Shown here: positions 1 through 64,000 of the stretch, piece after piece | How positions within the stretch are numbered: position 1 is the stretch's first letter | How the letters are laid out: every line of letters begins with the position of its first letter | From: Mnemiopsis leidyi | Lineage: Eukaryota | DNA: 64,000 bases | Direction of reading: 5' to 3' | Assembly (NCBI GenBank): GCA_048537945.1 | Contig: CM108484.1 | Coordinates: forward strand, 9,059,785-9,123,784 | Translations under genes and position numbers: made by a program | The notes under the pieces: model-generated | The model's database searches: none | Told to the model about the DNA's origin: nothing | The model's input: only the letters and a program-made list of their open reading frames with translations

Positions 1-559
1 TGCATTCTGTGGGGGACACACAATTTTTTGTTTTGTAGTGGTGACGAAAGCTAAAGAATCGAACTTTACAACTAACTTATTGCCTGCTGATTGGTCAGTT
101 TGTTCAGGGTGTCATACCCGGAACTTGCTGATCGGGAAGTATGAGCTTACAGTTTCTGCACGACCCAGATGTTACTTAAGATAAGAGACCAAGTAAACTT
201 TTTTTCCCCAATTTTTACTCGACTTCTTTTAATTAATATCTTGGAGCGTTTTTCATGTCAGTAAATTTGTTCATGCCGACATGATGTTTAGTTCAATATC
301 TTGGTCATGCAGTAACGCTAACATTTGTACTCGTGATTATTATATCTTGTCCAATAAAAGAGACAACATGTGCCTATTTGACTTAAACGTGGTGGCGGGT
401 GACTCGTAAATGATCAACTATTACCCGTCAAAAACTTATTAAGAACAATTGTGACAGGGAAGCTTCATTAACGGGCTGTGCTTTGGCTTGAGTAACATGG
501 TTGCTAGCTTGTGGAGACAGTAGGAAGGGGCCCGGAAAAGCTGCACGGCACTCGGGTCC

Positions 560-900
560 TTGGTTTAGCTGTCTCCGCACACTCGCTTCTCTGCTCGTAG
601 CCATGCAGTAGTCACGTGAGCGTTAAGCTGATCACAACACCTGAAATCAAGGCTCTAGATTTAACAAGTCTTCCTGTGCGCATGGTTCTGCTCGCGTGGC
701 AGAGCCATTTGCTGAGCCGGCGTCGCCTATGCATGCCCCCGCCTCTCCGAATTTCGGATGGGTCGCTGGCGACCTATCTGAGTTTGAGGCCGCGCGTGCG
801 GGCTGTGCTGGTTTGGCAGCTGAGCTTGGCGCGCGCAGCGGCTCCGCGCGGCCGATCAAATTTAAGTTTTTGGAAAACCCGAGTGACTTGCCGCCACAAC
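560..900. promoter_or_regulatory. CpG-island-like GC-rich segment with E-box CACGTG (612-617); candidate promoter or non-coding first exon of the ARFGAP gene
   Basis: This is the only CpG-dense stretch in the first 3 kb (many CGCG/GCGC). The ARFGAP ATG exon is preceded by a strong acceptor, implying an upstream 5'-UTR exon. A candidate donor CAC|GTGAGC is at 613. Confidence 0.35.
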
Positions 901-1744
901 GCGTTATGTTTATATATGATATGTTTTGATGTAAAAATAAACCTAAATTTAAATCTTTGTTTACTAAATCTTTGTTTACTGTTTATATGATTACTATATC
1001 CTTTGTTTGGCCCTAGATAGGGTGCCCTAACAAAAGAACTGGATTCTTCCAGGTGGCATACTGTGGCACATTTACTAATTGCTTCATTTTATATATTTTA
1101 AATTATTAACTTATTACCATTATACTAATAATTTTCTGCCATATTTTCGCAAATTGCTCCCTGCAAGGTCTTATAGCTGGGGCACCTTTTTACGGCCAAG
1201 GAGGGCTTTGTTGGCTATACCTACAAGGTTACACCATTTAGGTGTAATTTAATTCTTTCTAAGTCAATGAACCTCTTGGACAATTGCCGAAGCCTTGTAA
1301 GTACAGTGATAAGACTACTCAAGCAACTCTAGATTACATATTTTAATCCTAAAAATGTTAAAAAGGATTTGTCCGGGCACAATGTGTTTAAGGGTTTTAG
1401 ACCTGATCAAGATCACCCCAGGCTTTTAAAGTCATTAGCGCCTGATAATTGTTTTGCTAACTGTTATCTACTCGTATTTTGTACAGTATTGAATGTTGAC
1501 TGTTGGGCTAAATTATTAGCTTTTTAAGTTTCACAGTTTATTACAAGCCTTTTTAGATTTGTGATTATTGTAGTGTTATCATCAACAGTTGACACCTAGT
1601 CCTCAATCTACCCTCACACACACTGACACATGGGTGCAGATTATCATTTGAGATAAACTTTTTAGTTACCGAGAAATTTTCTTTAGTTTGCTTGAGAGGC
1701 AAATCTTTACTATGAGCCCCCCAGTCATTGTTTTACATTTTACT

Positions 1745-2350
1745 TTTTCGGGGCGGAGCTCCAGAAAGTTTTTTTTAATTTGTTTCATAAAGGAAAAATT
1801 GAGGTTTGCTGTTTCGTCCTGGGGGCGAAGCCCCCTAAAATTTTAGGAAAATCACTCGATTAAATAGTCTCAGATAACGAATCTGGCAATAAAGGAAAGG
1901 ATTTACTTCGTTATTTTGTTCTCAGGAGAAACCCTGGATATTTTGGAAATGGAAACTGCAGGCTGCAATTATGTAACGGATAAATTTAAGTCTATGATAA
2001 TTTCAATTCTATTCTAGGGGCGGAGCCCCAGAAAATTTTAGAAAATCATGATTTATCAAGAAGCGAATCTGGCAATAAAGGAACAGATGATCTTCGTTAT
2101 TATGTATGTTCTCGGCTGAAGCCGGATCTTTGGAAACTACAGGCAACAGGCTTCAATTTTGGAACGGCTAAAGCGTATCATTTCAATCTAAAATTCTGGG
2201 GGGAAGCCCCCGAAAATTTTAGAAAAATCATCATTAATTTGTCGCTGACAACGTTTCTGGACATAAAGGAAAGGCTATTCTTGGTTATTTTTTTGAAACT
2301 GACGGCTGCAATTTTCGGACAGCTAAGTTTATCATTTCAATTCTGTTCAA
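1745..2350 (+). repeat. Tandem repeat, ~190-bp unit x 3 (GGGGCGGAGCCCCAGAAAATTTTAGAAAATCA...GAATCTGGCAATAAAGGAA...)
   Basis: Unit starts at about 1822, 2016 and 2198, with a partial copy from 1745. Each unit has the short palindrome GGGGC(G/A)GAGCCCC. Confidence 0.8.
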
Positions 2351-2499
2351 AGAATTTATTGTGACAAACTTATAATGTTGCTTTAAATCAAATTTGGAGC
2401 AAACTCAGAACATTCCAGAAATGAAAATCAAACTTTTTGTTTGATTTGTTGCACGAAAAAATTGGTGCTAAACGATACTGAACATTATTACATTAAACG

Positions 2500-2720
2500 G
2501 TTTGGATCTTTATTCCCCCCATAAAGAACCAATTACCAAACTAAAATTTGAGAAAAATTTCATTTAGTTAGGTTTCAAAGATGTATGACACTTTGATTTT
2601 CCTTTGAAATTTTGTTTCATAAAGAACCAATAACCAAACTAAAATTTGAGAAAAATTTTATATAGTTAGGTTGCAAAGTAGTATGATTTTTCTTTGAAAA
2701 TTTTTGCACGCCAATTTTCA
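2500..2720 (+). repeat. Tandem duplication, ~107-bp unit x 2 (CATAAAGAACCAAT(T/A)ACCAAACTAAAATTTGAGAAAAATTT...)
   Basis: Direct reading. Confidence 0.75.
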
Positions 2721-3162
2721 AGAAAAATTCTTTAGTTTGCTTTCAATTCTTTATGTTCCGAGGGGACCTCAAATCGACCTTTTCTGCAGGGGTGCACTGA
2801 CACCACCCAGCCTAATTATACTGAATGCTCATTTTATCTGTCATCTATAAAAATTTTAAATTATAAATTGAAACTGAATCTTCAGCTGAATACCAATTAC
2901 AAATGATAATTGAAAGCTTCTGTAACAGCAAACTTGTATCTATAATGTCTATTAACCCTATTCATCCAACTAAAGAAAAGTGGTATTTTTGGGCTAACCC
3001 CACTCATCTTTTGTCAATGACAGCATTGCTACATTATGATTGGTCAGACAACTTTTCGCTGTTCAGTTTTACATGGTTTTTTTTAACATCCTCAAGAATT
3101 GCCAGTTCTTTTTGCTCTTTAAATACTCATTTTAAAAACCGTTTTTCTAGCTGATCAGGATC

Positions 3163-3231
3163 ATGGATGCCCCAACAAAAGATGAGATCGACCAGATTTT
3201 TAAGAAGTTGAAGTATGTTGCGGGGAACAAG
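3163..3231 (+). CDS. ARFGAP3: ARFGAP exon 1 (ATG; [23 protein letters not shown])
   Basis: ATG at 3163, donor GTTAGA at 3232. Matches the ARFGAP2/3 N-terminus (M..P.K.DI..IFK.L....NK). A strong acceptor (TTTTTCTAG) 12 nt upstream of the ATG implies an upstream non-coding exon. Confidence 0.75.
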
Positions 3232-6200
3232 GTTAGATAGTTTATGGAGTGAAGTGATATATAAGTTTTGTCTTCTCATGCAGGCTGTCACTGATCCAAT
3301 AGCTTAACTTTGTTTGCTGACATACTTTTTAGAGATTTTCCCCAAATTGTGGAAGAATTTTGTGCCCACCTGCAGGAATCAGGATAAGCATGCCCTTTTT
3401 TTAACCAACTGAACGGGTGACCGACAACTTCACCACAAGATTAGAAGTTCCCACACCCTTCACAGGGTACCCAATCAATCTGACATTTTGCCAGATCTGG
3501 TGATCTTCTGAAACGAAGACTTCACCACAAGATGGGGTGGCCAACTTCACCGCAGATTTCTAAATTGTAGATTGGAGAACATGCCCATGTTGTTGTCCTA
3601 GTGGATTAAGGTTACAAAAAAGGCTTTCAAAATAAAAAATGTTTTATCAAATAGTTACTTCGTATAATTATGATATACTCTTAGATCAGTCAATTCGCAT
3701 TGCCAACTCAAACTTGGGTGACTGACAAAACTTGCATCCCTATAAAATGGCCACTCCAGAAGGTCTTGGAACCTCTCCTAAGTTTGAACCTCTCCTAAGT
3801 TTGAATCACTACTCCACCATTATGGTGGAACCTGACTACCCTGGTACCAGTAACCTTGTGCAAGGTTTCCATCGTTGGACCTCTAACCCGAACTTGTTCG
3901 CTATCTCCACTGATTTTGAGGATCAATCCTCAGCTCTTGAGTATTTGTTCGCCATCGCCAAGTTCTTCCGCCACCTTCTCACTGCACAGCTTGAATTAAC
4001 TGTTGTTTTAAAGTGAGCAATAATTATTAAGTATTTGTATTTGTATTTGTTACACCTGTACCCAGGCTTTTACAGTTATACTGAAGGGGCTCCTGGAAGA
4101 TTCTAGATCTTTTAACGGAGACCCTCCTCATTTAACCCTCAATCACGGTTTCCCGGTCATTCGGCTGAGTCGACCGAAGAAGATTGCATAAGCAAATGCC
4201 CTTAGCGCACTCCTCTAGGATTGGCGGATCTGGGAATTGAACCCCCGACCTTCTGCATAGAAAGTCGGGGTAGATACCAATACACCAGTAACTTTAGACT
4301 TATCTATCATGTAACTGATTACTGATAAACAACAATTTAACTTTGACTTTAACTTGTGTCCACTTTGACTTGTGGTGAAGTTGTCGTTGTGGTGAAGTTG
4401 TCATGTGAAACTTAAAAAGATTAATTGATTGGGTTCCCAATCAATGGATCAAATACCCCTGTCAATCATGTGGTAAAGTTGTCCCGCAGCCAACTGAACT
4501 GATCGTACTATATCCGCCAGAACTATGCATGTTCCATCAAAACAGCTTTATTCTCCTTATCTTAAACATATGAATAAATCTTTGACATCAGAATAAGAAA
4601 GACTCCAAATCCAAGTCATCTGCATCATGTTGCTTACAGTCAAAAAGTGCTTCCTGACTCCAGAGGCCAAGGTTGTGAGATCACCAAAATTTCCACAATA
4701 AGAGTGCTGCAGCCTGTTGCACATTCTTGCCTAGCACATGTTTACATAGTCCAAGCCAAGTGCCTATAACAAGAAGTTAAGCATGCACTTAATCTTTATC
4801 AAGAATTAAATCACTAAGAAGTGATCCTAGGTAGACTCTGAAAAGGACACTGTACTTGAAGTAGGAGTCAGTTGAGGTATTTTCTTTAAGAAGTTTTTAA
4901 GTGCAACAGAGGACATCATCTCTCTAAAGTAACTCAAACCCAAACCAGTCTTTAGCAGAACGTTACTAGGGCCACAAATGAATGAATCTTCTCATTTAAT
5001 CAACAATTAAGTTAAACTACCATACACCATTTTATATATATGAACCTGAAGACGGCTTAATACTATTTTTGCTTTAAAGAAATGCTTTAGTTTACTAGTG
5101 TATTATGTTCTTATCCATTAGTTTCTGAATAACATTTTTTATATCAATTCAGGTGTGTTTTGACTGCAATAAAGTAAATCCTACGTGGTCATCTGTAACG
5201 TTTGGAGTTTTTATATGCCTCGACTGCTCCAGTAAACACAGAAACCTTGGTGTTCATCTATCTTTCGTGAGAAGTATTGATCTTGACAAATGGACTTGGG
5301 TTCAGCTACGGGCTATGCAAATCGGTGGAAATGCAAATGCTGTAAGTATTAGAATTTTTCACTGTTATTTCTTCGATTTTTAAGCACTGTACTGTATGTT
5401 CCTCTACGGTGCTGTACGAAATCTGCTTATCAATTCCAATTTTCAGAAATCATTTTTCGCTGCCAATGGATGCTCAACAAATGATTCAGTTCAAAAATAT
5501 AACAGGTTTGACTTGGCAGCACATTCTTGAACTAGTTGGTGTACCTCATAAATAATCTCATTCCTGCAGTAAAAATAAAGTTTGCTAATAATATTAAAAA
5601 CCATAATATTAAGAACTTGTTAAGTCATAATTTTAATCGATTTTCCATCAAGTTACCACTGACAGTCCATTTTCGTCTATTCTATTCAAACAGTAAACCC
5701 CTGCAATTCTGTGGCCATCCAATCAACAAAACTTGGTCACACATTCCGTTGTGGGCATTGTCTATGCTTGTTTCCCCTATATAATCTTGTTCTTCGAGAT
5801 TTTTCGGGAATCTACTCTAATCTCAATAGCGGCATCATTAAATCCTTAGTCAATATCGGGTATACTTCTAACAACGTTTAGCAGTGATGCAACAGCTCTA
5901 GTGAGGTCCTTTGCTAACAGATTGTGAACTTTAATCAAGTTTTTAATCAAACGATCTGAAAATTATCGTACAAGCCTTGGTTGCTATTCTTATAAACAGG
6001 TAGATGATATTATTTATGAGGCACACTAATTATTTTTTCATTACTAACTGGAAACCCTTTTAGTGTCTTAAAAAGGCAGTTCTTCTGTCCACTATTAATA
6101 TTTTTACGTTAAAATCTATTCTATAAACTTGTTGGTGGAAAGGAGGGATTAAATATTCTCAAAGTGTTGATAACGTTTTTAACGACTAGTAGCAGTATGC

Positions 6201-9200
6201 ATGATATACTAACTCACCAATAGAATTGGAATATCAAAAAGCTGTAAGGTACTTAATATTTCCAGCCGAGCAGCTCGTTTGTATAGAAAGAAGTTGGAAA
6301 ATCAAGCCCAAGAAACGCAACAAAGATTCGGAAAGCAGGTTAATGAAAACGAACAAGCTTACCTTTTCGTTATTTTAAGATAGATAAATATTCTTCTGTT
6401 CAATTAATGAATAACCAGTTAGGGTCAACATTTGAGTATTTGTATTGTATAGTAAAACTACTTTATGCAAGAAGATATGGTTAATACGGTAACCATATCA
6501 TGCATGCGGTGCTCTTATGTTGATTGTAATTATTATCATAAAATAACCTGAAATGTGCCTGGAGTTGTGGAATATTTTGTTATGTTGCAGTTATACAACA
6601 CGCTAAGTAAACAAATAGTGTACAGACTCGTTGCGTGCAGGCTTAATCAGAAATTTAAGTTCCGCTGACTTGAATGAAATTATAGTCATTTTCACGAGTT
6701 TATCTCTCAAAAGTCATTTCTATTTGTAGCACACCCTGCTTCGAACTCTTCCTCTTACGAGGTCCCTGAGTAGCCTCTCAAGTCTGACTTAGGAATCATT
6801 CGTGGCGGTCACTAATTATTTTGTACTTTCCTGGACACGCAATGCTATTATAATGATGTACACTGCGACTAGAACGCTCCTACATGTTGCGCGCATGATA
6901 GATTTATTTTAGCTTCTCATCTTAGCTTCTCATCTTAACATGTTAAATTACGTAACACATTGGATCGTGAGGAACGCACTATTTGAAGTTTGAACCCAGA
7001 CAACTAATGTTTAATTATTGTTCCATGTATGTAATGTACAATTATTGTACCATAGCGGTACGCATAAAGATATTGTTTTTAACTATACATATATTTTCAG
7101 CTTCATTTAGACTCTGCTCCAAAAAGTCCAGAAGTGGTCGAAGTTGATTTCTTTGAAGGGATGCTAGCTCCTAAAGCCACTCCAGGTACTTCAAGAGCCG
7201 AACTGTACTTCATTATTGATCGTTAAGAACGTACCATTGTCGTCAATTCAAAATAAAACCAGTTTTTCAAAACCACTTTGGTTTCATACTTGATAGAACG
7301 ATATTTTGGCATCACAAATTTTTCGTATCTCCAATCGTGTGACCAATGAAGTGTGGGACGGCCACTCATTGTCGAGTTTGAATGATATGGACCCGTCTTC
7401 GAAAAATTCTGTTTTCAAAGTTAAGTATTATCTAAGCGACGTTAAACAAAAACCCCGCAGAACCGGCAGTAATCGCTGCACCTGAACCGATGGTAAAACC
7501 AGAACCTCAACCAACCCTCCAGCCGGCTTTTCAGCCCGCATTCAAGCCAGCACCTCTCAAAAGTAAGAGATATAATAGTTATCTGCTATAATGTTGTTAT
7601 TTTAAGTTTTAACATTATGTATATTAATAGATACAGGAGTCAGAGCAGTTTTCAAAGGTCCCAAAGTCTTACTACTTATTTTCAGCGACCCAGCAATCTT
7701 ATGCTTCATCGCTTACACCAGCAACTGGTTCTTTAGCCAATAAACGTGTTCCTAAAAAGAAAGGAGGGGTAAGATAACTCAACATTATTCTCAAAATATT
7801 TCCTTCAATTCAAGGCCTCCAAATCAAGACCCTATCTTAAATGCTAACTCAAGTAAAAATTTGATTATTTTAGGTCTCCGTTAACTATTGAAAATAAGAA
7901 CTTCACCTGTGACACTGTTTATTTTTAGCTCGGAGGTATGGGTGGTGCTAAGAAAACCTCTAGAAACATCAGCGACATCGAGACGTCTATCGAAACAAAG
8001 AAAGCGGTTGAAAACGAAGCTTCGGTTAGACAAGAGAGTATGGACCGACAAACAGCTATGTAAGCATGGACGATCTATTTGGATGATGATTGCGCTTCAT
8101 TGCGAAGGGGGGAGAGGGAGTTTGACCATGATTAATACGAAGTGAAATTTTGTCCGAAATCTTCCCAATTTTATACCCAAGTCCAATATATATATAATAT
8201 GTACTTTTTAAGGCTAGAAATTTGTTGGTCACATAAAGGGGGGTATAAGACCTTGATTAAGTAATTAGAGGAGAGGGGTAAGGCTATGATTACGCTTGAT
8301 TACAATAGGGCAAACACTGCCCAAATTTTGATTACGTAATATGTGAACGACTCCTAAACTAACGGTCGCCAGGGACATGTTATCACGCGATGTTGAACAG
8401 AAAGCCTCCTTGTCCGCCACAAGAGATCAACCTCACGGTTCTAGCCGGACTTCTAGCGACAGATTAGGTGTGTTTACCTGTCTTTACAATTCGCGTTTTT
8501 TAGTTTTTAGTGTGAGGAACCTCGGGCTTGTGAGTTTTAAACCAGGGTTTTATAAATAACTTTCCTGCAGGTATGGGCATGGGGAGACTGGGAGTTCGAT
8601 CTAATGTCTCACATACTGCTTCAAGTACATCCAAGGTAATCGGTTTTATATCTTATTAGTAACAAACGACACCTTCCTTCATGTTTAAAACTTCCTATCA
8701 TCCAAAATGTCTTTTAAACCTTCAACCCTACTTGGCAGGTTATTGAACAGGAAACTCCAAGCGTCTATGCCAAACAATCTCACACATCGCACATGGACGA
8801 CATAGATGACTACTATGACACATTGGCAGACTTCAGCTCGGTCCTCGGACAGAGTGGGCCTAAGGACTACGATGATTCCAACACTGTCGAAGAAATTCTT
8901 GATCCTAAAACCGCTGCCATGAAACGGTCTGAGAACCACGAAAATTTATTAATTTCGACAGACGTTAATTTTTTTAAAAACGCTTTGTGGTTATTGACAA
9001 GGATTGTATCATTCGTTTTATCGCACATAATATTCTCACTATCAGACACGAGCAAAGAAAAGCAGCTCTTGCAAACGAAGATCGCAGTTCTGGCCCGAAA
9101 ATTCAAGACAAGTATCATAATGCTAAAGCTATATCGTCTGACCAATTCTTCAACCGTGGACATGCAGTTAGTTTATTTCTTCTAAGTTGCATTTTACATT

Positions 9201-10422
9201 GGCACTTTTAGTTTTACAAATGGAAATGATGGATATTTAATCGCGACTTGGTGACGGTGTATTACTAGTTCAAGGAACTCGGCTCAAGGAACATATACCC
9301 AGCCTAAAAACTGTAATTTAAACACAACAGAAAGACTCAAAATTTAATTTTGCAGGCTGAACCAGCTCACGATCCGCACATAAACAACTTCCGGGGTGCG
9401 ACGTCCATCTCGTCAGATCAGTACTTCGGCAGGCCCGCTCCTCCTCAGTGTGAGTTTATCTTTAACTAGCCCAGCCAACTCAAAGAATAAGTATCAAGTT
9501 AAGTGTCTAACCTTGCTGACCGATGTCATTATATATATATATTTGATGGCCCTTAGATGCCAGCCCGGTTAGGGCAATCAATCAAAATCTCATTCTCTGT
9601 CTTTGAATCTGATTGTCCAACGTTTCAGCGAGTACGTATGGAGGATACAGTGGAGGGAACATAAATCTTAACTTCAACACTCCCGACCTGACTAACGTGA
9701 AGGCTAACCTAAGTGAGGGAGCGGCGCGGCTTAGTGGCAAGGTGAGTTGATAGTTTTGTATTCCCCGACTTAACTTGATAGGTAAATTGTAGACATATAG
9801 TTTTTAGTTTTCCACCCTAATCGATTTCTTGCAAACCTGAGCTGCCTGGTTCGTTAAAGCACAGCACATTTGTAAAGAGAAGTACGATTTTGATTCACCT
9901 TGGGATACAGTAATATGGGGTATATTTGTTGATTAAAATCATTACTAGGTGGCTGCCTACGGGCTGAATGTTTACTCTAAATTTAGTCCCATTAAATCAA
10001 AGTAAAGTGAGTCGCATGGCTCAAGCTTAATTGCATTATAGCGCTTTGGGATAAATGATTTTTAACAGTGTAATCACTTGCATGTTCATTGTTAAAGTTT
10101 TGTCACGATTAAATTTTATTCAATGTGTTTTGGGATTTATACGGTCCGATTTTAGTTAACTGCATGGTCGATAAGACTAAGAGCTGAAACATTTTGAATT
10201 TATATTAACTATCTATTTAACTGTAACATCTGCGTTAAAAACCTAATTCGATACTACTTATAGAAACCTAATTCAATACTGCTTTCATCCAATTTAACCC
10301 ATTCGTGCGATGTAAAGGATATAAAACTTCTTGAAGCTTCAATGAAACTCAATCCTAACCTCATTTTTCAGTTGACGGACATGTACTACGCAGCCCAGGA
10401 CAAATTGGAATCGTACAGATGA
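3163..10422 (+). CDS. ARFGAP3: ADP-ribosylation factor GTPase-activating protein 2/3-like gene (15 coding exons; ATG 3163, TGA 10420-10422)
   Basis: Spliced translation follows the ARFGAP2/3 domain order: N-terminal [23 protein letters not shown], a CFDC...C4 ArfGAP zinc finger ending ...[15 protein letters not shown], a lysine/glycine-rich middle region, a [15 protein letters not shown] block, [27 protein letters not shown], and a C-terminal ...QDKLESYR stop. All junctions are GT-AG and intron phases are consistent throughout. Exons: 3163-3231, 5153-5341, 5447-5505, 6266-6338, 7101-7185, 7461-7562, 7686-7768, 7929-8059, 8373-8467, 8571-8635, 8739-8926, 9046-9166, 9356-9449, 9629-9741, 10372-10422. 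Confidence 0.8.
4056..4290 (-). mobile_element. tRNA-derived SINE copy (in ARFGAP intron 1)
   Basis: The reverse complement begins with a tRNA-like head (GGTGTATTGGTATCTACCCCGACTTTCTATGCAGAAGGTCGGGGGTTCAATTCCCAGATCCGCCAATCCTAGAGG: A/B-box-like, GGTTCAATTCC T-arm). A conserved body follows, ending ...CCAGGAGCCCCTTCAGTATAACTGTAAAAGCCTGGGTAC. The same ~235-bp element is at 50525-50745, 53897-54181 and 54190-54415. Confidence 0.8.
5153..5341 (+). CDS. ARFGAP3: ARFGAP exon 2 (ArfGAP C4 zinc finger)
   Basis: Translates to [63 protein letters not shown], the canonical CxxC-x16-CxxC ArfGAP domain. Acceptor ...TTCAG|G, donor GTAAGT at 5342. Confidence 0.9.
5447..5505 (+). CDS. ARFGAP3: ARFGAP exon 3 ([19 protein letters not shown])
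   Basis: Matches ARFGAP2/3 ..FF...GC...D...KYNSRAA. Acceptor TTTCAG, donor GTTTGA. Ends in phase 2, which pairs correctly with exon 4. Confidence 0.75.
6266..6338 (+). CDS. ARFGAP3: ARFGAP exon 4 ([25 protein letters not shown])
   Basis: Continues the family motif NSRAAxxYRxKI. Acceptor TTTCCAG, donor GTTAAT. Phase is consistent. Confidence 0.7.
7101..7185 (+). CDS. ARFGAP3: ARFGAP exon 5 (..[14 protein letters not shown])
   Basis: Acceptor TTTTCAG, donor GTACTT. Contains the DFF motif of ARFGAP3 and the phase links exons 4 and 6. Confidence 0.6.
7461..7562 (+). CDS. ARFGAP3: ARFGAP exon 6 (Pro/Ala-rich linker)
   Basis: Acceptor CCCCGCAG, donor GTAAGA. Reading frame stays open only in the phase required by the flanking exons. 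Confidence 0.6.
7686..7768 (+). CDS. ARFGAP3: ARFGAP exon 7 (...[11 protein letters not shown])
   Basis: Acceptor TTTTCAG, donor GTAAGA. The lysine-rich KKKG motif is conserved in ARFGAP2/3. Confidence 0.65.
7929..8059 (+). CDS. ARFGAP3: ARFGAP exon 8 ([20 protein letters not shown]...)
   Basis: Matches the ARFGAP3 GLGAKKGLGAQKVS..FSEIE region. Acceptor TTTTTAG, donor GTAAGC. The phase requires exon 9 at 8373. Confidence 0.65.
8373..8467 (+). CDS. ARFGAP3: ARFGAP exon 9 (...SSRTSSDRL)
   Basis: Only this exon restores the frame between exons 8 and 10. Acceptor GCCAG|G, donor GTGTGT. Joins to give ..DRL-GMGMGRL, matching ARFGAP3 AERLGMGLVSRSSVSHS. Confidence 0.55.
8571..8635 (+). CDS. ARFGAP3: ARFGAP exon 10 ([21 protein letters not shown])
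   Basis: Acceptor CCTGCAG, donor GTAATC. Conserved GMG..S.VSH motif. Confidence 0.7.
8739..8926 (+). CDS. ARFGAP3: ARFGAP exon 11 ([13 protein letters not shown]...)
   Basis: VIEQETP is identical to human ARFGAP3. Acceptor TTGGCAG. The 3' end is set by phase: the only consistent donor is the weak GTCTGA at 8927, so the 3' boundary is less certain. Confidence 0.55.
9046..9166 (+). CDS. ARFGAP3: ARFGAP exon 12 (..[30 protein letters not shown])
   Basis: Matches ARFGAP3 [29 protein letters not shown]. Acceptor CTATCAG, donor GTTAGT. Confidence 0.65.
9356..9449 (+). CDS. ARFGAP3: ARFGAP exon 13 ([31 protein letters not shown])
   Basis: Second ISSD.F.G repeat, as in ARFGAP2/3. Acceptor TTTTGCAG, donor GTGAGT. 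Confidence 0.7.
9629..9741 (+). CDS. ARFGAP3: ARFGAP exon 14 (...[12 protein letters not shown])
   Basis: Acceptor GTTTCAG, donor GTGAGT. Phase is consistent with exons 13 and 15. Confidence 0.6.
10372..10422 (+). CDS. ARFGAP3: ARFGAP terminal exon ([16 protein letters not shown] stop)
   Basis: Acceptor TTTTTCAG. TGA at 10420-10422. The C-terminal ..QD.YGSY-like ending is typical of ARFGAP2/3. Confidence 0.6.
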   Translation: MTDMYYAAQDKLESYR

Positions 10423-11509
10423 GACTGTAATGTCGTGAGGAAATGTAGGGTTGTAGCTATCAGTATCACTGCAAGTAAATAGGAACTGCATCTTAACATT
10501 GATCCCTTGCATGCTTTTTTTCGTTCAGACTCGCTCTCCGAATGTAAATAATGCAAAAAAACATGAGGGGTTTGTGTTACACAGTTCTAGTCGAGGAGTG
10601 AACCTTTGAAATGAAACGTGTTTCATTTTGATTTAGTGATATTGAGGAATAGCATCGCAATTTCAATCAATTTTTGAAGACTATATCACGTTTGAATAAT
10701 TTGTTTGTTTTTGCTGACTTGATTGAAATTATTAATAGTTTGTTCATTAAAAAATTACTGTGTTAAATGTTAATGACCCAAAACTTTGATTATGCAAGTC
10801 GGAGAATATATTCTAGTAAATTTTAGCACTCTAATATTAGCATTAAAAGTTTCTTATATTTCATTTTCAAAACTTCATGGGTGTTCTGCTGTAAATACGT
10901 ACTTTTGGACAACGTGTTACACCTAAAAATTTTGTAGTTATACGATTCCGAAACAATGCATCATGTTTAATCTTATTTAAACGAAATCTTGTTCAAGGGG
11001 TTAATCTTCTTTGTCTTGGGTTATTTAAAGAATTTTTCTGATCAAGAGTTTCAGCCTGTTTCCTCAGTGTAGTAGAACTTAAGTAACCGCATTAATTCAA
11101 TATTAGTCCATCCCCTCAACTGACTGCAGCATCACAAGTGACCACTTTTAAGCCAATCGTCATAAATTTAATAATTTGTACGTGACCGGGAACCTTTGAA
11201 AGACTTGTATGTAGTCTAAGTTAGATTCGAAAATAAAGAAGAAGAACTATTCCTTATTTTAATGACAAAATATTACAAATCTACAAAATTCACTAAAGCG
11301 TTTCTCAAAATTTACATAAACTGTTTCAATGTCAAACAACTTATATTACACAGAGCATGCATTATTTGACAGTTCACCAAAAATTGGTCGTGATAAAATA
11401 CAGTAAAGTTAAACTACAAACATAAACTCAATCATTGAGTCAATGGCATTGAGTCAATGGCATTCATAAAATCATCAAATCACTCCGAATACTTTTTACA
11501 ATACCTATA

Positions 11510-11644
11510 CTAATTTTCGGTACTGTTAGACTTGTTTGAGTCAGGATTTCCGACTAAGCCTTGAGCCGTTTTAAAAAGGTTTAGAGGTGTTGATCCGTCT
11601 GTTATGAGAGTAGACTTGAGCCCTAATGCCTCCAGCATCTTGAC
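11510..11644 (-). CDS. MVP: MVP terminal exon ([44 protein letters not shown] stop)
   Basis: Matches [35 protein letters not shown]. Acceptor TTTATCAG. Stop codon TAG on the - strand (plus coordinates 11510-11512). Confidence 0.8.
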
Positions 11645-14600
11645 CTGATAAAATCATTATTAAAATATTTCTGCAGGGAAGACTATTTTCTATCAATAAC
11701 TCGGGGTTTTATTTATTTGTCTAAAATTAAATAGAAGTCTTGAAGTGCGACTTACCCTTAACCTTAACATTAACAGCGCATACCTGGTTGCTATGTCCCG
11801 ATGTGGCAATAGCAGCAATATTTTCTGGTCCAAGATCCCCCACCATAGCTTTGAACTTGTCCGCCTCTATTTTCACCATTTTCCTCCGCTTTGTCACTTC
11901 AAGTTCGTTACAAGCTCGCAGGTAGTCCAACTCGCTTTTGCGGGCCGAAGAAATGCGTTCCAACTCCCCACGCTAAAAAATTGGGCGTAAATCAACAGAA
12001 ACTCGGCACTTTATCATTGATCCCAGGCCCGAATCGATAAATTAAAAAGTTCCATGGAGATTACTGCGAAGAACCTCAACAAAAACTCAAACTCAGTACT
12101 CACGGCGTTTATGTTCTCTGCTTCTGCAGCCAGTTTTGCCTGATCGACGGCTGCTTCCCCTTCAATTTTCATAGACTCAGCCCGAGACTGTGCCTCTGCT
12201 CTCGACTGCCCTGTGCTCTCGACGGCAGCTGAGCTGTCATAATACGGCTGATTAAATGACATAAATAAAGCAGCAATCTGCATTTCAATGTAAGAAATTC
12301 GTTGTGATTGAATTTAAATTTTAAGTTTTGAGCTTGTCTCTAAAATGTGACTGTAAATGGCCTGAAAGAACCGTAAGTTTGGGATTTTTATTTGAAATTG
12401 AACTTAGAAGAACACTGCGAAAACTCACACGGCTTGTAACTCTAAAAGTTCTTTTCTGGCCCTCTCCGCTTCTGCTTCATCGTTGAGTATCTGTCTCTCA
12501 AGTTTTCCTCGAGCCTCTTGGTCCAACCGCTCAGCTTCGTGTCTGAATCAAGAAAATTTCATAAATTCTTCAATTAAAATGCCTCAGCACAGTAAAATCC
12601 TAGAAAAAATGTGCAACCTTAGTTAGAGGTTAAAGGAAAAAAGATTTACCTAGCGGTTGCCTCCTGAGAGTTGGTAGTGATCTCAATAGCCAGCTGTACC
12701 GATTTCTGGAGGGAGTCTCTAGTTCTCTGATCGACTGGCTCGACAGACTGTATGTCTATATTAGATATTCTAAGTCGATTAGCTGGGAAGTATAGTGAGT
12801 CTTTGTCGCCCAGGATCGCTTGGTTTATTATTCTCACTGAGTGCTGAAAGTAATACTAGTAAGTTACCTCCAATCTTTTGTTCACAAATGACGTCATCAT
12901 TCTTACCCCTCCCCCTTTTTGCTTGTTCATCATTCGTCATCATGGCTAAACTCCTCCATGATGAACTTATCCCAGTCAGAACCCCCCCCCCTCCCTGCTT
13001 GAGGCTAAATAGCAAAATCTTTTATCATTTTGATCTTGTTCAAATGAGACAATTTTGCCATATAATTAGACTTCTACTTTCTCAAGTTAAAGTATGTACA
13101 GCATGAGCATTTCAATAACCTTGTGAAAGTCATCAAAAGGCACTGCTGCCACGGCTCCTCTTATTCTTGAAGCAATTGATTTGCAAGCGTCCCCGACAAA
13201 ATCTGGCACAGAAAACAGAGACTCGGAATCGCGCTTGTAAGTCGGCGAATCTTTCTTTGGCGTATCAAACTGCCTGCAGTTGTTAGGGAAATAGAAGATG
13301 ATTCATGAAACACTGGAGAAAATCGGGCTAATTATAGGTATCTCTCATAAGAGGGTTATCGCTAATAAATTGGCGCTAGGACTGGGAGTGAAACTTGACA
13401 GTTCGAGTAATGATTTGGTGTTTCCAGCAAACCATAGGTAGGTTCCTATTTAAATCAAATTCAAAATTGCTCATTTTTGCTTCGAGTCTTTCACTTACCA
13501 ATTGTAACAAAGCTGTAAAGAAAGCCTGGCATGGTCAGAAGTTTCCACCGTAAAAACATCCGTCATAAAATCAGGTCCAAGGGAGAGATCCAGAGTTCTG
13601 ATGACATTGGGTCGTTTAGGCTGGCCTCCAGAGAGACTAAGTTGGGTAAAGTGCTCGTCTGGGCCTAGCATGACCAAGTCTGGTCCGAATATTACCCTGA
13701 AATTGTTGGCTTGAGCTTCTGAAACACCTCAGTTATATTTGCAGACCAGAGTGTGGCTGCAGCTTTGCGGCAGCAGGCCTGACAACGTCAGGCAAGATTA
13801 GAATTGCTACGAAGAGTGAAGACATGAAGATGACCTCTCTCCTAGCTCTGGGTCATCCGTTTCTCATGTCTTCTTTGGTGTTCCATCCCCGTCCACTGTC
13901 GTTAACCCTTTAATCAGCTCTGAGCTCTTCTCTGACCTCCGTCATGCAATGCAAATTTAATATTTATCCCAAGGGTGGAACTGGAATAAATTAATTGCGC
14001 GCGCGTTGCGTAACGTACGTAACGTAAAAACATTAGTCGCGCGACAAAAACCACTAAAAAGACAAAAGGATTAGCGTGTTCCACAAAACACTCTAACAGT
14101 GTGTTAGTCCAGTAGGCCTTTCGGCAAAGTGGTACCATTTGAAAAGACCTAAATTGGCCATTTCAAGAAAAAACATAAAATTTTCAACACTAAATTGGAG
14201 GTGTTCCGCCCGTACGATTTTCTTCAAACTTTCAGAGCATGTTCCTTTTGACCAACACTACAAGATAGCGTCGGGAAAAGAGGGGGTTTATGAGTAAGTT
14301 TTCGAAATACAACTTCAAACACAAGGAAATATCTGATAATAAAAAAGCCCAATTCAGAGGTGTTCCGACCGTGCGATTTTCTTTAAAATTTTACAGTATG
14401 TTCCTCTTGATCTAAACTATCAGAAAACGTAAAAAAATTTGAGGGTCTATGTGTTAGTTTTCGAGATACAACCTTAAACACAGGGAAAAATCTAGAAATA
14501 AGTAAGCTGACCATGGAACAAGCCGATTTTGGAGGTGTTCCGACCGTACGATTGTCTTTCAAATTTCACAGTATGTTCCTTTTGATCTAAACTATTAGAA

Positions 14601-17600
14601 AATGTAAAAAAATTGGGGGGTCTATGTGTTAGCTTTCGAGATACATCTCTAAACACAAGGAAATATCTCAAAATAAATAGGCTGAGAATGAAACAAACAA
14701 ATTATGAAGGTGTTCCAACAGTACGATATTCTTCAAAAATTTCACAGAATGTTCATTTTTTACTAATTTTAATAGTTTTACAATTTAAAGTAATGTTAAT
14801 TTTATACTTATCAGTCGCAAAACGTAAAGCGTGCCTCCAGCCAGAAAAGACACGTGGTTTTCAGATTTCTAGTAATTTTAGGCTGACAATTTTAATTTTT
14901 CGGCTATAGGTGTGATGATTTTACGAAATTATCAAATTCGGATTCCTCGTCAAATTTTACGTCAAAATGCTGGTTTACCTTTTCTCCAGGCTCTAAGTCG
15001 AAAATTTCCATTTTGGGGCCCTATAGGGGTAACTTAAGGGGTCACGTGATGTTTTTGGATTTAAAACTATCAAATTCGGATTCGTCGTCAAATTTTACGT
15101 CAAACTACCGGTCTAACTTTTTTCCTAGCTCAAAGTTGAAAATATCCATTCTGAGGCCTTATAAGGGGTCACTAAACGGTCCACGTGATCATTTTTCGGC
15201 TCCGAAACTATCAAATTCGGCTTCCGCTGGTCTAACTTTTCTTTAAGTTCAAAGTTGAAAATTTTCATTTTTAGGGCCTTAAACTCTTTAAAGGCCCTTA
15301 AAGCTTAAAAGGCCTTCAGATCAACTTTTCACATAGCCTAAGCCACAGAACCCGCTAAAATCTACAATAAAATCTACCTGAAATTTTCATGACTCTGTCT
15401 TTTTCGTTTGGACTTCAATTCGTACCCCAATTTGGAGACTTTTTGGGCCTTTAAAGGCCCTAAGAGGGGTCGGAGCGAATTTTAACATGGCAAAAGTCAC
15501 AGAACGTGATGAAATCTACCTTATCTGAAACTTTCAAGTCTCTATCTCTTACCGTTTGGGCTCCAATTCGTTTGGGGGAAGGAGGAAAGGGAGAGGGGGG
15601 TGGTCAAGGGTCGTATACCACAATTCACGTTGTCATATTAGGGGGGTGGCAACGTTTTTTTTAAAACCCGGGCTACAATTGGACGAGAAATCAATTAGGA
15701 ATAGCCTCGAGGTTCAAACATTTTAGGTTAAACCTCGACACGGAATCATTTTTCCTCAATTTTTTAAAATTTTATAGAATAAACGAAAAGTTTCTGTATT
15801 TCAAGAATAACTTGGAACACACTAAGAAAATCGTAAGGTCGGAACACTTCCAAAAAGGCCTGGTACCATGGTCAGCGTACATATTATGAAATATTTTCTT
15901 GTGTTTGAAGTTGTATCTCCGAAACTAACACATAGACCCCCAAATTTTTTCGACGTAATCTTGTAGTTTGAATAGTAAGGAACATACTGTGAAGGTTTAA
16001 AGAACAATCCTATAGTCGGAACACCTCGAAAAGGCCTGGTACCATGGCCGGCGTACATATTTTGAGATATTTCCTTGTGTTTGAAGTTGTATCTCCGAAA
16101 CTAACACATAGACCCCCAAATTTTTTTACTTTTTCTGATAGTTTAGATCAAAAGGAAGATACTGTGAAATTTTAAAGAAAATCGCACGGTCGGAACACCT
16201 CCAAAAATGCCTAGTACCATGGTCAGCGTACATATTATGAGATATTTCCTTGTGTTTGAAGTTGTATCTCCGAAACTAACACATAGACCCCCAAACTTTT
16301 TTACTTTTTCTGATAGTTTAGATCAAAAGGAAGATACTGTGAAATTTTAAAGAAAATCGCACGGTCGGAACACCTCCAAAAATGCCTAGTACCATGGTCA
16401 GCGTACATATTATGAGATATTTCCTTGTGTTTGAAGTTGTATCTCCGAAACTAACACATAGACCCCCAAATTTTTTTACTTTTTCTGATAGTTAAGATCA
16501 AAAGGAAGATACTGTGAAATCTTAAAGAAAATCGCACGGTCGGAACACCTCCAAAAATGCCTAGTACCATGGTCAGCGTACATATTATGTGATATTTCCT
16601 TGTGTTTGAAGTTGTATCTCCGAAACTAACACATAGACCCCCAAATTTTTTTACTTTTTCTGATAGTTTAGATCAAAAGGAAGATACTGTGAAATCTTAA
16701 AGAAAATCGCACGGTCGGAACACCTCCAAAAATGCCTAGTACCATGGTCAGCGTACATATTATGTGATATTTCCTTGTGTTTGAAGTTGTATCTCCGAAA
16801 CTAACACATAGACCCCCAAATTTTTTTACTTTTTCTGATAGTTTAGATCAAAAGGAAGATACTATGAAATTTTAAAGAAAATCGCACGGTCGGAACACCT
16901 CCAAAAAGACCCGGTACCAAAATTTCGGCAAATTGGTACCATGGTACCAGAAAGTCCAACTCCGTGGTTATAATAATATCGCGACAACTAACACATAGAC
17001 CTCAACTTTTTTCGACGTAATCTTGTAGTTTGAATAGTAAGGAACATACTGTGAAGGTTTAAAGAACAATCCTATAGTCGGAACACCTCGAAAAGGCCTG
17101 GTACCATGGCCGGCGTACATATTTTGAGATATTTCCTTGTGTTTGAAGTTGTATCTCCGAAACTAACACATAGACCCCCAAATTTTTTTACTTTTTCTGA
17201 TAGTTTAGATCAAAAGGAAGATACTGTGAAATTTTAAAGAAAATCGCACGGTCGGAACACCTCCAAAAATGCCTAGTACCATGGTCAGCGTACATATTAT
17301 GAGATATTTCCTTGTGTTTGAAGTTGTATCTCCGAAACTAACACATAGACCCCCAAACTTTTTTACTTTTTCTGATAGTTTAGATCAAAAGGAAGATACT
17401 GTGAAATTTTAAAGAAAATCGCACGGTCGGAACACCTCCAAAAATGCCTAGTACCATGGTCAGCGTACATATTATGAGATATTTCCTTGTGTTTGAAGTT
17501 GTATCTCCGAAACTAACACATAGACCCCCAAATTTTTTTACTTTTTCTGATAGTTAAGATCAAAAGGAAGATACTGTGAAATCTTAAAGAAAATCGCACG

Positions 17601-20600
17601 GTCGGAACACCTCCAAAAATGCCTAGTACCATGGTCAGCGTACATATTATGTGATATTTCCTTGTGTTTGAAGTTGTATCTCCGAAACTAACACATAGAC
17701 CCCCAAATTTTTTTACTTTTTCTGATAGTTTAGATCAAAAGGAAGATACTGTGAAATCTTAAAGAAAATCGCACGGTCGGAACACCTCCAAAAATGCCTA
17801 GTACCATGGTCAGCGTACATATTATGTGATATTTCCTTGTGTTTGAAGTTGTATCTCCGAAACTAACACATAGACCCCCAAATTATTTTACTTTTTCTGA
17901 TAGTTTAGATCAAAAGGAAGATACTGTGAAATTTTAAAGAAAATCGCACGGTCGGAACACCTCCAAAAAGACCCGGTACCAAAATTTCGGCAAATTGGTA
18001 CCATGGTACCAGAAAGTCCAACTCCGTGGTTATAATAATATCGCGACAACTAACACATAGACCTCAACTTTTTTCGACGTAATCTTGTAGTTTGAATAGT
18101 AAGGAACATACTGTGAAGGTTTAAAGAACAATCCTATGGTCGGAACACCTCGAAAAGGCCTGGTACCATGGCCGGCGTACATATTTTGAGATATTTCCTT
18201 GTGTTTGAAGTTGTATCTCCGAAACTAACACATAGACCCCCAAATTTTTTTACTTTTTCTGATAGTTTAGATCAAAAGGAAGATACTGTGAAATTTTAAA
18301 GAAAATCGCACGGTCGGAACACCTCCAAAAATGCCTAGTACCATGGTCAGCGTACATATTATGAGATATTTCCTTGTGTTTGAAGTTGTATCTCCGAAAC
18401 TAACACATAGACCCCCAATTTTTTTTACTTTTTCTGATAGTTTAGATCAAAAGGAAGATACTGTGAAATCTTAAAGAAAATCGCACGGTCGGAACACCTC
18501 CAAAAATGCCTAGTACCATGGTCAGCGTACATATTATGTGATATTTCCTTGTGTTTGAAGTTGTATCTCCGAAACTAACACATAGACCCCCAAATTTTTT
18601 TACTTTTTCTGATAGTTTAGATCAAAAGGAAGATACTATGAAATTTTAAAAGAAAATCGCACGGTCGGAACACCTCCAAAAAGACCCGGTACCAAAATTT
18701 CGGCAAATTGGTACCATGGTACCAGAAAGTCCAACTCTGTTAGTCAGAAGGCCTTTCGGCAAAGTTGTTCCAATGAATGCCCTTAAATTTGCCGTTGCAA
18801 TGGAAAACATAGAATTTTAAACTCAAAATTGGAAGTGTTCCGACCGTACGATTTTCTTGAAAATTTCACAGTATGTTCCTATTGACCTAAATTAAAAGAT
18901 AACGTGGAGAAAATAGGGGGTCTAAGAGTCAGTTTTCGAGATACAACTTCAAACACAAGGAAATATCTTACCATAGAACAAGCCCATTTTGGAGGTGTTC
19001 CGACCGTACGATTTTCTTTAAAATTTCACAGAATGTTCCTTTTGATCTAAACTATCAGAAAATGTAAAAAAATTTGGGGGTCTATGTGTTAGTTTTCGAG
19101 ATACAACCTCAAACACAAGGAAATATCTCGAAATATGTACTCTGACCATGGAACAAGGCCTTTTTGGAGGTGTTCCCACCGTGCGATTTTCTTTAAACTT
19201 TCACAGTATGTTTCTATTGATCTAAACTATCAGAAAATGTAAAAAAATTTGGGGGTCTATGTGTTAGTTTTCGAGATACAACCTCAAACACAAGGAAATA
19301 TCTCGAAATAAGTACGCTGACCATAAAACAAGCCGATTTTGGAGGTGTTCCGACCGTACGATTTTCTTTAAACTTTCACAGTATGTTTCTTTTGATCTAA
19401 ACTATCAGAAAACGCAAAAAAGTTGGGGGGTCTATGTGTTAGTTTTCGAGATACAACCTCAAACACAAGGAAATATCTCGAAATAAGTACGCTGACCATG
19501 GAACAAGCCTATTTTGGAGGTGTTCCGACCGTACGATTTTTTTAAAACTTTCACAGTATGTTTCTTTTGATCTAAACTATCAGAAAATGTAAAAAAATTT
19601 GGGGGTCTACGTGTTAGTTTTCGAGATACAACCTCAAACACAAGGAAATATCTCGAAATATGTACTCTGACCATGGAACAAGGCCTTTTTGGAGGTGTTC
19701 CCACCGTGCGATTTTCTTTAAACTTTCACAGTATGTTTCTATTGATCTAAACTATAAGAAAATGTAAAATAATTTGGGGGTCTATGTGTTAGTTTTCGAG
19801 ATAAAACCTCAAACACAAGGAAATATCTCGAAATAAGTACGCTGACCATAAAACAAGCCGATTTTGGAGGTGTTCCGACCGTACGATTTTCTTTAAACTT
19901 TCACAGTATGTTCTTTTTGATCTAAACTATCAGAAAACGCAAAAAAGTTGGGGGGTCTATCTGTTAGTTTTCGAGATACAACCTCAAACACAAGGAAATA
20001 TCTCGAAATAAGTACGCTGACCATGGAATAAGCCTATTTTGGAGGTGTTCCGACCGTACGATTTTCTTTAAACTTTAACAGTATGTTCCTTTTAATCTAA
20101 ACTATCAGAAAATGTAAAAAAATTTGGGGGTCTATGTGTTAGTTTTCGAAAAACAACTTCAAACACAAGGAAATATCTCTAAATAAGTACGCTGACCATG
20201 GATCAAGCCGATTTTGGAGGTGTTTCGACCGTATGATTTTCTTTAAACTTTCACAGTATGTTCCTTTTGATCTAAACTATCAGAAAATGTAAAAAAATTT
20301 GGGGGTCTATGAGTTAGTTTTCGAGATACAACTTCAAACACAAGGAAATATCTCGAATTAAGTACACTGACCATGGAACAAGCCGATTTCGGAGGTGTTC
20401 CGGCCGTACGATTTTCTTTAAAATTTTACAGTATGTTTCTTTTGATCTAAATTATCAGAAAACGTAACAAAAAGTGGGGGTCTATGTGTAAGTTTTCGAG
20501 ATACAACTTAAAACACAAGGATATATCTCTTAATAAGTATGCTGTCCATGGAACAAGCCCATTTTGGAGGTGAGAAAAGTGGGGGTCTATATTTACGCTT

Positions 20601-23600
20601 TCGAGATATTATTCATCTCATAAGATAATTGGCGATCTTTTTTATGTAAAACCGTGTTGAATACAAGGTGTCTTCGAATCACTTCACCTTCCTTTTTAAG
20701 GCAGGTTCAGTCAGTCCACTTTGGTGGGTTAGTATTAGACATCAAGAGAGAGTCTCCAGTCAACTCTCTGTCAGTCAACTTTGTCAACCCATCAGATCCC
20801 CTCATTTAACCTGCTCGAAGTCCAACCTGCAGACCCTGGGGCCTGACACAGCCCTGGGTAACGAACAGTTGACACATAAATTTTGGTCAATCACAATTCA
20901 TATGCACCCACTCACGTCACCACCTTTAACCGCAGCTATTTGTCTTCTAGATGCTCATATTATAAGTGTATGAATCATAACCCCCCGCCGCTAGTCGTCT
21001 TCTAGCCACTCATGAGTGTATGAATTACAAACCTCTAACACGGACAGTGGAACATTAGACAAAACCAGCCAAGGGGAACTGGTAAAAGCTATGTCAGAAA
21101 TGTGCCTTTAACTAAACGCCACATACCAAATACAACCATGGAAATGCCAAAAAATGCCAAAACTTAACAGTAACAGTTAAAACCACGTCCCGGACCAAGG
21201 CATCAAACACTCGGTCCCCAAAGAACAATATGCACGATTAAGCCACGAGGGTCACCTAGCAGGACCGTTAGCAAAAAGCAGTGGTAGTCCCTCGCAGAAA
21301 CCACCTCACCATTCCGGAAGGGCGTTTCGACGCTTGACTCCTAACGGGTTCACTATGGCAATGACAGAGGTCCTTCAGGACATCCTCGATCCACCGGGCC
21401 TTAACATTTTGTTATGTCCTTTGGAAGTACCAGCCTAGCGAACCCCCAGCCAGCTGGGCTTTTGGTACACTCCTGCAATCCAAAGGAACCCCTAGAAACG
21501 TTAGCCACAAGGCGGACGTAGCCTTCTTGTTAATTCAGGAAGGCAATGTGGGTGCCCACTGAGTAATTTAAAAAGAAAAAAGTCCACTTTCTCATTTTGG
21601 TCATTTTATGTACATGTTACTGCCCTCTGAGGTACGTGTTACTGTCCTTTCAAGTACGTGTTACCGTTCTTACAGTAACGTGTTACTGTCCTCTCAGGTG
21701 CGTGTTACTGTCCTCTCAGGTACGTGTTACTGCCCTCTCAGATACGTGTTGCTTTTCTTTCAATAACGTGTTACCGTCCTCCGAGTATGCGTTACCTTTC
21801 AGATACGTTTTAAATCGAAAATGAGGATAAATATAGATATCACCGCAGCCTTGCGGGCGGTATTGGTTAAAACCACAAGGAACATTCTGAGAAAGTGTAA
21901 AGGAAATTGTACAATCGGAACACCTCCAAAAAGGCCTTGTTCCATGGTCAGAGTACATGTATTTCGAGAAATTTCCTTGTGTTTGAGGTTGTATCTCGAA
22001 AACTAACACATAGACCCCCCAATTTTTTTACATTTTCTGATAGTTTAGATCAATAGGAACATACTGTGAAAGTTTAAAGAAAATCGCACGGTCGGAACAC
22101 CTCCAAAAAGGCCTTGTTCCATGGTCAGAGTACATATTTCGAGATATTTCCTTGTGTTTGAGGTTGTATCTCGAAAACTAAAACATAGACCCCCAATTTT
22201 TTTACATTTTCTGATAGTTTAGATCAAAAGGAACATACTGTGAAAGTTTAAAGAAAATCGCACGGTGGGAACACCTCCAAATAGGCCTTGTTCCATGGTC
22301 AGAGTACATATTTCGAGATATTTCCTTGTGTTTGAGGTTGTATCTCGAAAACTAACACATAGACCCCCCAATTTTTTTACATTTTCTGATAGTTTAGATC
22401 AAAAGGAACATACTGTGAAAGTTTAAAGAAAATCGCACGGTGGGAACACCTTCAAAAAGGCCTTGTTCCAAAATTTTGGCTATTTGGAACAATGGAACAA
22501 GAAAGTCCAACTCCGTGGTTTTTTAGCTATATCTCGAAAACTAAAAAATAGGCCCCCATTTTTTTCGACGAATTCTTGTAGTTCTGATCGATAGGAACAT
22601 TCTGAGAAAGTGTAAAGGAAATTGTACAGTGGGAACAACTCCAAAAAGGCCTTGTTCCATGGTCAGAGTACATATTTCGAGATATTTCGTTGTGTTTGAG
22701 GTTGTATCTCGAAAACTAACACATAGACCCCCAAATTTTTTTACATTTTCTGATAGTTTAGATCAATAGGAACATACTGTGAAAGTTTAAAGAAAATCGC
22801 ACGGTCGGAACACCTCCAAAAAGGCCTTGTTCCATGGTCAGAGTACATATTTCGAGATATTTCCTTGTGTTTGAGGTTGTATCTCGAAAACTAACACATA
22901 GACCCCCCAATTTTTTTACATTTTCTGATAGTTTAGATCAAAAGGAACATACTGTGAAAGTTTAAAGAAAATCGCACGGTGGGAACACCTTCAAAAAGGC
23001 CTTGTTCCAAAATTTTGGCTATTTGGAACAATGGAACAAGAAAGTCCAACTCCGTGGTTTTTTAGCTATATCTCGAAAACTAAAAAATAGGCCCCCATTT
23101 TTTTCGACGAATTCTTGTAGTTCTGATCGATAGGAACATTCTGAGAAAGTGTAAAGGAAATTGTACAGTGGGAACAACTCCAAAAAGGCCTTGTTCCATG
23201 GTCAGATTACATATTTCGAGATATTTCGTTGTGTTTGAGGTTGTATCTCGAAAACTAACACATAGACCCCCAAATTTTTTTACATTTTCTGATAGTTTAG
23301 ATCAAAAGGAACATACTGTGAAAGTTTAAAGAAAATCGCACGGTGGGAACACCTCCAAATAGGCCTTGTTCCATGGTCAGAGTACATATTTCGAGATATT
23401 TCCTTGTGTTTGAGGTTGTATCTCGAAAACTAACACATAGACCCCCCAATTTTTTTACATTTTCTGATAGTTTAGATCAAAAGGAACATACTGTGAAAGT
23501 TTAAAGAAAATCGCACGGTGGGAACACCTTCAAAAAGGCCTTGTTCCAAAATTTTGGCTATTTGGAACAATGGAACAAGAAAGTCAAACTCCGTGGTTTT

Positions 23601-26600
23601 TTAGCTATATCTCGAAAACTAAAAAATAGGCCCCCATTTTTTTCGACGAATTCTTGTAGTTCTGATCGATAGGAACATTCTGAGAAAGTTTAAAGAAAAT
23701 CGCACGGTGGGAACACCTCCAAATAGGCCTTGTTCCATGGTCAGAGTACATATTTCGAGATATTTCCTTGTGTTTGAGGTTGTATCTCGAAAACTAACAC
23801 ATAGACCCCCAAATTTTTTACATTTTCTGATAGTTTAGATCAAAAGGAACATACTGTGAAAGTTTAAAGAAAATCGCACGGTGGGAACACCTTCAAAAAG
23901 GCCTTGTTCCAAAATTTTGGCTATTTGGAACAATGGAACAAGAAAGTCCAACTCCGTGGTTTTTTAGCTATATCTCGAAAACTAAAAAATAGGCCCCCAT
24001 TTTTTTCGACGAATTCTTGTAGTTCTGATCGATAGGAACATTCTGAGAAAGTGTAAAGGAAATTGTACAGTGGGAACAACTCCAAAAAGGCCTTGTTCCA
24101 TGGTCAGAGTACATATTTCGAGATATTTCGTTGTGTTTGAGGTTGTATCTCGAAAACTAACACATAGACCCCCAAATTTTTTTACATTTTCTGATAGTTT
24201 AGATCAATAGGAACATACTGTGAAAGTTTAAAGAAAATCGCACGGTCGGAACACCTCCAAAAAGGCCTTGTTCCATGGTCAGAGTACATATTTCGAGATA
24301 TTTCCTTGTGTTTGAGGTTGTATCTCGAAAACTAACACATAGACCCCCCAATTTTTTTACATTTTCTGATAGTTTAGATCAAAAGGAACATACTGTGAAA
24401 GTTTAAAGAAAATCGCACGGTGGGAACACCTTCAAAAAGGCCTTGTTCCAAAATTTTGGCTATTTGGAACAATGGAACAAGAAAGTCCAACTCCGTGGTT
24501 TTTTAGCTATATCTCGAAAACTAAAAAATAGGCCCCCATTTTTTTCGACGAATTCTTGTAGTTCTGATCGATAGGAACATTCTGAGAAAGTGTAAAGGAA
24601 ATTGTACAGTGGGAACAACTCCAAAAAGGCCTTGTTCCATGGTCAGATTACATATTTCGAGATATTTCGTTGTGTTTGAGGTTGTATCTCGAAAACTAAC
24701 ACATAGACCCCCAAATTTTTTTACATTTTCTGATAGTTTAGATCAAAAGGAACATACTGTGAAAGTTTAAAGAAAATCGCACGGTGGGAACACCTCCAAA
24801 TAGGCCTTGTTCCATGGTCAGAGTACATATTTCGAGATATTTCCTTGTGTTTGAGGTTGTATCTCGAAAACTAACACATAGACCCCCCAATTTTTTTACA
24901 TTTTCTGATAGTTTAGATCAAAAGGAACATACTGTGAAAGTTTAAAGAAAATCGCACGGTGGGAACACCTTCAAAAAGGCCTTGTTCCAAAATTTTGGCT
25001 ATTTGGAACAATGGAACAAGAAAGTCAAACTCCGTGGTTTTTTAGCTATATCTCGAAAACTAAAAAATAGGCCCCCATTTTTTTCGACGAATTCTTGTAG
25101 TTCTGATCGATAGGAACATTCTGAGAAAGTGTAAAGGAAATTGTACAGTGGGAACACCTCCAAAAAGGCCTTGTTCCATGGTCAGAGTACATATTTCGAG
25201 ATATTTCCTTGTGTTTGAGGTTGTATCTCGAAAACTAACACATAGACCCCCAAATTTTTTTACATTTTCTGATAGTTTAGATCAAAAGGAACATACTGTG
25301 AAAGTTTAAAGAAAATCGCACGGTGGGAACACCTCCAAATAGGCCTTGTTCCATGGTCAGAGTACATATTTCGAGATATTTCCTTGTGTTTGAGGTTGTA
25401 TCTCGAAAACTAACACATAGACCCCCCAATTTTTTTACATTTTCTGATAGTTTAGATCAAAAGGAACATACTGTGAAAGTTTAAAGAAAATCGCACGGTG
25501 GGAACACCTTCAAAAAGGCCTTGTTCCAAAATTTTGGCTATTTGGAACAATGGAACAAGAAAGTCAAACTCCGTGGTTTTTTAGCTATATCTCGAAAACT
25601 AAAAAATAGGCCCCCATTTTTTTCGACGAATTCTTGTAGTTCTGATCGATAGGAACATTCTGAGAAAGTGTAAAGGAAATTGTACAGTGGGAACACCTCC
25701 AAAAAGGCCTTGTTCCATGGTCAGAGTACATATTTCGAGATATTTCCTTGTGTTTGAGGTTGTATCTCGAAAACTAACACATAGACCCCCAAATTTTTTT
25801 ACATTTTCTGATAGTTTAGATCAAAAGGAACATACTGTGAAAGTTTAAAGAAAATCGCACGGTGGGAACACCTTCAAAAAGGCCCTGTTCTATGGTCAGA
25901 GTACATATTTCGAGATATTTCCTTGTGTTTGAGGTTGTATCTCGAAAACTAACAAATAGACCCCCAAATTTTTTTACATTTTCTGATAGTTTAGATCAAA
26001 AGGAACATACTGTGAAAGTTTAAAGAAAATCGCACGGTGGGAACACCTTCAAAAAGGCCTTGTTCCAAAATTTTGGCAATTTGGAACAATGGAACAAGAA
26101 AGTCCAACTCCGTGGTTTTTTAGCTATATCTCGAAAACTAAAAAATAGGCCCCCATTTTTTTCGACGAATTCTTGTAGTTTTGATCGATAGGAACATTCT
26201 GAGAAAGTGTAAAGGAAATTGTACAGTGGGAACACCTCCAAAAAGGCCTTGTTCCATGGTCAGAGTACATATTTCGAGATATTTCCTTGTGTTTGAGGTT
26301 GTATCTCGAAAACTAACACATAGACCCCCAAATGTTTTTACATTTTCTGATAGTTTAGATCAAAAGAAACATACTGTGAAAGTTTAAAGAAAATCGCACG
26401 GTGGGAACACCTCCAAAAAGGCCTTGTTCCATGGTCAGAGTACATATTTCGAGATATTTCCTTGTGTTTAAGGTTGTATCTCGAAAACTAACACATAGAC
26501 CCCCAAATTTTTTTACATTTTCTGATAGTTTAGATCAAAAGGAACATACTGTGAAAGTTTAAAGAAAATCGCACGGTGGGAACACCTTCAAAAAGGCCCT

Positions 26601-29600
26601 GTTCTATGGTCAGAGTACATATTTCGAGATATTTCCTTGTGTTTGAGGTTGTATCTCGAAAACTAACACATAGACCCCCAAATTTTTTTACATTTTCTGA
26701 TAGTTTAGATCAAAAGGAACATACTGTGAAAGTTTAAAGAAAATCGCACGGTGGGAACACCTTCAAAAAGGCCTTGTTCCAAAATTTTGGCAATTTGGAA
26801 CAATGGAACAAGAAAGTCCAACTCCGTGGTTTTTTAGCTATATCTCGAAAACTAAAAAATAGGCCCCCATTTTTTTCGACGAATTCTTGTAGTTTTGATC
26901 GATAGGAACATTCTGAGAAAGTGTAAAGGAAATTGTACAGTGGGAACACCTCCAAAAAGGCCTTGTTCCATGGTCAGAGTACATATTTCGAGATATTTCC
27001 TTGTGTTTGAGGTTGTATCTCGAAAACTAACACATAGACCCCCAAATTTTTTTACATTTTCTGATAGTTTAGATCAAAAGGAACATACTGTGAAAGTTTA
27101 AAGAAAATCGCACGGTGGGAACACCTTCAAAAAGGCCTTGTTCCAAAATTTTGGCTATTTGGAACAATGGAACAAGAAAGTCCAACTCCGTGGTTTTTTA
27201 GCTATATCTCGAAAACTAAAAAATAGGCCCCCATTTTTTTCGACGAATTCTTGTAGTTTTGATCGATAGGAACATTCTGAGAAAGTGTAAAGGAAATTGT
27301 ACAGTGGGAACACCTCCAAAAAGGCCTTGTTCCATGGTCAGAGTACATATTTCGAGATATTTCCTTGTGTTTGAGGTTGTATCTCGAAAACTAACACATA
27401 GACCCCCAAATTTTTTTACATTTTCTGATAGTTTAGATCAATAGGAACATACTGTGAAAGTTTAAAGAAAATCGCACGGTCGGAACACCTCCAAAAAGGC
27501 CTTGTTCCATGGTCAGAGTACATATTTCGAGATATTTCCTTGTGTTTGAGGTTGTATCTCGAAAACTAACACATAGACCCCCCAATTTTTTTACATTTTC
27601 TGATAGTTTAGATCAAAAGGAACATACTGTGAAAGTTTAAAGAAAATCGCACGGTGGGAACACCTTCAAAAAGGCCTTGTTCCAAAATTTTGGCTATTTG
27701 GAACAATGGAACAAGAAAGTCCAACTCCGTGGTTTTTTAGCTATATCTCGAAAACTAAAAAATAGGCCCCCATTTTTTTCGACGAATTCTTGTAGTTCTG
27801 ATCGATAGGAACATTCTGAGAAAGTGTAAAGGAAATTGTACAGTGGGAACAACTCCAAAAAGGCCTTGTTCCATGGTCAGATTACATATTTCGAGATATT
27901 TCGTTGTGTTTGAGGTTGTATCTCGAAAACTAACACATAGACCCCCAAATTTTTTTACATTTTCTGATAGTTTAGATCAAAAGGAACATACTGTGAAAGT
28001 TTAAAGAAAATCGCACGGTGGGAACACCTCCAAATAGGCCTTGTTCCATGGTCAGAGTACATATTTCGAGATATTTCCTTGTGTTTGAGGTTGTATCTCG
28101 AAAACTAACACATAGACCCCCCAATTTTTTTACATTTTCTGATAGTTTAGATCAAAAGGAACATACTGTGAAAGTTTAAAGAAAATCGCACGGTGGGAAC
28201 ACCTTCAAAAAGGCCTTGTTCCAAAATTTTGGCTATTTGGAACAATGGAACAAGAAAGTCAAACTCCGTGGTTTTTTAGCTATATCTCGAAAACTAAAAA
28301 ATAGGCCCCCATTTTTTTCGACGAATTCTTGTAGTTCTGATCGATAGGAACATTCTGAGAAAGTGTAAAGGAAATTGTACAGTGGGAACACCTCCAAAAA
28401 GGCCTTGTTCCATGGTCAGAGTACATATTTCGAGATATTTCCTTGTGTTTGAGGTTGTATCTCGAAAACTAACACATAGACCCCCAAATTTTTTTACATT
28501 TTCTGATAGTTTAGATCAAAAGGAACATACTGTGAAAGTTTAAAGAAAATCGCACGGTGGGAACACCTCCAAATAGGCCTTGTTCCATGGTCAGAGTACA
28601 TATTTCGAGATATTTCCTTGTGTTTGAGGTTGTATCTCGAAAACTAACACATAGACCCCCCAATTTTTTTACATTTTCTGATAGTTTAGATCAAAAGGAA
28701 CATACTGTGAAAGTTTAAAGAAAATCGCACGGTGGGAACACCTTCAAAAAGGCCTTGTTCCAAAATTTTGGCTATTTGGAACAATGGAACAAGAAAGTCA
28801 AACTCCGTGGTTTTTTAGCTATATCTCGAAAACTAAAAAATAGGCCCCCATTTTTTTCGACGAATTCTTGTAGTTCTGATCGATAGGAACATTCTGAGAA
28901 AGTGTAAAGGAAATTGTACAGTGGGAACACCTCCAAAAAGGCCTTGTTCCATGGTCAGAGTACATATTTCGAGATATTTCCTTGTGTTTGAGGTTGTATC
29001 TCGAAAACTAACACATAGACCCCCAAATTTTTTTACATTTTCTGATAGTTTAGATCAAAAGGAACATACTGTGAAAGTTTAAAGAAAATCGCACGGTGGG
29101 AACACCTTCAAAAAGGCCCTGTTCTATGGTCAGAGTACATATTTCGAGATATTTCCTTGTGTTTGAGGTTGTATCTCGAAAACTAACAAATAGACCCCCA
29201 AATTTTTTTACATTTTCTGATAGTTTAGATCAAAAGGAACATACTGTGAAAGTTTAAAGAAAATCGCACGGTGGGAACACCTTCAAAAAGGCCTTGTTCC
29301 AAAATTTTGGCAATTTGGAACAATGGAACAAGAAAGTCCAACTCCGTGGTTTTTTAGCTATATCTCGAAAACTAAAAAATAGGCCCCCATTTTTTTCGAC
29401 GAATTCTTGTAGTTTTGATCGATAGGAACATTCTGAGAAAGTGTAAAGGAAATTGTACAGTGGGAACACCTCCAAAAAGGCCTTGTTCCATGGTCAGAGT
29501 ACATATTTCGAGATATTTCCTTGTGTTTGAGGTTGTATCTCGAAAACTAACACATAGACCCCCAAATTTTTTTACATTTTCTGATAGTTTAGATCAAAAG

Positions 29601-32600
29601 GAACATACTGTGAAAGTTTAAAGAAAATCGCACGGTGGGAACACCTTCAAAAAGGCCCTGTTCTATGGTCAGAGTACATATTTCGAGATATTTCCTTGTG
29701 TTTGAGGTTGTATCTCGAAAACTAACACATAGACCCCCAAATTTTTTTACATTTTCTGATAGTTTAGATCAAAAGGAACATACTGTGAAAGTTTAAAGAA
29801 AATCGCACGGTGGGAACACCTTCAAAAAGGCCTTGTTCCAAAATTTTGGCAATTTGGAACAATGGAACAAGAAAGTCCAACTCCGTGGTTTTTTAGCTAT
29901 ATCTCGAAAACTAAAAAATAGGCCCCCATTTTTTTCGACGAATTCTTGTAGTTTTGATCGATAGGAACATTCTGAGAAAGTGTAAAGGAAATTGTACAGT
30001 GGGAACACCTCCAAAAAGGCCTTGTTCCATGGTCAGAGTACATATTTCGAGATATTTCCTTGTGTTTGAGGTTGTATCTCGAAAACTAACACATAGACCC
30101 CCAAATTTTTTTACATTTTCTGATAGTTTAGATCAAAAGGAACATACTGTGAAAGTTTAAAGAAAATCGCACGGTGGGAACACCTTCAAAAAGGCCTTGT
30201 TCCAAAATTTTGGCTATTTGGAACAATGGAACAAGAAAGTCCAACTCCGTGGTTTTTTAGCTATATCTCGAAAACTAAAAAATAGGCCCCCATTTTTTTC
30301 GACGAATTCTTGTAGTTTTGATCGATAGGAACATTCTGAGAAAGTGTAAAGGAAATTGTACAGTGGGAACACCTCCAAAAAGGCCTTGTTCCATGGTCAG
30401 AGTACATATTTCGAGATATTTCCTTGTGTTTGAGGTTGTATCTCGAAAACTAACACATAGACCCCCAAATTTTTTTACATTTTCTGATAGTTTAGATCAA
30501 TAGGAACATACTGTGAAAGTTTAAAGAAAATCGCACGGTCGGAACACCTCCAAAAAGGCCTTGTTCCATGGTCAGAGTACATATTTCGAGATATTTCCTT
30601 GTGTTTGAGGTTGTATCTCGAAAACTAACACATAGACCCCCCAATTTTTTTACATTTTCTGATAGTTTAGATCAAAAGGAACATACTGTGAAAGTTTAAA
30701 GAAAATCGCACGGTGGGAACACCTTCAAAAAGGCCTTGTTCCAAAATTTTGGCTATTTGGAACAATGGAACAAGAAAGTCCAACTCCGTGGTTTTTTAGC
30801 TATATCTCGAAAACTAAAAAATAGGCCCCCATTTTTTTCGACGAATTCTTGTAGTTCTGATCGATAGGAACATTCTGAGAAAGTGTAAAGGAAATTGTAC
30901 AGTGGGAACAACTCCAAAAAGGCCTTGTTCCATGGTCAGATTACATATTTCGAGATATTTCGTTGTGTTTGAGGTTGTATCTCGAAAACTAACACATAGA
31001 CCCCCAAATTTTTTTACATTTTCTGATAGTTTAGATCAAAAGGAACATACTGTGAAAGTTTAAAGAAAATCGCACGGTGGGAACACCTCCAAATAGGCCT
31101 TGTTCCATGGTCAGAGTACATATTTCGAGATATTTCCTTGTGTTTGAGGTTGTATCTCGAAAACTAACACATAGACCCCCCAATTTTTTTACATTTTCTG
31201 ATAGTTTAGATCAAAAGGAACATACTGTGAAAGTTTAAAGAAAATCGCACGGTGGGAACACCTTCAAAAAGGCCTTGTTCCAAAATTTTGGCTATTTGGA
31301 ACAATGGAACAAGAAAGTCAAACTCCGTGGTTTTTTAGCTATATCTCGAAAACTAAAAAATAGGCCCCCATTTTTTTCGACGAATTCTTGTAGTTCTGAT
31401 CGATAGGAACATTCTGAGAAAGTGTAAAGGAAATTGTACAGTGGGAACACCTCCAAAAAGGCCTTGTTCCATGGTCAGAGTACATATTTCGAGATATTTC
31501 CTTGTGTTTGAGGTTGTATCTCGAAAACTAACACATAGACCCCCAAATTTTTTTACATTTTCTGATAGTTTAGATCAAAAGGAACATACTGTGAAAGTTT
31601 AAAGAAAATCGCACGGTGGGAACACCTCCAAATAGGCCTTGTTCCATGGTCAGAGTACATATTTCGAGATATTTCCTTGTGTTTGAGGTTGTATCTCGAA
31701 AACTAACACATAGACCCCCCAATTTTTTTACATTTTCTGATAGTTTAGATCAAAAGGAACATACTGTGAAAGTTTAAAGAAAATCGCACGGTGGGAACAC
31801 CTTCAAAAAGGCCTTGTTCCAAAATTTTGGCTATTTGGAACAATGGAACAAGAAAGTCAAACTCCGTGGTTTTTTAGCTATATCTCGAAAACTAAAAAAT
31901 AGGCCCCCATTTTTTTCGACGAATTCTTGTAGTTCTGATCGATAGGAACATTCTGAGAAAGTGTAAAGGAAATTGTACAGTGGGAACACCTCCAAAAAGG
32001 CCTTGTTCCATGGTCAGAGTACATATTTCGAGATATTTCCTTGTGTTTGAGGTTGTATCTCGAAAACTAACACATAGACCCCCAAATTTTTTTACATTTT
32101 CTGATAGTTTAGATCAAAAGGAACATACTGTGAAAGTTTAAAGAAAATCGCACGGTGGGAACACCTTCAAAAAGGCCCTGTTCTATGGTCAGAGTACATA
32201 TTTCGAGATATTTCCTTGTGTTTGAGGTTGTATCTCGAAAACTAACAAATAGACCCCCAAATTTTTTTACATTTTCTGATAGTTTAGATCAAAAGGAACA
32301 TACTGTGAAAGTTTAAAGAAAATCGCACGGTGGGAACACCTTCAAAAAGGCCTTGTTCCAAAATTTTGGCAATTTGGAACAATGGAACAAGAAAGTCCAA
32401 CTCCGTGGTTTTTTAGCTATATCTCGAAAACTAAAAAATAGGCCCCCATTTTTTTCGACGAATTCTTGTAGTTTTGATCGATAGGAACATTCTGAGAAAG
32501 TGTAAAGGAAATTGTACAGTGGGAACACCTCCAAAAAGGCCTTGTTCCATGGTCAGAGTACATATTTCGAGATATTTCCTTGTGTTTGAGGTTGTATCTC

Positions 32601-35600
32601 GAAAACTAACACATAGACCCCCAAATGTTTTTACATTTTCTGATAGTTTAGATCAAAAGAAACATACTGTGAAAGTTTAAAGAAAATCGCACGGTGGGAA
32701 CACCTCCAAAAAGGCCTTGTTCCATGGTCAGAGTACATATTTCGAGATATTTCCTTGTGTTTAAGGTTGTATCTCGAAAACTAACACATAGACCCCCAAA
32801 TTTTTTTACATTTTCTGATAGTTTAGATCAAAAGGAACATACTGTGAAAGTTTAAAGAAAATCGCACGGTGGGAACACCTTCAAAAAGGCCCTGTTCTAT
32901 GGTCAGAGTACATATTTCGAGATATTTCCTTGTGTTTGAGGTTGTATCTCGAAAACTAACACATAGACCCCCAAATTTTTTTACATTTTCTGATAGTTTA
33001 GATCAAAAGGAACATACTGTGAAAGTTTAAAGAAAATCGCACGGTGGGAACACCTTCAAAAAGGCCTTGTTCCAAAATTTTGGCAATTTGGAACAATGGA
33101 ACAAGAAAGTCCAACTCCGTGGTTTTTTAGCTATATCTCGAAAACTAAAAAATAGGCCCCCATTTTTTTCGACGAATTCTTGTAGTTTTGATCGATAGGA
33201 ACATTCTGAGAAAGTGTAAAGGAAATTGTACAGTGGGAACACCTCCAAAAAGGCCTTGTTCCATGGTCAGAGTACATATTTCGAGATATTTCCTTGTGTT
33301 TGAGGTTGTATCTCGAAAACTAACACATAGACCCCCAAATTTTTTTACATTTTCTGATAGTTTAGATCAAAAGAAACATACTGTGAAAGTTTAAAGAAAA
33401 TCGCACGGTGGGAACACCTTCAAAAAGGCCCTGTTCTATGGTCAGAGTACATATTTCGAGATATTTCCTTGTGTTTGAGGTTGTATCTCGAAAACTAACA
33501 CATAGACCCCCAAATTTTTTTACATTTTCTGATAGTTTAGATCAAAAGGAACATACTGTGAAAGTTTAAAGAAAATCGCACGGTGGGAACACCTTCAATA
33601 AGGCCTTGTTCCAAAATTTTGGCAATTTGGAACAATGGAACAAGAAAGTCCAACTCCGTGGTTTTTTAGCTATATCTCGAAAACTAAAAAATAGGCCCCC
33701 ATTTTTTTCGACGAATTCTTGTAGTTTTGATCGATAGGAACATTCTGAGAAAGTGTAAAGGAAATTGTACAGTGGGAACACCTCCAAAAAGGCCTTGTTC
33801 CATGGTCAGAGTACATATTTCGAGATATTTCCTTGTGTTTGAGGTTGTATCTCGAAAACTAACACATAGACCCCCAAATTTTTTTACATTTTCTGATAAT
33901 TTAGATCGAAAGAAACATACTGTGAAAGTTTAAAGAAAATCGCACGGTGGGAACACCTTCAAAAAGGCCCTGTTCTATGGTCAGAGTACATATTTCGAGA
34001 TATTTCCTTGTGTTTGAGGTTGTATCTCGAAAACTAACACATAGACCCCCCAATATTTTTACATTTTCTGATAGTTTAGATCAAAAGGAACATACTGTGA
34101 AAGTTTAAAGAAAATCGCACGGTGGGAACACCTTCAATAAGGCCTTGTTCCAAAATTTTGGCAATTTGGAACAATGGAACAAGAAAGTCCAACTCCGTGG
34201 TTTTTTAGCTATATCTCGAAAACTAAAAAATAGGCCCCCATTTTTTTCGACGAATTCTTGTAGTTTTGATCGATAGGAACATTCTGAGAAAGTGTAAAGG
34301 AAATTGTACAGTGGGAACACCTCCAAAAAGGCCTTGTTCCATGGTCAGAGTACATATTTCGAGATATTTCCTTGTGTTTGAGGTTGTATCTCGAAAACTA
34401 ACACATAGACCCCCAAATTTTTTTACATTTTCTGATAGTTTAGATCAAAAGGAACATACTGTGAAAGTTTAAAGAAAATCGCACGGTGGGAACACCTTCA
34501 AAAAGGCCCTGTTCTATGGTCAGAGTACATATTTCGAGATATTTCCTTGTGTTTGAGGTTGTATCTCGAAAACTAACAAATAGACCCCCAAATTTTTTTA
34601 CATTTTCTGATAGTTTAGATCAAAAGGAACATACTGTGAAAGTTTAAAGAAAATCGCACGGTGGGAACACCTTCAAAAAGGCCTTGTTCCAAAATTTTGG
34701 CAATTTGGAACAATGGAACAAGAAAGTCCAACTCCGTGGTTTTTTAGCTATATCTCGAAAACTAAAAAATAGGCCCCCATTTTTTTCGACGAATTCTTGT
34801 AGTTTTGATCGATAGGAACATTCTGAGAAAGTGTAAAGGAAATTGTACAGTGGGAACACCTCCAAAAAGGCCTTGTTCCATGGTCAGAGTACATATTTCG
34901 AGATATTTCCTTGTGTTTGAGGTTGTATCTCGAAAACTAACACATAGACCCCCAAATGTTTTTACATTTTCTGATAGTTTAGATCAAAAGAAACATACTG
35001 TGAAAGTTTAAAGAAAATCGCACGGTGGGAACACCTCCAAAAAGGCCTTGTTCCATGGTCAGAGTACATATTTCGAGATATTTCCTTGTGTTTAAGGTTG
35101 TATCTCGAAAACTAACACATAGACCCCCAAATTTTTTTACATTTTCTGATAGTTTAGATCAAAAGGAACATACTGTGAAAGTTTAAAGAAAATCGCACGG
35201 TGGGAACACCTTCAAAAAGGCCCTGTTCTATGGTCAGAGTACATATTTCGAGATATTTCCTTGTGTTTGAGGTTGTATCTCGAAAACTAACACATAGACC
35301 CCCAAATTTTTTTACATTTTCTGATAGTTTAGATCAAAAGGAACATACTGTGAAAGTTTAAAGAAAATCGCACGGTGGGAACACCTTCAAAAAGGCCCTG
35401 TTCTATGGTCAGAGTACATATTTCGAGATATTTCCTTGTGTTTGAGGTTGTATCTCGAAAACTAACAAATAGACCCCCAAATTTTTTTACATTTTCTGAT
35501 AGTTTAGATCAAAAGGAACATACTGTGAAAGTTTAAAGAAAATCGCACGGTGGGAACACCTTCAAAAAGGCCTTGTTCCAAAATTTTGGCAATTTGGAAC

Positions 35601-38600
35601 AATGGAACAAGAAAGTCCAACTCCGTGGTTTTTTAGCTATATCTCGAAAACTAAAAAATAGGCCCCCATTTTTTTCGACGAATTCTTGTAGTTTTGATCG
35701 ATAGGAACATTCTGAGAAAGTGTAAAGGAAATTGTACAGTGGGAACACCTCCAAAAAGGCCTTGTTCCATGGTCAGAGTACATATTTCGAGATATTTCCT
35801 TGTGTTTGAGGTTGTATCTCGAAAACTAACACATAGACCCCCAAATTTTTTTACATTTTCTGATAGTTTAGATCAAAAGAAACATACTGTGAAAGTTTAA
35901 AGAAAATCGCACGGTGGGAACACCTTCAAAAAGGCCCTGTTCTATGGTCAGAGTACATATTTCGAGATATTTCCTTGTGTTTGAGGTTGTATCTCGAAAA
36001 CTAACACATAGACCCCCCAATATTTTTACATTTTCTGATAGTTTAGATCAAAAGGAACATACTGTGAAAGTTTAAAGAAAATCGCACGGTGGGAACACCT
36101 TCAATAAGGCCTTGTTCCAAAATTTTGGCAATTTGGAACAATGGAACAAGAAAGTCCAACTCCGTGGTTTTTTAGCTATATCTCGAAAACTAAAAAATAG
36201 GCCCCCATTTTTTTCGACGAATTCTTGTAGTTTTGATCGATAGGAACATTCTGAGAAAGTGTAAAGGAAATTGTACAGTGGGAACACCTCCAAAAAGGCC
36301 TTGTTCCATGGTCAGAGTACATATTTCGAGATATTTCCTTGTGTTTGAGGTTGTATCTCGAAAACTAACACATAGACCCCCAAATTTTTTTACATTTTCT
36401 GATAATTTAGATCGAAAGGAACATACTGTGAAAGTTTAAAGAAAATCGCACGGTGGGAACACCTCCAAAAAGGCCTTGTTCCATGGTCAGAGTACATATT
36501 TCGAGATATTTCCTTGTGTTTGAGGTTGTATCTCGAAAACTAACACATAGACCCCCAAATGTTTTTACATTTTCTGATAGTTTAGATCAAAAGAAACATA
36601 CTGTGAAAGTTTAAAGAAAATCGCACGGTGGGAACACCTCCAAAAAGGCCTTGTTCCATGGTCAGAGTACATATTTCGAGATATTTCCTTGTGTTTGAGG
36701 TTGTATCTCGAAAACTAACACATAGACCCCCAAATTTTTTTACATTTTCTGATAGTTTAGATCAAAAGGAACATACTGTGAAAGTTTAAAGAAAATCGCA
36801 CGGTGGGAACACCTTCAAAAAGGCCCTGTTCTATGGTCAGAGTACATATTTCGAGATATTTCCTTGTGTTTGAGGTTGTATCTCGAAAACTAACACATAG
36901 ACCCCCAAATTTTTTTACATTTTCTGATAGTTTAGATCAAAAGGAACATACTGTGAAAGTTTAAAGAAAATCGCACGGTGGGAACACCTTCAAAAAGGCC
37001 TTGTTCCAAAATTTTGGCAATTTGGAACAATGGAACAAGAAAGTCCAACTCCGTGGTTTTTTAGCTATATCTCGAAAACTAAAAAATAGGCCCCCATTTT
37101 TTTCGACGAATTCTTGTAGTTTTGATCGATAGGAACATTCTGAGAAAGTGTAAAGGAAATTGTACAGTGGGAACACCTCCAAAAAGGCCTTGTTCCATGG
37201 TCAGAGTACATATTTCGAGATATTTCCTTGTGTTTGAGGTTGTATCTCGAAAACTAACACATAGACCCCCAAATTTTTTTACATTTTCTGATAGTTTAGA
37301 TCAAAAGAAACATACTGTGAAAGTTTAAAGAAAATCGCACGGTGGGAACACCTTCAAAAAGGCCCTGTTCTATGGTCAGAGTACATATTTCGAGATATTT
37401 CCTTGTGTTTGAGGTTGTATCTCGAAAACTAACACATAGACCCCCAAATTTTTTTACATTTTCTGATAGTTTAGATCAAAAGGAACATACTGTGAAAGTT
37501 TAAAGAAAATCGCACGGTGGGAACACCTTCAATAAGGCCTTGTTCCAAAATTTTGGCAATTTGGAACAATGGAACAAGAAAGTCCAACTCCGTGGTTTTT
37601 TAGCTATATCTCGAAAACTAAAAAATAGGCCCCCATTTTTTTCGACGAATTCTTGTAGTTTTGATCGATAGGAACATTCTGAGAAAGTGTAAAGGAAATT
37701 GTACAGTGGGAACACCTCCAAAAAGGCCTTGTTCCATGGTCAGAGTACATATTTCGAGATATTTCCTTGTGTTTGAGGTTGTATCTCGAAAACTAACACA
37801 TAGACCCCCAAATTTTTTTACATTTTCTGATAATTTAGATCGAAAGGAACATACTGTGAAAGTTTAAAGAAAATCGCACGGTGGGAACACCTCCAAAAAG
37901 GCCTTGTTCCATGGTCAGAGTACATATTTCGAGATATTTCCTTGTGTTTGAGGTTGTATCTCGAAAACTAACACATAGACCCCCAAATGTTTTTACATTT
38001 TCTGATAGTTTAGATCAAAAGAAACATACTGTGAAAGTTTAAAGAAAATCGCACGGTGGGAACACCTCCAAAAAGGCCTTGTTCCATGGTCAGAGTACAT
38101 ATTTCGAGATATTTCCTTGTGTTTGAGGTTGTATCTCGAAAACTAACACATAGACCCCCAAATTTTTTTACATTTTCTGATAGTTTAGATCAATAGAAAC
38201 ATACTGTGAAAGTTTAAAGAAAATCGCACGGTGGGAACACCTTCAAAAAGGCCCTGTTCTATGGTCAGAGTACATATTTCGAGATATTTCCTTGTGTTTG
38301 AGGTTGTATCTCGAAAACTAACACATAGACCCCCAAATTTTTTTACATTTTCTGATAGTTTAGATCAAATGGAACATACTGTGAAAGTTTAAAGAAAATC
38401 GCACGGTGGGAACATCTTCAAAAAGGCCTTGTTCCAAAATTTTGGCAATTTGGAACAATGGAACAAGAAAGTCCAACTCCGTGGTTTTTTAGCTATATCT
38501 CGAAAACTAAAAAATAGGCCCCCATTTTTTTCGACGAATTCTTGTAGTTTTGATCGATAGGAACATTCTGAGAAAGTGTAAAGGAAATTGTACAGTGGGA

Positions 38601-41600
38601 ACACCTCCAAAAAGGCCTTGTTCCATGGTCAGAGTACATATTTCGAGATATTTCCTTGTGTTTGAGGTTGTATCTCGAAAACTAACACATAGACCCCCAA
38701 ATTTTTTTACATTTTCTGATAGTTTAGATCAAAAGGAACATACTGTGAAAGTTTAAAGAAAATCGCACGGTGGGAACACCTTCAAAAAGGCCCTGTTCTA
38801 TGGTCAGAGTACATATTTCGAGATATTTCCTTGTGTTTGAGGTTGTATCTCGAAAACTAACAAATAGACCCCCAAATTTTTTTACATTTTCTGATAGTTT
38901 AGATCAAAAGGAACATACTGTGAAAGTTTAAAGAAAATCGCACGGTGGGAACACCTTCAAAAAGGCCTTGTTCCAAAATTTTGGCAATTTGGAACAATGG
39001 AACAAGAAAGTCCAACTCCGTGGTTTTTTAGCTATATCTCGAAAACTAAAAAATAGGCCCCCATTTTTTTCGACGAATTCTTGTAGTTTTGATCGATAGG
39101 AACATTCTGAGAAAGTGTAAAGGAAATTGTACAGTGGGAACACCTCCAAAAAGGCCTTGTTCCATGGTCAGAGTACATATTTCGAGATATTTCCTTGTGT
39201 TTGAGGTTGTATCTCGAAAACTAACACATAGACCCCCAAATTTTTTTACATTTTCTGATAGTTTAGATCAAAAGAAACATACTGTGAAAGTTTAAAGAAA
39301 ATCGCACGGTGGGAACACCTTCAAAAAGGCCCTGTTCTATGGTCAGAGTACATATTTCGAGATATTTCCTTGTGTTTGAGGTTGTATCTCGAAAACTAAC
39401 ACATAGACCCCCCAATATTTTTACATTTTCTGATAGTTTAGATCAAAAGGAACATACTGTGAAAGTTTAAAGAAAATCGCACGGTGGGAACACCTTCAAT
39501 AAGGCCTTGTTCCAAAATTTTGGCAATTTGGAACAATGGAACAAGAAAGTCCAACTCCGTGGTTTTTTAGCTATATCTCGAAAACTAAAAAATAGGCCCC
39601 CATTTTTTTCGACGAATTCTTGTAGTTTTGATCGATAGGAACATTCTGAGAAAGTGTAAAGGAAATTGTACAGTGGGAACACCTCCAAAAAGGCCTTGTT
39701 CCATGGTCAGAGTACATATTTCGAGATATTTCCTTGTGTTTGAGGTTGTATCTCGAAAACTAACACATAGACCCCCAAATTTTTTTACATTTTCTGATAG
39801 TTTAGATCAAAAGGAACATACTGTGAAAGTTTAAAGAAAATCGCACGGTGGGAACACCTTCAAAAAGGCCCTGTTCTATGGTCAGAGTACATATTTCGAG
39901 ATATTTCCTTGTGTTTGAGGTTGTATCTCGAAAACTAACAAATAGACCCCCAAATTTTTTTACATTTTCTGATAGTTTAGATCAAAAGGAACATACTGTG
40001 AAAGTTTAAAGAAAATCGCACGGTGGGAACACCTTCAAAAAGGCCTTGTTCCAAAATTTTGGCAATTTGGAACAATGGAACAAGAAAGTCCAACTCCGTG
40101 GTTTTTTAGCTATATCTCGAAAACTAAAAAATAGGCCCCCATTTTTTTCGACGAATTCTTGTAGTTTTGATCGATAGGAACATTCTGAGAAAGTGTAAAG
40201 GAAATTGTACAGTGGGAACACCTCCAAAAAGGCCTTGTTCCATGGTCAGAGTACATATTTCGAGATATTTCCTTGTGTTTGAGGTTGTATCTCGAAAACT
40301 AACACATAGACCCCAAAATTTTTTTACATTTTCTGATAGTTTAGATCAAAAGAAACATACTGTGAAAGTTTAAAGAAAATCGCACGGTGGGAACACCTTC
40401 AAAAAGGCCCTGTTCTATGGTCAGAGTACATATTTCGAGATATTTCCTTGTGTTTGAGGTTGTATCTCGAAAACTAACACATAGACCCCCCAATATTTTT
40501 ACATTTTCTGATAGTTTAGATCAAAAGGAACATACTGTGAAAGTTTAAAGAAAATCGCACGGTGGGAACACCTTCAATAAGGCCTTGTTCCAAAATTTTG
40601 GCAATTTGGAACAATGGAACAAGAAAGTCCAACTCCGTGGTTTTTTAGCTATATCTCGAAAACTAAAAAATAGGCCCCCATTTTTTTCGACGAATTCTTG
40701 TAGTTTTGATCGATAGGAACATTCTGAGAAAGTGTAAAGGAAATTGTACAGTGGGAACACCTCCAAAAAGGCCTTGTTCCATGGTCAGAGTACATATTTC
40801 GAGATATTTCCTTGTGTTTGAGGTTGTATCTCGAAAACTAACACATAGACCCCCAAATGTTTTTACATTTTCTGATAGTTTAGATCAAAAGAAACATACT
40901 GTGAAAGTTTAAAGAAAATCGCACGGTGGGAACACCTCCAAAAAGGCCTTGTTCCATGGTCAGAGTACATATTTCGAGATATTTCCTTGTGTTTGAGGTT
41001 GTATCTCGAAAACTAACACATAGACCCCCAAATTTTTTTACATTTTCTGATAGTTTAGATCAAAACAAACATACTGTGAAAGTTTAAAGAAAATCGCACG
41101 GTGGGAACACCTTCAAAAAGGCCCTGTTCTATGGTCAGAGTACATATTTCGAGATATTTCCTTGTGTTTGAGGTTGTATCTCGAAAACTAACACATAGAC
41201 CCCCCAATATTTTTACATTTTCTGATAGTTTAGATCAAAAGGAACATACTGTGAAAGTTTAAAGAAAATCGCACGGTGGGAACACCTTCAATAAGGCCTT
41301 GTTCCAAAATTTTGGCAATTTGGAACAATGGAACAAGAAAGTCCAACTCCGTGGTTTTTTAGCTATATCTCGAAAACTAAAAAATAGGCCCCCATTTTTT
41401 TCGACGAATTCTTGTAGTTTTGATCGATAGGAACATTCTGAGAAAGTGTAAAGGGAATTGTACAGTGGGAACACCTCCAAAAAGGCCTTGTTCCATGGTC
41501 AGAGTACATATTTCGAGATATTTCCTTGTGTTTGAGGTTGTATCTCGAAAACTAACACATAGACCCCCAAATTTTTTTACATTTTCTGATAATTTAGATC

Positions 41601-44600
41601 GAAAGGAACATACTGTGAAAGTTTAAAGAAAATCGCACGGTGGGAACACCTCCAAAAAGGCCTTGTTCCATGGTCAGAGTACATATTTCGAGATATTTCC
41701 TTGTGTTTGAGGTTGTATCTCGAAAACTAACACATAGACCCCCAAATGTTTTTACATTTTCTGATAGTTTAGATCAAAAGAAACATACTGTGAAAGTTTA
41801 AAGAAAATCGCACGGTGGGAACACCTCCAAAAAGGCCTTGTTCCATGGTCAGAGTACATATTTCGAGATATTTCCTTGTGTTTGAGGTTGTATCTCGAAA
41901 ACTAACACATAGACCCCCAAATTTTTTTACATTTTCTGATAGTTTAGATCAAAAGGAACATACTGTGAAAGTTTAAAGAAAATCGCACGGTGGGAACACC
42001 TTCAAAAAGGCCCTGTTCTATGGTCAGAGTACATATTTCGAGATATTTCCTTGTGTTTGAGGTTGTATCTCGAAAACTAACACATAGACCCCCAAATTTT
42101 TTTACATTTTCTGATAGTTTAGATCAAAAGGAACATACTGTGAAAGTTTAAAGAAAATCGCACGGTGGGAACACCTTCAAAAAGGCCTTGTTCCAAAATT
42201 TTGGCAATTTGGAACAATGGAACAAGAAAGTCCAACTCCGTGGTTTTTTAGCTATATCTCGAAAACTAAAAAATAGGCCCCCATTTTTTTCGACGAATTC
42301 TTGTAGTTTTGATCGATAGGAACATTCTGAGAAAGTGTAAAGGAAGTTGTACAGTGGGAACACCTCCAAAAAGGCCTTGTTCCATGGTCAGAGTACATAT
42401 TTCGAGATATTTCCTTGTGTTTGAGGTTGTATCTCGAAAACTAACACATAGACCCCCAAATTTTTTTACATTTTCTGATAGTTTAGATCAAAAGAAACAT
42501 ACTGTGAAAGTTTAAAGAAAATCGCACGGTGGGAACACCTTCAAAAAGGCCCTGTTCTATGGTCAGAGTACATATTTCGAGATATTTCCTTGTGTTTGAG
42601 GTTGTATCTCGAAAACTAACACATAGACCCCCAAATTTTTTTACATTTTCTGATAGTTTAGATCAAAAGGAACATACTGTGAAAGTTTAAAGAAAATCGC
42701 ACGGTGGGAACACCTTCAATAAGGCCTTGTTCCAAAATTTTGGCAATTTGGAACAATGGAACAAGAAAGTCCAACTCCGTGGTTTTTTAGCTATATCTCG
42801 AAAACTAAAAAATAGGCCCCCATTTTTTTCGACGAATTCTTGTAGTTTTGATCGATAGGAACATTCTGAGAAAGTGTAAAGGAAATTGTACAGTGGGAAC
42901 ACCTCCAAAAAGGCCTTGTTCCATGGTCAGAGTACATATTTCGAGATATTTCCTTGTGTTTGAGGTTGTATCTCGAAAACTAACACATAGACCCCCAAAT
43001 TTTTTTACATTTTCTGATAATTTAGATCGAAAGGAACATACTGTGAAAGTTTAAAGAAAATCGCACGGTGGGAACACCTCCAAAAAGGCCTTGTTCCATG
43101 GTCAGAGTACATATTTCGAGATATTTCCTTGTGTTTGAGGTTGTATCTCGAAAACTAACACATAGACCCCCAAATGTTTTTACATTTTCTGATAGTTTAG
43201 ATCAAAAGAAACATACTGTGAAAGTTTAAAGAAAATCGCACGGTGGGAACACCTCCAAAAAGGCCTTGTTCCATGGTCAGAGTACATATTTCGAGATATT
43301 TCCTTGTGTTTGAGGTTGTATCTCGAAAACTAACACATAGACCCCCAAATTTTTTTACATTTTCTGATAGTTTAGATCAATAGAAACATACTGTGAAAGT
43401 TTAAAGAAAATCGCACGGTGGGAACACCTTCAAAAAGGCCCTGTTCTATGGTCAGAGTACATATTTCGAGATATTTCCTTGTGTTTGAGGTTGTATCTCG
43501 AAAACTAACACATAGACCCCCAAATTTTTTTACATTTTCTGATAGTTTAGATCAAATGGAACATACTGTGAAAGTTTAAAGAAAATCGCACGGTGGGAAC
43601 ATCTTCAAAAAGGCCTTGTTCCAAAATTTTGGCAATTTGGAACAATGGAACAAGAAAGTCCAACTCCGTGGTTTTTTAGCTATATCTCGAAAACTAAAAA
43701 ATAGGCCCCCATTTTTTTCGACGAATTCTTGTAGTTTTGATCGATAGGAACATTCTGAGAAAGTGTAAAGGAAATTGTACAGTGGGAACACCTCCAAAAA
43801 GGCCTTGTTCCATGGTCAGAGTACATATTTCGAGATATTTCCTTGTGTTTGAGGTTGTATCTCGAAAACTAACACATAGACCCCCAAATTTTTTTACATT
43901 TTCTGATAATTTAGATCGAAAGGAACATACTGTGAAAGTTTAAAGAAAATCGCACGGTGGGAACACCTCCAAAAAGGCCTTGTTCCATGGTCAGAGTACA
44001 TATTTCGAGATATTTCCTTGTGTTTGAGGTTGTATCTCGAAAACTAACACATAGACCCCCAAATTTTTTTACATTTTCTGATAGTTTAGATCAAAAGAAA
44101 CATACTGTGAAAGTTTAAAGAAAATCGCACGGTGGGAACACCTCCAAAAAGGCCTTGTTCCATGGTCAGAGTACATATTTCGAGATATTTCCTTGTGTTT
44201 GAGGTTGTATCTCGAAAACTAACACATAGACCCCCAAATTTTTTTACATTTTCTGATAGTTTAGATCAAAAGAAACATACTGTGAAAGTTTAAAGAAAAT
44301 CGCACGGTGGGAACACCTTCAAAAAGGCCCTGTTCTATGGTCAGAGTACATATTTCGAGATATTTCCTTGTGTTTGAGGTTGTATCTCGAAAACTAACAC
44401 ATAGACCCCCAAATTTTTTTACATTTTCTGATAGTTTAGATCAAATGGAACATACTGTGAAAGTTTAAAGAAAATCGCACGGTGGGAACATCTTCAAAAA
44501 GGCCTTGTTCCAAAATTTTGGCAATTTGGAACAATGGAACAAGAAAGTCCAACTCCGTGGTTTTTTAGCTATATCTCGAAAACTAAAAAATAGGCCCCCA

Positions 44601-47600
44601 TTTTTTTCGACGAATTCTTGTAGTTTTGATCGATAGGAACATTCTGAGAAAGTGTAAAGGAAATTGTACAGTGGGAACACCTCCAAAAAGGCCTTGTTCC
44701 ATGGTCAGAGTACATATTTCGAGATATTTCCTTGTGTTTGAGGTTGTATCTCGAAAACTAACACATAGACCCCCAAATTTTTTTACATTTTCTGATAATT
44801 TAGATCGAAAGGAACATACTGTGAAAGTTTAAAGAAAATCGCACGGTGGGAACACCTCCAAAAAGGCCTTGTTCCATGGTCAGAGTACATATTTCGAGAT
44901 ATTTCCTTGTGTTTGAGGTTGTATCTCGAAAACTAACACATAGACCCCCAAATTTTTTTACATTTTCTGATAGTTTAGATCAAAAGAAACATACTGTGAA
45001 AGTTTAAAGAAAATCGCACGGTGGGAACACCTCCAAAAAGGCCTTGTTCCATGGTCAGAGTACATATTTCGAGATATTTCCTTGTGTTTGAGGTTGTATC
45101 TCGAAAACTAACACATAGACCCCCAAATTTTTTTACATTTTCTGATAGTTTAGATCAAAAGGAACATACTGTGAAAGTTTAAAGAAAATCGCACGGTGGG
45201 AACACCTTCAAAAAGGCCCTGTTCTATGGTCAGAGTACATATTTCGAGATATTTCCTTGTGTTTGAGGTTGTATCTCGAAAACTAACACATAGACCCCCA
45301 AATTTTTTTACATTTTCTGATAGTTTAGATCAAAAGGAACATACTGTGAAAGTTTAAAGAAAATCGCACGGTGGGAACACCTTCAAAAAGGCCTTGTTCC
45401 AAAATTTTGGCAATTTGGAACAATGGAACAAGAAAGTCCAACTCGTGTTAGTTTGAAACATTGAAAACACAGTGAACACTCGATTTGCCTGCATGTTTCA
45501 AGTTGGGAGTCTCTGTCACTTCCAATATAGGGACTACCTCCCTCTGACTTCTGAGGCGTCGAGAATGAAAACAGCACCACAGTTTGAACATTCGCACCGA
45601 TTTTCAACTATTGCCAGGGGTGAAGGAATATGCTCAAAACTGGGGGAGGCACTTTCATCTGAAAATTTGCCTACAGTGCTATCTCGGCGGCACTTCGCAC
45701 CACCTCGCTCGCAAGTGCCTAATGTTAGCGTTTATTTGATCATCGTCATTAGAAACCCCCCTAATTGTGCGTTTTGATGGGTTCCGGGGGAAAAAAGTAA
45801 CTGAACCTCCAATGTTTATGAAGTATGAAATTGTAGTTTGAAATCTGTCGTACAGAATTGTTTGGGGTTCAAAATTTCCGACTAAGTGTGATTTTGAGAC
45901 TGTGGAGGACCATGATATCACATTGTACCTTCTGAAGAGCCCTGTAAACCCTGACCTGGGCCTCATAGTCCATATGTCTTTGTTGGTCGAACCTGTTGCT
46001 ATTGCTTAACTCCACCCCCTCTTCATATTGGTCTATATATGTCTTTGTTGGTCGAACCTGTTGCTATTGCTTAACTTCACCCCCTCTTCATTTTGGTCTA
46101 TATAGTCAGGCTGGCGAAATCATGATAGGGTATATGTCGGTTGTTGGGCTTAAGTTAGATCGAATGTCTTTGCCATTATTTAGCAATTCTGCTATCTTTC
46201 GCTATCTTTCCTCTTGATTAAAAAGTGCTAAATTTTAAAAACCCCTTGATGAATGTTTTTGCGTTCAACTAATGACGATTATGAACTGAATTCTAAATCT
46301 CGGACCCGGAATACAGGTACCAACACCACATTAAAATCTCAGATGCAGTCTCACATGAGAAAATTCATTATATATAACATAAACTAAACCAATTTCATCA
46401 CCCGCAGAGAAACTGGATTAATACAATAGTGTACTCCTTGAATGTAGGATGTACATAATATCATTGCTTCCTCTACATACCCTGTTGTCATTGACTACAC
46501 TACACAAACATGCACGCACCATGATTGCTGTTAACATTTAAATTTAAAAAGTCGCCATTGATAAAGGCGGGGAAAAGAGGCAACGTACAAATAATGGAAA
46601 AATATTGCATTCACTAAAACAAGATCTCAGCAAACCAACCTGGAAACTTTTGTCTTGTAATCGAAGACCTGAACTGCTGAGTTGTGGGGGACCTGATAAG
46701 TAATGACTTTTTTCTTGTCTCTCGGTTTTGTTGCTACTTCTTTATTCTGTTTGTCACCCCTGAGCTTCTCCCGTCCAACTAGAGGATTCAGAGCCTCGGC
46801 TAATAGTTTTTCTATTATCTCAGGAAGCTCTTTAGAATACAACTCTTCATCTTGATTATAGATGTAAGTTTCTCCAATCACTGCTCGAACCTGTAAATTT
46901 TTAGAATTATTTGTTATCCCATTTTGCAGAAAATCAACATTACATCATACAATTAGTATAGTGGTACAGTATACAAAATTGTTTACAAAATAGTAAACAA
47001 TAGTATACAATAGTATACAATGGCATACAATAGTATTCAAAACAGTATATAAAAAATTATACTAAATAGCTCAAAGAAAAGGAGACAAGAAAAAATCCAT
47101 GCTCCTGAAGCTTATTTTTTAAACAAACCTTTCCCGTCTTGACATTTCTAACGTAAACACCCTCGTTGGCGTCCAAGGGTATTGCCTTTCTCTTGGAAAC
47201 AACTTCCATTTCAACAGTTGGACAAAATTCTCGGGGTCCTTTCAGCATCCATTTGTCCCCTGGATTTCTTTGTACCCCCTGAAGAAAAATCTTATTGATT
47301 TGTACCTCTAGAAAACATGGATTTATTGTATCGTGTTGGTGGTTTTTCATTAGGTTTTTAAAAACGTCAAAAGTTAAAGAAAATATAGACAAAACTCCCA
47401 AACAAACTTCGTAACTTTGAAAATCAATAAAAAAAGAACTGCCGCTTTTCTCACGTTATCTGTAAAAGGGAGAATGGCCCTCAGAACGACAGCTTCATCC
47501 TCCAACAGAATACAAACGTCCTGAACCTCTCCATTCTCCAGTGTCTCGCCCGGGTGGAGGAAAAACTCTTTTTCGCCCTGTCATTATAATTAATGGACAT

Positions 47601-50600
47601 GTACATTTGTAGAAATTTAATGTGTAATTAAATTTATGACAGACATTCAATAACTTTTAATTGTGACAGTTCAGCAGGTGAAGACTAAGGGGCATACAGG
47701 AGAGTGAAAACTCTTACTTTTACGAGTTTCTTCCTACCAAACTGGTTCTTTCCATCAGCTCCGACTGGGTCTAATATAACGCAGTACTGTCTGTCTGTTA
47801 GGACCGTTACAGCAACTGTATCCTTTACCTCCTCGAAAACATCAGGAATAAATGAAACGGCATCCTGCAAGGTAAATTCATCAACACAAAATCTAATACC
47901 TCAGGTAAAAGAACAACCAATCTAGTAGCTAGTTCTGTAGTTCATACTTCGCTACAGTTCATAATTTTTTGCAATTTGATAGTTTCGAATCCGAATAATC
48001 GTCACGTGACCCCTTAAGTGATCCAATATAAGGCCCCAAAATGGAAATTTGTAACTTTGATCAAAGAGAAAAGTTAGACCAGTATTTTGGCGTAAAATTT
48101 AACGGCGAATCCGATGGTGACAGTCCCGAAGCTCAAAAAACTTTTTTAAACCTTCTATATGGCCCTTATTGACTCTCTATAGGCCAAAACTAAAATTTTT
48201 TTAACTTTGAGGTAGAAGAAAAGTTAGAATAGTAATTTCACGTAAAATTTGACAAGGGATCCGAATTAAAAGTTCGAAGCTGAAAAAATATTACGTTATT
48301 GCTAAGTGACCCCTTATTCTTGACCTAAAAGAAAAGTTAGACCAGCATTTAGACATGAAATTACAAGGAATCTGAAAACCACGTGTCTTTTCTGGCTGGG
48401 GCACCCTTTGCGTTTTGCGACTGACTCAATACCACATGATTTATAATTCATAAAAAAATTAACCATTTAAAATTGCACTTGCACTTATAGTATAAGGATA
48501 AATCCAATAATTGGAAATTTATCGAGCAAACATCAAAACTAAAACCTTTTCAGTCACCAGCCATTCCTGCCCCGTTTTCCTCTTCTTGCCGAATCTGTCA
48601 GTAAAACTCTGGGTAGCAACCACGTGCAGAGCAAGCTTTTTGTTCAGTTTGTGTGCAGACAGGGCACCTATAATCTGCTCGTGAGGACCAGGTAAGTAAG
48701 CTCCAGGCCTGCTCACCAGCCACTCTTCTCCTGACACTCGGGCTCTTCCTTCTCTGTCCTAATATTAAGAAGTTTTATATTAGCAGGACAAATGACGTTG
48801 TCTTGCCAGCATAATTTGTTGGTCTGGTTCTGAAGATCAAAGCCACTAAATATTTAAGCTGTAAAGATTTAAGCTGAAGTTAATAGCTTTAAAGTTGCAT
48901 TGACATTATGATAGTGTGAGTCTGGAGCTGGCTAAGTATAAAAAACTTGGAGCTGGACTCATTAAAAAATAAACATTCCGAAACTACAACCAAACTCCAT
49001 TAACTCATATCTATCATATCTCAGAACAAAAACCTTGCAGTCTCGTTCAGCTCTAATCCTCAGAGCGGTATGTGGTATTTGAGGGATGACTGTAGCTTTT
49101 ATAGTCTCAACCACCTCCACCTCAATGCGCGGGGTATAAGTACCTGTGAGGGTTCCTTTTAAGTTTGCAATGTGTCATGATATAAGCATCATATAGAAAA
49201 AAATTAGTTTAGGGCCTCCTGTGTTATTTAGATTTAAAATGTACCTGGGCCCTCAAACAGCCATTGGTCCAAAGCAAGACGATTGATTTCACCATCTTTG
49301 AAGTCCCTAAGAGCTTGCAATCTCAGTGCAGTATCACAAGGAACGGCTCTTAGTTTGGTCACTGCTTCATCAAGTCTTTCTCCTGGATACAGCGGGAATG
49401 GTTGTCCAGCAAGTCTCACTTCCAGGTCCCCATATTTCAGTTTGGCCTGAGGTTAATACTTCGTCAACTAAAGAAGGGTAGGCACATAAGTGCTAAAATT
49501 AGCTTATTCTCATGGTTACTGTAAATCCTACTGACAATTATTGTTTTTTTTATTTTAAAATATTACAGCTCTTTTCAGATAACTTTACAATTAAAAAGGT
49601 TTTTACATGGTAAGGTATTTTAGAATTTGCAGTTTAGATGAAATAATTTTTGTTAGACTAAAACTTAATTTGAATAGATGAGTTTTATAAAAAAATAAGG
49701 TTGGTATTTTTGCCATATGATTCTAAGAATATTAAGGACTAAGATATCAGTTGAGAATCATTTTTAGAGCAAAATATGTTTATTTTGAACCTGCCCAGTT
49801 GATTCAAGAACAACATTTCCAGTAGAGTCTTTGGTAACTGGGTGACGAACAACACAATAATGGTTAGGAGGTATAATAACCATTTTTGATGGTCCTTGAA
49901 CAACCTCCTCGTTGTCCTGCAAAATAATTAAGCTCTTTTAACAATAAGTTTTTGTTCTCAACAACAAAAGATTCAGTACAGGGATATAGTCTTGAAGCCT
50001 GAGCTATTTAAGAGTCCATGAGTATGACTAACAAGGACTACAGACACTTTTGACCTTAGGGCGACTGGCTGAGCAAAGCCGGCTGCAATGAAAAATGGCT
50101 GTTTTTGGTTTCTTTTGGTCTTTTTTGCAATAGAAAGTCAGATTGTAAGGCATTTCAATGTAATTAAACCTGAAAATACTTGCCCAGATTTAACTATGGA
50201 CTGACCAAATTCTTGATGAACCTATAATGCATTTGATCATGATTCATGGATTATGCATGGCAGTGGCCTAGCCAGGGGGATCCATTGGATCCCCCCTCTT
50301 GAAATTAAAATTTAGAAAAATTTTAAGACTAATTAGTATAAGGCAAGGATTCATCTGGCATATAAGTAAGTACGACTGTTAGTCTGAATATTTCCTAGCT
50401 TTTTAGTAGTCCCAAGATGGAAATGCGGAGTTTAACTATGCCCTTTTAACGGGTCGTCCACATAAGATGTCATCAAGTTTTCGGCATTTTTTACCAACCC
50501 CCCTCTCCCTCCTCTGTCATCATGAGTTGGTAGTGTTATAGTGGTATCTATCCTGACTTTCTACGCAGGAGATCGGGGGTTCAATTCCCAGATCCGCCAA

Positions 50601-52493
50601 TCCTAGAGGAGTGTGCTAAGGGCACTTGCCTATGCAATCTTCTTCAGTCGACTCAGGTTAAATGAGAAGGGTCTCTGACCTCTGTTAAAAGATCTGGAAT
50701 CTTCCAGGAGCCCCTTCAGTATCACTGTAAAAGCCTGGGTACAGGACTAAACACCCTAAATTTCAGAGGTAAATTACCATAATGATGTCATCACAGTTGG
50801 GACCCAACCCCCCCCCCCCAAATTTCATGTCAATATACTTTGATTGGCTCATAATTGCCATTCATTATGATCAAAAATTCGTCAAAAACACAGCTCATAA
50901 TTCCAAGACTGCGTGATGCACTACGATAATAACAGCACCTCCTCTAGGTTATCAGACAGCTCCTTAACATCCTCTAGGTAGTTCCTCACTATCCTCCTCT
51001 AACATGAGGCTCTTCTATAAGGCCACATTTCAAAAATGTTTGGAGGATTAACGGCGAAGTTTAACTTATTCAACTTGACCTACAATACATAATTGAACAA
51101 ATCCCCACATAGACAATCTCTCTCCAGTTCCAGCAACCATTAAAAATTTTACAAGCTTTAAGATGTATATACCAGAGCTTGGTAGAATTGTACCATATAC
51201 AGTTCTACCTTAAGTTTTAACAAAAATATTAACCTGAAAATTGTCTTACTTGAATTTCACTGGAAAAAATTTTGATTAAAATCATGATAAATTGATAAAT
51301 TTTTTTTGAAAATTCTAAGAAATCTCCATAAAGTTGTCGATTTTTGATGACATCATCATTGGCAAAATCCCTCACCCCTTCGTCATCAATCGTCATCAGT
51401 TGGAAACCCCCCTCCCCCTAAGTGAAGACATCATATGTGAACGACCCCTTACCGATTTGATCTTTTTTGGTCTCTGCTACACGGCTTGTAAACAGGGATC
51501 GGCCAGATTTACTTTCATTTTATATTGTTTCCTACTTTACTTACAACTTATTATACATGGTCATTCACAAATCATTTAATTTATATCTTAAAATTGTACT
51601 TTGATTGGGTTCAAGTCAATGCAAAGTCTAAAATATCTTAATTGTAATGATTAAAGCTTTTTTTCAAAGCTACCATCATTATCAAATCATTTTAATTTCT
51701 TTTTTATTCTATGCTTGATTGAAATACATAATTTCGTATTTGAGACTTGTTACAGCACTAGGAATGACAATGTTTTTTTTCCTGGAGAAAGCAGTGACTG
51801 GCACCTCCAATCTAACCATTTCTTTATTGCAAGATTGCCTCCCGCAGTCAAAATTTTCATTAAAATCTTTAGTGCCTCCAGACATCTGCTGTACCCCGCT
51901 GGCATCACCAGCTCGTCAATGTGGGATCCCCCTTCCACAAATCCAAGCTAAGCCCCTGAATTGCATGGGCAGGATCATTAATGAGCAAGACATTTTAAGA
52001 TCAACAAACTTCAGACTTCTCCACTCTTGACTCTTCATTCCATGCTCCTTGGAATTTTCAACATGTCACCAAATTTTGCTGAACCTTTTTACAAAATTTG
52101 TTTTCCCCTAGCCTAGTTACAAGTGCACCCTGATTTTTTTCTTGAAGGGGCACTTGCCCCTAGTGTAGCCCCAACCTCCTGAATAATGGGCATGCATTAC
52201 ACAAGGTCGGCTTTGACTTAATTGAATCAGCATTATCAATACACAAATCTTTTCAATTCTTTTTTACTACAGGGTTTTTCAAAAAGATAAATATAGACCT
52301 TTTTACATTGACTTTTAAAACACCCTGACCCCTGCATTTATCTAGCTATCATTTAACGAAAAAAGAGTAAAACCTGTCGGACAAAGGTCGTTGGACCAGT
52401 CAGAACTCTTGTGATATTGCTGCTTTGATCAAGAATGTGTAGATAGTAAAACGGTGGTATCCTGAAGATTCCATCACAATTAGGAGCTTTCAT
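11510..52493 (-). CDS. MVP: Major vault protein gene (16 coding exons; ATG at 52493, TAG at 11512-11510 on the - strand)
   Basis: The minus-strand spliced translation is collinear with vertebrate MVP end to end. It begins [40 protein letters not shown] and [21 protein letters not shown], continues through PFPLYPGE...WLFEGPG and the vault repeats with [70 protein letters not shown] and [30 protein letters not shown], and ends in the coiled-coil tail [21 protein letters not shown]...[18 protein letters not shown]. All junctions are GT-AG and phases are consistent. Exons (plus-strand coordinates, 5'->3' of the gene): 52374-52493, 49791-49916, 49245-49446, 49034-49143, 48546-48758, 47718-47864, 47455-47577, 47129-47278, 46640-46890, 13499-13696, 13120-13273, 12650-12843, 12431-12542, 12104-12277, 11784-11972, 11510-11644. 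Confidence 0.85.
11784..11972 (-). CDS. MVP: MVP exon 15 (..[49 protein letters not shown])
   Basis: Matches MVP [49 protein letters not shown]. Acceptor TTTTTTAG, donor GTATGC. Confidence 0.8.
12104..12277 (-). CDS. MVP: MVP exon 14 (...[41 protein letters not shown])
   Basis: Matches MVP [44 protein letters not shown]. Acceptor ATGCAG, donor GTGAGT. Confidence 0.8.
12431..12542 (-). CDS. MVP: MVP exon 13 ([37 protein letters not shown])
   Basis: Matches [41 protein letters not shown]. Acceptor TTCAG, donor GTGTGAGT. Confidence 0.8.
12650..12843 (-). CDS. MVP: MVP exon 12 ([11 protein letters not shown]...[35 protein letters not shown])
   Basis: Matches MVP NSARIIR...[35 protein letters not shown]. 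Acceptor CTTTCAG, donor GTAAAT. Confidence 0.85.
13120..13273 (-). CDS. MVP: MVP exon 11 ([43 protein letters not shown])
   Basis: Near-identical to [36 protein letters not shown]. Acceptor CTGCAG, donor GTTATT. Confidence 0.85.
13499..13696 (-). CDS. MVP: MVP exon 10 ([29 protein letters not shown]...[12 protein letters not shown])
   Basis: Matches MVP [29 protein letters not shown]...DHARLQLQLAYNW. Acceptor AATTTCAG. Phase 2->1 join gives R and W across the junctions. Donor GTAAGT. Confidence 0.85.
14150..14790 (-). repeat. Satellite family A, block A1 (reverse orientation; about 3.5 divergent monomers)
   Basis: Same reverse-complement monomer as A3. Preceded by a junction (GTGTTAGTCCAGTAGGCCTTTCGGCAAAGTGGTACCA) that is near-identical to the one at 18735. 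Confidence 0.85.
14795..15300 (-). repeat. Satellite family B (~130-bp monomer), block 1, with conserved terminus GTGCCTCCAGCCAGAAAAGACACGTGGTTTTCAG
   Basis: Tandem units read ...TATCAAATTCGGATTC(C/G)TCGTCAAATTTTACGTCAAA...CCATT(T/C)TG(G/A)GGCC(C/T)TATAGGGGT(A/C)ACT(T/A)AA(G/C)GGGTCACGTGAT. The same family in the opposite orientation is at 47945-48425 and 52835-53470. Confidence 0.8.
15790..18750 (+). repeat. Satellite family A, subfamily block A2 (forward orientation; 6-monomer higher-order repeat of ~1070 bp, about 2.8 copies)
   Basis: Monomers carry GGTCGGAACACCTCCAAAAATGCCTAGTACCATGGTCAGCGTACATATTATG. The variant monomer (CCGGTACCAAAATTTCGGCAAATTGGTACCATGGTACCAGAAAGTCCAACTCCGTGG) recurs at ~15950, 16900, 17970 and 18690, giving a 1070-bp period. 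Confidence 0.9.
18790..20600 (-). repeat. Satellite family A, block A3 (reverse orientation; about 10 monomers, more divergent)
   Basis: Monomers read GGAGGTGTTCCGACCGTACGATTTTCTTTAAACTTTCACAGTATGTTTC...CAAGGAAATATCTCGAAATA, which is the reverse complement of the forward monomer. Confidence 0.9.
21590..21830 (+). repeat. Minisatellite, ~22-bp unit (TACGTGTTACTGTCCTCTCAGG), about 10 copies
   Basis: Direct reading. The imperfect tandem copies produce the repetitive [18 protein letters not shown]-type ORF. Confidence 0.85.
21845..45447 (+). repeat. Satellite family A, main array. About 23.6 kb, ~178-bp monomers (~130 copies), with 3/4/5-monomer higher-order units (539, 714, 889 bp) nested in a ~3.06-kb super-repeat
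   Basis: Direct reading of the sequence. The monomer runs CCAAATTTTTTTACATTTTCTGATAGTTTAGATCAAAAGGAACATACTGTGAAAGTTTAAAGAAAATCGCACGGTGGGAACACC...GAAAACTAACACATAGACCC. Every third to fifth copy is a ~185-bp variant monomer carrying the insert CCAAAATTTTGGC(A/T)ATTTGGAACAATGGAACAAGAAAGTCCAACTCCGTGG. The identical ORF-track peptides recur at 539/714/889/2520-bp spacings. The whole array lies inside MVP intron 9. Confidence 0.95.
46640..46890 (-). CDS. MVP: MVP exon 9 ([23 protein letters not shown]...[17 protein letters not shown])
   Basis: Matches MVP [23 protein letters not shown]...VPHNAAVQVYDYREKRAR. Acceptor TTTACAG. Donor GTTGGT at the 5' edge of the 33-kb intron. Ends in phase 2. Confidence 0.85.
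47129..47278 (-). CDS. MVP: MVP exon 8 ([50 protein letters not shown])
   Basis: Matches MVP [44 protein letters not shown]. Acceptor TTCTTCAG, donor GTTTGT. Confidence 0.85.
47455..47577 (-). CDS. MVP: MVP exon 7 ([41 protein letters not shown])
   Basis: Matches MVP [37 protein letters not shown]. Acceptor GACAG, donor GTGAGA. Confidence 0.8.
47718..47864 (-). CDS. MVP: MVP exon 6 ([13 protein letters not shown]...[23 protein letters not shown])
   Basis: Matches [28 protein letters not shown]. Acceptor CTTGCAG, donor GTAAGA. Confidence 0.85.
47945..48425 (+). repeat. Satellite family B, block 2 (in MVP intron 5), ending in the conserved terminus CTGAAAACCACGTGTCTTTTCTGGCTGGGGCAC
   Basis: Reverse complement of the 14795-15300 block, including the 50-bp terminal sequence. 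Confidence 0.8.
48546..48758 (-). CDS. MVP: MVP exon 5 ([15 protein letters not shown]...[10 protein letters not shown])
   Basis: Two vault-repeat GEEWLV cores, matching MVP DRDGKERVTGEEWLV...RTGEEWLVT. Acceptor TATTAG, donor GTTTTA. Confidence 0.85.
49034..49143 (-). CDS. MVP: MVP exon 4 ([20 protein letters not shown]...RAERDCK)
   Basis: Matches MVP GTYIPRKEVEVVEIIQATII..LRARKECWD. Acceptor CACAG, donor GTTTTT. Confidence 0.8.
49245..49446 (-). CDS. MVP: MVP exon 3 ([25 protein letters not shown]...WLFEGP)
   Basis: Matches [28 protein letters not shown]...[10 protein letters not shown]. Acceptor CCTCAG, donor GTACAT. Confidence 0.85.
49791..49916 (-). CDS. MVP: MVP exon 2 ([42 protein letters not shown])
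   Basis: Matches MVP [27 protein letters not shown]...VTGQ. Acceptor TTTGCAG, donor GTTCAA. Confidence 0.85.
50525..50745 (+). mobile_element. tRNA-derived SINE copy (in MVP intron 1)
   Basis: GGTAGTGTTATAGTGGTATCTATCCTGACTTTCTACGCAGGAGATCGGGGGTTCAATTCCCAGATCCGCCAATCCTAGAGGAGTGTGCTAAGGGCACTTGCC...AAGCCTGGGTACAGG. It is not a functional tRNA, because the 3' end does not pair with the 5' acceptor arm. Confidence 0.8.
51340..51457 (-). mobile_element. MITE family 1 terminal fragment (115 bp)
   Basis: The reverse complement matches 56291-56405, including the TIR AGGGGTCGTTCACATATGA. Confidence 0.7.
52374..52493 (-). CDS. MVP: MVP exon 1 ([40 protein letters not shown])
   Basis: Matches the MVP N-terminus (M..[35 protein letters not shown]). 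Donor GTTTTA. Ends in phase 0 and joins exon 2, which begins DNE. Confidence 0.75.
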
Positions 52494-52834
52494 TCTTTCT
52501 GCAAAGATTATGTATTATCTGTGTTAAAGCTTAACAAAATTAGCAATATGAGAACATACCTGAAAATAATTAGGGTGGTGGCAACCACCCCCAAATTTTA
52601 ATGGGAGTTCAAAAAAAGGTGCCATCCCCCCTAGTATGACAACAGGAAGTGTGGTATACGACCCCCCCTGACTTCCTGACCAATCCCGACCCCCCACTGA
52701 CGCTTTTTTGCAAACAAATTGGAGCCCAAAAGGTAAGAGATAGAGACTCGAAAATTTCAGATAAGGTAGATTTCATTACGTTCTACGGCTTTGGCTATGT
52801 TACAATTAGCTCCAACCCCTCTAAGGAACCTTTA

Positions 52835-53470
52835 AGGCCTTAAAAGCCGATATATCCGAATTTGATAGTTTTGAATCCATAAAACGAGCAAGTGACCCCT
52901 TAAGTGAACCCTTATAGGGCCCAAAAATAGAAATTTTCAACTTTAAGCAAGGAGAAAAAATAGACCAGTATTTTGACATAAAATTTGATAAGGAATCCGA
53001 ATTTGATAGTTTTGAATGTGAAAAATGGTCACGTGACCCGTTAAGTGAGCCCTTATAAGGCCTCAAAATGGAAATTTTTAACTATGGCCTAGGGGAAAAG
53101 TTAAACCAGTAAAATTTGATGAGGAATCTAAATGTGAAGGTTTTGAATCCGAAAAATCATCATGTGCCCCCATAAGTGACCCCCTATAGCCAAAAATTGA
53201 AAATTTTTAACTTTGTTGTAGATGAAAAGTTAGACTAGTATTTTCACATAAAATTCGACAAGGAATCCAAATTAAAAGTTTGAAGTCAAAAAATATCACA
53301 TGACCTGCTGAGTATTTTTTGTATTTGTTTTTTGTTACAAAAATTTTGAATTTTTGGCTATAGGGGGTCACTTATGGGGCCACATGATGATTTTTCGGAA
53401 TCAAAACCTTCACATTTAGATTCCTCGTCAAATTTTACTGGTTTAACTTTTCCCCTAGGCCATAGTTGAA
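52835..53470 (+). repeat. Satellite family B, block 3, upstream of the MVP start; the last ~130 bp (53335-53470) is inverted relative to 53085-53200
   Basis: Same monomer family. 53340-53465 is the exact reverse complement of 53085-53200, giving a local inverted duplication. The flanking segment 52560-52830 is the reverse complement of 15290-15560. Confidence 0.8.
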
Positions 53471-53896
53471 AATGAATAATGTTCCCATCCTTCAGCAGCC
53501 TTCTTTCTGTCTGCTAGGGCCAGGATGGTCTGGGGATCGGCTCATTCTTCGGATTGTGACTAGGATTGCAATTAATCAACTCCATGAGATTTGACTTGAA
53601 CACGACATCAAGTATGTTGAACGGTTTTCATAATGAACTTAAGATTTTTTCCAAGCGGGCAGTGACACATGATTTCTTGCATCGTCAACATGACACTCGG
53701 TCTTTGCCGGGTGGGTTGATGGGGCAAGTACCCGCTCATTGAGGTCGAGATTAATTGTTTCTGAATGGAACACTTCTACGTCAACCCACACTTCACTAAT
53801 TTACTGTTTGAGTGTGAGAATGAGATATATTTATAATTTGATTTTTAAAATGCTGTATATAAAATTTGTTGTTTTCTTGAAATTTGTTGTTTTCTT

Positions 53897-54181
53897 GTAC
53901 CCAGGCTTTTACAGTTATACTGAAGGGGCTCCTGGAAGATTCTAGATCTTTTAACGGAGACCCTTCTCATTTAACCCTCAATCACTGTTTCCCGGTCATT
54001 TAGCTAAGTCGACTGAATAAGATTGCATAGGCAAATGCCCTTAGCGCAATCCTCTAGGATTGGCAGATCTGGGAATCAAACCCCCGATCTTCTGCATGGA
54101 AATTATTGTTTTCCTTGAAATTATTGTTTTCCTTGAAAGTCGGGTAGATACCACTACACCACCAACTCACAAAGTGACCCC
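53897..54181 (-). mobile_element. tRNA-derived SINE copy with an internal 18-bp tandem duplication
   Basis: Same family. Contains GGAAATTATTGTTTTCCTTGAAATTATTGTTTTCCTTGAAAG inserted in the tRNA-like head. Confidence 0.8.
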
Positions 54182-54189
54182 TTTTCTTG

Positions 54190-54415
54190 AGCCCCTTCTC
54201 ATTTAACCCTCAATCACTGTTTCCCGGTCATTTAGCTAAGTCGACTGAATAAGATTGCATAGGCAAATGCCCTTAGCGCAATCCTCTAGGATTGGCAGAT
54301 CTGGGAATCGAACCCCCGATCTTCTACATGGAAATTATTGTTTTCCTTGAAATTATTGTTTTCCTTGAAAGTCGGGTAGATACCACTACACCACCAACTC
54401 ACAAAGTGACCCCTT
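54190..54415 (-). mobile_element. Partial SINE copy created by tandem segmental duplication of 53955-54185
   Basis: Carries the same private 18-bp internal duplication as the adjacent copy and lacks the first ~55 bp of the SINE tail. This points to local duplication, not independent insertion. Confidence 0.7.
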
Positions 54416-54419
54416 TTCT

Positions 54420-54530
54420 TAAGCTAGAAGAAAAGTTAGACCAGCATTTAGACGTAAAATTACAAGAAATCTGAAAACCACGTGTATTTTCTGGCTGGAG
54501 GCACGCTTTGCTCTTGAGACTGATATGGAT
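54420..54530 (+). repeat. Satellite family B terminal fragment (one unit plus the conserved CTGAAAACCACGTGTATTTTCTGGCTGG terminus)
   Basis: Matches 48300-48425 and the reverse complement of 14820-14880. Confidence 0.7.
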
Positions 54531-55239
54531 ATTAAATAGATAACGAGTGACCAGTTGTTTTTTTAGTTTTGCCAATTGTTTTTCAATAAACCTTATATGT
54601 GGAAAAACAATTACACTATTAATGCTTAATTCCCTAGTTTCAATACTTTCAACACTAGTTTTAATACTTTCAACACTACTTATATACAAGTAATTCGAGG
54701 AGTAAGTCTTTCGAGGAAGACCTGGGGACGAGATCATGACATTTAACATTTTTTGTAACATCTCAAAACCGGTTGTCTATTTCTGTGAAAGATTATTCAA
54801 CTTGATCTGTGTTTTATTATTGAACCTTTTCTTGGATTAATTCTCTGGATAAAGTAAAAACAGATAAATCAGTACGCTATTTGCTATCAAATTTTCCAAT
54901 TCAGCAATTTGCGGTTTTCCTATAAGAATCGTAAAGAAATATAACAAAATAATTCAAATCAAGTGTGATAAAAAATCATGAATTATACAATTTGTGGAGA
55001 GACAACTGCATAGATTTTATACATGTTTATTAAAGATGAGGTTGTTTTAAAATACAATCCCAAATCATTCCTGAATGAATTGAATGATTTAATATAATTC
55101 TCAGAGGCAGGTTTTTGAGGAGGAACTGACGGAGGTTTTTTAAAACTTTGTTAACAGCTCTAATGAAATATCTTGAAGCTGGTTATCATCATCTAATATT
55201 AAAAAAGATCAACTTAATATCGTATTGAGACCCTATTTG

Positions 55240-57130
55240 ATACTTTTCGCGGTGATACCAGACTAACGTTGCCTGGGGACCTCAGGCTAATTGTTGCTTT
55301 GCAACAATCCGATCGGAGGGAAACGTAGAGAGAGCCGCGCATCGCCTGGTAAGACTCACGCAGCAAAAGCTGACGGATATAATCTCGTCAAATTTGATAC
55401 ATATGGGAGATCTTGCCTGGGAAGATTTTGACTTGGGCAAAAAATGCCTTGGGCAAATTCAAAAATAACTTGCAATTGCCTGGGATTAGGAAGTTACTAA
55501 CCAGAGCCCTTTTGCGCACATCGCGCGCGCCACCTGAGGTGACTGGAAAAGGCTTATTCTAACAGTTTATTTTAGCTGCGTGGCTGCTGTTTTTCTGATG
55601 TTTTTCTGAGCTGCACGTGTTGACGAGATTATATCCGTCTAACGTTCAGCTTTAGCTGCGTGAGTCGGGTATCACCGCGACAACTGCACGTGAAGCTGTC
55701 AACGGGCGATGCGCGTCTAGAATTTCTCCGAAATTCATGTCGCCAGGCCAGAAATGCGTGACAGCGCGTGATGGCCGCGACAGTAGGTTATCAACCTACA
55801 AGTGAAGCTGTAGCGCGCGTAAGCACCTGGTTAGGTGAAGCTGAAGTCGATCCTTGAGTAAGTATTCATCGCAAAGTTCTGGAGTGTGGAAATCTGGTGG
55901 TTTATTTTTGTAAATGGTGCAGTGACAACGCGAACATGTAAAGCATTGTACAGCAGCGCGCACCCTCCCGTCATTTTATTCTTTATTCGCTTCGAATGAC
56001 GGTCGGACAAAGTCAGACAAGTAAAGCAGCGCGCACCCTCCCGTCATTTTATTTGTAGGTTGATAACCTACTGTCGCGGCCATCACGCGCTGTCACGCAT
56101 TTCTGGCCTGGCCTGGCGAATTTCGGAGAAATTCTAGACGCGCATCGCCCGTTGACATTTTATTCTTTATTCATTTTGAATGAGGGTCAAACAAAGTCAG
56201 CTCAGTTATGGTTACAACTGTTAGTGATTAGTTGGATTTTTACTATCCTATTTTTGCCTTGCGTTGCAGCCCATTTTCAATTTTCAAATTAGGGGTCGTT
56301 CACATATGACGTCATCACCTAGGGGGAGGGGGGTTTCCAAATGATGATGATTGATGACGAGGGGGGAGGGAGGTTTGGCCAATGATGATGTCATCAAAAA
56401 TTTTTAGGATTAATAGGATTTTTTTGAAAATTTTTGATCACTTTTAAAAATTTTTATCAGAATTTTACAAAATCGCAAGGAAAATTTTCAAGTAAAATTT
56501 CCGATTCAGAAATTTGGTGAAATACTGTGTTTTCACTGACATAGTATAAAAAATTCAAATATGACTGCAAATCAAAAGACCTAAAATCCAGTTTTTTGAC
56601 ATGAAGTAGGGGGGGGTTCCGACTGTGATGATGTCATTATGTTAATTTACCTCTGACATTTAGGGGGGTTTTTTTCATGATGATGAATGATGACGGAAGG
56701 GGGGGGAGGGGGGTAAAAATTACCGAAAATTTGCTGACGTCATATGTGAACGACCCCTTATTATTTTCAGTCCAGTGTGATATGTTGTCAAACGTTCCCT
56801 GACCTGCTGCCGCGAAGCGGCAGCCCCTATGCGTTAACGAGATGATATCCGTCTAACGGTCTAACGTAAACTTTTAACGAAATACCAGGATAGACGAGAT
56901 TATATCCGTCTAACGTTTTAACGAAACGTTCAGCTTTAGCTGCGTGAGTCGGGTATCACCGCGACAATAAAAATTTTACTAAAATAAGTATGAAGTAGCT
57001 GTTAATGATTTGTATGGCACTTATTTTGTATCTGTTCATTCTATCCTCATTCTGCTCCTCCATGCTCTTACCGGGCGTTGCGCGGCTCTCTCTACGTTTC
57101 CCTCCCCAGGTAACCATGCTCCTCCACGCG
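55240..57130. mobile_element. Complex foldback-type element with nested long inverted repeats and an inserted MITE-1
   Basis: Outer arms: 55290-55330 (GGAGGGAAACGTAGAGAGAGCCGCGCATCGCC) versus 57075-57110 (reverse complement). Repeated GAT(T)ATATCCGTCTAACG(TT) and CAGCTTTAGCTGCGTGAGTCGGGTATCACCGCGACAA blocks at 55360-55690 and 56830-56960. Inner inverted repeat 55700-55810 versus 56040-56160 (...CGGGCGATGCGCGTCTAGAATTTCTCCGAAATTC...GGTTATCAACCTAC...). Direct repeat GCAGCGCGCACCCTCCCGTCATTTTATT x2 at 55960-56060. Confidence 0.6.
56291..56758 (+). mobile_element. MITE family 1 (468 bp; terminal inverted repeats AGGGGTCGTTCACATATGACGTCAT ... ATGACGTCATATGTGAACGACCCCT)
   Basis: 24-bp perfect TIRs with internal G-rich sub-repeats (GGGGGAGGGGGGTTTCC, TGATGATG). 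A 115-bp 5'-terminal fragment of the same element, in reverse orientation, is at 51340-51457. Confidence 0.8.
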
Positions 57131-59185
57131 CTGGTTCTTCAATCCTAAGAGAAAAATTGAATAAAAGAAATTTAAATTGTGTAAGAAAAACATAAAACTT
57201 GACGAAGGCCGATCATGCAATTGCATGTGTCAGACCAAGAAATCATTTAGTCAATAACTTAGCAGAGATTTTACAAGATTTGTTTTATTTACCTGTTCTA
57301 TAGAGTTCTATAAAGCAGGATTAACACCTTTTTTATTTGGGGACAATTATTCATCAAATGTCATTTCCTGAAAAGTGATATCATTATAGTTGTGTGGTTG
57401 TTATGAACATTTTGATCCCCGAACACAGAAAATTGTGTTAATTGAACGTGTTAATGGTACAGAGGACCCTGGATGTAGTTTAGACTGAAGTTTTGACTTT
57501 GAAAAACAATTTGTTTAATTGAAATTTTTGGTCGATTGATACGATTCAGACTCTAGATATGTGTGATAATGTAATGTCAAAATTATGACTTACTTTCTTA
57601 CTTACTCTAATGCTGCTGTAGATCTCAGACTTAGAATAACTTAACAGAGAGCCTCAACGCTGTGTTCACGAGGTTGGATACATCTCGATGGTCTAACCCC
57701 TAACAAAACCAGATAATCCCACTACCAAATCTGACCACTTCAAACCATCTGCACCTAATTAGCATTTTTTGTTTAGCAAGAAACAAGAGAAAAGAACATT
57801 AAAAGAGAAAAGAGAGTTCAGAGTCGGCAAGCACTTTAATGATATGGAGGAAACCTGAACTTGACATCCAAATTCTGTGTGACCAGAACTCACAGTGAGT
57901 TACCAGAACTCACAGTGAGTTACTCACCGCAGCTGTAGAAGCATACCTTAGATCACTACTGTTTGTAACAAGTTTGCCGCTCAGTGCAAAATGAGAAATC
58001 TTTTTCATTTAAGGGATAAAACTTCAGATAAAAAGTCGAACTTCAATCACTCTTGAAGGTGATATACTGTCAAGCCCAAAAATTTCGAAATTGTCTATAT
58101 TTAGCTCAAAGCACAGTCATGAGATAATTATAACTTCTAGAAATGTTGAATAATCAAATATTGGGTTTTAGAACGGCTGGTCTTGAGCAATGAGACGAAC
58201 CAAGTTGTGTTGAAGTGAATTAATTTACCTTTATCATCAGCACTTTATTACAAAATTGACTCAAATTATTTGTATAATAGTAGTAAAATACGATTTTTAG
58301 TAAAATACGATTTTATTTTCTTGGCATTTTACACAATCAAAATATAAAATATAAATCATTTTTCTGCGTTGGATACCCCACGTAATGCGCACACGCGGCA
58401 GCAGGTTGAGGTAGACTTATCAATCACTCTAGGCTGTGCCGCGCACAGTGCCTTGCGCTGAACACTCAACACGTGTCTCTCAGTAATGTAGATTTTACAA
58501 CAAACAATTGTTAGTAAATAAATGTTAGGCTAAACAATTATATGTAAGTGTGTGCTACAGTGATCACGGAATATGGGATAAACCGTAAAAAAAGAAGATA
58601 CATTACTTAATGCTTAGGTTTTTATCATTCGCTGTGACAGCAGAAAAACAAGTATTTTCAGAAAAACAAGCAAAAATATTAATAAAAAAGCAAAAATATT
58701 AATATTCCTAAATAGTCAAGTTAGGATATTCCTGATCCCACCAGAGTTTAAAACATAATTTTCAACGCTGCTCAAAAACATCATAATACTCACCAGTCAG
58801 TGAGCATTCAGGGGAGCGCAATTGCTGCAGTCCTAGTGTTGAAAGTATTAAAACTAGAAATGTTGATAGTTCTTGAGTGTAGGCAAGGCATACTAATTGG
58901 CCTCAGAAGTTACACTCCGCTTGCCTTGGCCAGCATGCTTGCTCCCAATCTACCTTGGTGACCTCCTATTAGAAAATTCGTACATTAATTAAATAAATAG
59001 TAATAATAAATTAAGGTTGATTATTTTGCACCTAGTAAAGAAAAATTTATGAAAACTAAATCCCTAAGCTCAACTGTGCCTAAAAACAAGAATAAGAATA
59101 AACAGCTCAAGCATAACAAAGCTAGAAATACTGACAATAAAAAATATTATCATTACAAATTTAGGCAAAAGGGTCATATAGTTTG

Positions 59186-60060
59186 GTGAGTGGGGCAATT
59201 GGCGCCAATGGATCCACTCAATGGAAAGAATGGATGTTCCAATGGCGCCAATGGCGATGAGGTCAGTGGTGCCAATGGTGGTCCCCATCGCCGGTGCCAA
59301 TGGATGTGTTCCATTGACGACAATGGCTATCGCCATTGGCGACCATTGGATCATTTATAGTGGATCCATTGGAACCACTCGATGGCGATACCTTTTTCAC
59401 GATCACCACTCAGAGTGATTGGATCATTTGGAATTACAATGGCGACAATGGTAGCAATGGTGACAATGGTACCAATGGTGACAATGGTACGGACAATGGC
59501 GACATTGGTGACAATGGCACCAATGGCAACAATGGCGTCAATGGCGTCAATGGCGATAATCAGATAATAATTATACCGAATTATCGGCATTAACGACAGT
59601 GGTGCCATTGCGCCAATGTTGCCATTGTCGGCCCCATTGTCACCATTGTCACCACTGTCGCTATTTTTGAGGTATCATTTTTATCTTTGCCTGATTACTA
59701 TTGTTCCATTGGTACCATTTTTGCCATTGTCGGTACCATTGTCGCCATTGGTACCATTGTCGCCATTGGTACCATTGTTGCCATTGCTACCATTGTCGGC
59801 TGTCGCCATTCTAATTCCAAATGATCCATTCACTCTGAGTGGTGATCGTGAAAAAGGTAATGCCATCGAGTGGTTCCAATGGATCCATGATATAATATCC
59901 AATGGCGATAGCCATTGTCGCCAATGGAACACATCTATTGGCGCCAATGGCAATGGGGACCACCATTGGCACCACTGACCCTATCGCCATTGGCGCCATT
60001 GGAACATCCATCTGTTCCATTGAGTGGATCCATTGGCCCCTATTGCCCCACTCACCAAAC
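59186..60060. repeat. ~870-bp near-perfect palindrome built from 9-bp CCAATGG(N2)-type units (left arm 59186-59578, right arm 59595-60060)
   Basis: Left arm: GGTGAGTGGGGCAATTGGCGCCAATGGATCCACTCAATGG...(CAATGGTGA/CAATGGTAC/CAATGGCGA)n. Right arm is its reverse complement: ...CCATTGAGTGGATCCATTGGCCCCTATTGCCCCACTCACC. About 90 CCAAT/ATTGG motifs, many in NF-Y-like context (RRCCAATGG). Lies 1.75 kb upstream of the clathrin heavy chain ATG. Confidence 0.9.
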
Positions 60061-60204
60061 TATATGACCCTTTTACCCAAATTTATATTATACAGATTAG
60101 AACAAAATCTACAAAGTTGTGAAACCGTGTCAATCAACATAACATACAATAAGCATATTTGTAGTAGCAGCGGATAGTTATTTAGTCTCATAATAGTTCT
60201 GATT

Positions 60205-60600
60205 TGAATGTTACTTTTCTCTGTATGACTAAGAAATGCGATCTTTTCCTAAAAGATGGCATTTCTTAGTCATACAGAGAAAAGTAACATTCAAATCATA
60301 CAATAAGCAAGCAAATTCAGTCAATATTAGATTGGAGAAGATTTTTTGAATAAGTGAGTCTTAAAGTCGTCCCTTGAAATTTTTAACAGAAGCTGATGTT
60401 TGTATGGCCCCAGGAAGACCATTCCAAAGCTTTGCTGCACAGGAAGTGAAGGCTCTGTCATCAAATGATGATTTGGACACACATGTCTGTATTGATGGTA
60501 ACCTACTTCCACTTAGGTTACAGTACTTAACCAGATTAGAGATATAATCTGGTGCAATACCATTTAGAGCCTTATGAGTCACAAGTAATATCTTGAACTT
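60205..60600 (-). mobile_element. Degenerate interspersed-repeat ORF remnant (conserved ...AFTSCAAKLWNGLP..I..S.SV..FK..LKTHLF tail) adjacent to a 90-bp perfect palindrome (60205-60297)
   Basis: The minus-strand ORFs 60361-60582 and 60327-60512 (frameshifted) encode the widely dispersed metazoan repeat-borne peptide motif DRAFS.AAPKLWN.LP...FK.RLKTHLF. TTTGAATGTTACTTTTCTCTGTATGACTAAGAAATGC / GCATTTCTTAGTCATACAGAGAAAAGTAACATTCAAA forms a hairpin. The element class is not determined. Confidence 0.45.
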
Positions 60601-61820
60601 GATCCTTTCTGAGAATTAATTACTGTAATAGCATCGAATTTGAAACATATTATTTTTCCAGGTTCATGCATGTTACTTAGTTGAAATTAAACTTCCATTT
60701 CAACAACCTTCAAAAAACCGTTCAAATTATGGTCGAAATCATGGGTTATTTTCAGATGTTATATTACGCTCACCTCAGTAAAATGCTGAAACTTAGCTGC
60801 CCCAAAACTCCAATGGTCCAGAATCAGTTGTTTCTAATTTTCTTGTTTCACTGTACATTTTCAATCTTCACCATCTTTCATTCCCAAGAACAGGTTCTAA
60901 AAATCACTTTCATGTGCTCCTAAGTTCAAATTGGTTTGATTTCGACATAGTTGTATGACACAGTTAAGATTAAAACAATGTTATAGGTTAGCTTTATGTC
61001 TGCTGAAAAATGGCGTCTGTTGTCTGATAAGCCTCTTAAAAAACAAAAGACGGGAGGATTATGTTGTGCTTTTGGTTACTGTGCCAACTGTATTTCTGGG
61101 AACAAAATCAGTGCCATTACAGATAGAGGGTTCCTTTTTGTAGTTCTTACAAAAGCACAAACAGAAGGCAGCCAATTGGCAGAAGAAACCGGCTAGTTTT
61201 ACCTTGATGTGTTCAGAGTTGTACTTAGGATAAGATATAAATATACAGATGGACATTACAGGAATTTTGATCATAGTGTTTATAAGCTAGTGATGAAATT
61301 TCTGGTAAGACTGTGATTACTTAATCATTTGAAATCATCAACGTTCCATTGAGTCAGCATGGAGCAGCACCCAGCATCCCTGGGCCAGGTTGAGGCTGCT
61401 TATTTGCTGAATTCCAGCACCTATCTCTTTATGTCACATTGCCGAGTTCCCATGCATGCTGGCCTGTCGTAGGAATTACAAACTTTGAGTGACTCAGGCC
61501 TTAAATATGGACCAATGTTACGATATCACGTTCAACTATATTTTAAGTCAAAGTCGTTTCTTGGCAATATATCACCTTTAAACAACCTTAAACAACATAT
61601 TACACCAATGAATACCATTCCTAGCCAGCAGCCTGTATCATTAGTAGTACACTAGCAGGGACTCTCAGGCAGATGATTTTACTCCCTCTTCGCTTGGTCT
61701 TTGTTATTGTTATAATGTTTGTTTCACACATTTTTTCACTGTATTTTTAACTGTTCATTACAAATATTCTTATGACAATTACCTGTAGGGTAGGGTAGCT
61801 GTAAAACCGAAGGAGCCAAC

Positions 61821-61862
61821 ATGGCACAAGTGATGCCAATTCGGTTTCAGGAGCATTTACAG
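61821..61862 (+). CDS. CLTC: Clathrin heavy chain exon 1 ([14 protein letters not shown])
   Basis: ATG at 61821, donor GTAACT at 61863. Matches human [14 protein letters not shown]. Confidence 0.9.
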
Positions 61863-63083
61863 GTAACTTTTATTCAGTTTAAATTATTTGTTGTTTGAAC
61901 TTATTTTGCCATTAGGGCTTTTAGACTGTGTAAACTTTGTCTTCAGATGCTAGACATTTCAGATAATTATTTATGTCAAGAAAATTTATGTTTTGTCAAC
62001 TATGTATCGAAACACTGGACAACTTAGTAATTTAATGCTGTGTTAAATTTTTCAAGAAATTATGCTACGATTGTTTAAATAAAAATAGAAGATGATTTCT
62101 AATGGAGACCTTCAATGGAGAACCTAAAGTTCTTTAATCATGTTTCGAACAGTATTTGTTAACTTAATCAGCCCTTAAATTTTTCACGATGATAATTATT
62201 TATTAATAGTGTTAAACCTATTTTTAGCTCTTAGTGGGGTTGGCTACTAATAGTGAATAATCAAATTCAAAAATATCACTGGTAACTGCATCTTACATTC
62301 ATCTATTTCAGCTCACCAATATTGGCATTAACAGTGCCAACATCGGCTTCTCGATGATTACCATGGAATCAGATAAATTCATTTGTATCAGAGAAAAAAA
62401 TGGGGATCAGTCACAAGTAAGTCATGGTCCTGTCATGGGACTATTTTTACTTCCTCTACTTCAATAAGACAGTACAGTGTGAATTACTATGTGCAGTCGT
62501 GCACAGGGGCGTAGCCAGGGGGATCCATTGGATACCAGGATCCCCCTCTTGAAATGAAAATTTAGAAAAAATTTTAAGACTACAATATACTTTCATACTT
62601 TACATTGTTTCCTACTTTACTTACAATTTATTATACATTGTCATTCACAAATTATTTAATTTATATGATATATCTTAAAATTGCACTTTCATTAAGTTCA
62701 AGTCAATGCAAAGGCAAAAATATATTGATGGTACTGATTAAAGCTTCAAGCTACGATCAAATAATTTTAATTTCTATAAAAAGGCTCTATCGTATTCTAT
62801 GATTGATTGACCTCTGCTTAAACTCGCTGGCATCACCATCGTCGATTTCGGATCACCCCTTCCAAAAATCCTAGCTACGCCCCTGTTCATGCAGACGATC
62901 TTTAAGAATGACCACCAGACTGCAAATTTCTAAGTGCCTTAATATTTTTGTACTTTTCAATATTTCCTTCTCCATTTCAGGTAGTTATAGTTGATATGGC
63001 AGATCCAAATAACCCATTGCGGCGTCCAATTTCTGCAGACTCTGCCATTATGAACCCCTCAAGCAAAGTTATAGCTCTCAAAG
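61821..63083 (+). CDS. CLTC: Clathrin heavy chain, 5' end (coding exons 1-3; the gene continues past the window)
   Basis: [14 protein letters not shown] | [35 protein letters not shown] | [34 protein letters not shown](G). This is essentially identical to the human CLTC N-terminus, and the exon 1/2 boundary falls at the same residue. Exons: 61821-61862, 62312-62416, 62981-63083. Confidence 0.9.
62312..62416 (+). CDS. CLTC: Clathrin heavy chain exon 2
   Basis: [35 protein letters not shown] matches human [35 protein letters not shown]. Acceptor TTTCAG, donor GTAAGT. Confidence 0.9.
62504..62884 (+). mobile_element. MITE family 2 (381 bp; TIRs CAGGGGCGTAGCCAGGGGGATCC ... GGATCACCCCTTCCAAAAATCCTAGCTACGCCCCTG) in clathrin heavy chain intron 2
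   Basis: Terminal inverted repeat CAGGGGCGTAGC / GCTACGCCCCTG with an AT-rich interior. A second copy is split at 50261-50340 plus 51500-51960. Confidence 0.75.
62981..63083 (+). CDS. CLTC: Clathrin heavy chain exon 3
   Basis: [34 protein letters not shown] matches human [34 protein letters not shown]. Acceptor TTTCAG, donor GTATGT. Ends in phase 1. Confidence 0.9.
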
Positions 63084-63667
63084 GTATGTATTATTTTGTT
63101 TAGAATTTCACTATCACAAGATACATCAACAAAATCATCATGAAAAATTATAAACAGAAGCATAATTGACGTGTAAACATTGAACATATACACAAGCACT
63201 CTCAACCCAGGATTCTGCTAGCTCCAACGATAAATAAGCAAGGGTTGCCCTTTATAAACGTTAATGATACCAGAAAGATTTTCTTCCAGCCGTTCCGGGG
63301 CGTGTCTGAATGTTAGGCTTTTTATCGGTACTTGGTAGAGCCTTTGTTTTGTTATCTTGTTTTATGCCATGTTTTAAACCATGTTTTAAACCATGGACAC
63401 GATTAAGATTCGCAACTCTTAGAAGTGCCGTAATAGCATTGCCAGGTTTACGGGGGAAGAATCGCTTTCATGACACCGGACTAGATGAAGTGACACTATA
63501 TAAAGTCCATAGGTCATATGAAATGAAATAAAAACTATATTTCACTAAGAACTCTTGAATAACTGTCGGGTTAATGTAAATTTGGTTCATGATATTTTAT
63601 TTATCTATATTTTTTAAGTGTAAAATGTTTCAAACGAATTCCTGGCCTGCTTCAAGCAGGAAGTTAT

Positions 63668-63706
63668 ATCTTAGCTAGGTGCTTTTGCACCTAGCTAAGA
63701 TATACC
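63668..63706. repeat. Perfect 17-bp-stem hairpin (ATATCTTAGCTAGGTGC TTTTG GCACCTAGCTAAGATAT) in clathrin intron 3
   Basis: Direct reading: an exact inverted repeat with a 5-nt loop. Confidence 0.8.
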
Positions 63707-64000
63707 TTACAAGACATTTTTGTGGCGGATTAATTTGCGACGACCGAAATTTTGGCGGTCCGAAAATATGGCGAAATTGAACAAAAACCGTCACATTTCG
63801 GACGTCACAGAAAATAAGGGTATTTTTCATCATTTTGTTGTCTGACACAATGGAAATTCAAAATTTTCTAAAAATCGGTAAAATCATGTTGAAACAAAAT
63901 GAAACTTATACATCGATTTCTTCATCGTTGTTAGGAAATGTTACAGTGAATATTTTTCTAGTGAGGTTCAACGTCAGCTGACTACAGGTGTCGGTGCACA

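Follow-up and report, generated by a model that had tools for sequence, protein, structure and literature searches.

A 175-bp satellite with higher-order structure occupies most of intron 9 of an intact MVP gene in the ctenophore Mnemiopsis leidyi

Intron 9 of an MVP gene in Mnemiopsis leidyi spans almost 33 kb and consists almost wholly of one complex tandem repeat, and we consider it probable that this reflects a passive and recent expansion of a 175-bp satellite in a tolerant intron of an intact gene, with the array transcribed and then spliced out. The locus is a genuine, neat instance of a phenomenon already known, not a new kind of element. Below, we describe the gene, the satellite and the matching intron of a related ctenophore as found in the window, i.e., the whole 64-kb stretch of DNA that was analyzed, and we weigh the alternative readings.

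RESULTS

We based the gene model on a tblastn exon map, a splice-site search and a full-length alignment to solved MVP structures; the tblastn probe was a human MVP sequence, and the resulting exon map was validated independently against PDB sequences of MVP. Each MVP exon is present in the window once and in order, canonical splice sites bound 15 out of 15 introns, and the reading frame is open throughout (Table 1). Because the 16-exon, 851-aa model aligns to human MVP over residues 6-851 (E = 2.9e-299, solved-structure alignment), the numbering of the exons next to the large intron as 9 and 10, proposed in the first-pass annotation, is right; rat MVP is likewise covered over residues 5-851 (E about 1e-298). 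Their assignment to MVP is also borne out, as their joined translations run in frame and without a gap against residues 398-544 of the solved human protein (E = 4.9e-49), and the joined peptide matches the Pfam families Vault_4, Vault_3 and MVP_shoulder. Overall, a single polypeptide within the ~850-900-aa range of MVP carries vault repeats, shoulder and cap-helix region. Its top database matches are named MVP orthologs, and the closest database protein is 82% identical overall, with identity reaching at most 89% for exon 9 and 95% for exon 10.

Table 1. Features of the MVP locus, in window coordinates. For satellite blocks, (+) means that the monomer reads GGAGGTGTTCCGACCG on the + strand.
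Feature	Position	Strand	Description
Complete MVP coding region	11510..52493	(-)	16 coding exons, 851 aa; ATG at 52493, last base of stop codon at 11510
MVP exon 10	13499..13696	(-)	Acceptor TTTCAG, donor GTAAGT
Intron 9	13697..46639	(-)	32,943 bp, GT..AG, phase 2; 88.5% family A satellite
Block 1	14102..14760	(+)	Non-monomer leader of about 90-110 bp, then 4 diverged monomers (nhmmer 14190-14760)
Family B block	14803..15660		Unrelated dispersed repeat, internal tandem units of about 140 bp
Block 2	15721..18744	(-)	17 monomers (nhmmer to 18691), 1,062-bp hexamer HOR AAAABC, terminal 49-bp B extension
Block 2/3 head-to-head junction	18692..18826		Center of long inverted repeat, arms up to 891 nt
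Block 3	18745..20625	(+)	Leader, 10 monomers of 175 bp (nhmmer 18827-20543), degenerate partial monomer
Non-satellite spacer	20626..21861		Holds 22-bp minisatellite; diverged copies to about 21800
Block 4, main array	21862..45452	(-)	132 monomers (nhmmer to 45400): about 55 A, 38 B, 38 C
Non-satellite 5' intron part	45453..46639		65-bp x 2 duplication at 45972-46104
MVP exon 9	46640..46890	(-)	Acceptor TTACAG, donor GTTGGT

We searched 60 nt to either side of both tblastn matches for splice pairs that leave the frame open and recovered a sole in-frame GT..AG pair, GTTGGT (after 46640) and TTTCAG (before 13696), in phase 2, which is the pair that had been named from the initial reading of the sequence. 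The distance between exons 9 and 10, previously put at ~32.9 kb, measures 32,943 bp, against 101-2,457 bp for the small introns that make up the other 14. Its GT and AG ends, the restored frame and a position shared with the ortholog are those of a spliceosomal GT-AG intron, and the gene model together with the splice search show it to be a single intron within one intact MVP gene. No N or gap occurs within the 64-kb window. Intron 9 contains no open reading frame of at least 110 aa, and the reading frames in its non-satellite parts matched no Pfam family and included no transposase.

In Bolinopsis microptera, the orthologous gene (locus L005) is 81% identical and has the same exon structure and order and the same downstream ArfGAP neighbor. 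Its matching intron interrupts the same codon (aa 482), extends over positions 9080-16544 of that locus (7,465 bp) and is the longest of the gene. TRF detected a single two-copy match of 31 bp there and no satellite, and the reading frames of this intron gave no Pfam family; a 104-bp piece of the M. leidyi intron (45936-46039) resembles one of them. Given this satellite-free intron at the one orthologous locus that we examined, the expansion is lineage-specific. Contigs of related species cease matching exactly at the exon edges, and the ortholog of a relative is seen as a full-length mRNA (L004). Comparison with that mRNA yielded a pN of 0.11 and a pS of 0.76, the latter saturated, so that we give pN and pS only and no dN/dS. 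The two gene halves are nearly indistinguishable in this respect (pN/pS 0.111/0.754 for exons 1-9 and 0.113/0.776 for exons 10-16), pointing to equal purifying selection on both. Ctenophore MVP proteins form two clades; the gene in the window falls into the faster-evolving and more divergent of these, with 61% identity to the MVP of cnidarians and urchin, versus 66% for the other clade.

The repeat that dominates the intron, family A, occupies 29,155 bp or 88.5% of it, terminal extensions included, in keeping with the earlier description of an almost wholly satellite intron in which ~160 monomers form four orientation-alternating blocks. Using one 175-bp monomer as query, nhmmer found 163 copies, all of them in intron 9 and none elsewhere in the 64-kb window, on strands + - + -. 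TRF reported four arrays in the intron, the largest at 21877-45401 (score 29,462, 131 copies). With a monomer above 100 bp repeated head to tail in long arrays, in copy numbers of the tens to hundreds, the family has the array form of satellite DNA. Its base period is 175 bp and not 178 bp as first given; the apparent mean of 178-180 bp is a product of the main array's structure, a higher-order repeat (HOR) in which monomers A (175 bp), B (211 bp) and C (153 bp) form a 539-bp unit with 714- and 889-bp variants.

Periodicity above the monomer level was found at 539, 714, 889 and 1,062 bp, with an autocorrelation that is higher at 539 bp (0.83) than at 175 bp (0.67) and rises locally to 0.99-1.00. 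Within the 23.6-kb main block, the units are ABC (539 bp), AABC (714 bp), AAABC (889 bp) and BC (364 bp). Copies of one monomer type are 97.6-99.2% identical in this block, versus 78% between A and C; copies of the multimer are thus more alike than adjacent monomers, as is characteristic of an HOR. By exact k-mer and lag analysis, we identified exact internal duplicates of 2.2-3.1 kb (maximum 3,097 bp) in block 4, at lags of 3059, 3234 and 6293. Blocks 1-3 show 79-90% identity within a block, with block 3 monomers about 90% alike, and 84-91% identity to block 4. Both (-) blocks end in a common 49-bp extension followed by (G)TGTTAGT, and both (+) blocks begin with a shared leader (87 bp at 78% identity by BLAST).

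Two smaller repeats that had been noted in the intron proved to be real as well. The family B block, at about 14803-15660, has relatives in the window at 47973-48424, 52611-53473 and 54419-54531 and is inverted with respect to all three. Kinship between families A and B was rejected, as their local alignments score no better than shuffles. The minisatellite was recovered by TRF at 21610-21781 (22 bp x 7.8), and the spacer 20626..21861 around it contains no protein-family match.

Beyond the window, family A occurs in two external contigs, with differing variants or monomer order: a 283-bp contig (93% identical) and a 504-bp metagenome contig (98% identity over 420 bp), in which the monomer order differs. 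A bacterial assembly already lists the satellite, spuriously, as a "protein". When JGI metagenome contigs were scanned for an exact pattern, the only match was a 25-nt one due to chance, and no paper turned up in a full-text literature search with six 20-22-mers of the monomer. We scanned the entire window with Rfam (gathering threshold) and for tRNAs and obtained no match; hence, the monomer has no visible origin in a tRNA, a SINE or another known RNA. Around the blocks, we saw neither terminal inverted repeats nor target duplications, and no transposase ORFs. The ends that the four blocks share are candidate element termini, yet they have no copies elsewhere in the window, and inverted segmental duplication explains them equally well as transposon-borne repeats. 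In the genome of the ctenophore Hormiphora, tandem repeats make up 13% (PMC8527503).

Constitutive expression of this MVP gene was an assumption of the first-pass annotation. Along its sense strand, the whole intron carries 1 AATAAA and 5 ATTAAA, none of them in the A, B or C consensus. Transcription and splicing through the array appear feasible, given that an intron of 33 kb is only moderately long and that the satellite almost lacks canonical poly(A) hexamers on its sense strand; the missing hexamers amount in effect to a sample of one monomer and are not evidence of selection. In sense orientation, every monomer contains a donor-like AGGTR and a pyrimidine-rich CAG, once each, so that the array offers about 150 potential cryptic sites; together with the weak true donors of the MVP gene, this counts against such a route. 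The neighborhood is compact and gene-dense, with the ArfGAP gene about 1 kb downstream, and such flanks would argue against a heterochromatic block. The choice posed earlier between a heterochromatin-like setting and an assembly error is a false dichotomy, as intronic satellites in euchromatic genes are documented (PMC3411249, PMC7348797, PMC7719264, PMC7642928).

DISCUSSION

We suggest that intron 9, already the longest and most insertion-tolerant of the lineage, was colonized by a complex 175-bp satellite that then expanded. The older, diverged monomer blocks 1-3 would have come first, and inverted segmental duplication, taking the array edge with it, may have rearranged them. Subsequently, block 4 would have been amplified and homogenized by unequal exchange or replication-based duplication into the 23.6-kb HOR with its three monomer types, and the multi-kb duplications within it would be very recent additions. 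The array would play no role in the protein; in this species it would form part of the pre-mRNA and be removed by ordinary GT-AG splicing.

It is unlikely that the satellite is truly in the intron while collapse, over-expansion or fold-back chimeras produced or distorted its size, copy number or alternating orientations. Parts of the main array repeat with 99-100% identity at the unit spacing (539/1078 bp in 38.4-40.9 kb, 889 bp in 42.9-45.4 kb), which makes the copy number provisional, and the head-to-head inverted blocks are a pattern that chimeric long reads are known to leave. The inverted blocks 2 and 3 are, however, not mirror images, one being built of the 1,062-bp hexamer and the other of plain 175-bp monomers, and they are only 84-89% alike; the long exact repeats of the main array, which also favor such an artifact, stay at or below 3.1 kb, well inside long-read length. 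Moreover, the sequence is ungapped, each satellite block is anchored by unique sequence, and gene order, strand and phase are correct and agree with Bolinopsis. That two contigs were falsely joined is very improbable: on either side of the array the gene halves are correctly ordered, oriented and in phase, and Bolinopsis shares both the intron position and the ArfGAP gene; such a join would need a chance reunion of the two halves of the same gene. Assembly error could thus touch copy number and internal arrangement only.

We regard it as quite improbable that the array is itself functional, either through pre-mRNA hairpins that feed siRNA or RNA editing or bring the splice sites together, or through repressive chromatin that tunes MVP. 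The sense RNA over the block 2/3 junction, with inverted arms that are 87-89% complementary, has a predicted folding energy of -551 kcal/mol versus -223 +/- 6.5 kcal/mol for shuffles (z = -50.7). Block 1, near the 3' splice site, lies opposite in orientation to block 4, which comes within 1.2 kb of the 5' splice site, and pairing between the two could loop out about 30 kb. Such hairpin potential, however, follows automatically from any inverted duplication, so selection is unnecessary; the Bolinopsis ortholog copes without the satellite, and the Rfam scan gave no family.

Even less credible, in our view, is that the expansion disabled this MVP paralog or separated exons 1-9 from 10-16, tolerated thanks to the second, more conserved MVP. 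Membership in the faster-evolving clade fits such a loss, the searched collection contains no transcript-derived protein of this species, and the array core is so young that an intact ORF would be compatible with recent inactivation. Against this stand the fully open frame with canonical sites at all introns, the similar constraint on both halves and the full-length mRNA made by a relative's ortholog despite its 7.5-kb intron; the species' absence from the database explains the missing transcripts equally well, as a 114-aa ORF spanning exon 8 is likewise unrecorded.

At regional centromeres, older and partly inverted monomer layers flank a homogenized multimer core. The MVP array resembles this layout, and by analogy one might read it as a satellite of centromere type, whole or as a fragment or seed, inside a transcribed gene; to this reading we give least credence. 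If it were true, with the family at one locus per chromosome and binding the centromeric histone, this would be the first ctenophore centromere sequence, spanned by a gene. For Hormiphora, analysis of the genome identified no centromeric repeat (PMC8527503).

The locus offers a clean, fully resolved case of an HOR satellite that grew inside an intron of a conserved gene under selective maintenance; the satellites and centromeres of this phylum are essentially undescribed. Together with the satellite-free 7.5-kb Bolinopsis intron it makes up a before-and-after pair, which can show the rate at which arrays originate and their effects on transcription, splicing and chromatin of the host gene. It also serves as an annotation warning, since such introns can split gene models. 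What is known of the vault protein and of satellite behavior is unchanged.

The centromeric alpha-satellite HOR arrays of primates contain multimer copies far more alike than neighboring monomers. The MVP array is similar in monomer length (~171-175 bp across the two), in the contrast between multimer copies (98-99% alike) and A-C pairs (78%), and in a homogeneous core flanked by older, diverged, partly inverted monomer blocks; it differs in measuring 24 kb instead of megabases and in lying inside a gene intron, and the resemblance, read here from sequence layout, would be architectural only.

The gigantic introns of the Drosophila Y consist of simple 5-7-bp satellites in Y heterochromatin. 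They are megabase-sized, filled with satellites that are transcribed, and served by a dedicated spermatocyte expression program (PMC6508621). As in the Y fertility genes kl-3 and kl-5 (PMC6508621), a conserved gene would be transcribed through a mostly satellite intron whose satellite is lineage-specific and irrelevant to the protein. The MVP intron, in contrast, is far below the hundreds of kilobases to megabases of that class at 32,943 bp, carries a complex 175-bp HOR satellite in a compact, gene-dense setting and would need no specialized expression program.

Closer in setting are the euchromatic satellites within or near genes, namely TCAST of Tribolium (PMC3411249), 1.688 of Drosophila (PMC7642928) and human alpha satellite in introns (PMC7348797, PMC7719264), which likewise have monomers of ~170-360 bp and reside in introns of ordinary genes outside large heterochromatic blocks. 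Those cases are described as single repeats or short arrays (PMC7348797), whereas the MVP array comprises 163 monomers over 29 kb, with an HOR of its own and recent homogenization.

RESULTS

A single, satellite-filled intron in an intact MVP gene

Probing the window by tblastn with a human MVP sequence that served as a probe only, we obtained 16 minus-strand matches in order, spanning 52469 to 11549. Among all GT..AG combinations at most 60 nt from the matches to exons 9 and 10, one pair alone left the frame open, with the donor after 46640, the acceptor before 13696, and phase 2. Translating and joining 46890-46640 and 13696-13499 (minus strand) gave a 149-aa peptide that aligned without a gap to residues 398-544 of the solved human MVP (E 4.9e-49) and matched, in order, the Pfam families Vault_4, Vault_3, and MVP_shoulder. 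The assembled exons form an 851-aa ORF (ATG at 52493, stop ending at 11510) that aligned with human MVP over residues 6-851 (E 2.9e-299). The joined peptide, the unique in-frame splice pair, and the full-length ORF thus bear out the first-pass annotation, which had read 13697-46639 as one MVP intron with a GTTGGT donor and a TTTCAG acceptor; the frame is kept across the junction. All 15 introns are GT-AG and, as had also been claimed, the others are small: 14 of the 15 measure 101-2,457 bp, against 32,943 bp for intron 9. Most donors of the gene are far from GTRAGT (GTTTTA, GTTCAA, GTACAT, GTTTTT, GTTTGT, GTTGGT, GTTATT, and others), so that the weak donor of intron 9 is typical of MVP here.

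Compared with a full-length MVP mRNA contig of a relative (L004), the gene showed a non-synonymous difference of 0.11 and a saturated synonymous difference of 0.76, with nearly equal values for exons 1-9 and exons 10-16. By these values, purifying selection has maintained both halves as components of a working gene.

Organization of the satellite array

Intron 9 is almost entirely satellite, as had been described: family A, its tandem satellite, fills 88.5% of it (29,155 bp including terminal extensions). TRF detected a 175-bp unit in four arrays, of which 21877-45401 is the largest (131 copies, score 29,462). With one 175-bp monomer as query, nhmmer found 163 copies; they fall into four blocks whose orientation alternates, and their number in near-identical parts of block 4 is as assembled. 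In the whole 64-kb window, nhmmer found no copy outside these blocks. The anatomy of four alternating blocks with some 160 monomers therefore stands, while the unit length of 178 bp does not: it is the mean spacing that arises because monomers of different lengths are mixed, a higher-order structure that had been missed.

Repeats and other features of the window (monomer counts by nhmmer)
Feature	Position	Strand	Description
Satellite block 1	14190-14760	+	4 monomers
Satellite block 2	15721-18691	-	17 monomers
Satellite block 3	18827-20543	+	10 monomers
Satellite block 4	21862-45400	-	132 monomers
Family B copy	14803-15660		in intron 9; 858 bp, dispersed repeat unrelated to family A
Family B copy	47973-48424		
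Family B copy	52611-53473		
Family B copy	54419-54531		
Minisatellite	21610-21781		in intron 9; 22-bp unit
Duplication	45972-46104		in intron 9; 65 bp
Piece resembling Bolinopsis locus	45936-46039		in intron 9; 104 bp
ORF of that piece	45869-46015	-	
ArfGAP-domain gene	~7097-10422	+	
Tandem duplicate	53957-54424		232-bp unit x2, 98% identity
Minisatellite	59436-59560		9/18-bp unit, ACAATGGCG
Minisatellite	59706-59810		9/18-bp unit (reverse complement CCATTGTCG)
Low-complexity ORF	59616-59978		120 aa

The autocorrelation of block 4 peaked at 539 bp (0.83) and was lower at 175 bp (0.67), and its monomer starts were spaced in a 175-211-153 pattern that yields three monomer types: the basic type A (175 bp), the A-like type B with a ~40-bp extension (211 bp), and the diverged, truncated type C (153 bp). 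These combine into units of ABC (539 bp), AABC (714 bp), AAABC (889 bp), and BC (364 bp) in block 4, and AAAABC (1,062 bp) in block 2. Within block 4, identity reached 97.6% for type A, 99.0% for type B, and 99.2% for type C, compared with 78% between types A and C; parts of the block are 99-100% identical at unit spacing, and several multi-kb segments are exact duplicates, the longest of which measures 3,097 bp (lag, 3,059 bp). Blocks 1-3 are 79-90% identical internally and 84-91% identical to type A of block 4. The array combines a young, homogenised core with layers that are older, diverged, and in part inverted.

The minus-strand blocks 2 and 4 share a 49-bp end extension followed by (G)TGTTAGT, and the plus-strand blocks 1 and 3 start with a common non-monomer leader (87 bp, 78% identity by BLAST). 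From these shared ends, the blocks seem to be related through inverted segmental duplication that took in an array edge. They may also be of transposon-borne origin, although neither terminal inverted repeats nor target-site duplications nor transposase remnants were found. A false join of contigs is very unlikely to account for the array. The MVP halves flank it with order, strand, and phase all correct, and Bolinopsis shows this arrangement too; every satellite block is anchored in unique sequence, in a window without gaps. Nor do the inverted blocks mirror each other: blocks 2 and 3 are 84-89% alike and differ in repeat structure, which speaks against fold-back chimeras.

Other repeats

The family B block and the minisatellite reported for intron 9 were both found, and the ~2.6 kb of unique sequence in the intron held no recognisable coding content. 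Family B, a dispersed repeat, is built of ~140-bp internal tandem units and occurs four times in the 64 kb; the copy in intron 9 has the opposite orientation to the other three. One copy sits in MVP intron 5, and another ends upstream of the MVP start codon, 118 bp away, and hence covers the likely promoter region. Elsewhere, two minisatellites face each other ~150 bp apart as an inverted pair, the second overlapped by a low-complexity ORF, and a nearly identical tandem duplicate carries an embedded 18-bp repeat.

The Bolinopsis orthologue

The closest database protein to the 851-aa MVP was P0121 (82% identical), which groups with Bolinopsis microptera XP_063673840, followed by a group at 62-65% that includes Mnemiopsis leidyi KAL5258009. 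These matches place the source of the window among the ctenophores. An identity matrix, in a comparison that touches P0121, P0241, and P0246, separated two apparent ctenophore MVP clades, the more divergent of which comprises the window gene together with its Bolinopsis orthologue. These two are 81% identical to each other and both 61% to cnidarian and urchin MVP; the other clade, including KAL5258009, is 65% identical to the window gene and 66% to cnidarian MVP. On these identities, the clade of the window gene appears to be the faster-evolving one.

The Bolinopsis genomic MVP locus (L005) has the same exon order and the same convergent downstream ArfGAP gene (L005 23942-27308). In the window, that gene and MVP are arranged tail to tail, with ~1 kb between the ArfGAP gene and the MVP stop codon, indicating a gene-dense neighbourhood and not a repeat desert. 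The Bolinopsis intron at the same codon as intron 9 spans 7,465 bp and is the longest of its gene; TRF gave only one 31-bp two-copy match there, and it held no similarity to family A. By this comparison, the satellite expansion is lineage-specific and took place within an intron that was already the roomiest.

A 104-bp piece of intron 9 resembles L005 13194-13297, part of a 188-aa unannotated ORF in the orthologous intron (motif DYEAxVxVYRAL...VLHSLK), with its orientation relative to MVP flipped. No Pfam family matched, and the piece is probably what is left of a mobile element or gene fragment common to both introns.

Family A in other records

When a 68-aa ORF from the array was translated, two database "proteins" matched it. 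The first, the Staphylococcus epidermidis NIHLM057 "hypothetical protein" HMPREF9989_03434, lies on a 283-bp contig (AKGO01000053.1) that consists of 1.6 satellite monomers with 93% identity to block 2 (16170-16445), and is ctenophore DNA contaminating a bacterial genome record. The NIH centre behind the sequencing of these strains has also sequenced Mnemiopsis leidyi, and the window may thus belong to Mnemiopsis or a close relative. The second lies on a 504-bp metagenome contig (ENA ERZ27295583 k141_6166035), 98% identical to block 2 (17925-18343) over 420 bp, with a different monomer order (BC-BC versus BC-A). As synonymous sites are saturated against the nearest database relative, both contigs must belong to the same or a very close species and stem from other loci or individuals. 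This suggests, short of proof, that family A is not confined to intron 9.

DISCUSSION

Overall, the feature is real and well resolved: a lineage-specific 29-kb HOR satellite in the longest intron of an intact MVP paralogue. In the simplest and most likely reading, the array is passive and would be transcribed within the MVP pre-mRNA and then spliced out. A 33-kb intron is of unremarkable length for RNA polymerase II. On the sense strand of intron 9, AATAAA occurs once and ATTAAA five times, and the consensus sequences of A, B, and C contain neither, so premature polyadenylation from such signals is not expected; their scarcity in effect samples a single monomer and does not count as evidence for selection. 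Every monomer carries on the sense strand one donor-like AGGTR and one pyrimidine-rich CAG, from which cryptic splicing may be a risk. Owing to the alternating block orientation, very long hairpins can arise in the pre-mRNA, with arms of up to 891 nt at 87-89% complementarity; a 990-nt stretch over the block 2/3 junction has a folding energy of -551 kcal/mol (shuffles, -223 +/- 6.5). This potential is an automatic result of inverted duplication. Such hairpins could supply small-RNA or editing pathways, or make the intron effectively shorter. Family A would gain much in interest only if it were centromeric or a functional small-RNA source.

The introns of Drosophila Y fertility genes consist of simple repeats and lie in heterochromatin. 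They are megabase-sized, transcribed, satellite-filled, and served by a dedicated expression programme (PMC6508621), whereas the likewise satellite-filled MVP intron 9 measures 32,943 bp. We found no paper describing family A, and the literature on ctenophores and satellite DNA offered incidental mentions only; the Hormiphora genome contains 13% tandem repeats and no identifiable centromeric repeat (PMC8527503). The first-pass annotation had posed a choice between a heterochromatin-like setting and an assembly artefact, which is too narrow, since satellite repeats inside introns of euchromatic genes are documented in Tribolium (PMC3411249), for Drosophila 1.688 (PMC7642928), and in human (PMC7348797, PMC7719264). 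Those repeats are described as short arrays or single repeats. The constitutive expression that the same annotation ascribed to the gene is an assumption. A satellite-filled intron is an already known phenomenon, to which the intron 9 array adds a ctenophore example.

Follow-up and report, generated by a model that had tools for sequence, protein, structure and literature searches.

Paired inverted satellite arms with imperfect inverted ends in a gene of Mnemiopsis leidyi, possibly two copies of a foldback-type DNA element

Organisation of the satellite locus

The window (the whole 64-kb stretch of DNA analysed) contains a 175-bp satellite in orientation-switching blocks that form two tandem units, E1 (14110-18737) and E2 (18745-45444). 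Together with its flanking repeats, the E1+E2 complex (14101-45452) sits between exons of a major vault protein gene. Each unit runs from a left end through reverse monomers, a middle and forward monomers to a right end, with arms of unequal length (left 0.65 kb and right 3.0 kb in E1, left 1.9 kb and right 23.6 kb in E2). The features are, in order:

14101-14108, plus strand: direct repeat 1, GTGTTAGT, directly left of E1
14110-14198, plus strand: left terminal domain (lead) of E1, homologous to 18745-18832; its first 33-45 nt, CAGTAGGCCTTTCGGCAAAGTGGTACCATTTG..., are the left imperfect inverted repeat of E1
14199-14760, minus strand: left arm of E1, a diverged 159-bp monomer, then about 2.3 reverse 175-bp monomers
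14761-15720, no strand: middle of E1, mainly a copy of an unrelated repeat (14803-15660)
15721-18665, plus strand: right arm of E1, one degenerate monomer, then forward monomers in a higher-order repeat (HOR)
18666-18737, plus strand: right terminal domain of E1, a truncated variant monomer with a hairpin at 18688-18715 and the end ...GAAAGTCCAACTC
18738-18744, plus strand: direct repeat 2, TGTTAGT, the sole DNA separating E1 from E2
18745-18832, plus strand: left terminal domain of E2, opening with the left inverted repeat CAGAAGGCCTTTCGGCAAAGTTGTTCCAATG...
18833-20615, minus strand: left arm of E2, a diverged 160-bp monomer, nine reverse monomers and a degenerate remnant, without variant monomers
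20616-21876, no strand: middle of E2, non-coding and unique in the window
21877-45372, plus strand: right arm of E2, about 134 forward monomers
45373-45444, plus strand: right terminal domain of E2, a truncated variant monomer with a hairpin at 45394-45423 and the end ...GAAAGTCCAACTC
45445-45452, plus strand: direct repeat 3, GTGTTAGT, directly right of E2

On the left, E1 and E2 are colinear: in each, a lead (about 90 bp) is followed by a diverged monomer (about 160 bp) and then by standard monomers. Both right arms carry a HOR built on the variant monomer. This HOR measures 1062 bp (six monomers) in E1, with variant monomers at 16891 and 17953, and mostly 539 bp (25 units) in E2, where units of 363/364, 714 and 889 bp were also found and the HOR copies are 98.6% alike. 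The two middles are unrelated, one of them being a later insertion of a repeat; the repeat in the E1 middle has further copies at 52611-53305, 47973-48424 and 54455-54531. The E2 middle includes a 22-bp minisatellite (21610-21781), its six reading frames are all interrupted by stops, and a 101-aa ORF in it revealed no Pfam family at E <= 0.01. Each switch from reverse to forward monomers passes through a non-satellite spacer, of 1.0 and 1.3 kb, respectively. At 59148-60092, the window has another foldback structure, a small one whose arms contain 9-bp repeats; it was counted in favour of the foldback reading discussed below.

Since satellite arrays are prone to misassembly and a single assembly was seen, the orientation switches might be artefacts of chimeric or fold-back long reads inside the satellite. 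We regard this as extremely improbable: the junctions are not mirror images, the diverged terminal domains are specific and show about 80% identity between copies, and the independent short-read ENA contig L004 reproduces the boundary between the E2 middle and right arm (21427-22171) with 97% identity.

Array ends and the variant monomer

According to the preliminary description, both forward arrays end at the same monomer position and are followed by (T)GT(G)TTAGT, and our analysis agrees, with (G)TGTTAGT after both. Both stop at the identical base, with the 14-mer AGAAAGTCCAACTC at 18724-18737 and 45431-45444, followed by TGTTAGT at 18738-18744 and by GTGTTAGT at 45445-45452. The end coordinates given at that time, 18727 and 45437, fall inside this motif, but the true last bases are 18737 and 45444. 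The ends are indeed non-random. AGAAAGTCCAACTC with at most one mismatch occurs in 42 copies, all on the plus strand and one per variant monomer, compared to 0.03 expected by chance. None of these 42 variant monomers lies in a reverse block, the reverse blocks also show no HOR, and internal copies of the unit's end are confined to the right arms.

The reverse blocks, in turn, do begin with related junctions, as had been proposed. They open with TGTTAGTC(C)AG(T/A)AGGCCTTTCGGCAAAGT... at 14102 and 18738, the 17-mer AGGCCTTTCGGCAAAGT being present only at 14114 and 18749, and the two leads with the first monomer align over about 200 bp with about 80% identity (z = 82). The first recognisable reverse monomers follow about 95 bp past the 17-mer. 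The suggested resemblance between this junction and the variant-monomer insert was also recovered, since TTTCGGCAAAGTGGTACCAT equals TTTCGGCAAATTGGTACCAT at 19/20 positions. The location of the breakpoints inside a palindrome had to be given up, however: the hairpins, with stems of 8-10 bp, occupy 18688-18715 and 45394-45423, and the arrays end 21-22 nt further 3', though still within the 60-bp variant-specific segment. The hairpin is kept in both subfamilies and displays two compensatory pair changes (UA to GC and UA to AU), which were likewise counted for the foldback reading.

With a short tail behind a subterminal hairpin, the array end resembles the 3' end of a Helitron, and the arrays might accordingly be internal repeats of rolling-circle elements (Helitron/Helentron, HINE-type), with the variant monomer as the tail-to-head joint of tandem copies and ...CAACTC as the 3' end behind its hairpin. 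The variant monomer does look like an end that is followed by different sequence (CGTGG...), and HINE elements of oysters (Cg_HINE/pearl) as well as DINE-1 share with our units satellite-like tandem repeats between defined flanks and a palindrome near the 3' end (PMC7492417). We nevertheless consider this reading very unlikely. HINE and Helitron elements generate no target duplication and insert at TT or AT (PMC7492417), whereas a direct repeat of 7-8 bp is present here; the base after the array end is T at one site and G at the other, unlike the T-T insertion of HINE elements. HINE elements carry a single array in one orientation instead of two inverted arms, together with 11-12-bp subterminal inverted repeats and a left-flank microsatellite. 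For our units, neither a CTRR end nor a left-flank subterminal inverted repeat nor an internal repeat with a microsatellite was established, and a candidate left-flank motif at 20713 was within chance. In addition, the palindrome precedes the terminal 21-22 nt and does not stand after an inverted repeat as in the HINE right flank, and the sequences upstream of the two forward arrays are not related.

Inverted ends, pairing of the arms and direct repeats

In both units, the two ends are imperfect inverted repeats of each other. When the alignment was anchored at the termini, the E1 left end scored 12 against the reverse complement of 18693-18737 (z 5.8) and the E2 left end scored 9 against the reverse complement of 45400-45444 (z 4.8), while shuffled controls averaged about -5 and 0/5000 shuffles reached the observed score in either unit. 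The match covers 33-45 nt with about 70-76% identity and a 7-nt indel, and the left domain exceeds the right one by about 36 nt. Of the 625 offset combinations compared, the one on the diagonal that joins 14110 to 18737 gave the best ungapped 13-nt inverted match (10/13), which places the register at the boundary, and in the E2 left end TTGTTCCAA matches at 9/9 positions, indicating the inverted orientation. The two ends of a unit also share their sequence state: GGTACC is found at both ends of E1, while the monomers of the E1 left arm have TGTTCC, and E2 possesses TGTTCC at its left end and the complementary GGAACA at its right end, so that the GGTACC or TGTTCC state co-varies within each unit.

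The preliminary description had explained the orientation switches by hairpin-mediated inversion or template switching in place, meaning that segments of one array were inverted and that the variant-monomer palindrome set the breaks through hairpin-capped breaks, fold-back priming or template switching. The exact coincidence of the ends, the hairpin with its 8-10-bp stem 21-22 nt upstream of them, and the quasi-palindrome at 18693-18790, where right end, 7 nt and left end follow each other (E2 left end against the reverse complement of the E1 right end, z 4.6), would all fit such a process. Still, it appears distinctly unlikely to us. The reverse blocks are devoid of variant monomers and HOR, which means that they did not come from the adjacent forward arrays by flipping. 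Mirror symmetry at 18737 is absent, as is a mirror gradient across the junction: monomers of forward array 1 and standard monomers of reverse block 2 show 0.86-0.91 identity in every register without any diagonal. The adjoining arms belong to different subfamilies, with the monomers of reverse block 2 being 0.91-0.97 identical to the non-adjacent forward array 2 compared to 0.865-0.90 for the adjoining forward array 1. Moreover, the break lies outside the palindrome, the far side of each supposed inversion is a non-satellite spacer, and 14100 and 45444 are each only half a junction, bordered by unique DNA that carries the same 8-mer, a situation not predicted by inversion. The earlier idea of a propagated composite unit holds up, but this unit is not the junction plus reverse block; it comprises lead, reverse arm, middle, forward arm and end, with imperfect terminal inverted repeats and 7-8-bp direct repeats as its borders.

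These direct repeats bracket and separate the units in the order GTGTTAGT, E1, TGTTAGT, E2, GTGTTAGT, with a length of 7-8 bp on the outer flanks and between the units (8/10 if taken as 10 bp). A search of both strands over the whole 64-kb window found no GTGTTAGT outside the arrays besides 14101 and 45445. Neither outer flank is related to the other, nor to the monomers or the lead, and the DNA right of 45452 shows no relation to the lead, the monomers or the left flank. The direct repeat is the reverse complement of monomer positions 84-91 (ACTAACAC), a match with a chance probability of about 0.5% that the transposon model leaves unexplained. With this single locus, the repeat fits either a target duplication or microhomology.

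The latter option leads to an origin without any transposase. A dyad-symmetric block of reverse array, spacer and forward array could have left the chromosome as an extrachromosomal circle joined at the 8-mer, been copied into a dimer and then been inserted through microhomology into a genomic GTGTTAGT, or else it could have been duplicated in place through the 8-bp repeat. On either route the repeat would be microhomology derived from the monomer. The layout of repeat, unit, repeat, unit, repeat is expected from integration of a dimeric circle or from short-repeat slippage, the 8-mer is complementary to a motif of every monomer, and in satellites of Tribolium freemani, inverted subarrays occur in even numbers along with conserved inversion segments, which circles may have spread (PMC12581902). 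On the other hand, alignment of the lead to the variant monomer up to its end gave a z of about 3, compared to -1.6 when it was led via the monomer motif ACTAACAC; the lead is not colinear with the monomer through this motif, so the arm does not just continue into the 8-mer. Outside their arrays, E1 and E2 are about 16-22% different, and matched inverted ends with a co-variation that differs between E1 and E2 better fit two subfamily members of a mobile family, though gene conversion between arms could mimic the co-variation. Altogether, we judge this origin rather unlikely.

A foldback-type element as the preferred reading

With a probability of roughly 0.55, we interpret 14101-45452 as two adjacent copies of a non-autonomous foldback-type DNA element whose inverted arms are 175-bp satellite arrays. 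The units display long inverted tandem-repeat arms, outer inverted terminal domains at the boundary and a variable middle, non-coding in E2. E1 and E2, with their observed anatomy, end homology, direct repeats and paired arms, would have originated by transposition; the direct repeat would represent a target-site duplication common to both units, and the hairpin or the reiterated ends may have a putative role in transposase binding. A single repeat copy common to E1 and E2 requires duplication through the 8 bp or strict target specificity, and the shared repeat could thus stem from a tandem duplication through it or from a second insertion into it. The forward arrays would end at ...GAAAGTCCAACTC because this is the right end of the element, and the reverse blocks would start at the left-end point homologous to it. 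Likewise, the variant monomer would have arisen when the right terminal domain (hairpin plus 21-22-nt tail) was copied internally and taken into the amplified unit, and would therefore define the HOR, and the right arm of E2 presumably grew later to its 23.6 kb by unequal exchange.

No transposase was found for E1 and E2, and their termini point to no particular superfamily. Searches for further copies in a protein index, JGI metagenomes and GTDB genomes, among which the host genome is not included, resulted in only two short satellite contigs, neither containing an element end. The locus is the only one seen, and neither a second copy with another flanking repeat nor an empty site was retrieved. 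The imperfection of the inverted repeats and the restriction of internal end copies to the right arms also speak against the foldback reading.

The closest description of such an anatomy is that of Tetris, a foldback transposon of Drosophila virilis (Dias et al. 2014, PMC4079207), which harbors tandem repeats within its inverted repeats. As in our units, each arm combines an outer unique flanking domain with satellite-size repeats in variable number, 220 bp long in Tetris and 175 bp long here. The middle varies and is non-coding, a stretch is common to the terminal domain and the repeat unit, and the arm repeats have grown into satellite arrays. Its target duplications of 8-10 bp compare to our direct repeat of 7-8 bp. 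In contrast to Tetris, the terminal domains here are short, at about 70-95 bp, and agree at only 70-76%, the end recurs within one arm only, as the HOR-defining variant monomer, E1 and E2 share one flanking repeat at a single locus, the host is not Drosophila, and sequence similarity is absent.

Rehavkus elements of Tribolium also combine terminal inverted repeats with subterminal tandem repeats in inverted termini (PMC12581902; PMC6446971). In one species their arm repeats have stayed short, whereas in another they have grown into arrays of up to 80 kb (TCsat12; PMC12581902), and a minisatellite is located before the 3' inverted repeat, as the 22-bp minisatellite precedes the right arm of E2. 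Rehavkus differs in its 9-bp target duplications and in autonomous copies with a PHD-finger transposase. In the satellites TfSat01 and TfSat03 of T. freemani, with conserved inversion segments and macro-dyad symmetry (PMC12581902), subarrays likewise flip at few conserved, propagated junction types. There, a monomer breaks off and a reverse monomer follows, with no foreign sequence or added divergence at the junction, and the arrays are pervasive and lie at the centromeres. Our locus, in contrast, has diverged terminal domains, outer ends on unique genic DNA with a direct repeat, and inner switches via non-satellite spacers.

A bolder version would regard E1 and E2 as a foldback transposon that is active and sequence-specific. 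Its functional right end, made up of hairpin and tail, would be repeated once per HOR, its preferred target GTGTTAGT would be the complement of the motif in every monomer, any HOR boundary could serve as an alternative end, and further insertions of opposite orientation would be drawn to the satellite. We consider this version unlikely. If true, satellite loci would be seeded in a self-reinforcing manner, even in genes, and arrays would flip at one fixed base.

Foldback transposons that carry and seed satellites are already documented and are a known route by which satellite DNA arises and spreads. If confirmed genome-wide, the locus would show at base resolution how a foldback element has become a 23-kb satellite array within a gene, in a host other than the insects from which Tetris and Rehavkus are known, and with the element end fossilised in every HOR. 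It also suggests a rule for orientation switches in satellites: before inversion is assumed, the blocks should be tested for pairing as arms with inverted ends and short direct repeats.

Arrangement of the satellite and its array ends

The window had a G+C content of about 36% and a eukaryotic look, and neither long ORFs nor tRNA genes (tRNA scan) nor Rfam families (Rfam scan) were found in it. A 175-bp satellite occupied four blocks of alternating orientation.

Blocks of the 175-bp satellite
14199-14760, minus strand, reverse block 1
~15721-18737, plus strand, forward array 1
18833 to ~20615, minus strand, reverse block 2
21877-45444, plus strand, forward array 2

The higher-order repeats (HORs) of the forward arrays are set by a variant monomer of 188/189 bp, in which 60 bp replace 46 bp of the standard monomer; the replaced segment contains a hairpin with a stem of 8-10 bp. 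The HOR unit of array 1 measured 1062 bp (six monomers), while array 2 consisted mostly of 539-bp units (n=25, 98.6% likeness among the copies), together with units of 363/364, 714 and 889 bp. Between 22500 and 45444, a longer periodicity of ~3.1-3.2 kb overlies the variant-monomer spacing, and 539-bp units give way to 889-bp units towards the outer (right) array end.

The 14-mer AGAAAGTCCAACTC (at most one mismatch) was detected 42 times, always on the plus strand and once per variant monomer, and its final copy closes each forward array (18724-18737 and 45431-45444). Internal copies are followed by CGTGG, the two final ones by TGTTAGT (after 18737) and GTGTTAGT (after 45444), confirming the preliminary description, according to which the arrays end at one fixed base. 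Also as described there, both reverse blocks are opened by a related lead, a left terminal domain of ~90-95 bp: the two leads plus first monomer revealed ~80% identity over ~200 aligned bp, AGGCCTTTCGGCAAAGT was found at 14114 and 18749 only, and 19 of 20 bases are shared between lead and variant insert. The breakpoints, previously placed inside the palindrome of the variant monomer, had to be corrected, since the hairpin lies 21-22 nt before the actual array ends.

Several other relationships were considered and rejected, namely the lead as a degenerate reverse monomer (weak alignments, z <=2.9), its colinearity with the variant monomer through ACTAACAC (z -1.6; end-to-end alignment z ~3), a decayed lead or monomer after 45452 or before 14101 (similarity stops at the 8-mer), and a common start phase of all arrays (not robust; inner ends fuzzy, phases ~64-135). 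A third end-plus-GTTAGT motif at 20713-20733 lies in a context unlike the HOR (z ~ -0.5) and was taken as chance.

The earlier interpretation was partly supported; inversion of the arrays in place, which it had also proposed, does not fit. Variant monomer and HOR are both absent from the reverse blocks, and there is no mirror symmetry across 18737. Standard monomers of forward array 1 and reverse block 2 showed identities of 0.86-0.91 in all pairings and in any register, and the monomers of reverse block 2 matched forward array 2 better (0.91-0.97) than they did their direct neighbour, forward array 1 (0.865-0.90). In addition, non-satellite DNA is present at each reverse-to-forward switch. 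Most of the spacer at 14761-15720 is taken up by a repeat that also occurs elsewhere in the window; the unrelated spacer at 20616-21876 is unique and includes a 22-bp minisatellite. No likeness of the outer flanks (past 45452, before 14101) to the lead, the monomer or each other was found.

Two units with inverted ends and flanking direct repeats

Each reverse block and the forward array on its right side together form one of two colinear units, E1 (14110-18737) and E2 (18745-45444). Terminus-anchored alignment of the first 45 nt with the reverse complement of the last 45 nt resulted in scores of 12 for E1 and 9 for E2; shuffles averaged about -5 (z 5.8 and 4.8, respectively), and 0 of 5000 reached these scores. 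The top-scoring 13-nt inverted match without gaps over 625 offset pairs, (C/G)AGT(A/T)GG(C/A)CTTTC (10/13), sits in the register pairing 14110 with 18737. E1 displays GGTACC at its left and right ends and TGTTCC in its left-arm monomers; in E2, TGTTCC on the left is matched by its complement, GGAACA, on the right, which fixes the relation of the ends as inverted. The left-end 30-mer is CAGWAGGCCTTTCGGCAAAGTKGTWCCA, the right-end 30-mer TGGWACMATGGWACMAGAAAGTCCAACTC. Short direct repeats lie directly outside the ends.

Direct repeats flanking E1 and E2
14101-14108, GTGTTAGT
18738-18744, TGTTAGT
45445-45452, GTGTTAGT

Their positions give the layout repeat, E1, repeat, E2, repeat; outside the arrays, the 8-mer has no further occurrence in the 64 kb, whichever strand is read. 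At 14089-14108, left flank and direct repeat make up a short palindrome, CTAACA-GTG-TGTTAG, possibly a palindromic target or a chance feature (~1e-3). Neither a hairpin in the reconstructed empty site nor a mutual relation of the flanks holds.

Short unique inverted ends, inverted arms filled with tandem repeats, a non-coding middle that varies and a short direct repeat on the flanks together make up the build of non-autonomous DNA transposons of the foldback type. We therefore most probably read E1 and E2 correctly as two adjacent foldback-type elements with the satellite as their arms (probability roughly 0.55), and infer their mobility. Helitron/HINE termini, our initial hypothesis, were dropped on account of the direct repeat at the flanks, the pairing of two inverted arms and left flanks that show no relation. 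An alternative that we keep alive starts from a dyad-symmetric satellite block, which either integrated after excision in circular form or was duplicated in place, in each case via monomer-derived microhomology: positions 84-91 of the monomer read GTGTTAGT on the opposite strand (a match with a chance of ~0.5%), and such a course resembles the proposal made for those Tribolium freemani arrays that carry conserved inversion segments.

Gene setting and search for further copies

The whole satellite complex (31 kb) is located within the gene for the major vault protein (MVP) on the minus strand, between the first two exons listed here.

MVP gene features
47057-47401, minus strand, exon, residues ~349-398 of solved MVP chains
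12014-12283, minus strand, exon, residues ~713-758 of solved MVP chains
46617-52475, exon region also listed for the gene

As about 315 residues are left for scant non-satellite DNA, the gene may be disrupted. Three contigs of related species found via the MVP exon (L001-L003) have the upstream exons in common (72-86% nucleotide identity) and lack the satellite within 10 kb. A search in them for the orthologous empty site resulted, below window position 46617, in short scattered matches, none of them collinear, so that no such site was found. These contigs also harbor, antisense and directly downstream of the MVP exon by which they were found, an intronless ORF of ~1100 aa that encodes an LDLa + 7TM receptor (L001 11720-15054; L002 11742-15071; L003 11388-14720); the corresponding part of the window revealed no ORF of at least 130 aa.

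An interspersed repeat family unrelated to the satellite, with internal units of ~141 bp, was identified at 14803-15660, 52611-53305, 47973-48424 and 54455-54531, one copy being inserted in the E1 middle between the arms. A fragment of this family adjoins a tandemly duplicated 232-bp unit (53957-54424, 98% identity).

Junction-spanning ORFs had no match in the protein index, two scans of JGI metagenomes and one of GTDB resulted in nothing, and no paralogous empty site was detected in the window and the fetched loci; another copy, an empty site or a transposase was not obtained from these searches. Monomer ORFs matched two short ENA contigs, L004 and L005, both without ends. L004 reproduces 21427-22171, across the boundary of E2 middle and right arm, at 97% identity, which argues against misassembly at that point. 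The minisatellite, GTACGTGTTACTGTCCTCTCAG x 7.8 at 21610-21781, is conserved in this independent contig (L004 190-360). A G+C-rich hairpin, CCGCAGCCTTGCGGGCGG, comes after it, just ahead of the E2 right arm. L005 stems from another sample (KOPF15-1, SAMEA7422955), and the related satellite at its positions 470-784 is 86% identical. Its monomers all show the signature CGACG..CTTGTAG, found in the window in variant and outermost left-arm monomers only, so that this may be an older monomer type.

Relation to known foldback elements

If E1 and E2 are foldback-type elements, the single end base of the arrays would be the end of the element, and the variant monomer would be a right terminal domain copied internally and taken up by the amplified unit, with expansion of the E2 right arm as a later step. 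The two units would go back to two insertions at one target or to a duplication running through the 8-bp repeat. The difference of ~16-22% between their non-array parts and the co-variation of the ends within each unit make us lean towards two subfamily members, yet gene conversion between arms could yield a like pattern. The hairpin is retained in both subfamilies via two compensatory pair changes, compatible with constraint, yet representing one lineage split only.

A second, small foldback structure was observed at 59148-60092, with arms (~59154-59560 and ~59610-60087, 91-92% complementary) made of 9-bp CAATGGNNN tandem repeats and possibly, close to the two ends, a 7/8 direct repeat, ATATTAT(C/A); repeat-armed foldback-type structures thus exist elsewhere in the genome. 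Close by, a 48-nt inverted repeat (60200-60298, 98%, 3-nt loop) may represent a hairpin or MITE-like element.

Tetris has repeat-filled inverted arms in common with E1 and E2. Its arm repeats measure ~220 bp and its target duplications 8-10 bp, a 37-bp stretch is common to terminal domain and repeat, and its arm repeats turned satellite (PMC4079207). Rehavkus shows a 9-bp target duplication and a minisatellite ahead of the 3' inverted repeat (PMC6446971), and in Tribolium its subterminal repeats are short in one species and reach up to 80 kb in another (PMC12581902).

Follow-up and report, generated by a model that had tools for sequence, protein, structure and literature searches.

Satellite arrays and their closing modules

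The window, i.e. the whole stretch of 64,000 nucleotides of Mnemiopsis leidyi DNA that was analyzed, contains blocks of a 175-bp satellite in both orientations. Block A1 (14208..14759, minus strand) is a short degenerate array with a canonical motif of the TTGTTCC type, block A2 (15824..18737, plus strand) an array of 17 monomers, block A3 (18842..20572, minus strand) an array that also has a TTGTTCC-type motif, and block A4 (21877..45444, plus strand) an array of 132 monomers organized in 39 higher-order units. A1/A2 and A3/A4 are inverted pairs, and identity among the blocks is 90-94%. Array starts are not sharp, as degenerate monomers lie upstream and no 5' boundary is defined, and the two upstream spacers are mutually unrelated rather than a common left flank. 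Spacer 1 is a different repeat family. Long open reading frames were not found in the window, a search with the concatenated translation of eight satellite ORFs and exact look-ups of four ORFs gave no match, and an Rfam search with the entire window returned nothing at gathering score.

A2 and A4 are higher-order-repeat satellites: monomers follow each other head to tail with a constant 175-bp period across 15.8-18.7 kb and 21.9-45.4 kb, and units resemble each other more than their constituent monomers do. In A4, the abV trimers are 98.1-100% identical to one another, monomer types a and b are 96.6% identical, and the variant monomers (V) are distinct. Unit length in A4 varies from 2 to 5 monomers (byV 14 times, abV 6, bbbyV 6, bbV 5, and others), and the last member is the 189-bp variant monomer in 39/39 units; in A2, canonical units are each closed by a variant monomer of 188 bp. 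The canonical motif reads TAGTACC (n=10) or TGGTACC (n=4) in A2 and TTGTTCC (n=68) or CTGTTCT (n=25) in A4.

The variant monomers carry a module of 60-70 nt, here called H, in place of about 50 nt of the canonical 175-bp monomer, and H closes every higher-order unit. It is composed of a left arm that is the monomer's resident motif (CTTGTTCCA in A4, C[T/C]GGTACCA in A2), an AT-rich loop, two right arms that form a tandem pair of inverted copies of this motif, and the tail AGAAAGTCCAACTC. In the first A2 copy (16911..16962, plus strand), left arm CCGGTACC and loop AAAATTTCGGCAAATT are followed by right arms GGTACCA and TGGTACCAG and tail AAAGTCCAACTC; the second copy (17973..18024, plus strand) has the same sequence. 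At the third, terminal copy (18686..18737, plus strand) A2 stops at ...CAACTC. The first A4 copy (22461..22513, plus strand) has left arm CCTTGTTCC, loop AAAATTTTGGC[T/A]ATTT, right arms GGAACAA and TGGAACAAG, and again tail AAAGTCCAACTC. A4 stops at ...CAACTC in its terminal copy (45392..45444, plus strand), which is followed by GTGTTAGT and then by DNA without relation to the satellite. The earlier note had described an insert with complementary arms, and its context as the module that closes higher-order units and forms the precise 3' array end was absent there.

The minus-strand arrays end in T modules, which are positional homologues of H. The T module of A1 (14100..14207, minus strand) is a variant monomer in which the array ends at ...GGACTAACAC, and that of A3 (18738..18841, minus strand), which directly adjoins the terminal H module of A2 (TGTTAGTC...), ends its array at ...CTGACTAACA. 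The two T modules align with z 46 and exhibit the same GGTACCA/GGAACAA switch as H, with right-arm motifs ATGGTACCA in A1 and TTGGAACAA in A3. The A1 T module, a paralogous terminal module, is in the GGTACC state and lacks a left arm complementary to it. We also considered A3 as a foldback copy of A2 and rejected this origin, since the two blocks differ in motif allele and in terminal module.

Arm pairing in the A2 and A4 modules

According to the earlier note, the two arms had changed together between A2 and A4, at exactly complementary positions. The strings quoted there are indeed present in 3 copies in A2 (CCGGTACCAAAATTTCGGCAAATTGGTACCATGGTACCAG, at 16911, 17973 and 18686) and 39 copies in A4 (15 with loop GGCTATTT, the first at 22461, and 24 with loop GGCAATTT, the last at 45392), and the paired differences are g/t with c/a and a/t with t/a, as claimed. 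Tabulating all variant monomers, we found exact complementarity of the arm cores in 42/42, yet these 42 copies have two arm states only and therefore represent one evolutionary contrast, not repeated covariation. Arms are invariant inside each block, where the monomers themselves hardly vary: among 38 full A4 variants, 12/189 sites are polymorphic, so that about 1.6 polymorphic sites would be expected in the arms, and the absence of any has no statistical power.

In a gapless alignment, the stem measures 10 bp in A4 and 8 bp in A2. Two of the four variable stem pairs are compensated and two, both terminal, are broken in A2; pairing with the second right-arm copy instead leaves two compensated and one broken. 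Changes on both sides affect two pairs, both on a single A2 row, and do not amount to several independent double changes.

The arms follow the motif of the array in which they lie. Canonical monomers differ between A2 and A4 at the same two positions as the arms (T[A/G]GTACC in 14/14 A2 monomers, TTGTTCC in 68/93 A4 monomers). In both arrays the right arms match, base for base in reverse complement, either the left arm or the canonical motif, i.e. a nearby potential donor. When reverse-complemented, right arm 2 and its flanks (ATGGTACCAG / ATGGAACAAG) give exactly the canonical CT[G/T]GT[A/T]CCAT of the array. In A2, this right arm is not complementary to the left arm of the variant itself, CCGGTACCAA. 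The A2 allele TGGTACCA is self-complementary over its full length, and two sites distinguish it from TTGTTCCA and likewise from TGGAACAA. A comparison of right arms and tail with an inverted monomer head gave nothing significant past the 8-12-nt motif.

Outside the arms, the A2 and A4 modules are closely similar, with the same loop residue at 14/16 positions, an identical tail of 19 nt, one common insertion point and, downstream, the same distinctive half-monomer. Such sharing suggests that in a phylogeny the two modules would group together, and not each with the canonical monomers of its own array. Linked sites aside, loop and tail differ at 4 of 54 positions, and the rest of the variant unit differs by about 28%. 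This better conservation hints at some constraint on the H module and may count against pure homogenization.

Folding energies, the prediction of which had also been proposed in the earlier note, were modest for A2 and A4 (z about -2) and not significant for the diverged relatives described below. As DNA, the A2 module is predicted to fold with -8.0 kcal/mol (z -2.2) and the A4 module with -8.8 kcal/mol (z -2.2 or -1.8), and 6-12 of 200 shuffles are equally good. Chimeras of A2 and A4 arms fall to -4.6 and -3.0, with z about 0.

Diverged relatives and array ends

Diverged arrays with 76-80% identity to the window monomers were found on three metagenome or read-assembly contigs (L018/L019 and L020), and only four independent module lineages were available for comparison. 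L018 and L020 share the loop, tail, insertion point and downstream half-monomer with A2 and A4, but the stem is not conserved. The left arm is GTTCC and the right arms are GGTACA or GGTACG, which turns one of the two pairs said to covary into a T.T mismatch, and the stem has further mismatches. Predicted folds of these modules (z +0.8, -1.3 and +1.2) are no better than those of shuffles. The mismatched state GTTCC / GGTACA is common to the more diverged lineages, whose status as outgroups derives from monomer divergence only. The hairpin may once have been perfect, in which case L018 and L020 would be decayed copies rather than the ancestral state. If the imperfect state is ancestral, the two window arrays perfected their cores via opposite arms, as selection for pairing would also do.

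The conserved elements are the sequence and the placement of the tail, AAGTC[C/T]AACTC. Five arrays, in the window (A2, A4) and on unlinked or diverged contigs (L004-L008, L018/L019 and L020), have their exact 3' end at the H tail, and all of these ends read ...GTC[C/T]AACTC. The flanks beyond (TGTTAG, GTGTTA, CAGTCT, GGCTGA and AGCTAT, with first bases T, G, C, G and A) are unrelated to the satellite and to each other. A longer flank common to the three array ends of the window lineage was considered and dropped, as flank alignments had z <=1.4, except for the 8-nt GTGTTAGT common after A2 and A4. A metagenome scan for the H module pattern (CCAAAATTTN{15,35}AGAAAGTCCAACTC) returned six chance matches only (L009-L014), and searching bacterial/archaeal genomes and viral contigs for CTAACACATAGACCCCC likewise gave single matches by chance. 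A short array fragment, L021, ends elsewhere within the monomer and has an inverted junction.

Origin of the complementary arms

Two explanations had been offered in the earlier note, structural constraint and gene conversion or template switching between the arms, and it is the second that fits the data. Structural constraint is not supported, in view of the mismatched arms in L018/L019 and L020, the two uncompensated terminal pairs in A2 and the partnerless A1 T module. Conversion or template switching agrees with a left arm identical to the monomer's own motif, canonical monomers that share the two-site state, and an A2 allele that is a self-complementary octamer. Template switching is known to make and repair stems with multi-base changes that appear compensatory, and to homogenize the arms of inverted repeats (PMC8794818, PMC5453318, PMC8604942).

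We therefore favor, with a probability of roughly 0.6, that H is a module of array ends in which the arms became complementary separately in the individual lineages, via gene conversion or template switching among motif copies. The 'compensatory' change between A2 and A4 looks like repeat homogenization rather than conserved structure, because the arms copy the satellite's own motif and related arrays have mismatched arms. The A2/A4 difference would then come down to a haplotype of the motif at two sites, one per array, namely TTGTTCCA and its complement TGGAACAA in one and the self-complementary TGGTACCA in the other. This haplotype may have spread to motif copies of both orientations by gene conversion or short template switching between direct and inverted copies. 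Such a process would be quasi-palindrome correction plus ordinary concerted evolution of a satellite, and complementarity would therefore be a mutational by-product, not evidence of a selected structure. The higher-order periodicity would arise because amplification units are delimited by the terminal H module.

A conserved functional hairpin is not supported, and we regard it as unlikely that selection keeps the stem as a cis-element, e.g. as the 3' termination hairpin of a non-autonomous rolling-circle element (Helitron/Helentron-like, HINE-type) that carries the tandem repeats, with higher-order units as tandem multimers from read-through. Sharp and identical 3' ends of five arrays in unrelated flanks, together with fuzzy 5' starts, would fit this explanation, as would the perfect cores in both window arrays and the loss of the fold in arm chimeras. 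In A2 and A4, the stems of 8-10 bp stop 21 nt short of the terminus for right arm 1 and 12 nt short of it for right arm 2, within the reported range (about 11 bp for Helitrons, 8-35 bp for HINEs; PMC4067079), but are degenerate in L018 and L020, where mismatched modules without a significant fold are still found at array ends. Central tandem repeats with a conserved, palindrome-bearing right flank correspond to the HINE layout (PMC7492417), and tandem arrays of truncated elements are a known product of rolling-circle replication (PMC12628747).

A Helitron/Helentron-like terminus is possible, but the termini and target that define it were not found. Canonical Helitrons begin with 5' TC, end in 3' CTRR and have a 16-20-nt palindrome near the 3' end. 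The 3' end here is ...CAACTC and not CTRR, the first flanking bases (T, G, C, G, A) indicate neither insertion between A and T nor a TT target, and there is no terminal T run. A subterminal inverted repeat, of 12-15 bp in HINE/DINE-1-like elements, was not found upstream of the arrays: apart from AT-only strings, the 3' region had no inverted match of >=10 nt in the upstream spacers, which also provide no common left flank. Moreover, the L021 fragment ends at another position in the monomer.

More doubtful still is a related proposal, in which the tail AAGTC[C/T]AACTC and the adjacent (quasi)palindrome would act in cis as the end of a hitherto undescribed unit that is mobile or amplified by rolling circle, with the stem perfected twice by selection and not by mutational bias. 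If true, this unit seeds satellite arrays and sets the higher-order period, and the independent perfection of the stem in sister arrays, through opposite arms, reflects selection for an active terminus.

We consider it very improbable that the hairpin arose separately in each subfamily, with the same kind of foldback or inversion recurring in monomers of different background and the arms matching the local motif from birth. The right arms are exact copies of the local canonical motif, and satellite inversions are frequent (the A1/A2 and A3/A4 inverted pairs, the L021 junction). L020 has, in its first unit, a stretch of inverted canonical monomer (>=46 nt, 87% identical by hand count) that leads directly into the right-arm motif and tail. 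However, the loop, tail, insertion point and half-monomer are common to the modules of A2, A4, L018 and L020, and a single origin is far more parsimonious.

Independent point substitutions that happened to keep pairing are effectively refuted by the number of coordinated changes (six, at two sites in three motif copies, at exactly complementary positions; rough probability <1e-5 at 10-22% divergence, an estimate resting on one contrast), even though there is one contrast only and the self-complementary A2 state makes pairing easier to reach.

Returning to homogenization among motif copies, the clustered multi-base changes, which are the reverse complement of neighboring sequence, resemble those described for quasi-palindrome correction and template switching, where an imperfect inverted repeat becomes perfect and changes seem compensatory without selection (PMC8794818, PMC5453318, PMC8604942). 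Different from the documented cases, donors may here include canonical monomers elsewhere in the array, three motif copies have changed, and event and direction are deduced, not reconstructed from a tree. Since the arms copy the motif of the repeat, one allele is self-complementary and relatives are mismatched, the case illustrates that concerted evolution and template switching can together imitate compensatory evolution, and that two-state 'covariation' between repeat subfamilies is easily mistaken for structural selection. As a lead only, satellite regions with dyad symmetries are reported from the Tribolium madens satellitome, where arrays of one satellite in alternating orientation with symmetric junctions are a similar arrangement (PMC13081366).

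With HINEs (Cg_HINE of Crassostrea gigas, DINE-1 of Drosophila; PMC7492417, PMC4067079), the satellite has in common repeats of about 160-175 bp that end in a short conserved right flank, a palindrome in this flank located between a few and a few dozen nt before a sharp 3' end, and the occurrence of the same repeat both as short dispersed and as long arrays, in both orientations. Unlike in HINEs, we found no subterminal inverted repeats, microsatellite left flank, TT/T-rich target or defined 5' end, the terminal bases differ, and the palindrome is built from the motif of the repeat itself, with degenerate forms in related lineages.

Primate alpha satellite is a higher-order-repeat satellite in which the period is marked by a distinct monomer type. 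As in that system, higher-order copies are 98-100% identical here and monomer types differ more. Unlike in alpha satellite, unit length is variable (2-5 monomers) and the period-marking monomer is also the array-terminal module. That the period-defining monomer terminates arrays in several lineages is the more useful result, as it connects the way in which higher-order repeats arise with an amplification unit that has defined limits and may be mobile.

Satellite blocks and their surroundings

The 175-bp satellite forms four blocks in the window, A1 (about 14.2-14.76 kb, reverse), A2 (15,824-18,737, forward), A3 (about 18.84-20.57 kb, reverse) and A4 (21,877-45,444, forward). Hairpin-carrying variant monomers (V) number three in A2, each of 188 bp, and 39 in A4, of 189 bp, with the final copy shortened at the array end. 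In A4, the variant is the last monomer of all higher-order units, for unit sizes of 2, 3, 4 and 5. The order of unit types in this block (21917-45444; abV abV bV abV abV bbV byV bbyV bV ..., where a, b and y are monomer types) recurs over several kb, which indicates that duplication also acted at a level beyond that of the higher-order unit; units of five monomers cluster in the 3' third. A 22-bp minisatellite of 7.8 copies (21610-21781) and a GC-rich hairpin, CCGCAGCCTTGCGG (21849-21862), lie just upstream of the A4 start, within a 1.3-kb segment (20573-21876) with no second copy in the window.

Outside the satellite, the window has the character of an animal genome. Exons of a major vault protein gene follow on the minus strand (46617-52475, with an ORF at 47057-47401). 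Contigs of a related species (L001-L003) are 72-86% identical and syntenic for this gene, carry a GPCR-like gene at the position of the satellite, and have no satellite within 10 kb. The satellite complex, 31 kb in all, was therefore probably added in this lineage only, either beside the major vault protein gene or inside it.

Other repeats were also noted. A second family, which contains internal tandem repeats with a period of about 140 bp, occurs at 14760-15823, 47973-48424, 52611-53473 and 54419-54531; one copy is the A1/A2 spacer, and another is an inverted pair (arms 53074-53208 and 53339-53473, 96% complementary). A 232-bp unit is repeated twice at 53957-54424 (98-99% identity), with related inverted copies at 50558-50746. 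A large quasi-palindrome of 9-bp units (ACAATGGCG)n at 59154-60087, with arms of up to 139 nt and 92% complementarity, contains probably spurious open frames on both strands. An inverted repeat of 48 nt, near-perfect at 98% complementarity and with a spacer of 3 nt, lies at 60200-60298.

Arm states and origin of the arms

Both hairpin strings quoted in the earlier note were found exactly, the A2 form in three copies and the A4 form in 39, of which 15 have loop GGCTATTT and 24 have GGCAATTT; the arm cores were complementary in 42 of 42 copies. Only two arm states occur among these copies. The lack of arm variation within A4 is uninformative, because only 12 of 189 sites are polymorphic among its 38 full variants. 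Gapless alignment of A2 and A4 gives the left arm as C[C/T][G/T]GT[A/T]CC and stems of 10 bp in A4 and 8 bp in A2. The paired change claimed earlier holds for two pairs, changed on both sides, but two terminal pairs are plainly unpaired in A2. Scored with the second right-arm copy, two pairs are compensated and one is broken. As single-stranded DNA, the A2 module folds at -8.0 kcal/mol and the A4 module at -8.8 kcal/mol (z about -2), and arm swaps between A2 and A4 abolish the fold.

The left arm is a motif resident in every monomer, outside any insert. Its canonical form is CCT[A/G]GTACCATGG in A2 and mostly CCTTGTTCCATGG in A4, A3 and A1. Since A2 and A4 differ in their canonical copies as well, the "covarying" positions are array-wide subfamily markers. 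The right arm is the same motif inverted, in two tandem copies. Copy 1 mirrors the left arm of the variant itself and the beginning of the loop (..CCAAA). Taken with its flanks (ATGGTACCAG / ATGGAACAAG), copy 2 matches the canonical CT[G/T]GT[A/T]CCAT of the array exactly in reverse complement, and in A2 it does not complement the left arm of the variant itself, CCGGTACCAA. The A2 allele TGGTACCA is its own reverse complement. Two sites separate it from the forward allele TTGTTCCA, and two from the inverted allele TGGAACAA. Ordinary homology-dependent conversion can therefore substitute it for motif copies of either orientation, with pairing as an automatic consequence.

Blocks A1 and A3, which run in reverse, terminate in another module, T (about 105 nt), which fills the same monomer interval as the variant's module (GGAACAC...ACTAACA). 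The T copies of the two blocks are homologous and show the same switch, GGTACCA (A1) versus GGAACAA (A3). A complementary left arm is missing for the A1 copy, and the intact canonical monomer of A1 has TTGTTCC. Thus, the two-site state moves among motif copies regardless of pairing.

The H module bounds higher-order units and arrays

The module of the variant monomer, H, consists of left arm, AT-rich loop, two right arms and tail. Relative to the canonical monomer, the replaced segment comprises the loop, the right arms, the tail AGAAAGTCCAACTC and about 25 more nt, and a distinctive half-monomer lies downstream. Both are common to A2 and A4, so the module has a single origin. A2 and A4 end at the same nucleotide, ...GTCCAACTC. 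Further contigs were reached via translation of the hairpin region as an ORF. Predicted protein P0006 led to one unlinked locus of the same species (L004-L008), where an A2-type array ends in the identical module and adjoins a unique flank. A profile search identified the diverged arrays L018/L019 and L020, with monomers 76-80% identical to those of the window, compared with 90-94% among the window's blocks. These arrays also end at the tail (..AAGTCCAACTCGG|ctgaag and ..AAGTCTAACTC|agctat), and the downstream sequence is unrelated to the satellite. Array ends at the H module thus number five; array starts, unlike ends, grade into degenerate monomers. A short array fragment, L021, comes from the sample that also gave L018; it lacks H and stops at a different point of the monomer, ..GATCAAAA. 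Array ends are thus not confined to the H tail.

Several junctions were seen besides. CAACTC|(G)TGTTAGT follows the H tail at both the A2 end (18725-18760) and the A4 end (45432-45452); at A2 it is the beginning of the inverted T module of A3, and at A4 only these 8 nt remain before unrelated sequence. The two pairs of forward and reverse arrays may thus each be a copy of a single composite unit. In monomer orientation, contig L020 starts with a stretch of inverted canonical monomer (1509-1554; at least 46 nt, 87% identity by manual count) that continues straight into ..ATGATACAA-actcgt-AAAGTCCTAC and then the forward half-monomer, so the right-arm motif and tail may be an old inversion edge. 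L021 has a short inverted junction of two monomer fragments (700-840). P0008, a predicted 539-aa protein known from protein only, contains an A2-type hairpin translation flanked by unrelated sequence, which suggests a solitary partial monomer with H within a gene model at yet another locus.

Stems of diverged arrays, mechanism and known systems

The L018 and L020 modules keep the loop, the tail and the terminal position; the stem is not conserved. The arms read GACCGTTCC / GGTACAA / TGGTACAG (L018 terminal), CCGTGTTCC / TTGGTACAAG (L018 internal) and GCTTGTTCC / GGTACGA / TGGTACAAG (L020). All three copies have T at the a/t site of the left arm and T also in the right arms, so that one of the two "covarying" pairs becomes a T.T mismatch. 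GGTACA, the state of the right arm, is a hybrid between the two states of the window. None of these three modules folded better than shuffled sequence (-2.9 kcal/mol, z +0.8; -5.0, z -1.3; and -0.8, z +1.2, respectively).

The earlier note had offered two explanations. Compensatory evolution in a constrained hairpin is not supported, given the mismatched stems and shuffle-like folds of the relatives. Conversion or template switching explains the data better, as the arms are the array's own motif and its state moves without pairing. We infer that such processes spread a single motif haplotype per array, to direct and inverted copies, by gene conversion or short template switching. Both the creation and the repair of stems through multi-base changes, as well as the homogenisation of inverted-repeat arms, are documented outcomes of these processes (PMC8794818, PMC5453318, PMC8604942). 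If the mismatched arms of L018 and L020 represent the ancestral state, the A4 stem would have been perfected via the right arms (T to A) and the A2 stem via the left arm and canonical monomers (T to A); A2 would also have undergone a true double change at one pair (T-A to G-C). Quasi-palindrome repair predicts correction in either direction; selection for pairing would look identical, and polarity is unproven. The finding belongs to the ordinary concerted evolution of satellites, with a useful by-product: the variant monomer that sets the period is a conserved array-terminal module.

The arrays are not assigned to the Helitron/HINE class, as they do not show those of its defining features that were testable. 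The arrays end in CAACTC rather than the CTRR of Helitrons, their first flanking bases are T, G, C, G and A rather than an A|T or TT target, and they have no defined 5' ends; neither a subterminal inverted repeat nor a common left flank was found in the sequence upstream of the arrays. That the module works like such an element is unlikely, though the layout resembles that of Helentron-derived HINE elements and Helitron 3' ends, with central repeats, arrays in both orientations and a short conserved right flank that has a palindrome near a sharp 3' end (PMC7492417, PMC4067079, PMC12628747).

Follow-up and report, generated by a model that had tools for sequence, protein, structure and literature searches.

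A short non-autonomous interspersed element carries the family B tandem repeats at the major vault protein gene of Mnemiopsis leidyi

The family B tandem repeats of Mnemiopsis leidyi raise the question whether they are a satellite that was amplified in place or the inner part of an element that was dispersed, and, in the latter case, how this element was copied. A preliminary description of the window, i.e., of the whole stretch of 64,000 nucleotides that was analyzed, had viewed them as a bounded, dispersed composite element, possibly transposon-borne, with a parallel in bivalves. The dispersal of a bounded composite unit stood, but the bivalve frame, a proposed hairpin and the Helentron repeats did not; the host is a ctenophore.

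Family B is not a free-standing satellite; its tandem repeats form the internal module of an interspersed element that is short, non-coding and non-autonomous. The window contains three copies of the element (c1, c2 and c3) with sizes of about 0.46-0.87 kb, and every one of them is located in or adjoins the gene for the major vault protein (MVP). The common module order is a terminus of about 110 bp, the B monomers, the "C" units, a low-complexity stretch and a 68-bp module named "U" (Table 1). The B monomers are 138-141 bp long, and not about 130 bp as described before, and 2-5 of them are present per copy, with no array larger than five. The C units are about 145 bp long, and their number is 0-2 per copy. 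A scan of the window with HMMs for the terminus, C, U and B modules yielded matches at these three places only. The open reading frames of the element had no Pfam match, which indicates that it is non-autonomous, and the window contains no long open reading frame. A relationship between B and family A was rejected, as the B HMM matched no A monomer, and the C units have at best a marginal likeness to B (E=0.0066).

Table 1. Positions of the element copies and their modules in the window
Feature	Position	Length	Strand	Remarks
Copy c1	14811..15675	865 bp	+ (TC-first reading)	terminus, B array, two C units, purine-rich stretch, U
c1 conserved terminus	14811..14911		+	begins TCAGTCGCAAAACG; A precedes at 14810; tail HMM E=2e-29
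c1 B array	14912..15313		+	full monomers 14940-15077 and 15078-15218, partial monomer on each side
c1 C units	15269..15578		+	C HMM E=1e-51 and 1.9e-17
c1 purine-rich low-complexity stretch	15579..15607		+	position equivalent to c3 A-run and variable stretch
c1 U module	15608..15675		+	U HMM E=1e-20
Hairpin past c1 U	15707..15738		+	8-bp stem TCGAGGTT/AACCTCGA; dG -9.7, z -1.96
Copy c2	47965..48424	460 bp	-	terminus and one good, one diverged and one partial B monomer
c2 B array	47973-48372			
Copy c3, part 1	52570..53312		-	palindrome, U, variable stretch, T-run, C unit, B monomers
c3 palindrome	52574-52591			GGGTGGT-GGCA-ACCACCC; reverse complement continues ...CCACCCTAA, then T
c3 U module	52600-52664			variable stretch next
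c3 T-run and GCAAAC	52704-52715			
c3 C unit	52706-52849			single unit
c3 B monomers	52858-53312			three and one partial
Nested insertion or rearrangement splitting c3	53313..54403	1,091 bp	.	
Copy c3, part 2 (conserved terminus)	54404..54523		-	tail HMM E=1.3e-32

Copy c1 lies inside an MVP intron of about 32.9 kb and is flanked by family A blocks of opposite orientation. The block at 14.8 kb had been reported to abut family A directly; spacers were found in between, an AT-rich one of about 45-50 bp (14760-14810) and one of about 80 bp (15676-~15758). The inner half of the c1 terminus is a degenerate B monomer. Copy c2 is also intronic, between the MVP exons 47685-47870 and 48519-48737. Its terminus ends with GACTGA at 48424, its B array is preceded by TTTTTTGCAA (47965-47974) on the plus strand, and it has neither C units nor U.

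Four loci with the same terminus had been proposed. The motif of about 50 bp, CTGAAAACCACGTGT(C/A)TTTTCTGGCTGG(G/A)GGCAC, is real and was found at 14831-14864 (minus strand), 48372-48405 (plus strand) and 54471-54504 (plus strand), with a chance expectation of 0, but these are three termini of three copies. The 52.8-kb block has no terminus of its own, and the 54.4-kb locus has no B block and consists only of a tail of about 120 bp. Comparison with c2 revealed that the two loci are one copy, c3, which was split by an insertion of 1,091 bp; with c2 as reference, the break point is between ...GCTGAGT and GACCCCTT.... The c3 terminus ends with GACTGA at 54523 and is followed by T at 54524, i.e., A precedes TC in the TC-first orientation. 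Within the insertion, an inverted copy of B sequence at 53339-53473 has 96% complementarity with 53074-53208. The insertion also comprises unique DNA of about 400 bp and, at 53878-54403, a tandem dimer with a 232-bp period of a tRNA-derived SINE. Matches to the plant families MIR2646 and MIR7533 of Rfam were far under the threshold and reflect nothing more than the long inverted duplication of c3.

The flank of about 270 bp that had been regarded as common and non-repetitive does match in reverse complement between 15.3-15.7 kb and 52.6-52.85 kb, but it is not one non-repetitive piece. It is composed of the distal C unit of c1 (15435-15578), which is 84% identical to the c3 C unit, and of U, and unalignable low-complexity sequence separates the two. 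The proximal C unit of c1 (15269-15423) is diverged and has no counterpart in c3.

The boundaries of the element are consistent, as c1, c2 and c3 all end at the identical nucleotide. The identity is 89-92% for the last 60 bp and 46-59% for the next 60 bp, versus 48±4% in the null distribution, and the flanks past the element boundaries are unrelated between the copies. Outside of this region, a fourth copy (L004) on an estuarine metagenome contig contains the flank and the B array; its identity to c1 is 93% over 691 bp. It carries additional monomers and lacks U, and its flank differs from that of c1 after ...GTTTGCAAAA. Monomers of the two copies match by position, with identities of 98% (c1_a/L004_a) and 96% (c1_b/L004_b), compared with about 81% for neighbours in one array. 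These position matches and the drop of similarity exactly at the terminus indicate that the arrays were dispersed as bounded units and were not amplified at each site. The classical satellite pattern, i.e., long homogeneous arrays with neighbours most alike and no conserved ends, was not observed, and the conserved ends and position-matched monomers bear out the earlier view that purely local amplification does not fit. The number of monomers varies, with about 2.7 B monomers in c1, at least 4.8 in L004 and no C units in c2; most simply, B and C unit counts shift after copying by unequal exchange. The 87-bp flank of L004 and the flanks of c1 and c2 were rejected as common "variable regions", because their similarity was no higher than that of shuffled sequences.

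Taken together, the element is very probably mobile and was dispersed unit by unit. Alternatively, the copies could be immobile, i.e., they could derive from one old short array and its edges by ectopic or segmental duplication and could have spread within the rearrangement-prone MVP/satellite region via recombination, template switching or reintegration of circular DNA. All window copies are indeed at most 40 kb apart and in one gene, inversions and duplicated satellite blocks are present in the region, c3 contains the 96% inverted duplication, and 7-bp direct repeats around two copies (see below) are possible microhomology junctions. However, this explanation is highly improbable: the window copies are old and about equally diverged in pairwise comparisons (70-85%) and nonetheless share their end nucleotide, no copy is accompanied by flanking homology, and L004, a close relative of c1, resides in a different sequence context. 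In addition, conservation is higher in the terminus than elsewhere in the element, and this points to selection for a cis function.

The mechanism of copying was judged from four copies, L004 and the three window copies, the latter within 40 kb and in one gene. Rolling-circle (Helitron-like) transposition is the most likely mechanism, although its probability stays somewhat below one half, and an autonomous partner located elsewhere would drive the copying. Canonical Helitrons have a 5' TC, a 3' CTRR, a palindrome of 16-20 nt about 11 nt upstream of the 3' end, and an A/T insertion without target-site duplication. Under Helitron-like copying, the terminus of the preliminary description would be the 5' end, i.e., the replication start, with TC inserted after a host A, and this role would account for the terminus being constant and best conserved. 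The opposite end would be the terminator, composed of a palindrome and CTAA with a host T next, which would be intact in c3 only; in the copies c1, c2 and L004 it would have been lost or replaced.

In the TC-first orientation, TCAGTC is the start of three of the three window copies, at 14811 (plus strand), 48424 (minus strand) and 54523 (minus strand); the dinucleotide TC alone is weak evidence. The preceding base is A in c1 and c3 and G in c2. No segment is better conserved than the TC end, in agreement with a cis-acting initiation site. At the far end of c3, an 18-nt palindrome with 7-bp stems (dG -7.5, z -1.94) is followed by CTAA (52573 to 52570) and then by T. Sites that combine a hairpin of 7 bp or more with CTRR and T have a frequency of 0.077 per kb per strand, corresponding to p ~0.002 at a fixed boundary. 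The distance of the palindrome to the end is 3 nt, versus the canonical value of about 11 nt, and c3 is the only copy with such an end. The 90 bp beyond U in c1 contain no CTRR; they diverge and have a different hairpin (z -1.96). The latter is located in the unique 80 bp beyond U and could be an alternative end of the c1 element. Copies c2 and L004 both lack the c3-type 3' end and have the same A/T-run stop, which would not be predicted by a Helitron model. Thus, of the Helitron hallmarks that had been suggested for inspection, the 5' TC and, in c3, the palindrome with CTAA and T were found, in the reversed orientation only, but c1 lacks such an end and direct repeats are present. In the original orientation, no significant 3' hairpin was found (folding z 0.17, 1.09 and -0.01).

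The direct repeats have a length of 7 bp. Copy c1 has TACAATT at 14779-85 and 15674-80, and c2 has TTCATAA at 47958-64 and 48447-53; one copy of the repeat is 22-25 nt past the conserved terminus, and the chance is ~0.01 per element copy. They argue against a Helitron, because Helitrons make no target-site duplications. A 6-bp repeat around c3 (TGACCA) was judged to be due to chance.

Read in the orientation of the preliminary description, the element could be a LINE-dependent retroposon with an internal VNTR (SVA-like layout). The terminus would then be a 3' region that is recognized by the reverse transcriptase of the partner and is followed by a degenerate AT-rich tail of 22-25 nt, the copies would be truncated variably at the 5' end, and the 7-bp repeats would be target-site duplications. 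Indeed, in each of c1 and c2 one unit of these repeats coincides exactly with the variable end and the other follows GACTGA at a distance of 22-25 nt, the terminus has been kept in all three window copies, and the other end varies (no C and U in c2, no U in L004, c1 and c3 longest). Furthermore, the identity of c1 and c2 just outside the terminus tops the null distribution (59% versus 48±4%). Nevertheless, retroposition is unlikely. The element has no poly(A) or clear microsatellite tail, but instead 22-25 nt that are AT-rich and poorly conserved, there is no matching duplication at c3, and no tRNA-, 5S- or 7SL-like head was detected in the element with ARAGORN and Rfam; the pol III B-box pattern was absent from the element and confined to the tRNA-SINE copies, which are separate from it. 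Random 5' truncation would not predict that c2 and L004 start at an identical T-run followed by GCAA, and the TC/A coincidence and that of the palindrome with CTAA and T would be left without explanation.

The third alternative is an element of the HINE/DINE-1 type, i.e., one of the Helentron-associated interspersed elements that are found in oysters and Drosophila. The left side of a HINE is a flank with a subterminal inverted repeat, a complementary inverted repeat and a microsatellite, followed by a variable stretch; central tandem repeats and a right flank of about 60 bp with a subterminal repeat and a palindrome make up the remainder, and the insertion is into TT (PMC7492417). The element was compared with this group for subterminal inverted repeats of 11-15 bp at 2-4 nt from the 5' and ~38-60 nt from the 3' end, for a short palindrome at 8-35 nt from the 3' end of the right flank, and for T-runs at the two boundaries. 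The module order of the M. leidyi element is close to that of Cg_HINE (PMC7492417): U contains an inverted repeat (52569-52585 versus 52620-52640), and a pyrimidine-rich/variable stretch, tandem repeats and a conserved flank of about 60-110 bp are present. The low-complexity/variable stretch is placed between the left flank and the central tandem repeats, as in HINE, and a variable T-run (4-6) is found at one boundary in c2, c3 and L004. However, the terminus side has no T-run, but a single T at most. Neither an 11-15-bp inverted repeat between the ends nor a conserved inverted match of at least 7 bp between head and tail was found; the best imperfect pair in a manual alignment agreed at 10 of 14 positions, included a gap and was 17 nt from the end. 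The right flank repeats the outermost 5' motif in direct and not in inverted orientation, and the right flanks have no significant palindrome (z 0.17, 1.09 and -0.01). The subterminal inverted repeats of Helentrons and HINEs were thus not found, the earlier analogy to Helentron-associated satellites is not supported in the form proposed, and a HINE is regarded as a remote alternative. Terminal inverted repeats, as in TIR DNA transposons or MITEs, are absent from the element.

Considering all four readings, a non-autonomous, B-carrying element of the Helitron-like type is the best explanation overall, and it is put forward tentatively.

Searches in sequence collections added little to the four copies. 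The terminus motif had no match in viral, metagenome and prokaryote genome collections, which contain almost no M. leidyi DNA and are therefore uninformative on this point, and the other B and C patterns had no match in viral or genome collections. The B pattern was found at seven loci in metagenome contigs, only one of which (L004) is real, and three times in viral contigs, always by chance. A possible connection with the CTEP loop-anchor motif that has been reported for M. leidyi (PMC12221973) was dropped, because the text gives no motif and the element is not rich in GC. Translated B, C and tail open reading frames had no match in a protein-space search, and exact-protein look-ups of one open reading frame of the window, two frequent family A open reading frames and the M. 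leidyi ArfGAP protein were likewise without match.

Satellite-like arrays inside mobile elements are well documented in bivalves, insects and cnidarians, and such short arrays are thought to seed new satellites and to be a source of regulatory change. In the papers that matched Mnemiopsis/ctenophore repeat searches of one literature library, no such arrays were described for ctenophores. The element represents an ordinary, known kind of repeat behaviour in a new host. It is very unlikely that it is the first member of a non-autonomous rolling-circle (Helitron-like) family of ctenophores by which satellite-like arrays are carried and seeded; if true, the transposon-to-satellite route would be present in the lineage of the ctenophores, which are often placed as sister to all other animals.

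An influence on the host gene is conceivable. Copy c3 shares its orientation with the gene, and the MVP start codon (~52505) lies 65 bp downstream of the c3 end; c3 may act on MVP. Most B monomers have retained a palindromic E-box (TCACGTGA), and the family could thus supply promoter/E-box modules to nearby genes. As a chromosome-scale genome and chromatin maps exist for M. leidyi, a defined family would allow the link between transposons and satellites to be tested in an early-branching animal. It could also show which transposition machinery moves the element and whether gene-adjacent copies, e.g., c3 at MVP, contribute regulatory sequence.

Several known systems resemble the element in part. 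Like Cg_HINE of the Pacific oyster and DINE-1/HINE (PMC7492417, PMC4067079), it is short and non-coding, has a central array of 1-10 satellite-like monomers of about 100-170 bp in variable number, a low-complexity/variable stretch on one side and a conserved flank of about 60 bp on the other, and its copies lie in introns and near genes. In contrast to them, the subterminal inverted repeats, which define the group, were not found in it, its conserved flank has no significant palindrome and no T-run at that end, and its host is a ctenophore; this comparison is one of layout, not of sequence. It resembles SVA-type composite retroposons in that its 3' region is conserved, its internal tandem array varies in length, its 5' end reaches to different extents and short target-site duplications may be present, but such duplications are found at two of the three copies, and a poly(A) tail, a promoter/SINE head and a known partner LINE are missing. 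In the TC-first reading, the likeness to canonical Helitrons and their derivatives consists of TC after a host A (two of three copies), a GC-rich 18-nt palindrome with CTAA and a host T in one copy, a 5' end that is constant while the 3' ends vary, and no coding capacity. It differs from them in the palindrome 3 nt from the end, the restriction of the canonical 3' end to one copy and the 7-bp direct repeats in two. Lastly, the Helitron-related subtelomeric repeat of Hydractinia (PMC11934779) also has tandem units of about 140-150 bp and also resides in a non-bilaterian animal, but it forms megabase-scale subtelomeric expansions, whereas the arrays of M. leidyi are short and dispersed.

Three copies of a short non-coding element (c1, c2 and c3) were found in the window, and the coordinates of all features are collected in the table. 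The module order was constant in the copies: a terminus of ~110 bp, the inner half of which is a degenerate B monomer, is followed by B monomers, C units, a T/A-run with a low-complexity stretch and the U module; the modules C and U are missing in c2. The terminus motif occurs three times, and none would be expected by chance. The preliminary description had listed ~130-bp monomers at four loci, all with this end. The arrays are real at three of them, the monomers measure 138-141 bp, and the 54.4-kb locus holds just a ~120-bp tail. When compared with c2, the 52.8-kb array is seen to stop at ...GCTGAGT (53312) and to go on at GACCCCTT... (54404), and, thus, the two loci are one copy, c3, interrupted by 1,091 bp. 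A shared 270-bp flank had also been noted; it exists, but it is a composite of a C unit (~145 bp) and U (68 bp), with low-complexity sequence in between that cannot be aligned between c1 and c3. An additional, diverged C unit is present in c1. Instead of directly abutting the 175-bp satellite family A, as had been proposed, the element lies 45-80 bp away from it on either side, and the family A blocks flanking c1 are in opposite orientation. HMMs, one per module, had no matches in the window outside the three copies, no ORF within the element matched a protein family, and no RNA family, tRNA-like head or pol III B box was found in it.

Within the interruption of c3 are B sequence duplicated in inverted orientation (arms 96% complementary), about 400 bp of unique DNA and a tRNA-derived SINE in the form of a tandem dimer with a 232-bp period. 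This SINE (~240 bp, B box GGTTCRATTCC, plus an 18-bp tandem motif) is found at three places in the window. If transcribed, the 135-nt inverted B duplication with its 130-nt spacer would give a long hairpin; it also produced spurious sub-threshold matches to Rfam plant miRNA precursor families.

All three copies share the same end nucleotide, and over their last 60 bp identity is 89-92%. In the 60 bp beyond this end it falls to 46-59%, compared with a null of 48±4%, and no similarity between the copies was found outside their boundaries. The terminus is the best-conserved part, whereas B monomers are just 74-85% identical between copies. A fourth copy, L004, is borne by an estuarine metagenome contig (Ga0181585_10331538, 1,052 bp). 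Its identity with c1 is 93% over 691 bp. It includes the two C units as well as a minimum of 4.8 B monomers, and beyond ...GTTTGCAAAA the contig continues with 87 bp without any match in the window. Monomers at the same position were nearly identical (c1_a/L004_a 98%, c1_b/L004_b 96%), whereas neighbours within an array share about 81% identity; the last, diverged monomers of c2 and c3 are reciprocal best matches. Local amplification at each site, already doubted in the preliminary description, cannot yield this combination of findings. Copying of the whole array with its edges can produce the observed pattern, and unequal exchange after copying would lead to differing unit numbers. The common end nucleotide, the unrelated flanks, the L004 copy and the position-matched monomers thus support the earlier interpretation of family B as bounded, dispersed and borne by a mobile element; a non-mobile ectopic duplication of the copies is very unlikely.

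The mechanism was weighed on these four copies. The proposed assignment to Helitrons or Helentrons is supported in part, and only in the orientation opposite to the one first used. In the original orientation, the canonical Helitron hallmarks fail, as no hairpin lies before ...CTGA. In the TC-first reading, the "terminus" becomes the 5' end, every copy begins with TCAGTC, and a host A precedes it in c1 and c3. The far end of c3 carries an 18-nt palindrome (GGGTGGT-GGCA-ACCACCC; dG -7.5, z -1.94), and the reverse complement ends with ...CCACCCTAA ahead of a T. The combination of a hairpin (7 bp or more), CTRR and T is rare, with 0.077 sites per kb per strand, and would occur at a fixed boundary with a probability of ~0.002. 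A Helitron-like nature in the TC-first reading is tentatively preferred, at somewhat less than even probability. The conserved terminus would then be the initiation end, and the variable opposite ends would be terminators that were lost or replaced. Several observations count against it: the palindrome-CTRR end is present in c3 only, and its palindrome lies 3 nt from the tip, in contrast to ~11 nt in canonical Helitrons; c1 diverges just short of this end and has another hairpin without CTRR; and c2 and L004 both end at the same A/T-run. In addition, 7-bp direct repeats flank c1 (TACAATT) and c2 (TTCATAA), with one copy of each right at the variable end and its partner 22-25 nt past the conserved end (chance ~0.01 per copy). 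These repeats would suit a 5'-truncated retroposon whose AT-rich tail is degenerate. This reading is unlikely; it has no poly(A) tail, no promoter-like head and, in c3, no duplication. The remaining probability belongs to another or unknown mechanism.

The window DNA is eukaryotic. The M. leidyi protein ACHWQZ_G011753 (P0121), an ArfGAP, maps to exons that, where clean, are 100% identical, showing that the source is the ctenophore M. leidyi or indistinguishable from it, and not a bivalve; the parallel drawn to bivalve satellites is no more than an analogy. The ArfGAP gene is convergent with the 3' end of a major vault protein (MVP) gene, which spans the family A satellite and has c1, c2 and c3 within or beside it. 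Its ~32.9-kb intron (exon end 46633 to exon start 13725) contains c1 together with family A in its entirety, in four blocks. The best-matching homologues in the database share only ~46% identity, and the search matches included no MVP protein from M. leidyi; current annotations may lack this gene or have it split. Seven of the 12 CACGTG sites (E-box) in the window fall in element copies, usually as TCACGTGA, and the site is retained in 8 of 11 full B monomers examined, although the monomers are ~80% identical overall and the site contains a CpG. Any regulatory role is purely speculative.

Coordinates of the features in the window
Feature	Position	Strand	Remark
c1	14811-15675		satellite-filled MVP intron
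c2	47965-48424		MVP intron between exons 47685-47870 and 48519-48737
c3	52570-53312 + 54404-54523		TC-first reading: end 65 bp upstream of MVP start codon (gene's orientation)
Terminus motifs	14831-14864, 48372-48405, 54471-54504	-, +, +	
B monomer arrays	14912-15313, 47973-48372, 52858-53312		
C unit	15435-15578, 52706-52849		c1, c3
U module	15608-15675, 52600-52664		c1, c3
Palindrome	52574-52591		c3
Inverted B arms	53074-53208, 53339-53473		c3
tRNA-derived SINE	4055-4290, 50531-50765, 53878-54403		last: dimer in c3
CACGTG in copies	14851, 15043, 15182, 48003, 48380, 53030, 54479		
ArfGAP exons	3163-10419	+	
MVP gene	13498-52505	-	
MVP start codon	near 52505	-	
MVP exon	52374-52505	-	
MVP exons	from 49.9 to 46.6 kb	-	
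MVP exons	13725-13498, 13272-13105, 12915-12649	-	after long intron
Family A blocks	14102-14790, 15760-18744, 18738-20572, 21877-45401	+, -, +, -	last is largest
Palindrome-like region	59200-60020		
9-bp microsatellite, complement	59436-59560, 59706-59810		
22-bp tandem repeat	21610-21781		
G-rich motifs	50480-50540, 15579-15607		

Further repeats were observed. Family A blocks share edges (14102-14195 is similar to 18738-18829), and identity is 84% between 15824-18744 and 42515-45452, which suggests that entire blocks underwent inverted or segmental duplication; a 364-bp higher-order period was additionally reported by TRF. Two of the blocks are separated by a 1.3-kb gap, in which a 22-bp tandem repeat (GTACGTGTTACTGTCCTCTCAG, 7.8 copies) is located. 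In the palindrome-like region, the 9-bp microsatellite (ACAATGGCG)n stands opposite the complementary (CCATTGTCG)n, and both strands carry mirror-image ORFs; the region is a possible foldback-type element. G-rich motifs, GGAGGGAGAGGGGGG(T)TGGT, adjoin a SINE copy and the U module of c1; the downstream sequences are partly similar, in inverted order, and the sites may represent another small repeat family.

Finally, the element was compared with Helentrons and their associated interspersed elements (HINEs), using published diagnostic features (PMC4067079, PMC7492417). The layout resembles that of HINEs, but subterminal inverted repeats were not found, the conserved flank contains no significant palindrome, and a T-run is present at one boundary only. 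HINE membership is not supported, and a HINE proper is very unlikely. The papers that library searches for Mnemiopsis and ctenophore repeats retrieved contain no description of such an element, nor of any satellite, in M. leidyi. Tandem repeats in non-autonomous elements are well known, e.g., oyster Cg_HINE, Drosophila DINE-1 and the Helitron-related repeats of Hydractinia (PMC11934779), and the family B element is a known sort of repeat carrier in a new host lineage.

Follow-up and report, generated by a model that had tools for sequence, protein, structure and literature searches.

Genomic Context of the Element

The window, which is the whole 64-kb stretch of DNA that was analyzed, carries an ArfGAP gene (5129–5380, plus strand), an MVP gene (11.7–49.9 kb, minus strand), and a clathrin heavy chain gene (61822–63085, plus strand), in this order. 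The MVP and clathrin heavy chain genes are divergently transcribed, and the spacer between them is rich in repeats. The element described here, a long inverted repeat, sits in this spacer. The clathrin start codon at 61822 lies 1.74 kb downstream of the element, and exons 2 and 3 then follow. This agrees with an earlier annotation of the locus, hereafter the sequence-only reading, which had placed the feature 1.75 kb upstream of clathrin heavy chain.

The host was examined by protein comparison of the flanking genes. A 592-residue composite of the minus-strand MVP exons matched its best cluster, which holds the Bolinopsis microptera protein XP_063673840.1, with 78% identity and 1091 bits. All other clusters reached at most 62% identity and 826 bits, and the cluster with a Mnemiopsis leidyi protein stood at 61%. 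Named mollusc, cnidarian, echinoderm, and sponge proteins were 56–59% identical to the composite. The clathrin N-terminus showed 79–85% identity to fish, hemichordate, priapulid, and coral proteins alike and was too conserved to indicate the host. The adjacency of ArfGAP and MVP is common to the window and Bolinopsis microptera CM047404.1 (L007). The MVP composite and this gene order together place the window in a ctenophore. Within the 10 kb upstream of MVP in Bolinopsis, neither a clathrin exon nor a copy of the element's family was found.

Architecture of the Inverted Repeat

The element proper spans 59164–60077 (914 bp), which corrects the boundaries of 59186–60060 given earlier. It starts with GGCAAAAGGGTCATATAG and ends with CTTTTACC. 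A perfect 8-bp direct duplication, CAAATTTA, directly abuts both termini. Its left copy (59156–59163) adjoins the first conserved base of the family terminus, and its identical right copy (60078–60085) was located by reading the sequence and by aligning the ends. Repeat finding had let the palindrome seem to reach 59154/60087; it does so merely because the AAATTT core of the duplication is self-complementary. The left terminal core of the inverted repeat, GGCAAAAGGGTCATATAGTTTGGTGAGTGGGGCAATTGGCGCCAA (59164–59208, plus strand), is the best conserved part of the family, and the 45-bp terminus of the element reads GGYAAAAGKGTCATAWAGTTTGGTGARTGGRGCAWTTGGCGCC. A terminal 29-mer, GGGTCATATAGTTTGGTGAGTGGGGCAAT, is identical at both ends and occurs exactly twice in the window, with 0 occurrences expected. 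The G+C content of the element is 46%, compared with 37% for the window.

The two arms, ~59164–59610 and 59611–60077, are each ~445 bp long. They had been described as exact reverse complements forming a perfect palindrome. The long inverted repeat is real, and it is imperfect. When the element was halved and one arm was aligned with the other, we obtained 388 matches, 40 mismatches, and 58 gap columns, corresponding to 90.7% identity over aligned bases. The longest ungapped arm pieces from repeat finding were 139 nt at 92%, 105 nt at 91%, and 84 nt at 87% identity, with the rest being shorter. Aligning the region globally with its reverse complement required several indels of 3–8 bp, and the central ~140 bp aligned poorly and paired weakly. 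The predicted single-stranded DNA fold is a single hairpin of −413.6 kcal/mol, versus −137.8 ± 5.3 kcal/mol for shuffled sequences (z = −51.6). Judged by this predicted fold, the inverted repeat is far beyond chance. The sequence-only reading had further taken the arms to be nearly mutation-free, so that the structure would be either very young or maintained. This does not hold, as ~9% of aligned bases differ between the arms and several indels separate them. The apparent paradox of a structure that is unstable yet free of mutations vanishes because of this divergence. Given arms that have diverged by ~9%, the intact 16 bp of the duplication are unremarkable either way.

Each arm is divided into an outer and an inner domain. 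The outer domain of the left arm (59164–59435, plus strand) is not tandemly repeated and contains scattered CCAATGG and CCATTGG in both orientations. It pairs with 59811–60077 and is 66–88% identical to other copies of the family. The inner domain (59436–59560, plus strand) is a tandem array of the 9-bp unit NCAATGGYR, detected by Tandem Repeats Finder (TRF) with a period of 9, 13.6 copies, and 77% matches. A 9-bp spacing between AATGG sites occurs 11 times on the plus strand. The hairpin tip (59561–59702) is a degenerate middle with AT-rich stretches and an extra CCATTG block (~59600–59665). It has no coding capacity, pairs weakly in both the self-alignment and the predicted fold, and is crossed by ORFs that match no Pfam family. 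The inner domain of the right arm (59703–59810, minus strand) carries the 9-bp array reverse-complemented, in the CCATTG orientation, and is 87–94% complementary to the left array. TRF resolved this right array into a period of 18 with 5.0 copies at 59706–59798 and a period of 9 with 10.6 copies at 59715–59810. The outer domain of the right arm (59811–60077, minus strand), supported by repeat pairing, self-alignment, and the alignment of ends, finishes with the terminal core TTGGCCCCTATTGCCCCACTCACCAAACTATATGACCCTTTTACC. True 9-bp tandem arrays were detected only at 59436–59560 and ~59706–59810, which amounts to the inner ~100–125 bp of each arm. Higher-order periods of 18, 48, and 57 bp were also detected in the arrays.

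The number of repeat units was lower than first proposed. The sequence-only reading had counted ~90 CCAAT-box-like 9-mers, and we counted 51 AATGG sites on the two strands, 21 of which carry CCAATGG (11) or CCATTGG (10). The shorter motifs CAATGG and CCATTG were present 24 and 23 times, respectively. Together they reached 5.1 per 100 bp in the element, ~59 times their density elsewhere in the window (0.087 per 100 bp). The typical flank of a unit is YGCCAATGG, and the base completing the CCAAT pentamer is C in 41% and A in 39% of the units.

The six-frame ORFs through the element had been dismissed as artifacts, and our analysis agrees. No Pfam family scored above the cutoff, and the indels in the arms break the reading frames. 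The (NGD)n ORFs were considered as coding sequence and rejected: their single match, Collagen, scored 23.8 bits, below the 27.2-bit cutoff, and arose because the 9-bp period puts glycine at every third residue. An exact database look-up of two window ORFs running through the element, aimed at a second assembly of the locus, returned no record. The element is non-autonomous and encodes nothing recognizable.

Related Copies at Unrelated Loci

To find relatives of the element, the spurious ORFs of the right arm were concatenated and used as a protein query, which retrieved eight database ORFs (E-values, 1e-18 to 9e-6). Contigs were available for six of them and came from five independent ENA assemblies produced with different assemblers; the contigs bearing related copies are labeled as metagenome assemblies. 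Several of the matched ORFs, e.g., P0001, run along one arm and return along the other. With one 82-residue arm ORF as the query, an exhaustive HMMER search yielded 24 cluster representatives at E ≤ 1e-3, mostly short ORFs of this type. Two of the transposon-ORF matches are UniParc entries whose accessions share a block with one from the Mnemiopsis MVP cluster, which suggests that these two entries are ctenophore gene models. The database proteins P0189 (231 residues) and P0193 (179 residues) start inside a family copy and continue into unrelated protein-like sequence. They may be transposon-initiated ORFs or gene-model chimeras.

Searches at the DNA level covered the window, metagenome and viral contigs, and the related loci. 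A blastn search of the element against the 64-kb window found no copy outside the element itself. When the conserved terminus was used as a DNA pattern, in two versions, neither the JGI metagenome contigs nor the viral contigs contained a match. A literature search on ctenophore foldback elements or MITEs found none in the papers covered. Against the related loci, blastn of the window element gave 66–88% identity. One of the alignments to L001 was nearly full length, and overall identity between the window copy and L001 was 66–73%.

Four related copies are complete (L001, L002, L004, and L005). They lie at unrelated loci, all of them are foldbacks, and they have the ~45-bp terminus and the CAATGG 9-mers in common. 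L002, L004, and L005 are 354, 378, and 662 bp long, with arms that are 80%, 90%, and 75% identical and duplications of GATAATAC, TAAATTTT, and CAAAATTC, respectively. L001 has nested spans of 1061 and 1409 bp, arms that are 90–94% identical, and the duplication GTTTCATG. The arms of the relatives measure ~175–530 bp, and the CAATGG/CCATTG density across the family is 2.7–5.1 per 100 bp. The window copy and L001 both keep the CAATGG core of the unit, with variation at the remaining three positions, and in both of them AATGG sites are most often spaced 9 bp apart. No transposase-like ORF of at least 150 aa was found near the related copies; a 465-aa ORF at L004 has no Pfam family, the L001 copy sits between two MFS transporter genes, and these loci contain no further long ORFs.

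The L001 locus (4143–5551) is a compound copy: after a full 1061-bp foldback comes a partial arm, and a single GTTTCATG duplication encloses both. Its internal junctions read ...CTTTTACC ATTCATTA ATTGTGTCATTTTACC ATTCATTA AGTGTGTCATTAAG..., so that ATTCATTA appears twice. This arrangement may have arisen by nested insertion, by abortive excision, or as a footprint of repair.

The boundaries of the family were defined by aligning the 10 ends of the five complete copies, including the window copy. The GG marks a sharp onset of conservation, and the first ~45 bp include 28 invariant columns. The consensus of the ten ends is GGTAAAAGTGTCATAAAGTTTGGTGAATGGAGCATTTGGCGCC, and the ends read GGYAAAAG. 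The 8 bases outside the GG differ among copies and are identical on both sides within each copy. A perfect 8-bp duplication, each time a different one, was accordingly present in 5 of 5 complete copies. Five perfect 8-bp duplications at the exact family boundary are a signature of transposition, with the probability of a single chance match estimated at ~4^-8. AAATTT or AAAATT occurred in 3 of the 5 target sites, suggesting that an AT-rich palindromic target is preferred.

Assignment to a Transposon Class

The feature is very probably a non-autonomous class II DNA transposon of the foldback type that has inserted into a ctenophore genome. A foldback transposon core was among the options raised by the sequence-only reading, and this option is borne out by the defined GG...CC ends, the ~45-bp core, the 8-bp duplication, and the existence of a foldback family of varying length. 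The same reading had stated that a feature found at many loci with terminal inverted-repeat boundaries would simply be a transposon. In substance, this is what we observed: foldbacks with the same terminus are present at unrelated loci, and each of the four complete copies there has its own 8-bp duplication.

The anatomy of foldback transposons comprises a terminal core, an outer unique domain, inner short tandem repeats, a small noncoding middle, size variation, and target-site duplications (PMC4079207). The element closely follows this plan. Like Drosophila FB, Galileo, Tetris, and Tm1 of root-knot nematodes, it consists almost entirely of two long inverted arms, and one strand is predicted to fold into a single hairpin. 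It also has outer unique and inner tandem-repeat domains, with the tandem repeats inside the arms, a small noncoding middle, a family length that varies from 354 to 1409 bp, non-autonomous copies, and target-site duplications, as in those systems (PMC4079207). Tetris differs in having duplications of 8–10 bp and a 220-bp repeat unit (PMC4079207), versus a strict 8 bp and a 9-bp unit in our element. The element is further set apart from FB, Galileo, Tetris, and Tm1 by its ctenophore host and by GG-starting termini with no sequence in common.

The element also shares features with MITEs, being noncoding and having inverted termini, a target-site duplication, AT-rich insertion sites, and an intergenic position near genes. 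MITEs are usually under 800 bp, noncoding, and present in high copy number. The element is longer at 914 bp, and the family extends up to 1409 bp, with some relatives of 354–378 bp. In addition, its inverted repeat runs over the whole length, whereas that of MITEs covers 10–40 bp per end.

Candidate Transposase Superfamily

Within the transposon reading, indirect structural markers favor mobilization by a Merlin transposase, at roughly even odds, with the other superfamilies together about equally likely. Merlin elements, which are IS1595/IS1016-like DDE transposons, are described with inverted repeats of 24–462 bp, a conserved terminal 5′-GG-3′, and duplications of 8 or 9 bp, and Merlin transposase ORFs have been reported in Pleurobrachia, Beroe, and Mnemiopsis (PMC8101967). 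We favor Merlin because the 8-bp duplications, the terminal GG, and the long inverted repeats all match this description. Duplications were 8 bp in 5 of 5 copies, and the terminal GG columns were invariant in 10 of 10 ends. Inverted repeats of several hundred base pairs are possible in this superfamily, and those of our family (~445 bp in the window, ~175–530 bp in the relatives) lie at or slightly above the upper limit. The element differs from Merlin elements in that its arms are near the top of the reported range and its family has no linked transposase. No description of Merlin arms built from 9-bp tandem repeats was found.

The same transposon could instead have been mobilized by a Mutator-like/Phantom (Drosophila FB-type), hAT, or P transposase, a serious contender to which we give somewhat less than an even chance. 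Duplications of 8 bp are likewise characteristic of hAT and P elements. hAT duplications follow the pattern nTnnnnAn next to YARNG-type termini, and P elements have CA termini. Mutator-like elements make target-site duplications of 9–11 bp, and Drosophila FB has 9-bp duplications with repeat units of 10, 20, and 31 bp. The length of our duplications fits hAT, but T at position 2 and A at position 7 were each present in only 1 of 5, and all 10 ends start with GG (GGYAAAAG), in contrast to YARNG or CA. Likewise, the uniform 8 bp in all five copies departs from the 9 bp of FB and the 9–11 bp of Mutator-like elements. Architecture speaks for these superfamilies, since the foldback form is classically tied to Mutator/Phantom and, in Galileo, to the P superfamily, and Tetris, whose duplications include the 8-bp length without being restricted to it, is assigned to Mutator (PMC4079207).

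The following mechanism is proposed. A transposase encoded elsewhere would have moved the element by cut-and-paste. Its cuts would be staggered by 8 bp and would fall at a target that is rich in AT and roughly palindromic (nAAATTTn in 3 of 5 sites). This transposase would most likely belong to the Merlin (IS1595-like DDE) superfamily. The NCAATGGYR 9-mers would act as subterminal repeats that provide extra putative transposase-binding sites, by analogy with Galileo, in which the tandem repeats of the arms carry such additional sites (PMC4079207). Slippage or unequal exchange among the 9-mers could have generated the size range of the family.

Regulatory, Small-RNA, and Artifact Readings

The CCAAT-like composition of the units had led to the proposal that the element serves as a CCAAT-factor sink or as an enhancer for the adjacent housekeeping gene. 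The element resembles NF-Y-bound promoter CCAAT boxes in that a CCAAT pentamer is followed by GG 21 times. Its 0.9 kb hold 26 CCAAT/ATTGG pentamers, a density ~16 times that of the window, and it lies within 2 kb of the clathrin start codon. Factor-binding sites carried by transposons are sometimes co-opted. The extended NF-Y context is RRCCAATSR, and functional CCAAT boxes usually lie ~60–100 bp upstream of the transcription start site. The claim that many units occur in this NF-Y context was not confirmed: the extended consensus was fitted by only 1 of the 21 CCAATGG heptamers, and the whole window has 8 RRCCAATSR sites versus 9.2 expected by chance. The distance from the element to the gene, 1.7 kb, is likewise unlike that of promoter CCAAT boxes. 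In addition, the motif belongs to a transposon unit, and every copy of the family carries the motif array, at loci that are unrelated; the array therefore predates the insertion in the window and was not shaped by clathrin. The arms are decaying, with ~9% mismatch and indels, and the examined Bolinopsis locus has no family copy. Co-option of the insertion as a CCAAT-box array, whether as an NF-Y sink or as a clathrin heavy chain/MVP enhancer, is thus highly unlikely. We infer that the CCAAT resemblance is a family trait, a by-product of the 9-bp repeat unit.

Two further readings concern the hairpin itself. A read-through transcript of the ~450-bp imperfect stem might be diced into siRNAs, and such a role would be compatible with the transposon reading. 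The predicted stem is very stable, and foldback elements and MITEs are known as small-RNA precursors in plants (PMC3086885). Set against this, an Rfam scan of the window gave no family match, and Rfam and tRNA scans together detected nothing in it. A source of small RNA appears unlikely on balance. The palindrome could also be an assembly artifact, arising from a chimeric fold-back read or from a collapsed or inverted join. Missed hairpin adapters and assembly errors are known to produce palindromes. In artifactual foldbacks, the arms are identical apart from sequencing error and transposon ends are lacking, whereas here several indels and 40 mismatches separate the arms, and precise transposon termini are flanked by an 8-bp duplication. 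The architecture was moreover found again in five independent assemblies, for which different assemblers had been used. These observations make an artifact exceedingly unlikely. A broader proposal would combine several of these ideas: the family would be the first foldback-type Merlin derivative, the 9-mers would be reiterated binding sites of its transposase, and the family would have scattered dozens of CCAAT-like motifs through ctenophore genomes, so that copies like the present one, between divergent housekeeping genes, could have been recruited as NF-Y-type regulatory modules or hairpin small-RNA sources. We regard this combination as quite unlikely.

Implications for Annotation

For annotation, the feature is a repeat to be masked. 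It should be treated neither as a clathrin regulatory element nor as a fragile "perfect" palindrome. As far as its sequence indicates, it is probably ordinary repeat DNA, and nothing in the analysis supports a role as a gene switch. Ctenophore transposons are poorly cataloged, and a family with defined ends, an 8-bp duplication, and an AT-rich palindromic target can seed a repeat library. The delimited family also provides a handle for finding its transposase.

Other Repeats in the Window

Several other repeats were detected in the window. A second hairpin, unrelated to the transposon, lies at 60200–60298, ~115 bp from the transposon end. Its 48-nt arms are 98% complementary and enclose a 3-nt loop, and the window contains this hairpin once. 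On the minus strand, it lies just downstream of a LINE-like ORF tail, a fragment at 60364–60615 that reads ...FKILLVTHKALNGIAPDYISNLVKYC...AFTSCAAKLWNGLP... and that we take to resemble the C-terminal tail of non-LTR retrotransposon ORF2 proteins. This ORF fragment had no Pfam match. The hairpin may be a 3′-UTR stem-loop of a retrotransposon fragment or a small MITE.

A MITE-like element at 62504–62885 in clathrin intron 2 has the termini CAGGGGCGTAGCCAGG and CCTAGCTACGCCCCTG and near-identical 8-bp flanks, GTCGTGCA and TTCATGCA. From its sequence, it looks hAT-like. Partial copies of this element, with ~80–85% identity, are located upstream of MVP at 50261–50331, 51507–51700, and 51881–51958.

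A satellite at 14357–45401 consists of more than 150 units of ~175 bp in both orientations, with a higher-order period of 364 bp. It fills ~30 kb between the MVP exon groups at 11.7–13.7 kb and 46.6–49.9 kb (minus strand) and, from this placement, appears to lie inside an MVP intron. The MVP–clathrin spacer additionally contains tandem repeats at 52854–53273, with 3.1 copies of a 141-bp unit, and at 53957–54424, with 2.0 copies of a 232-bp unit that are 98% identical.
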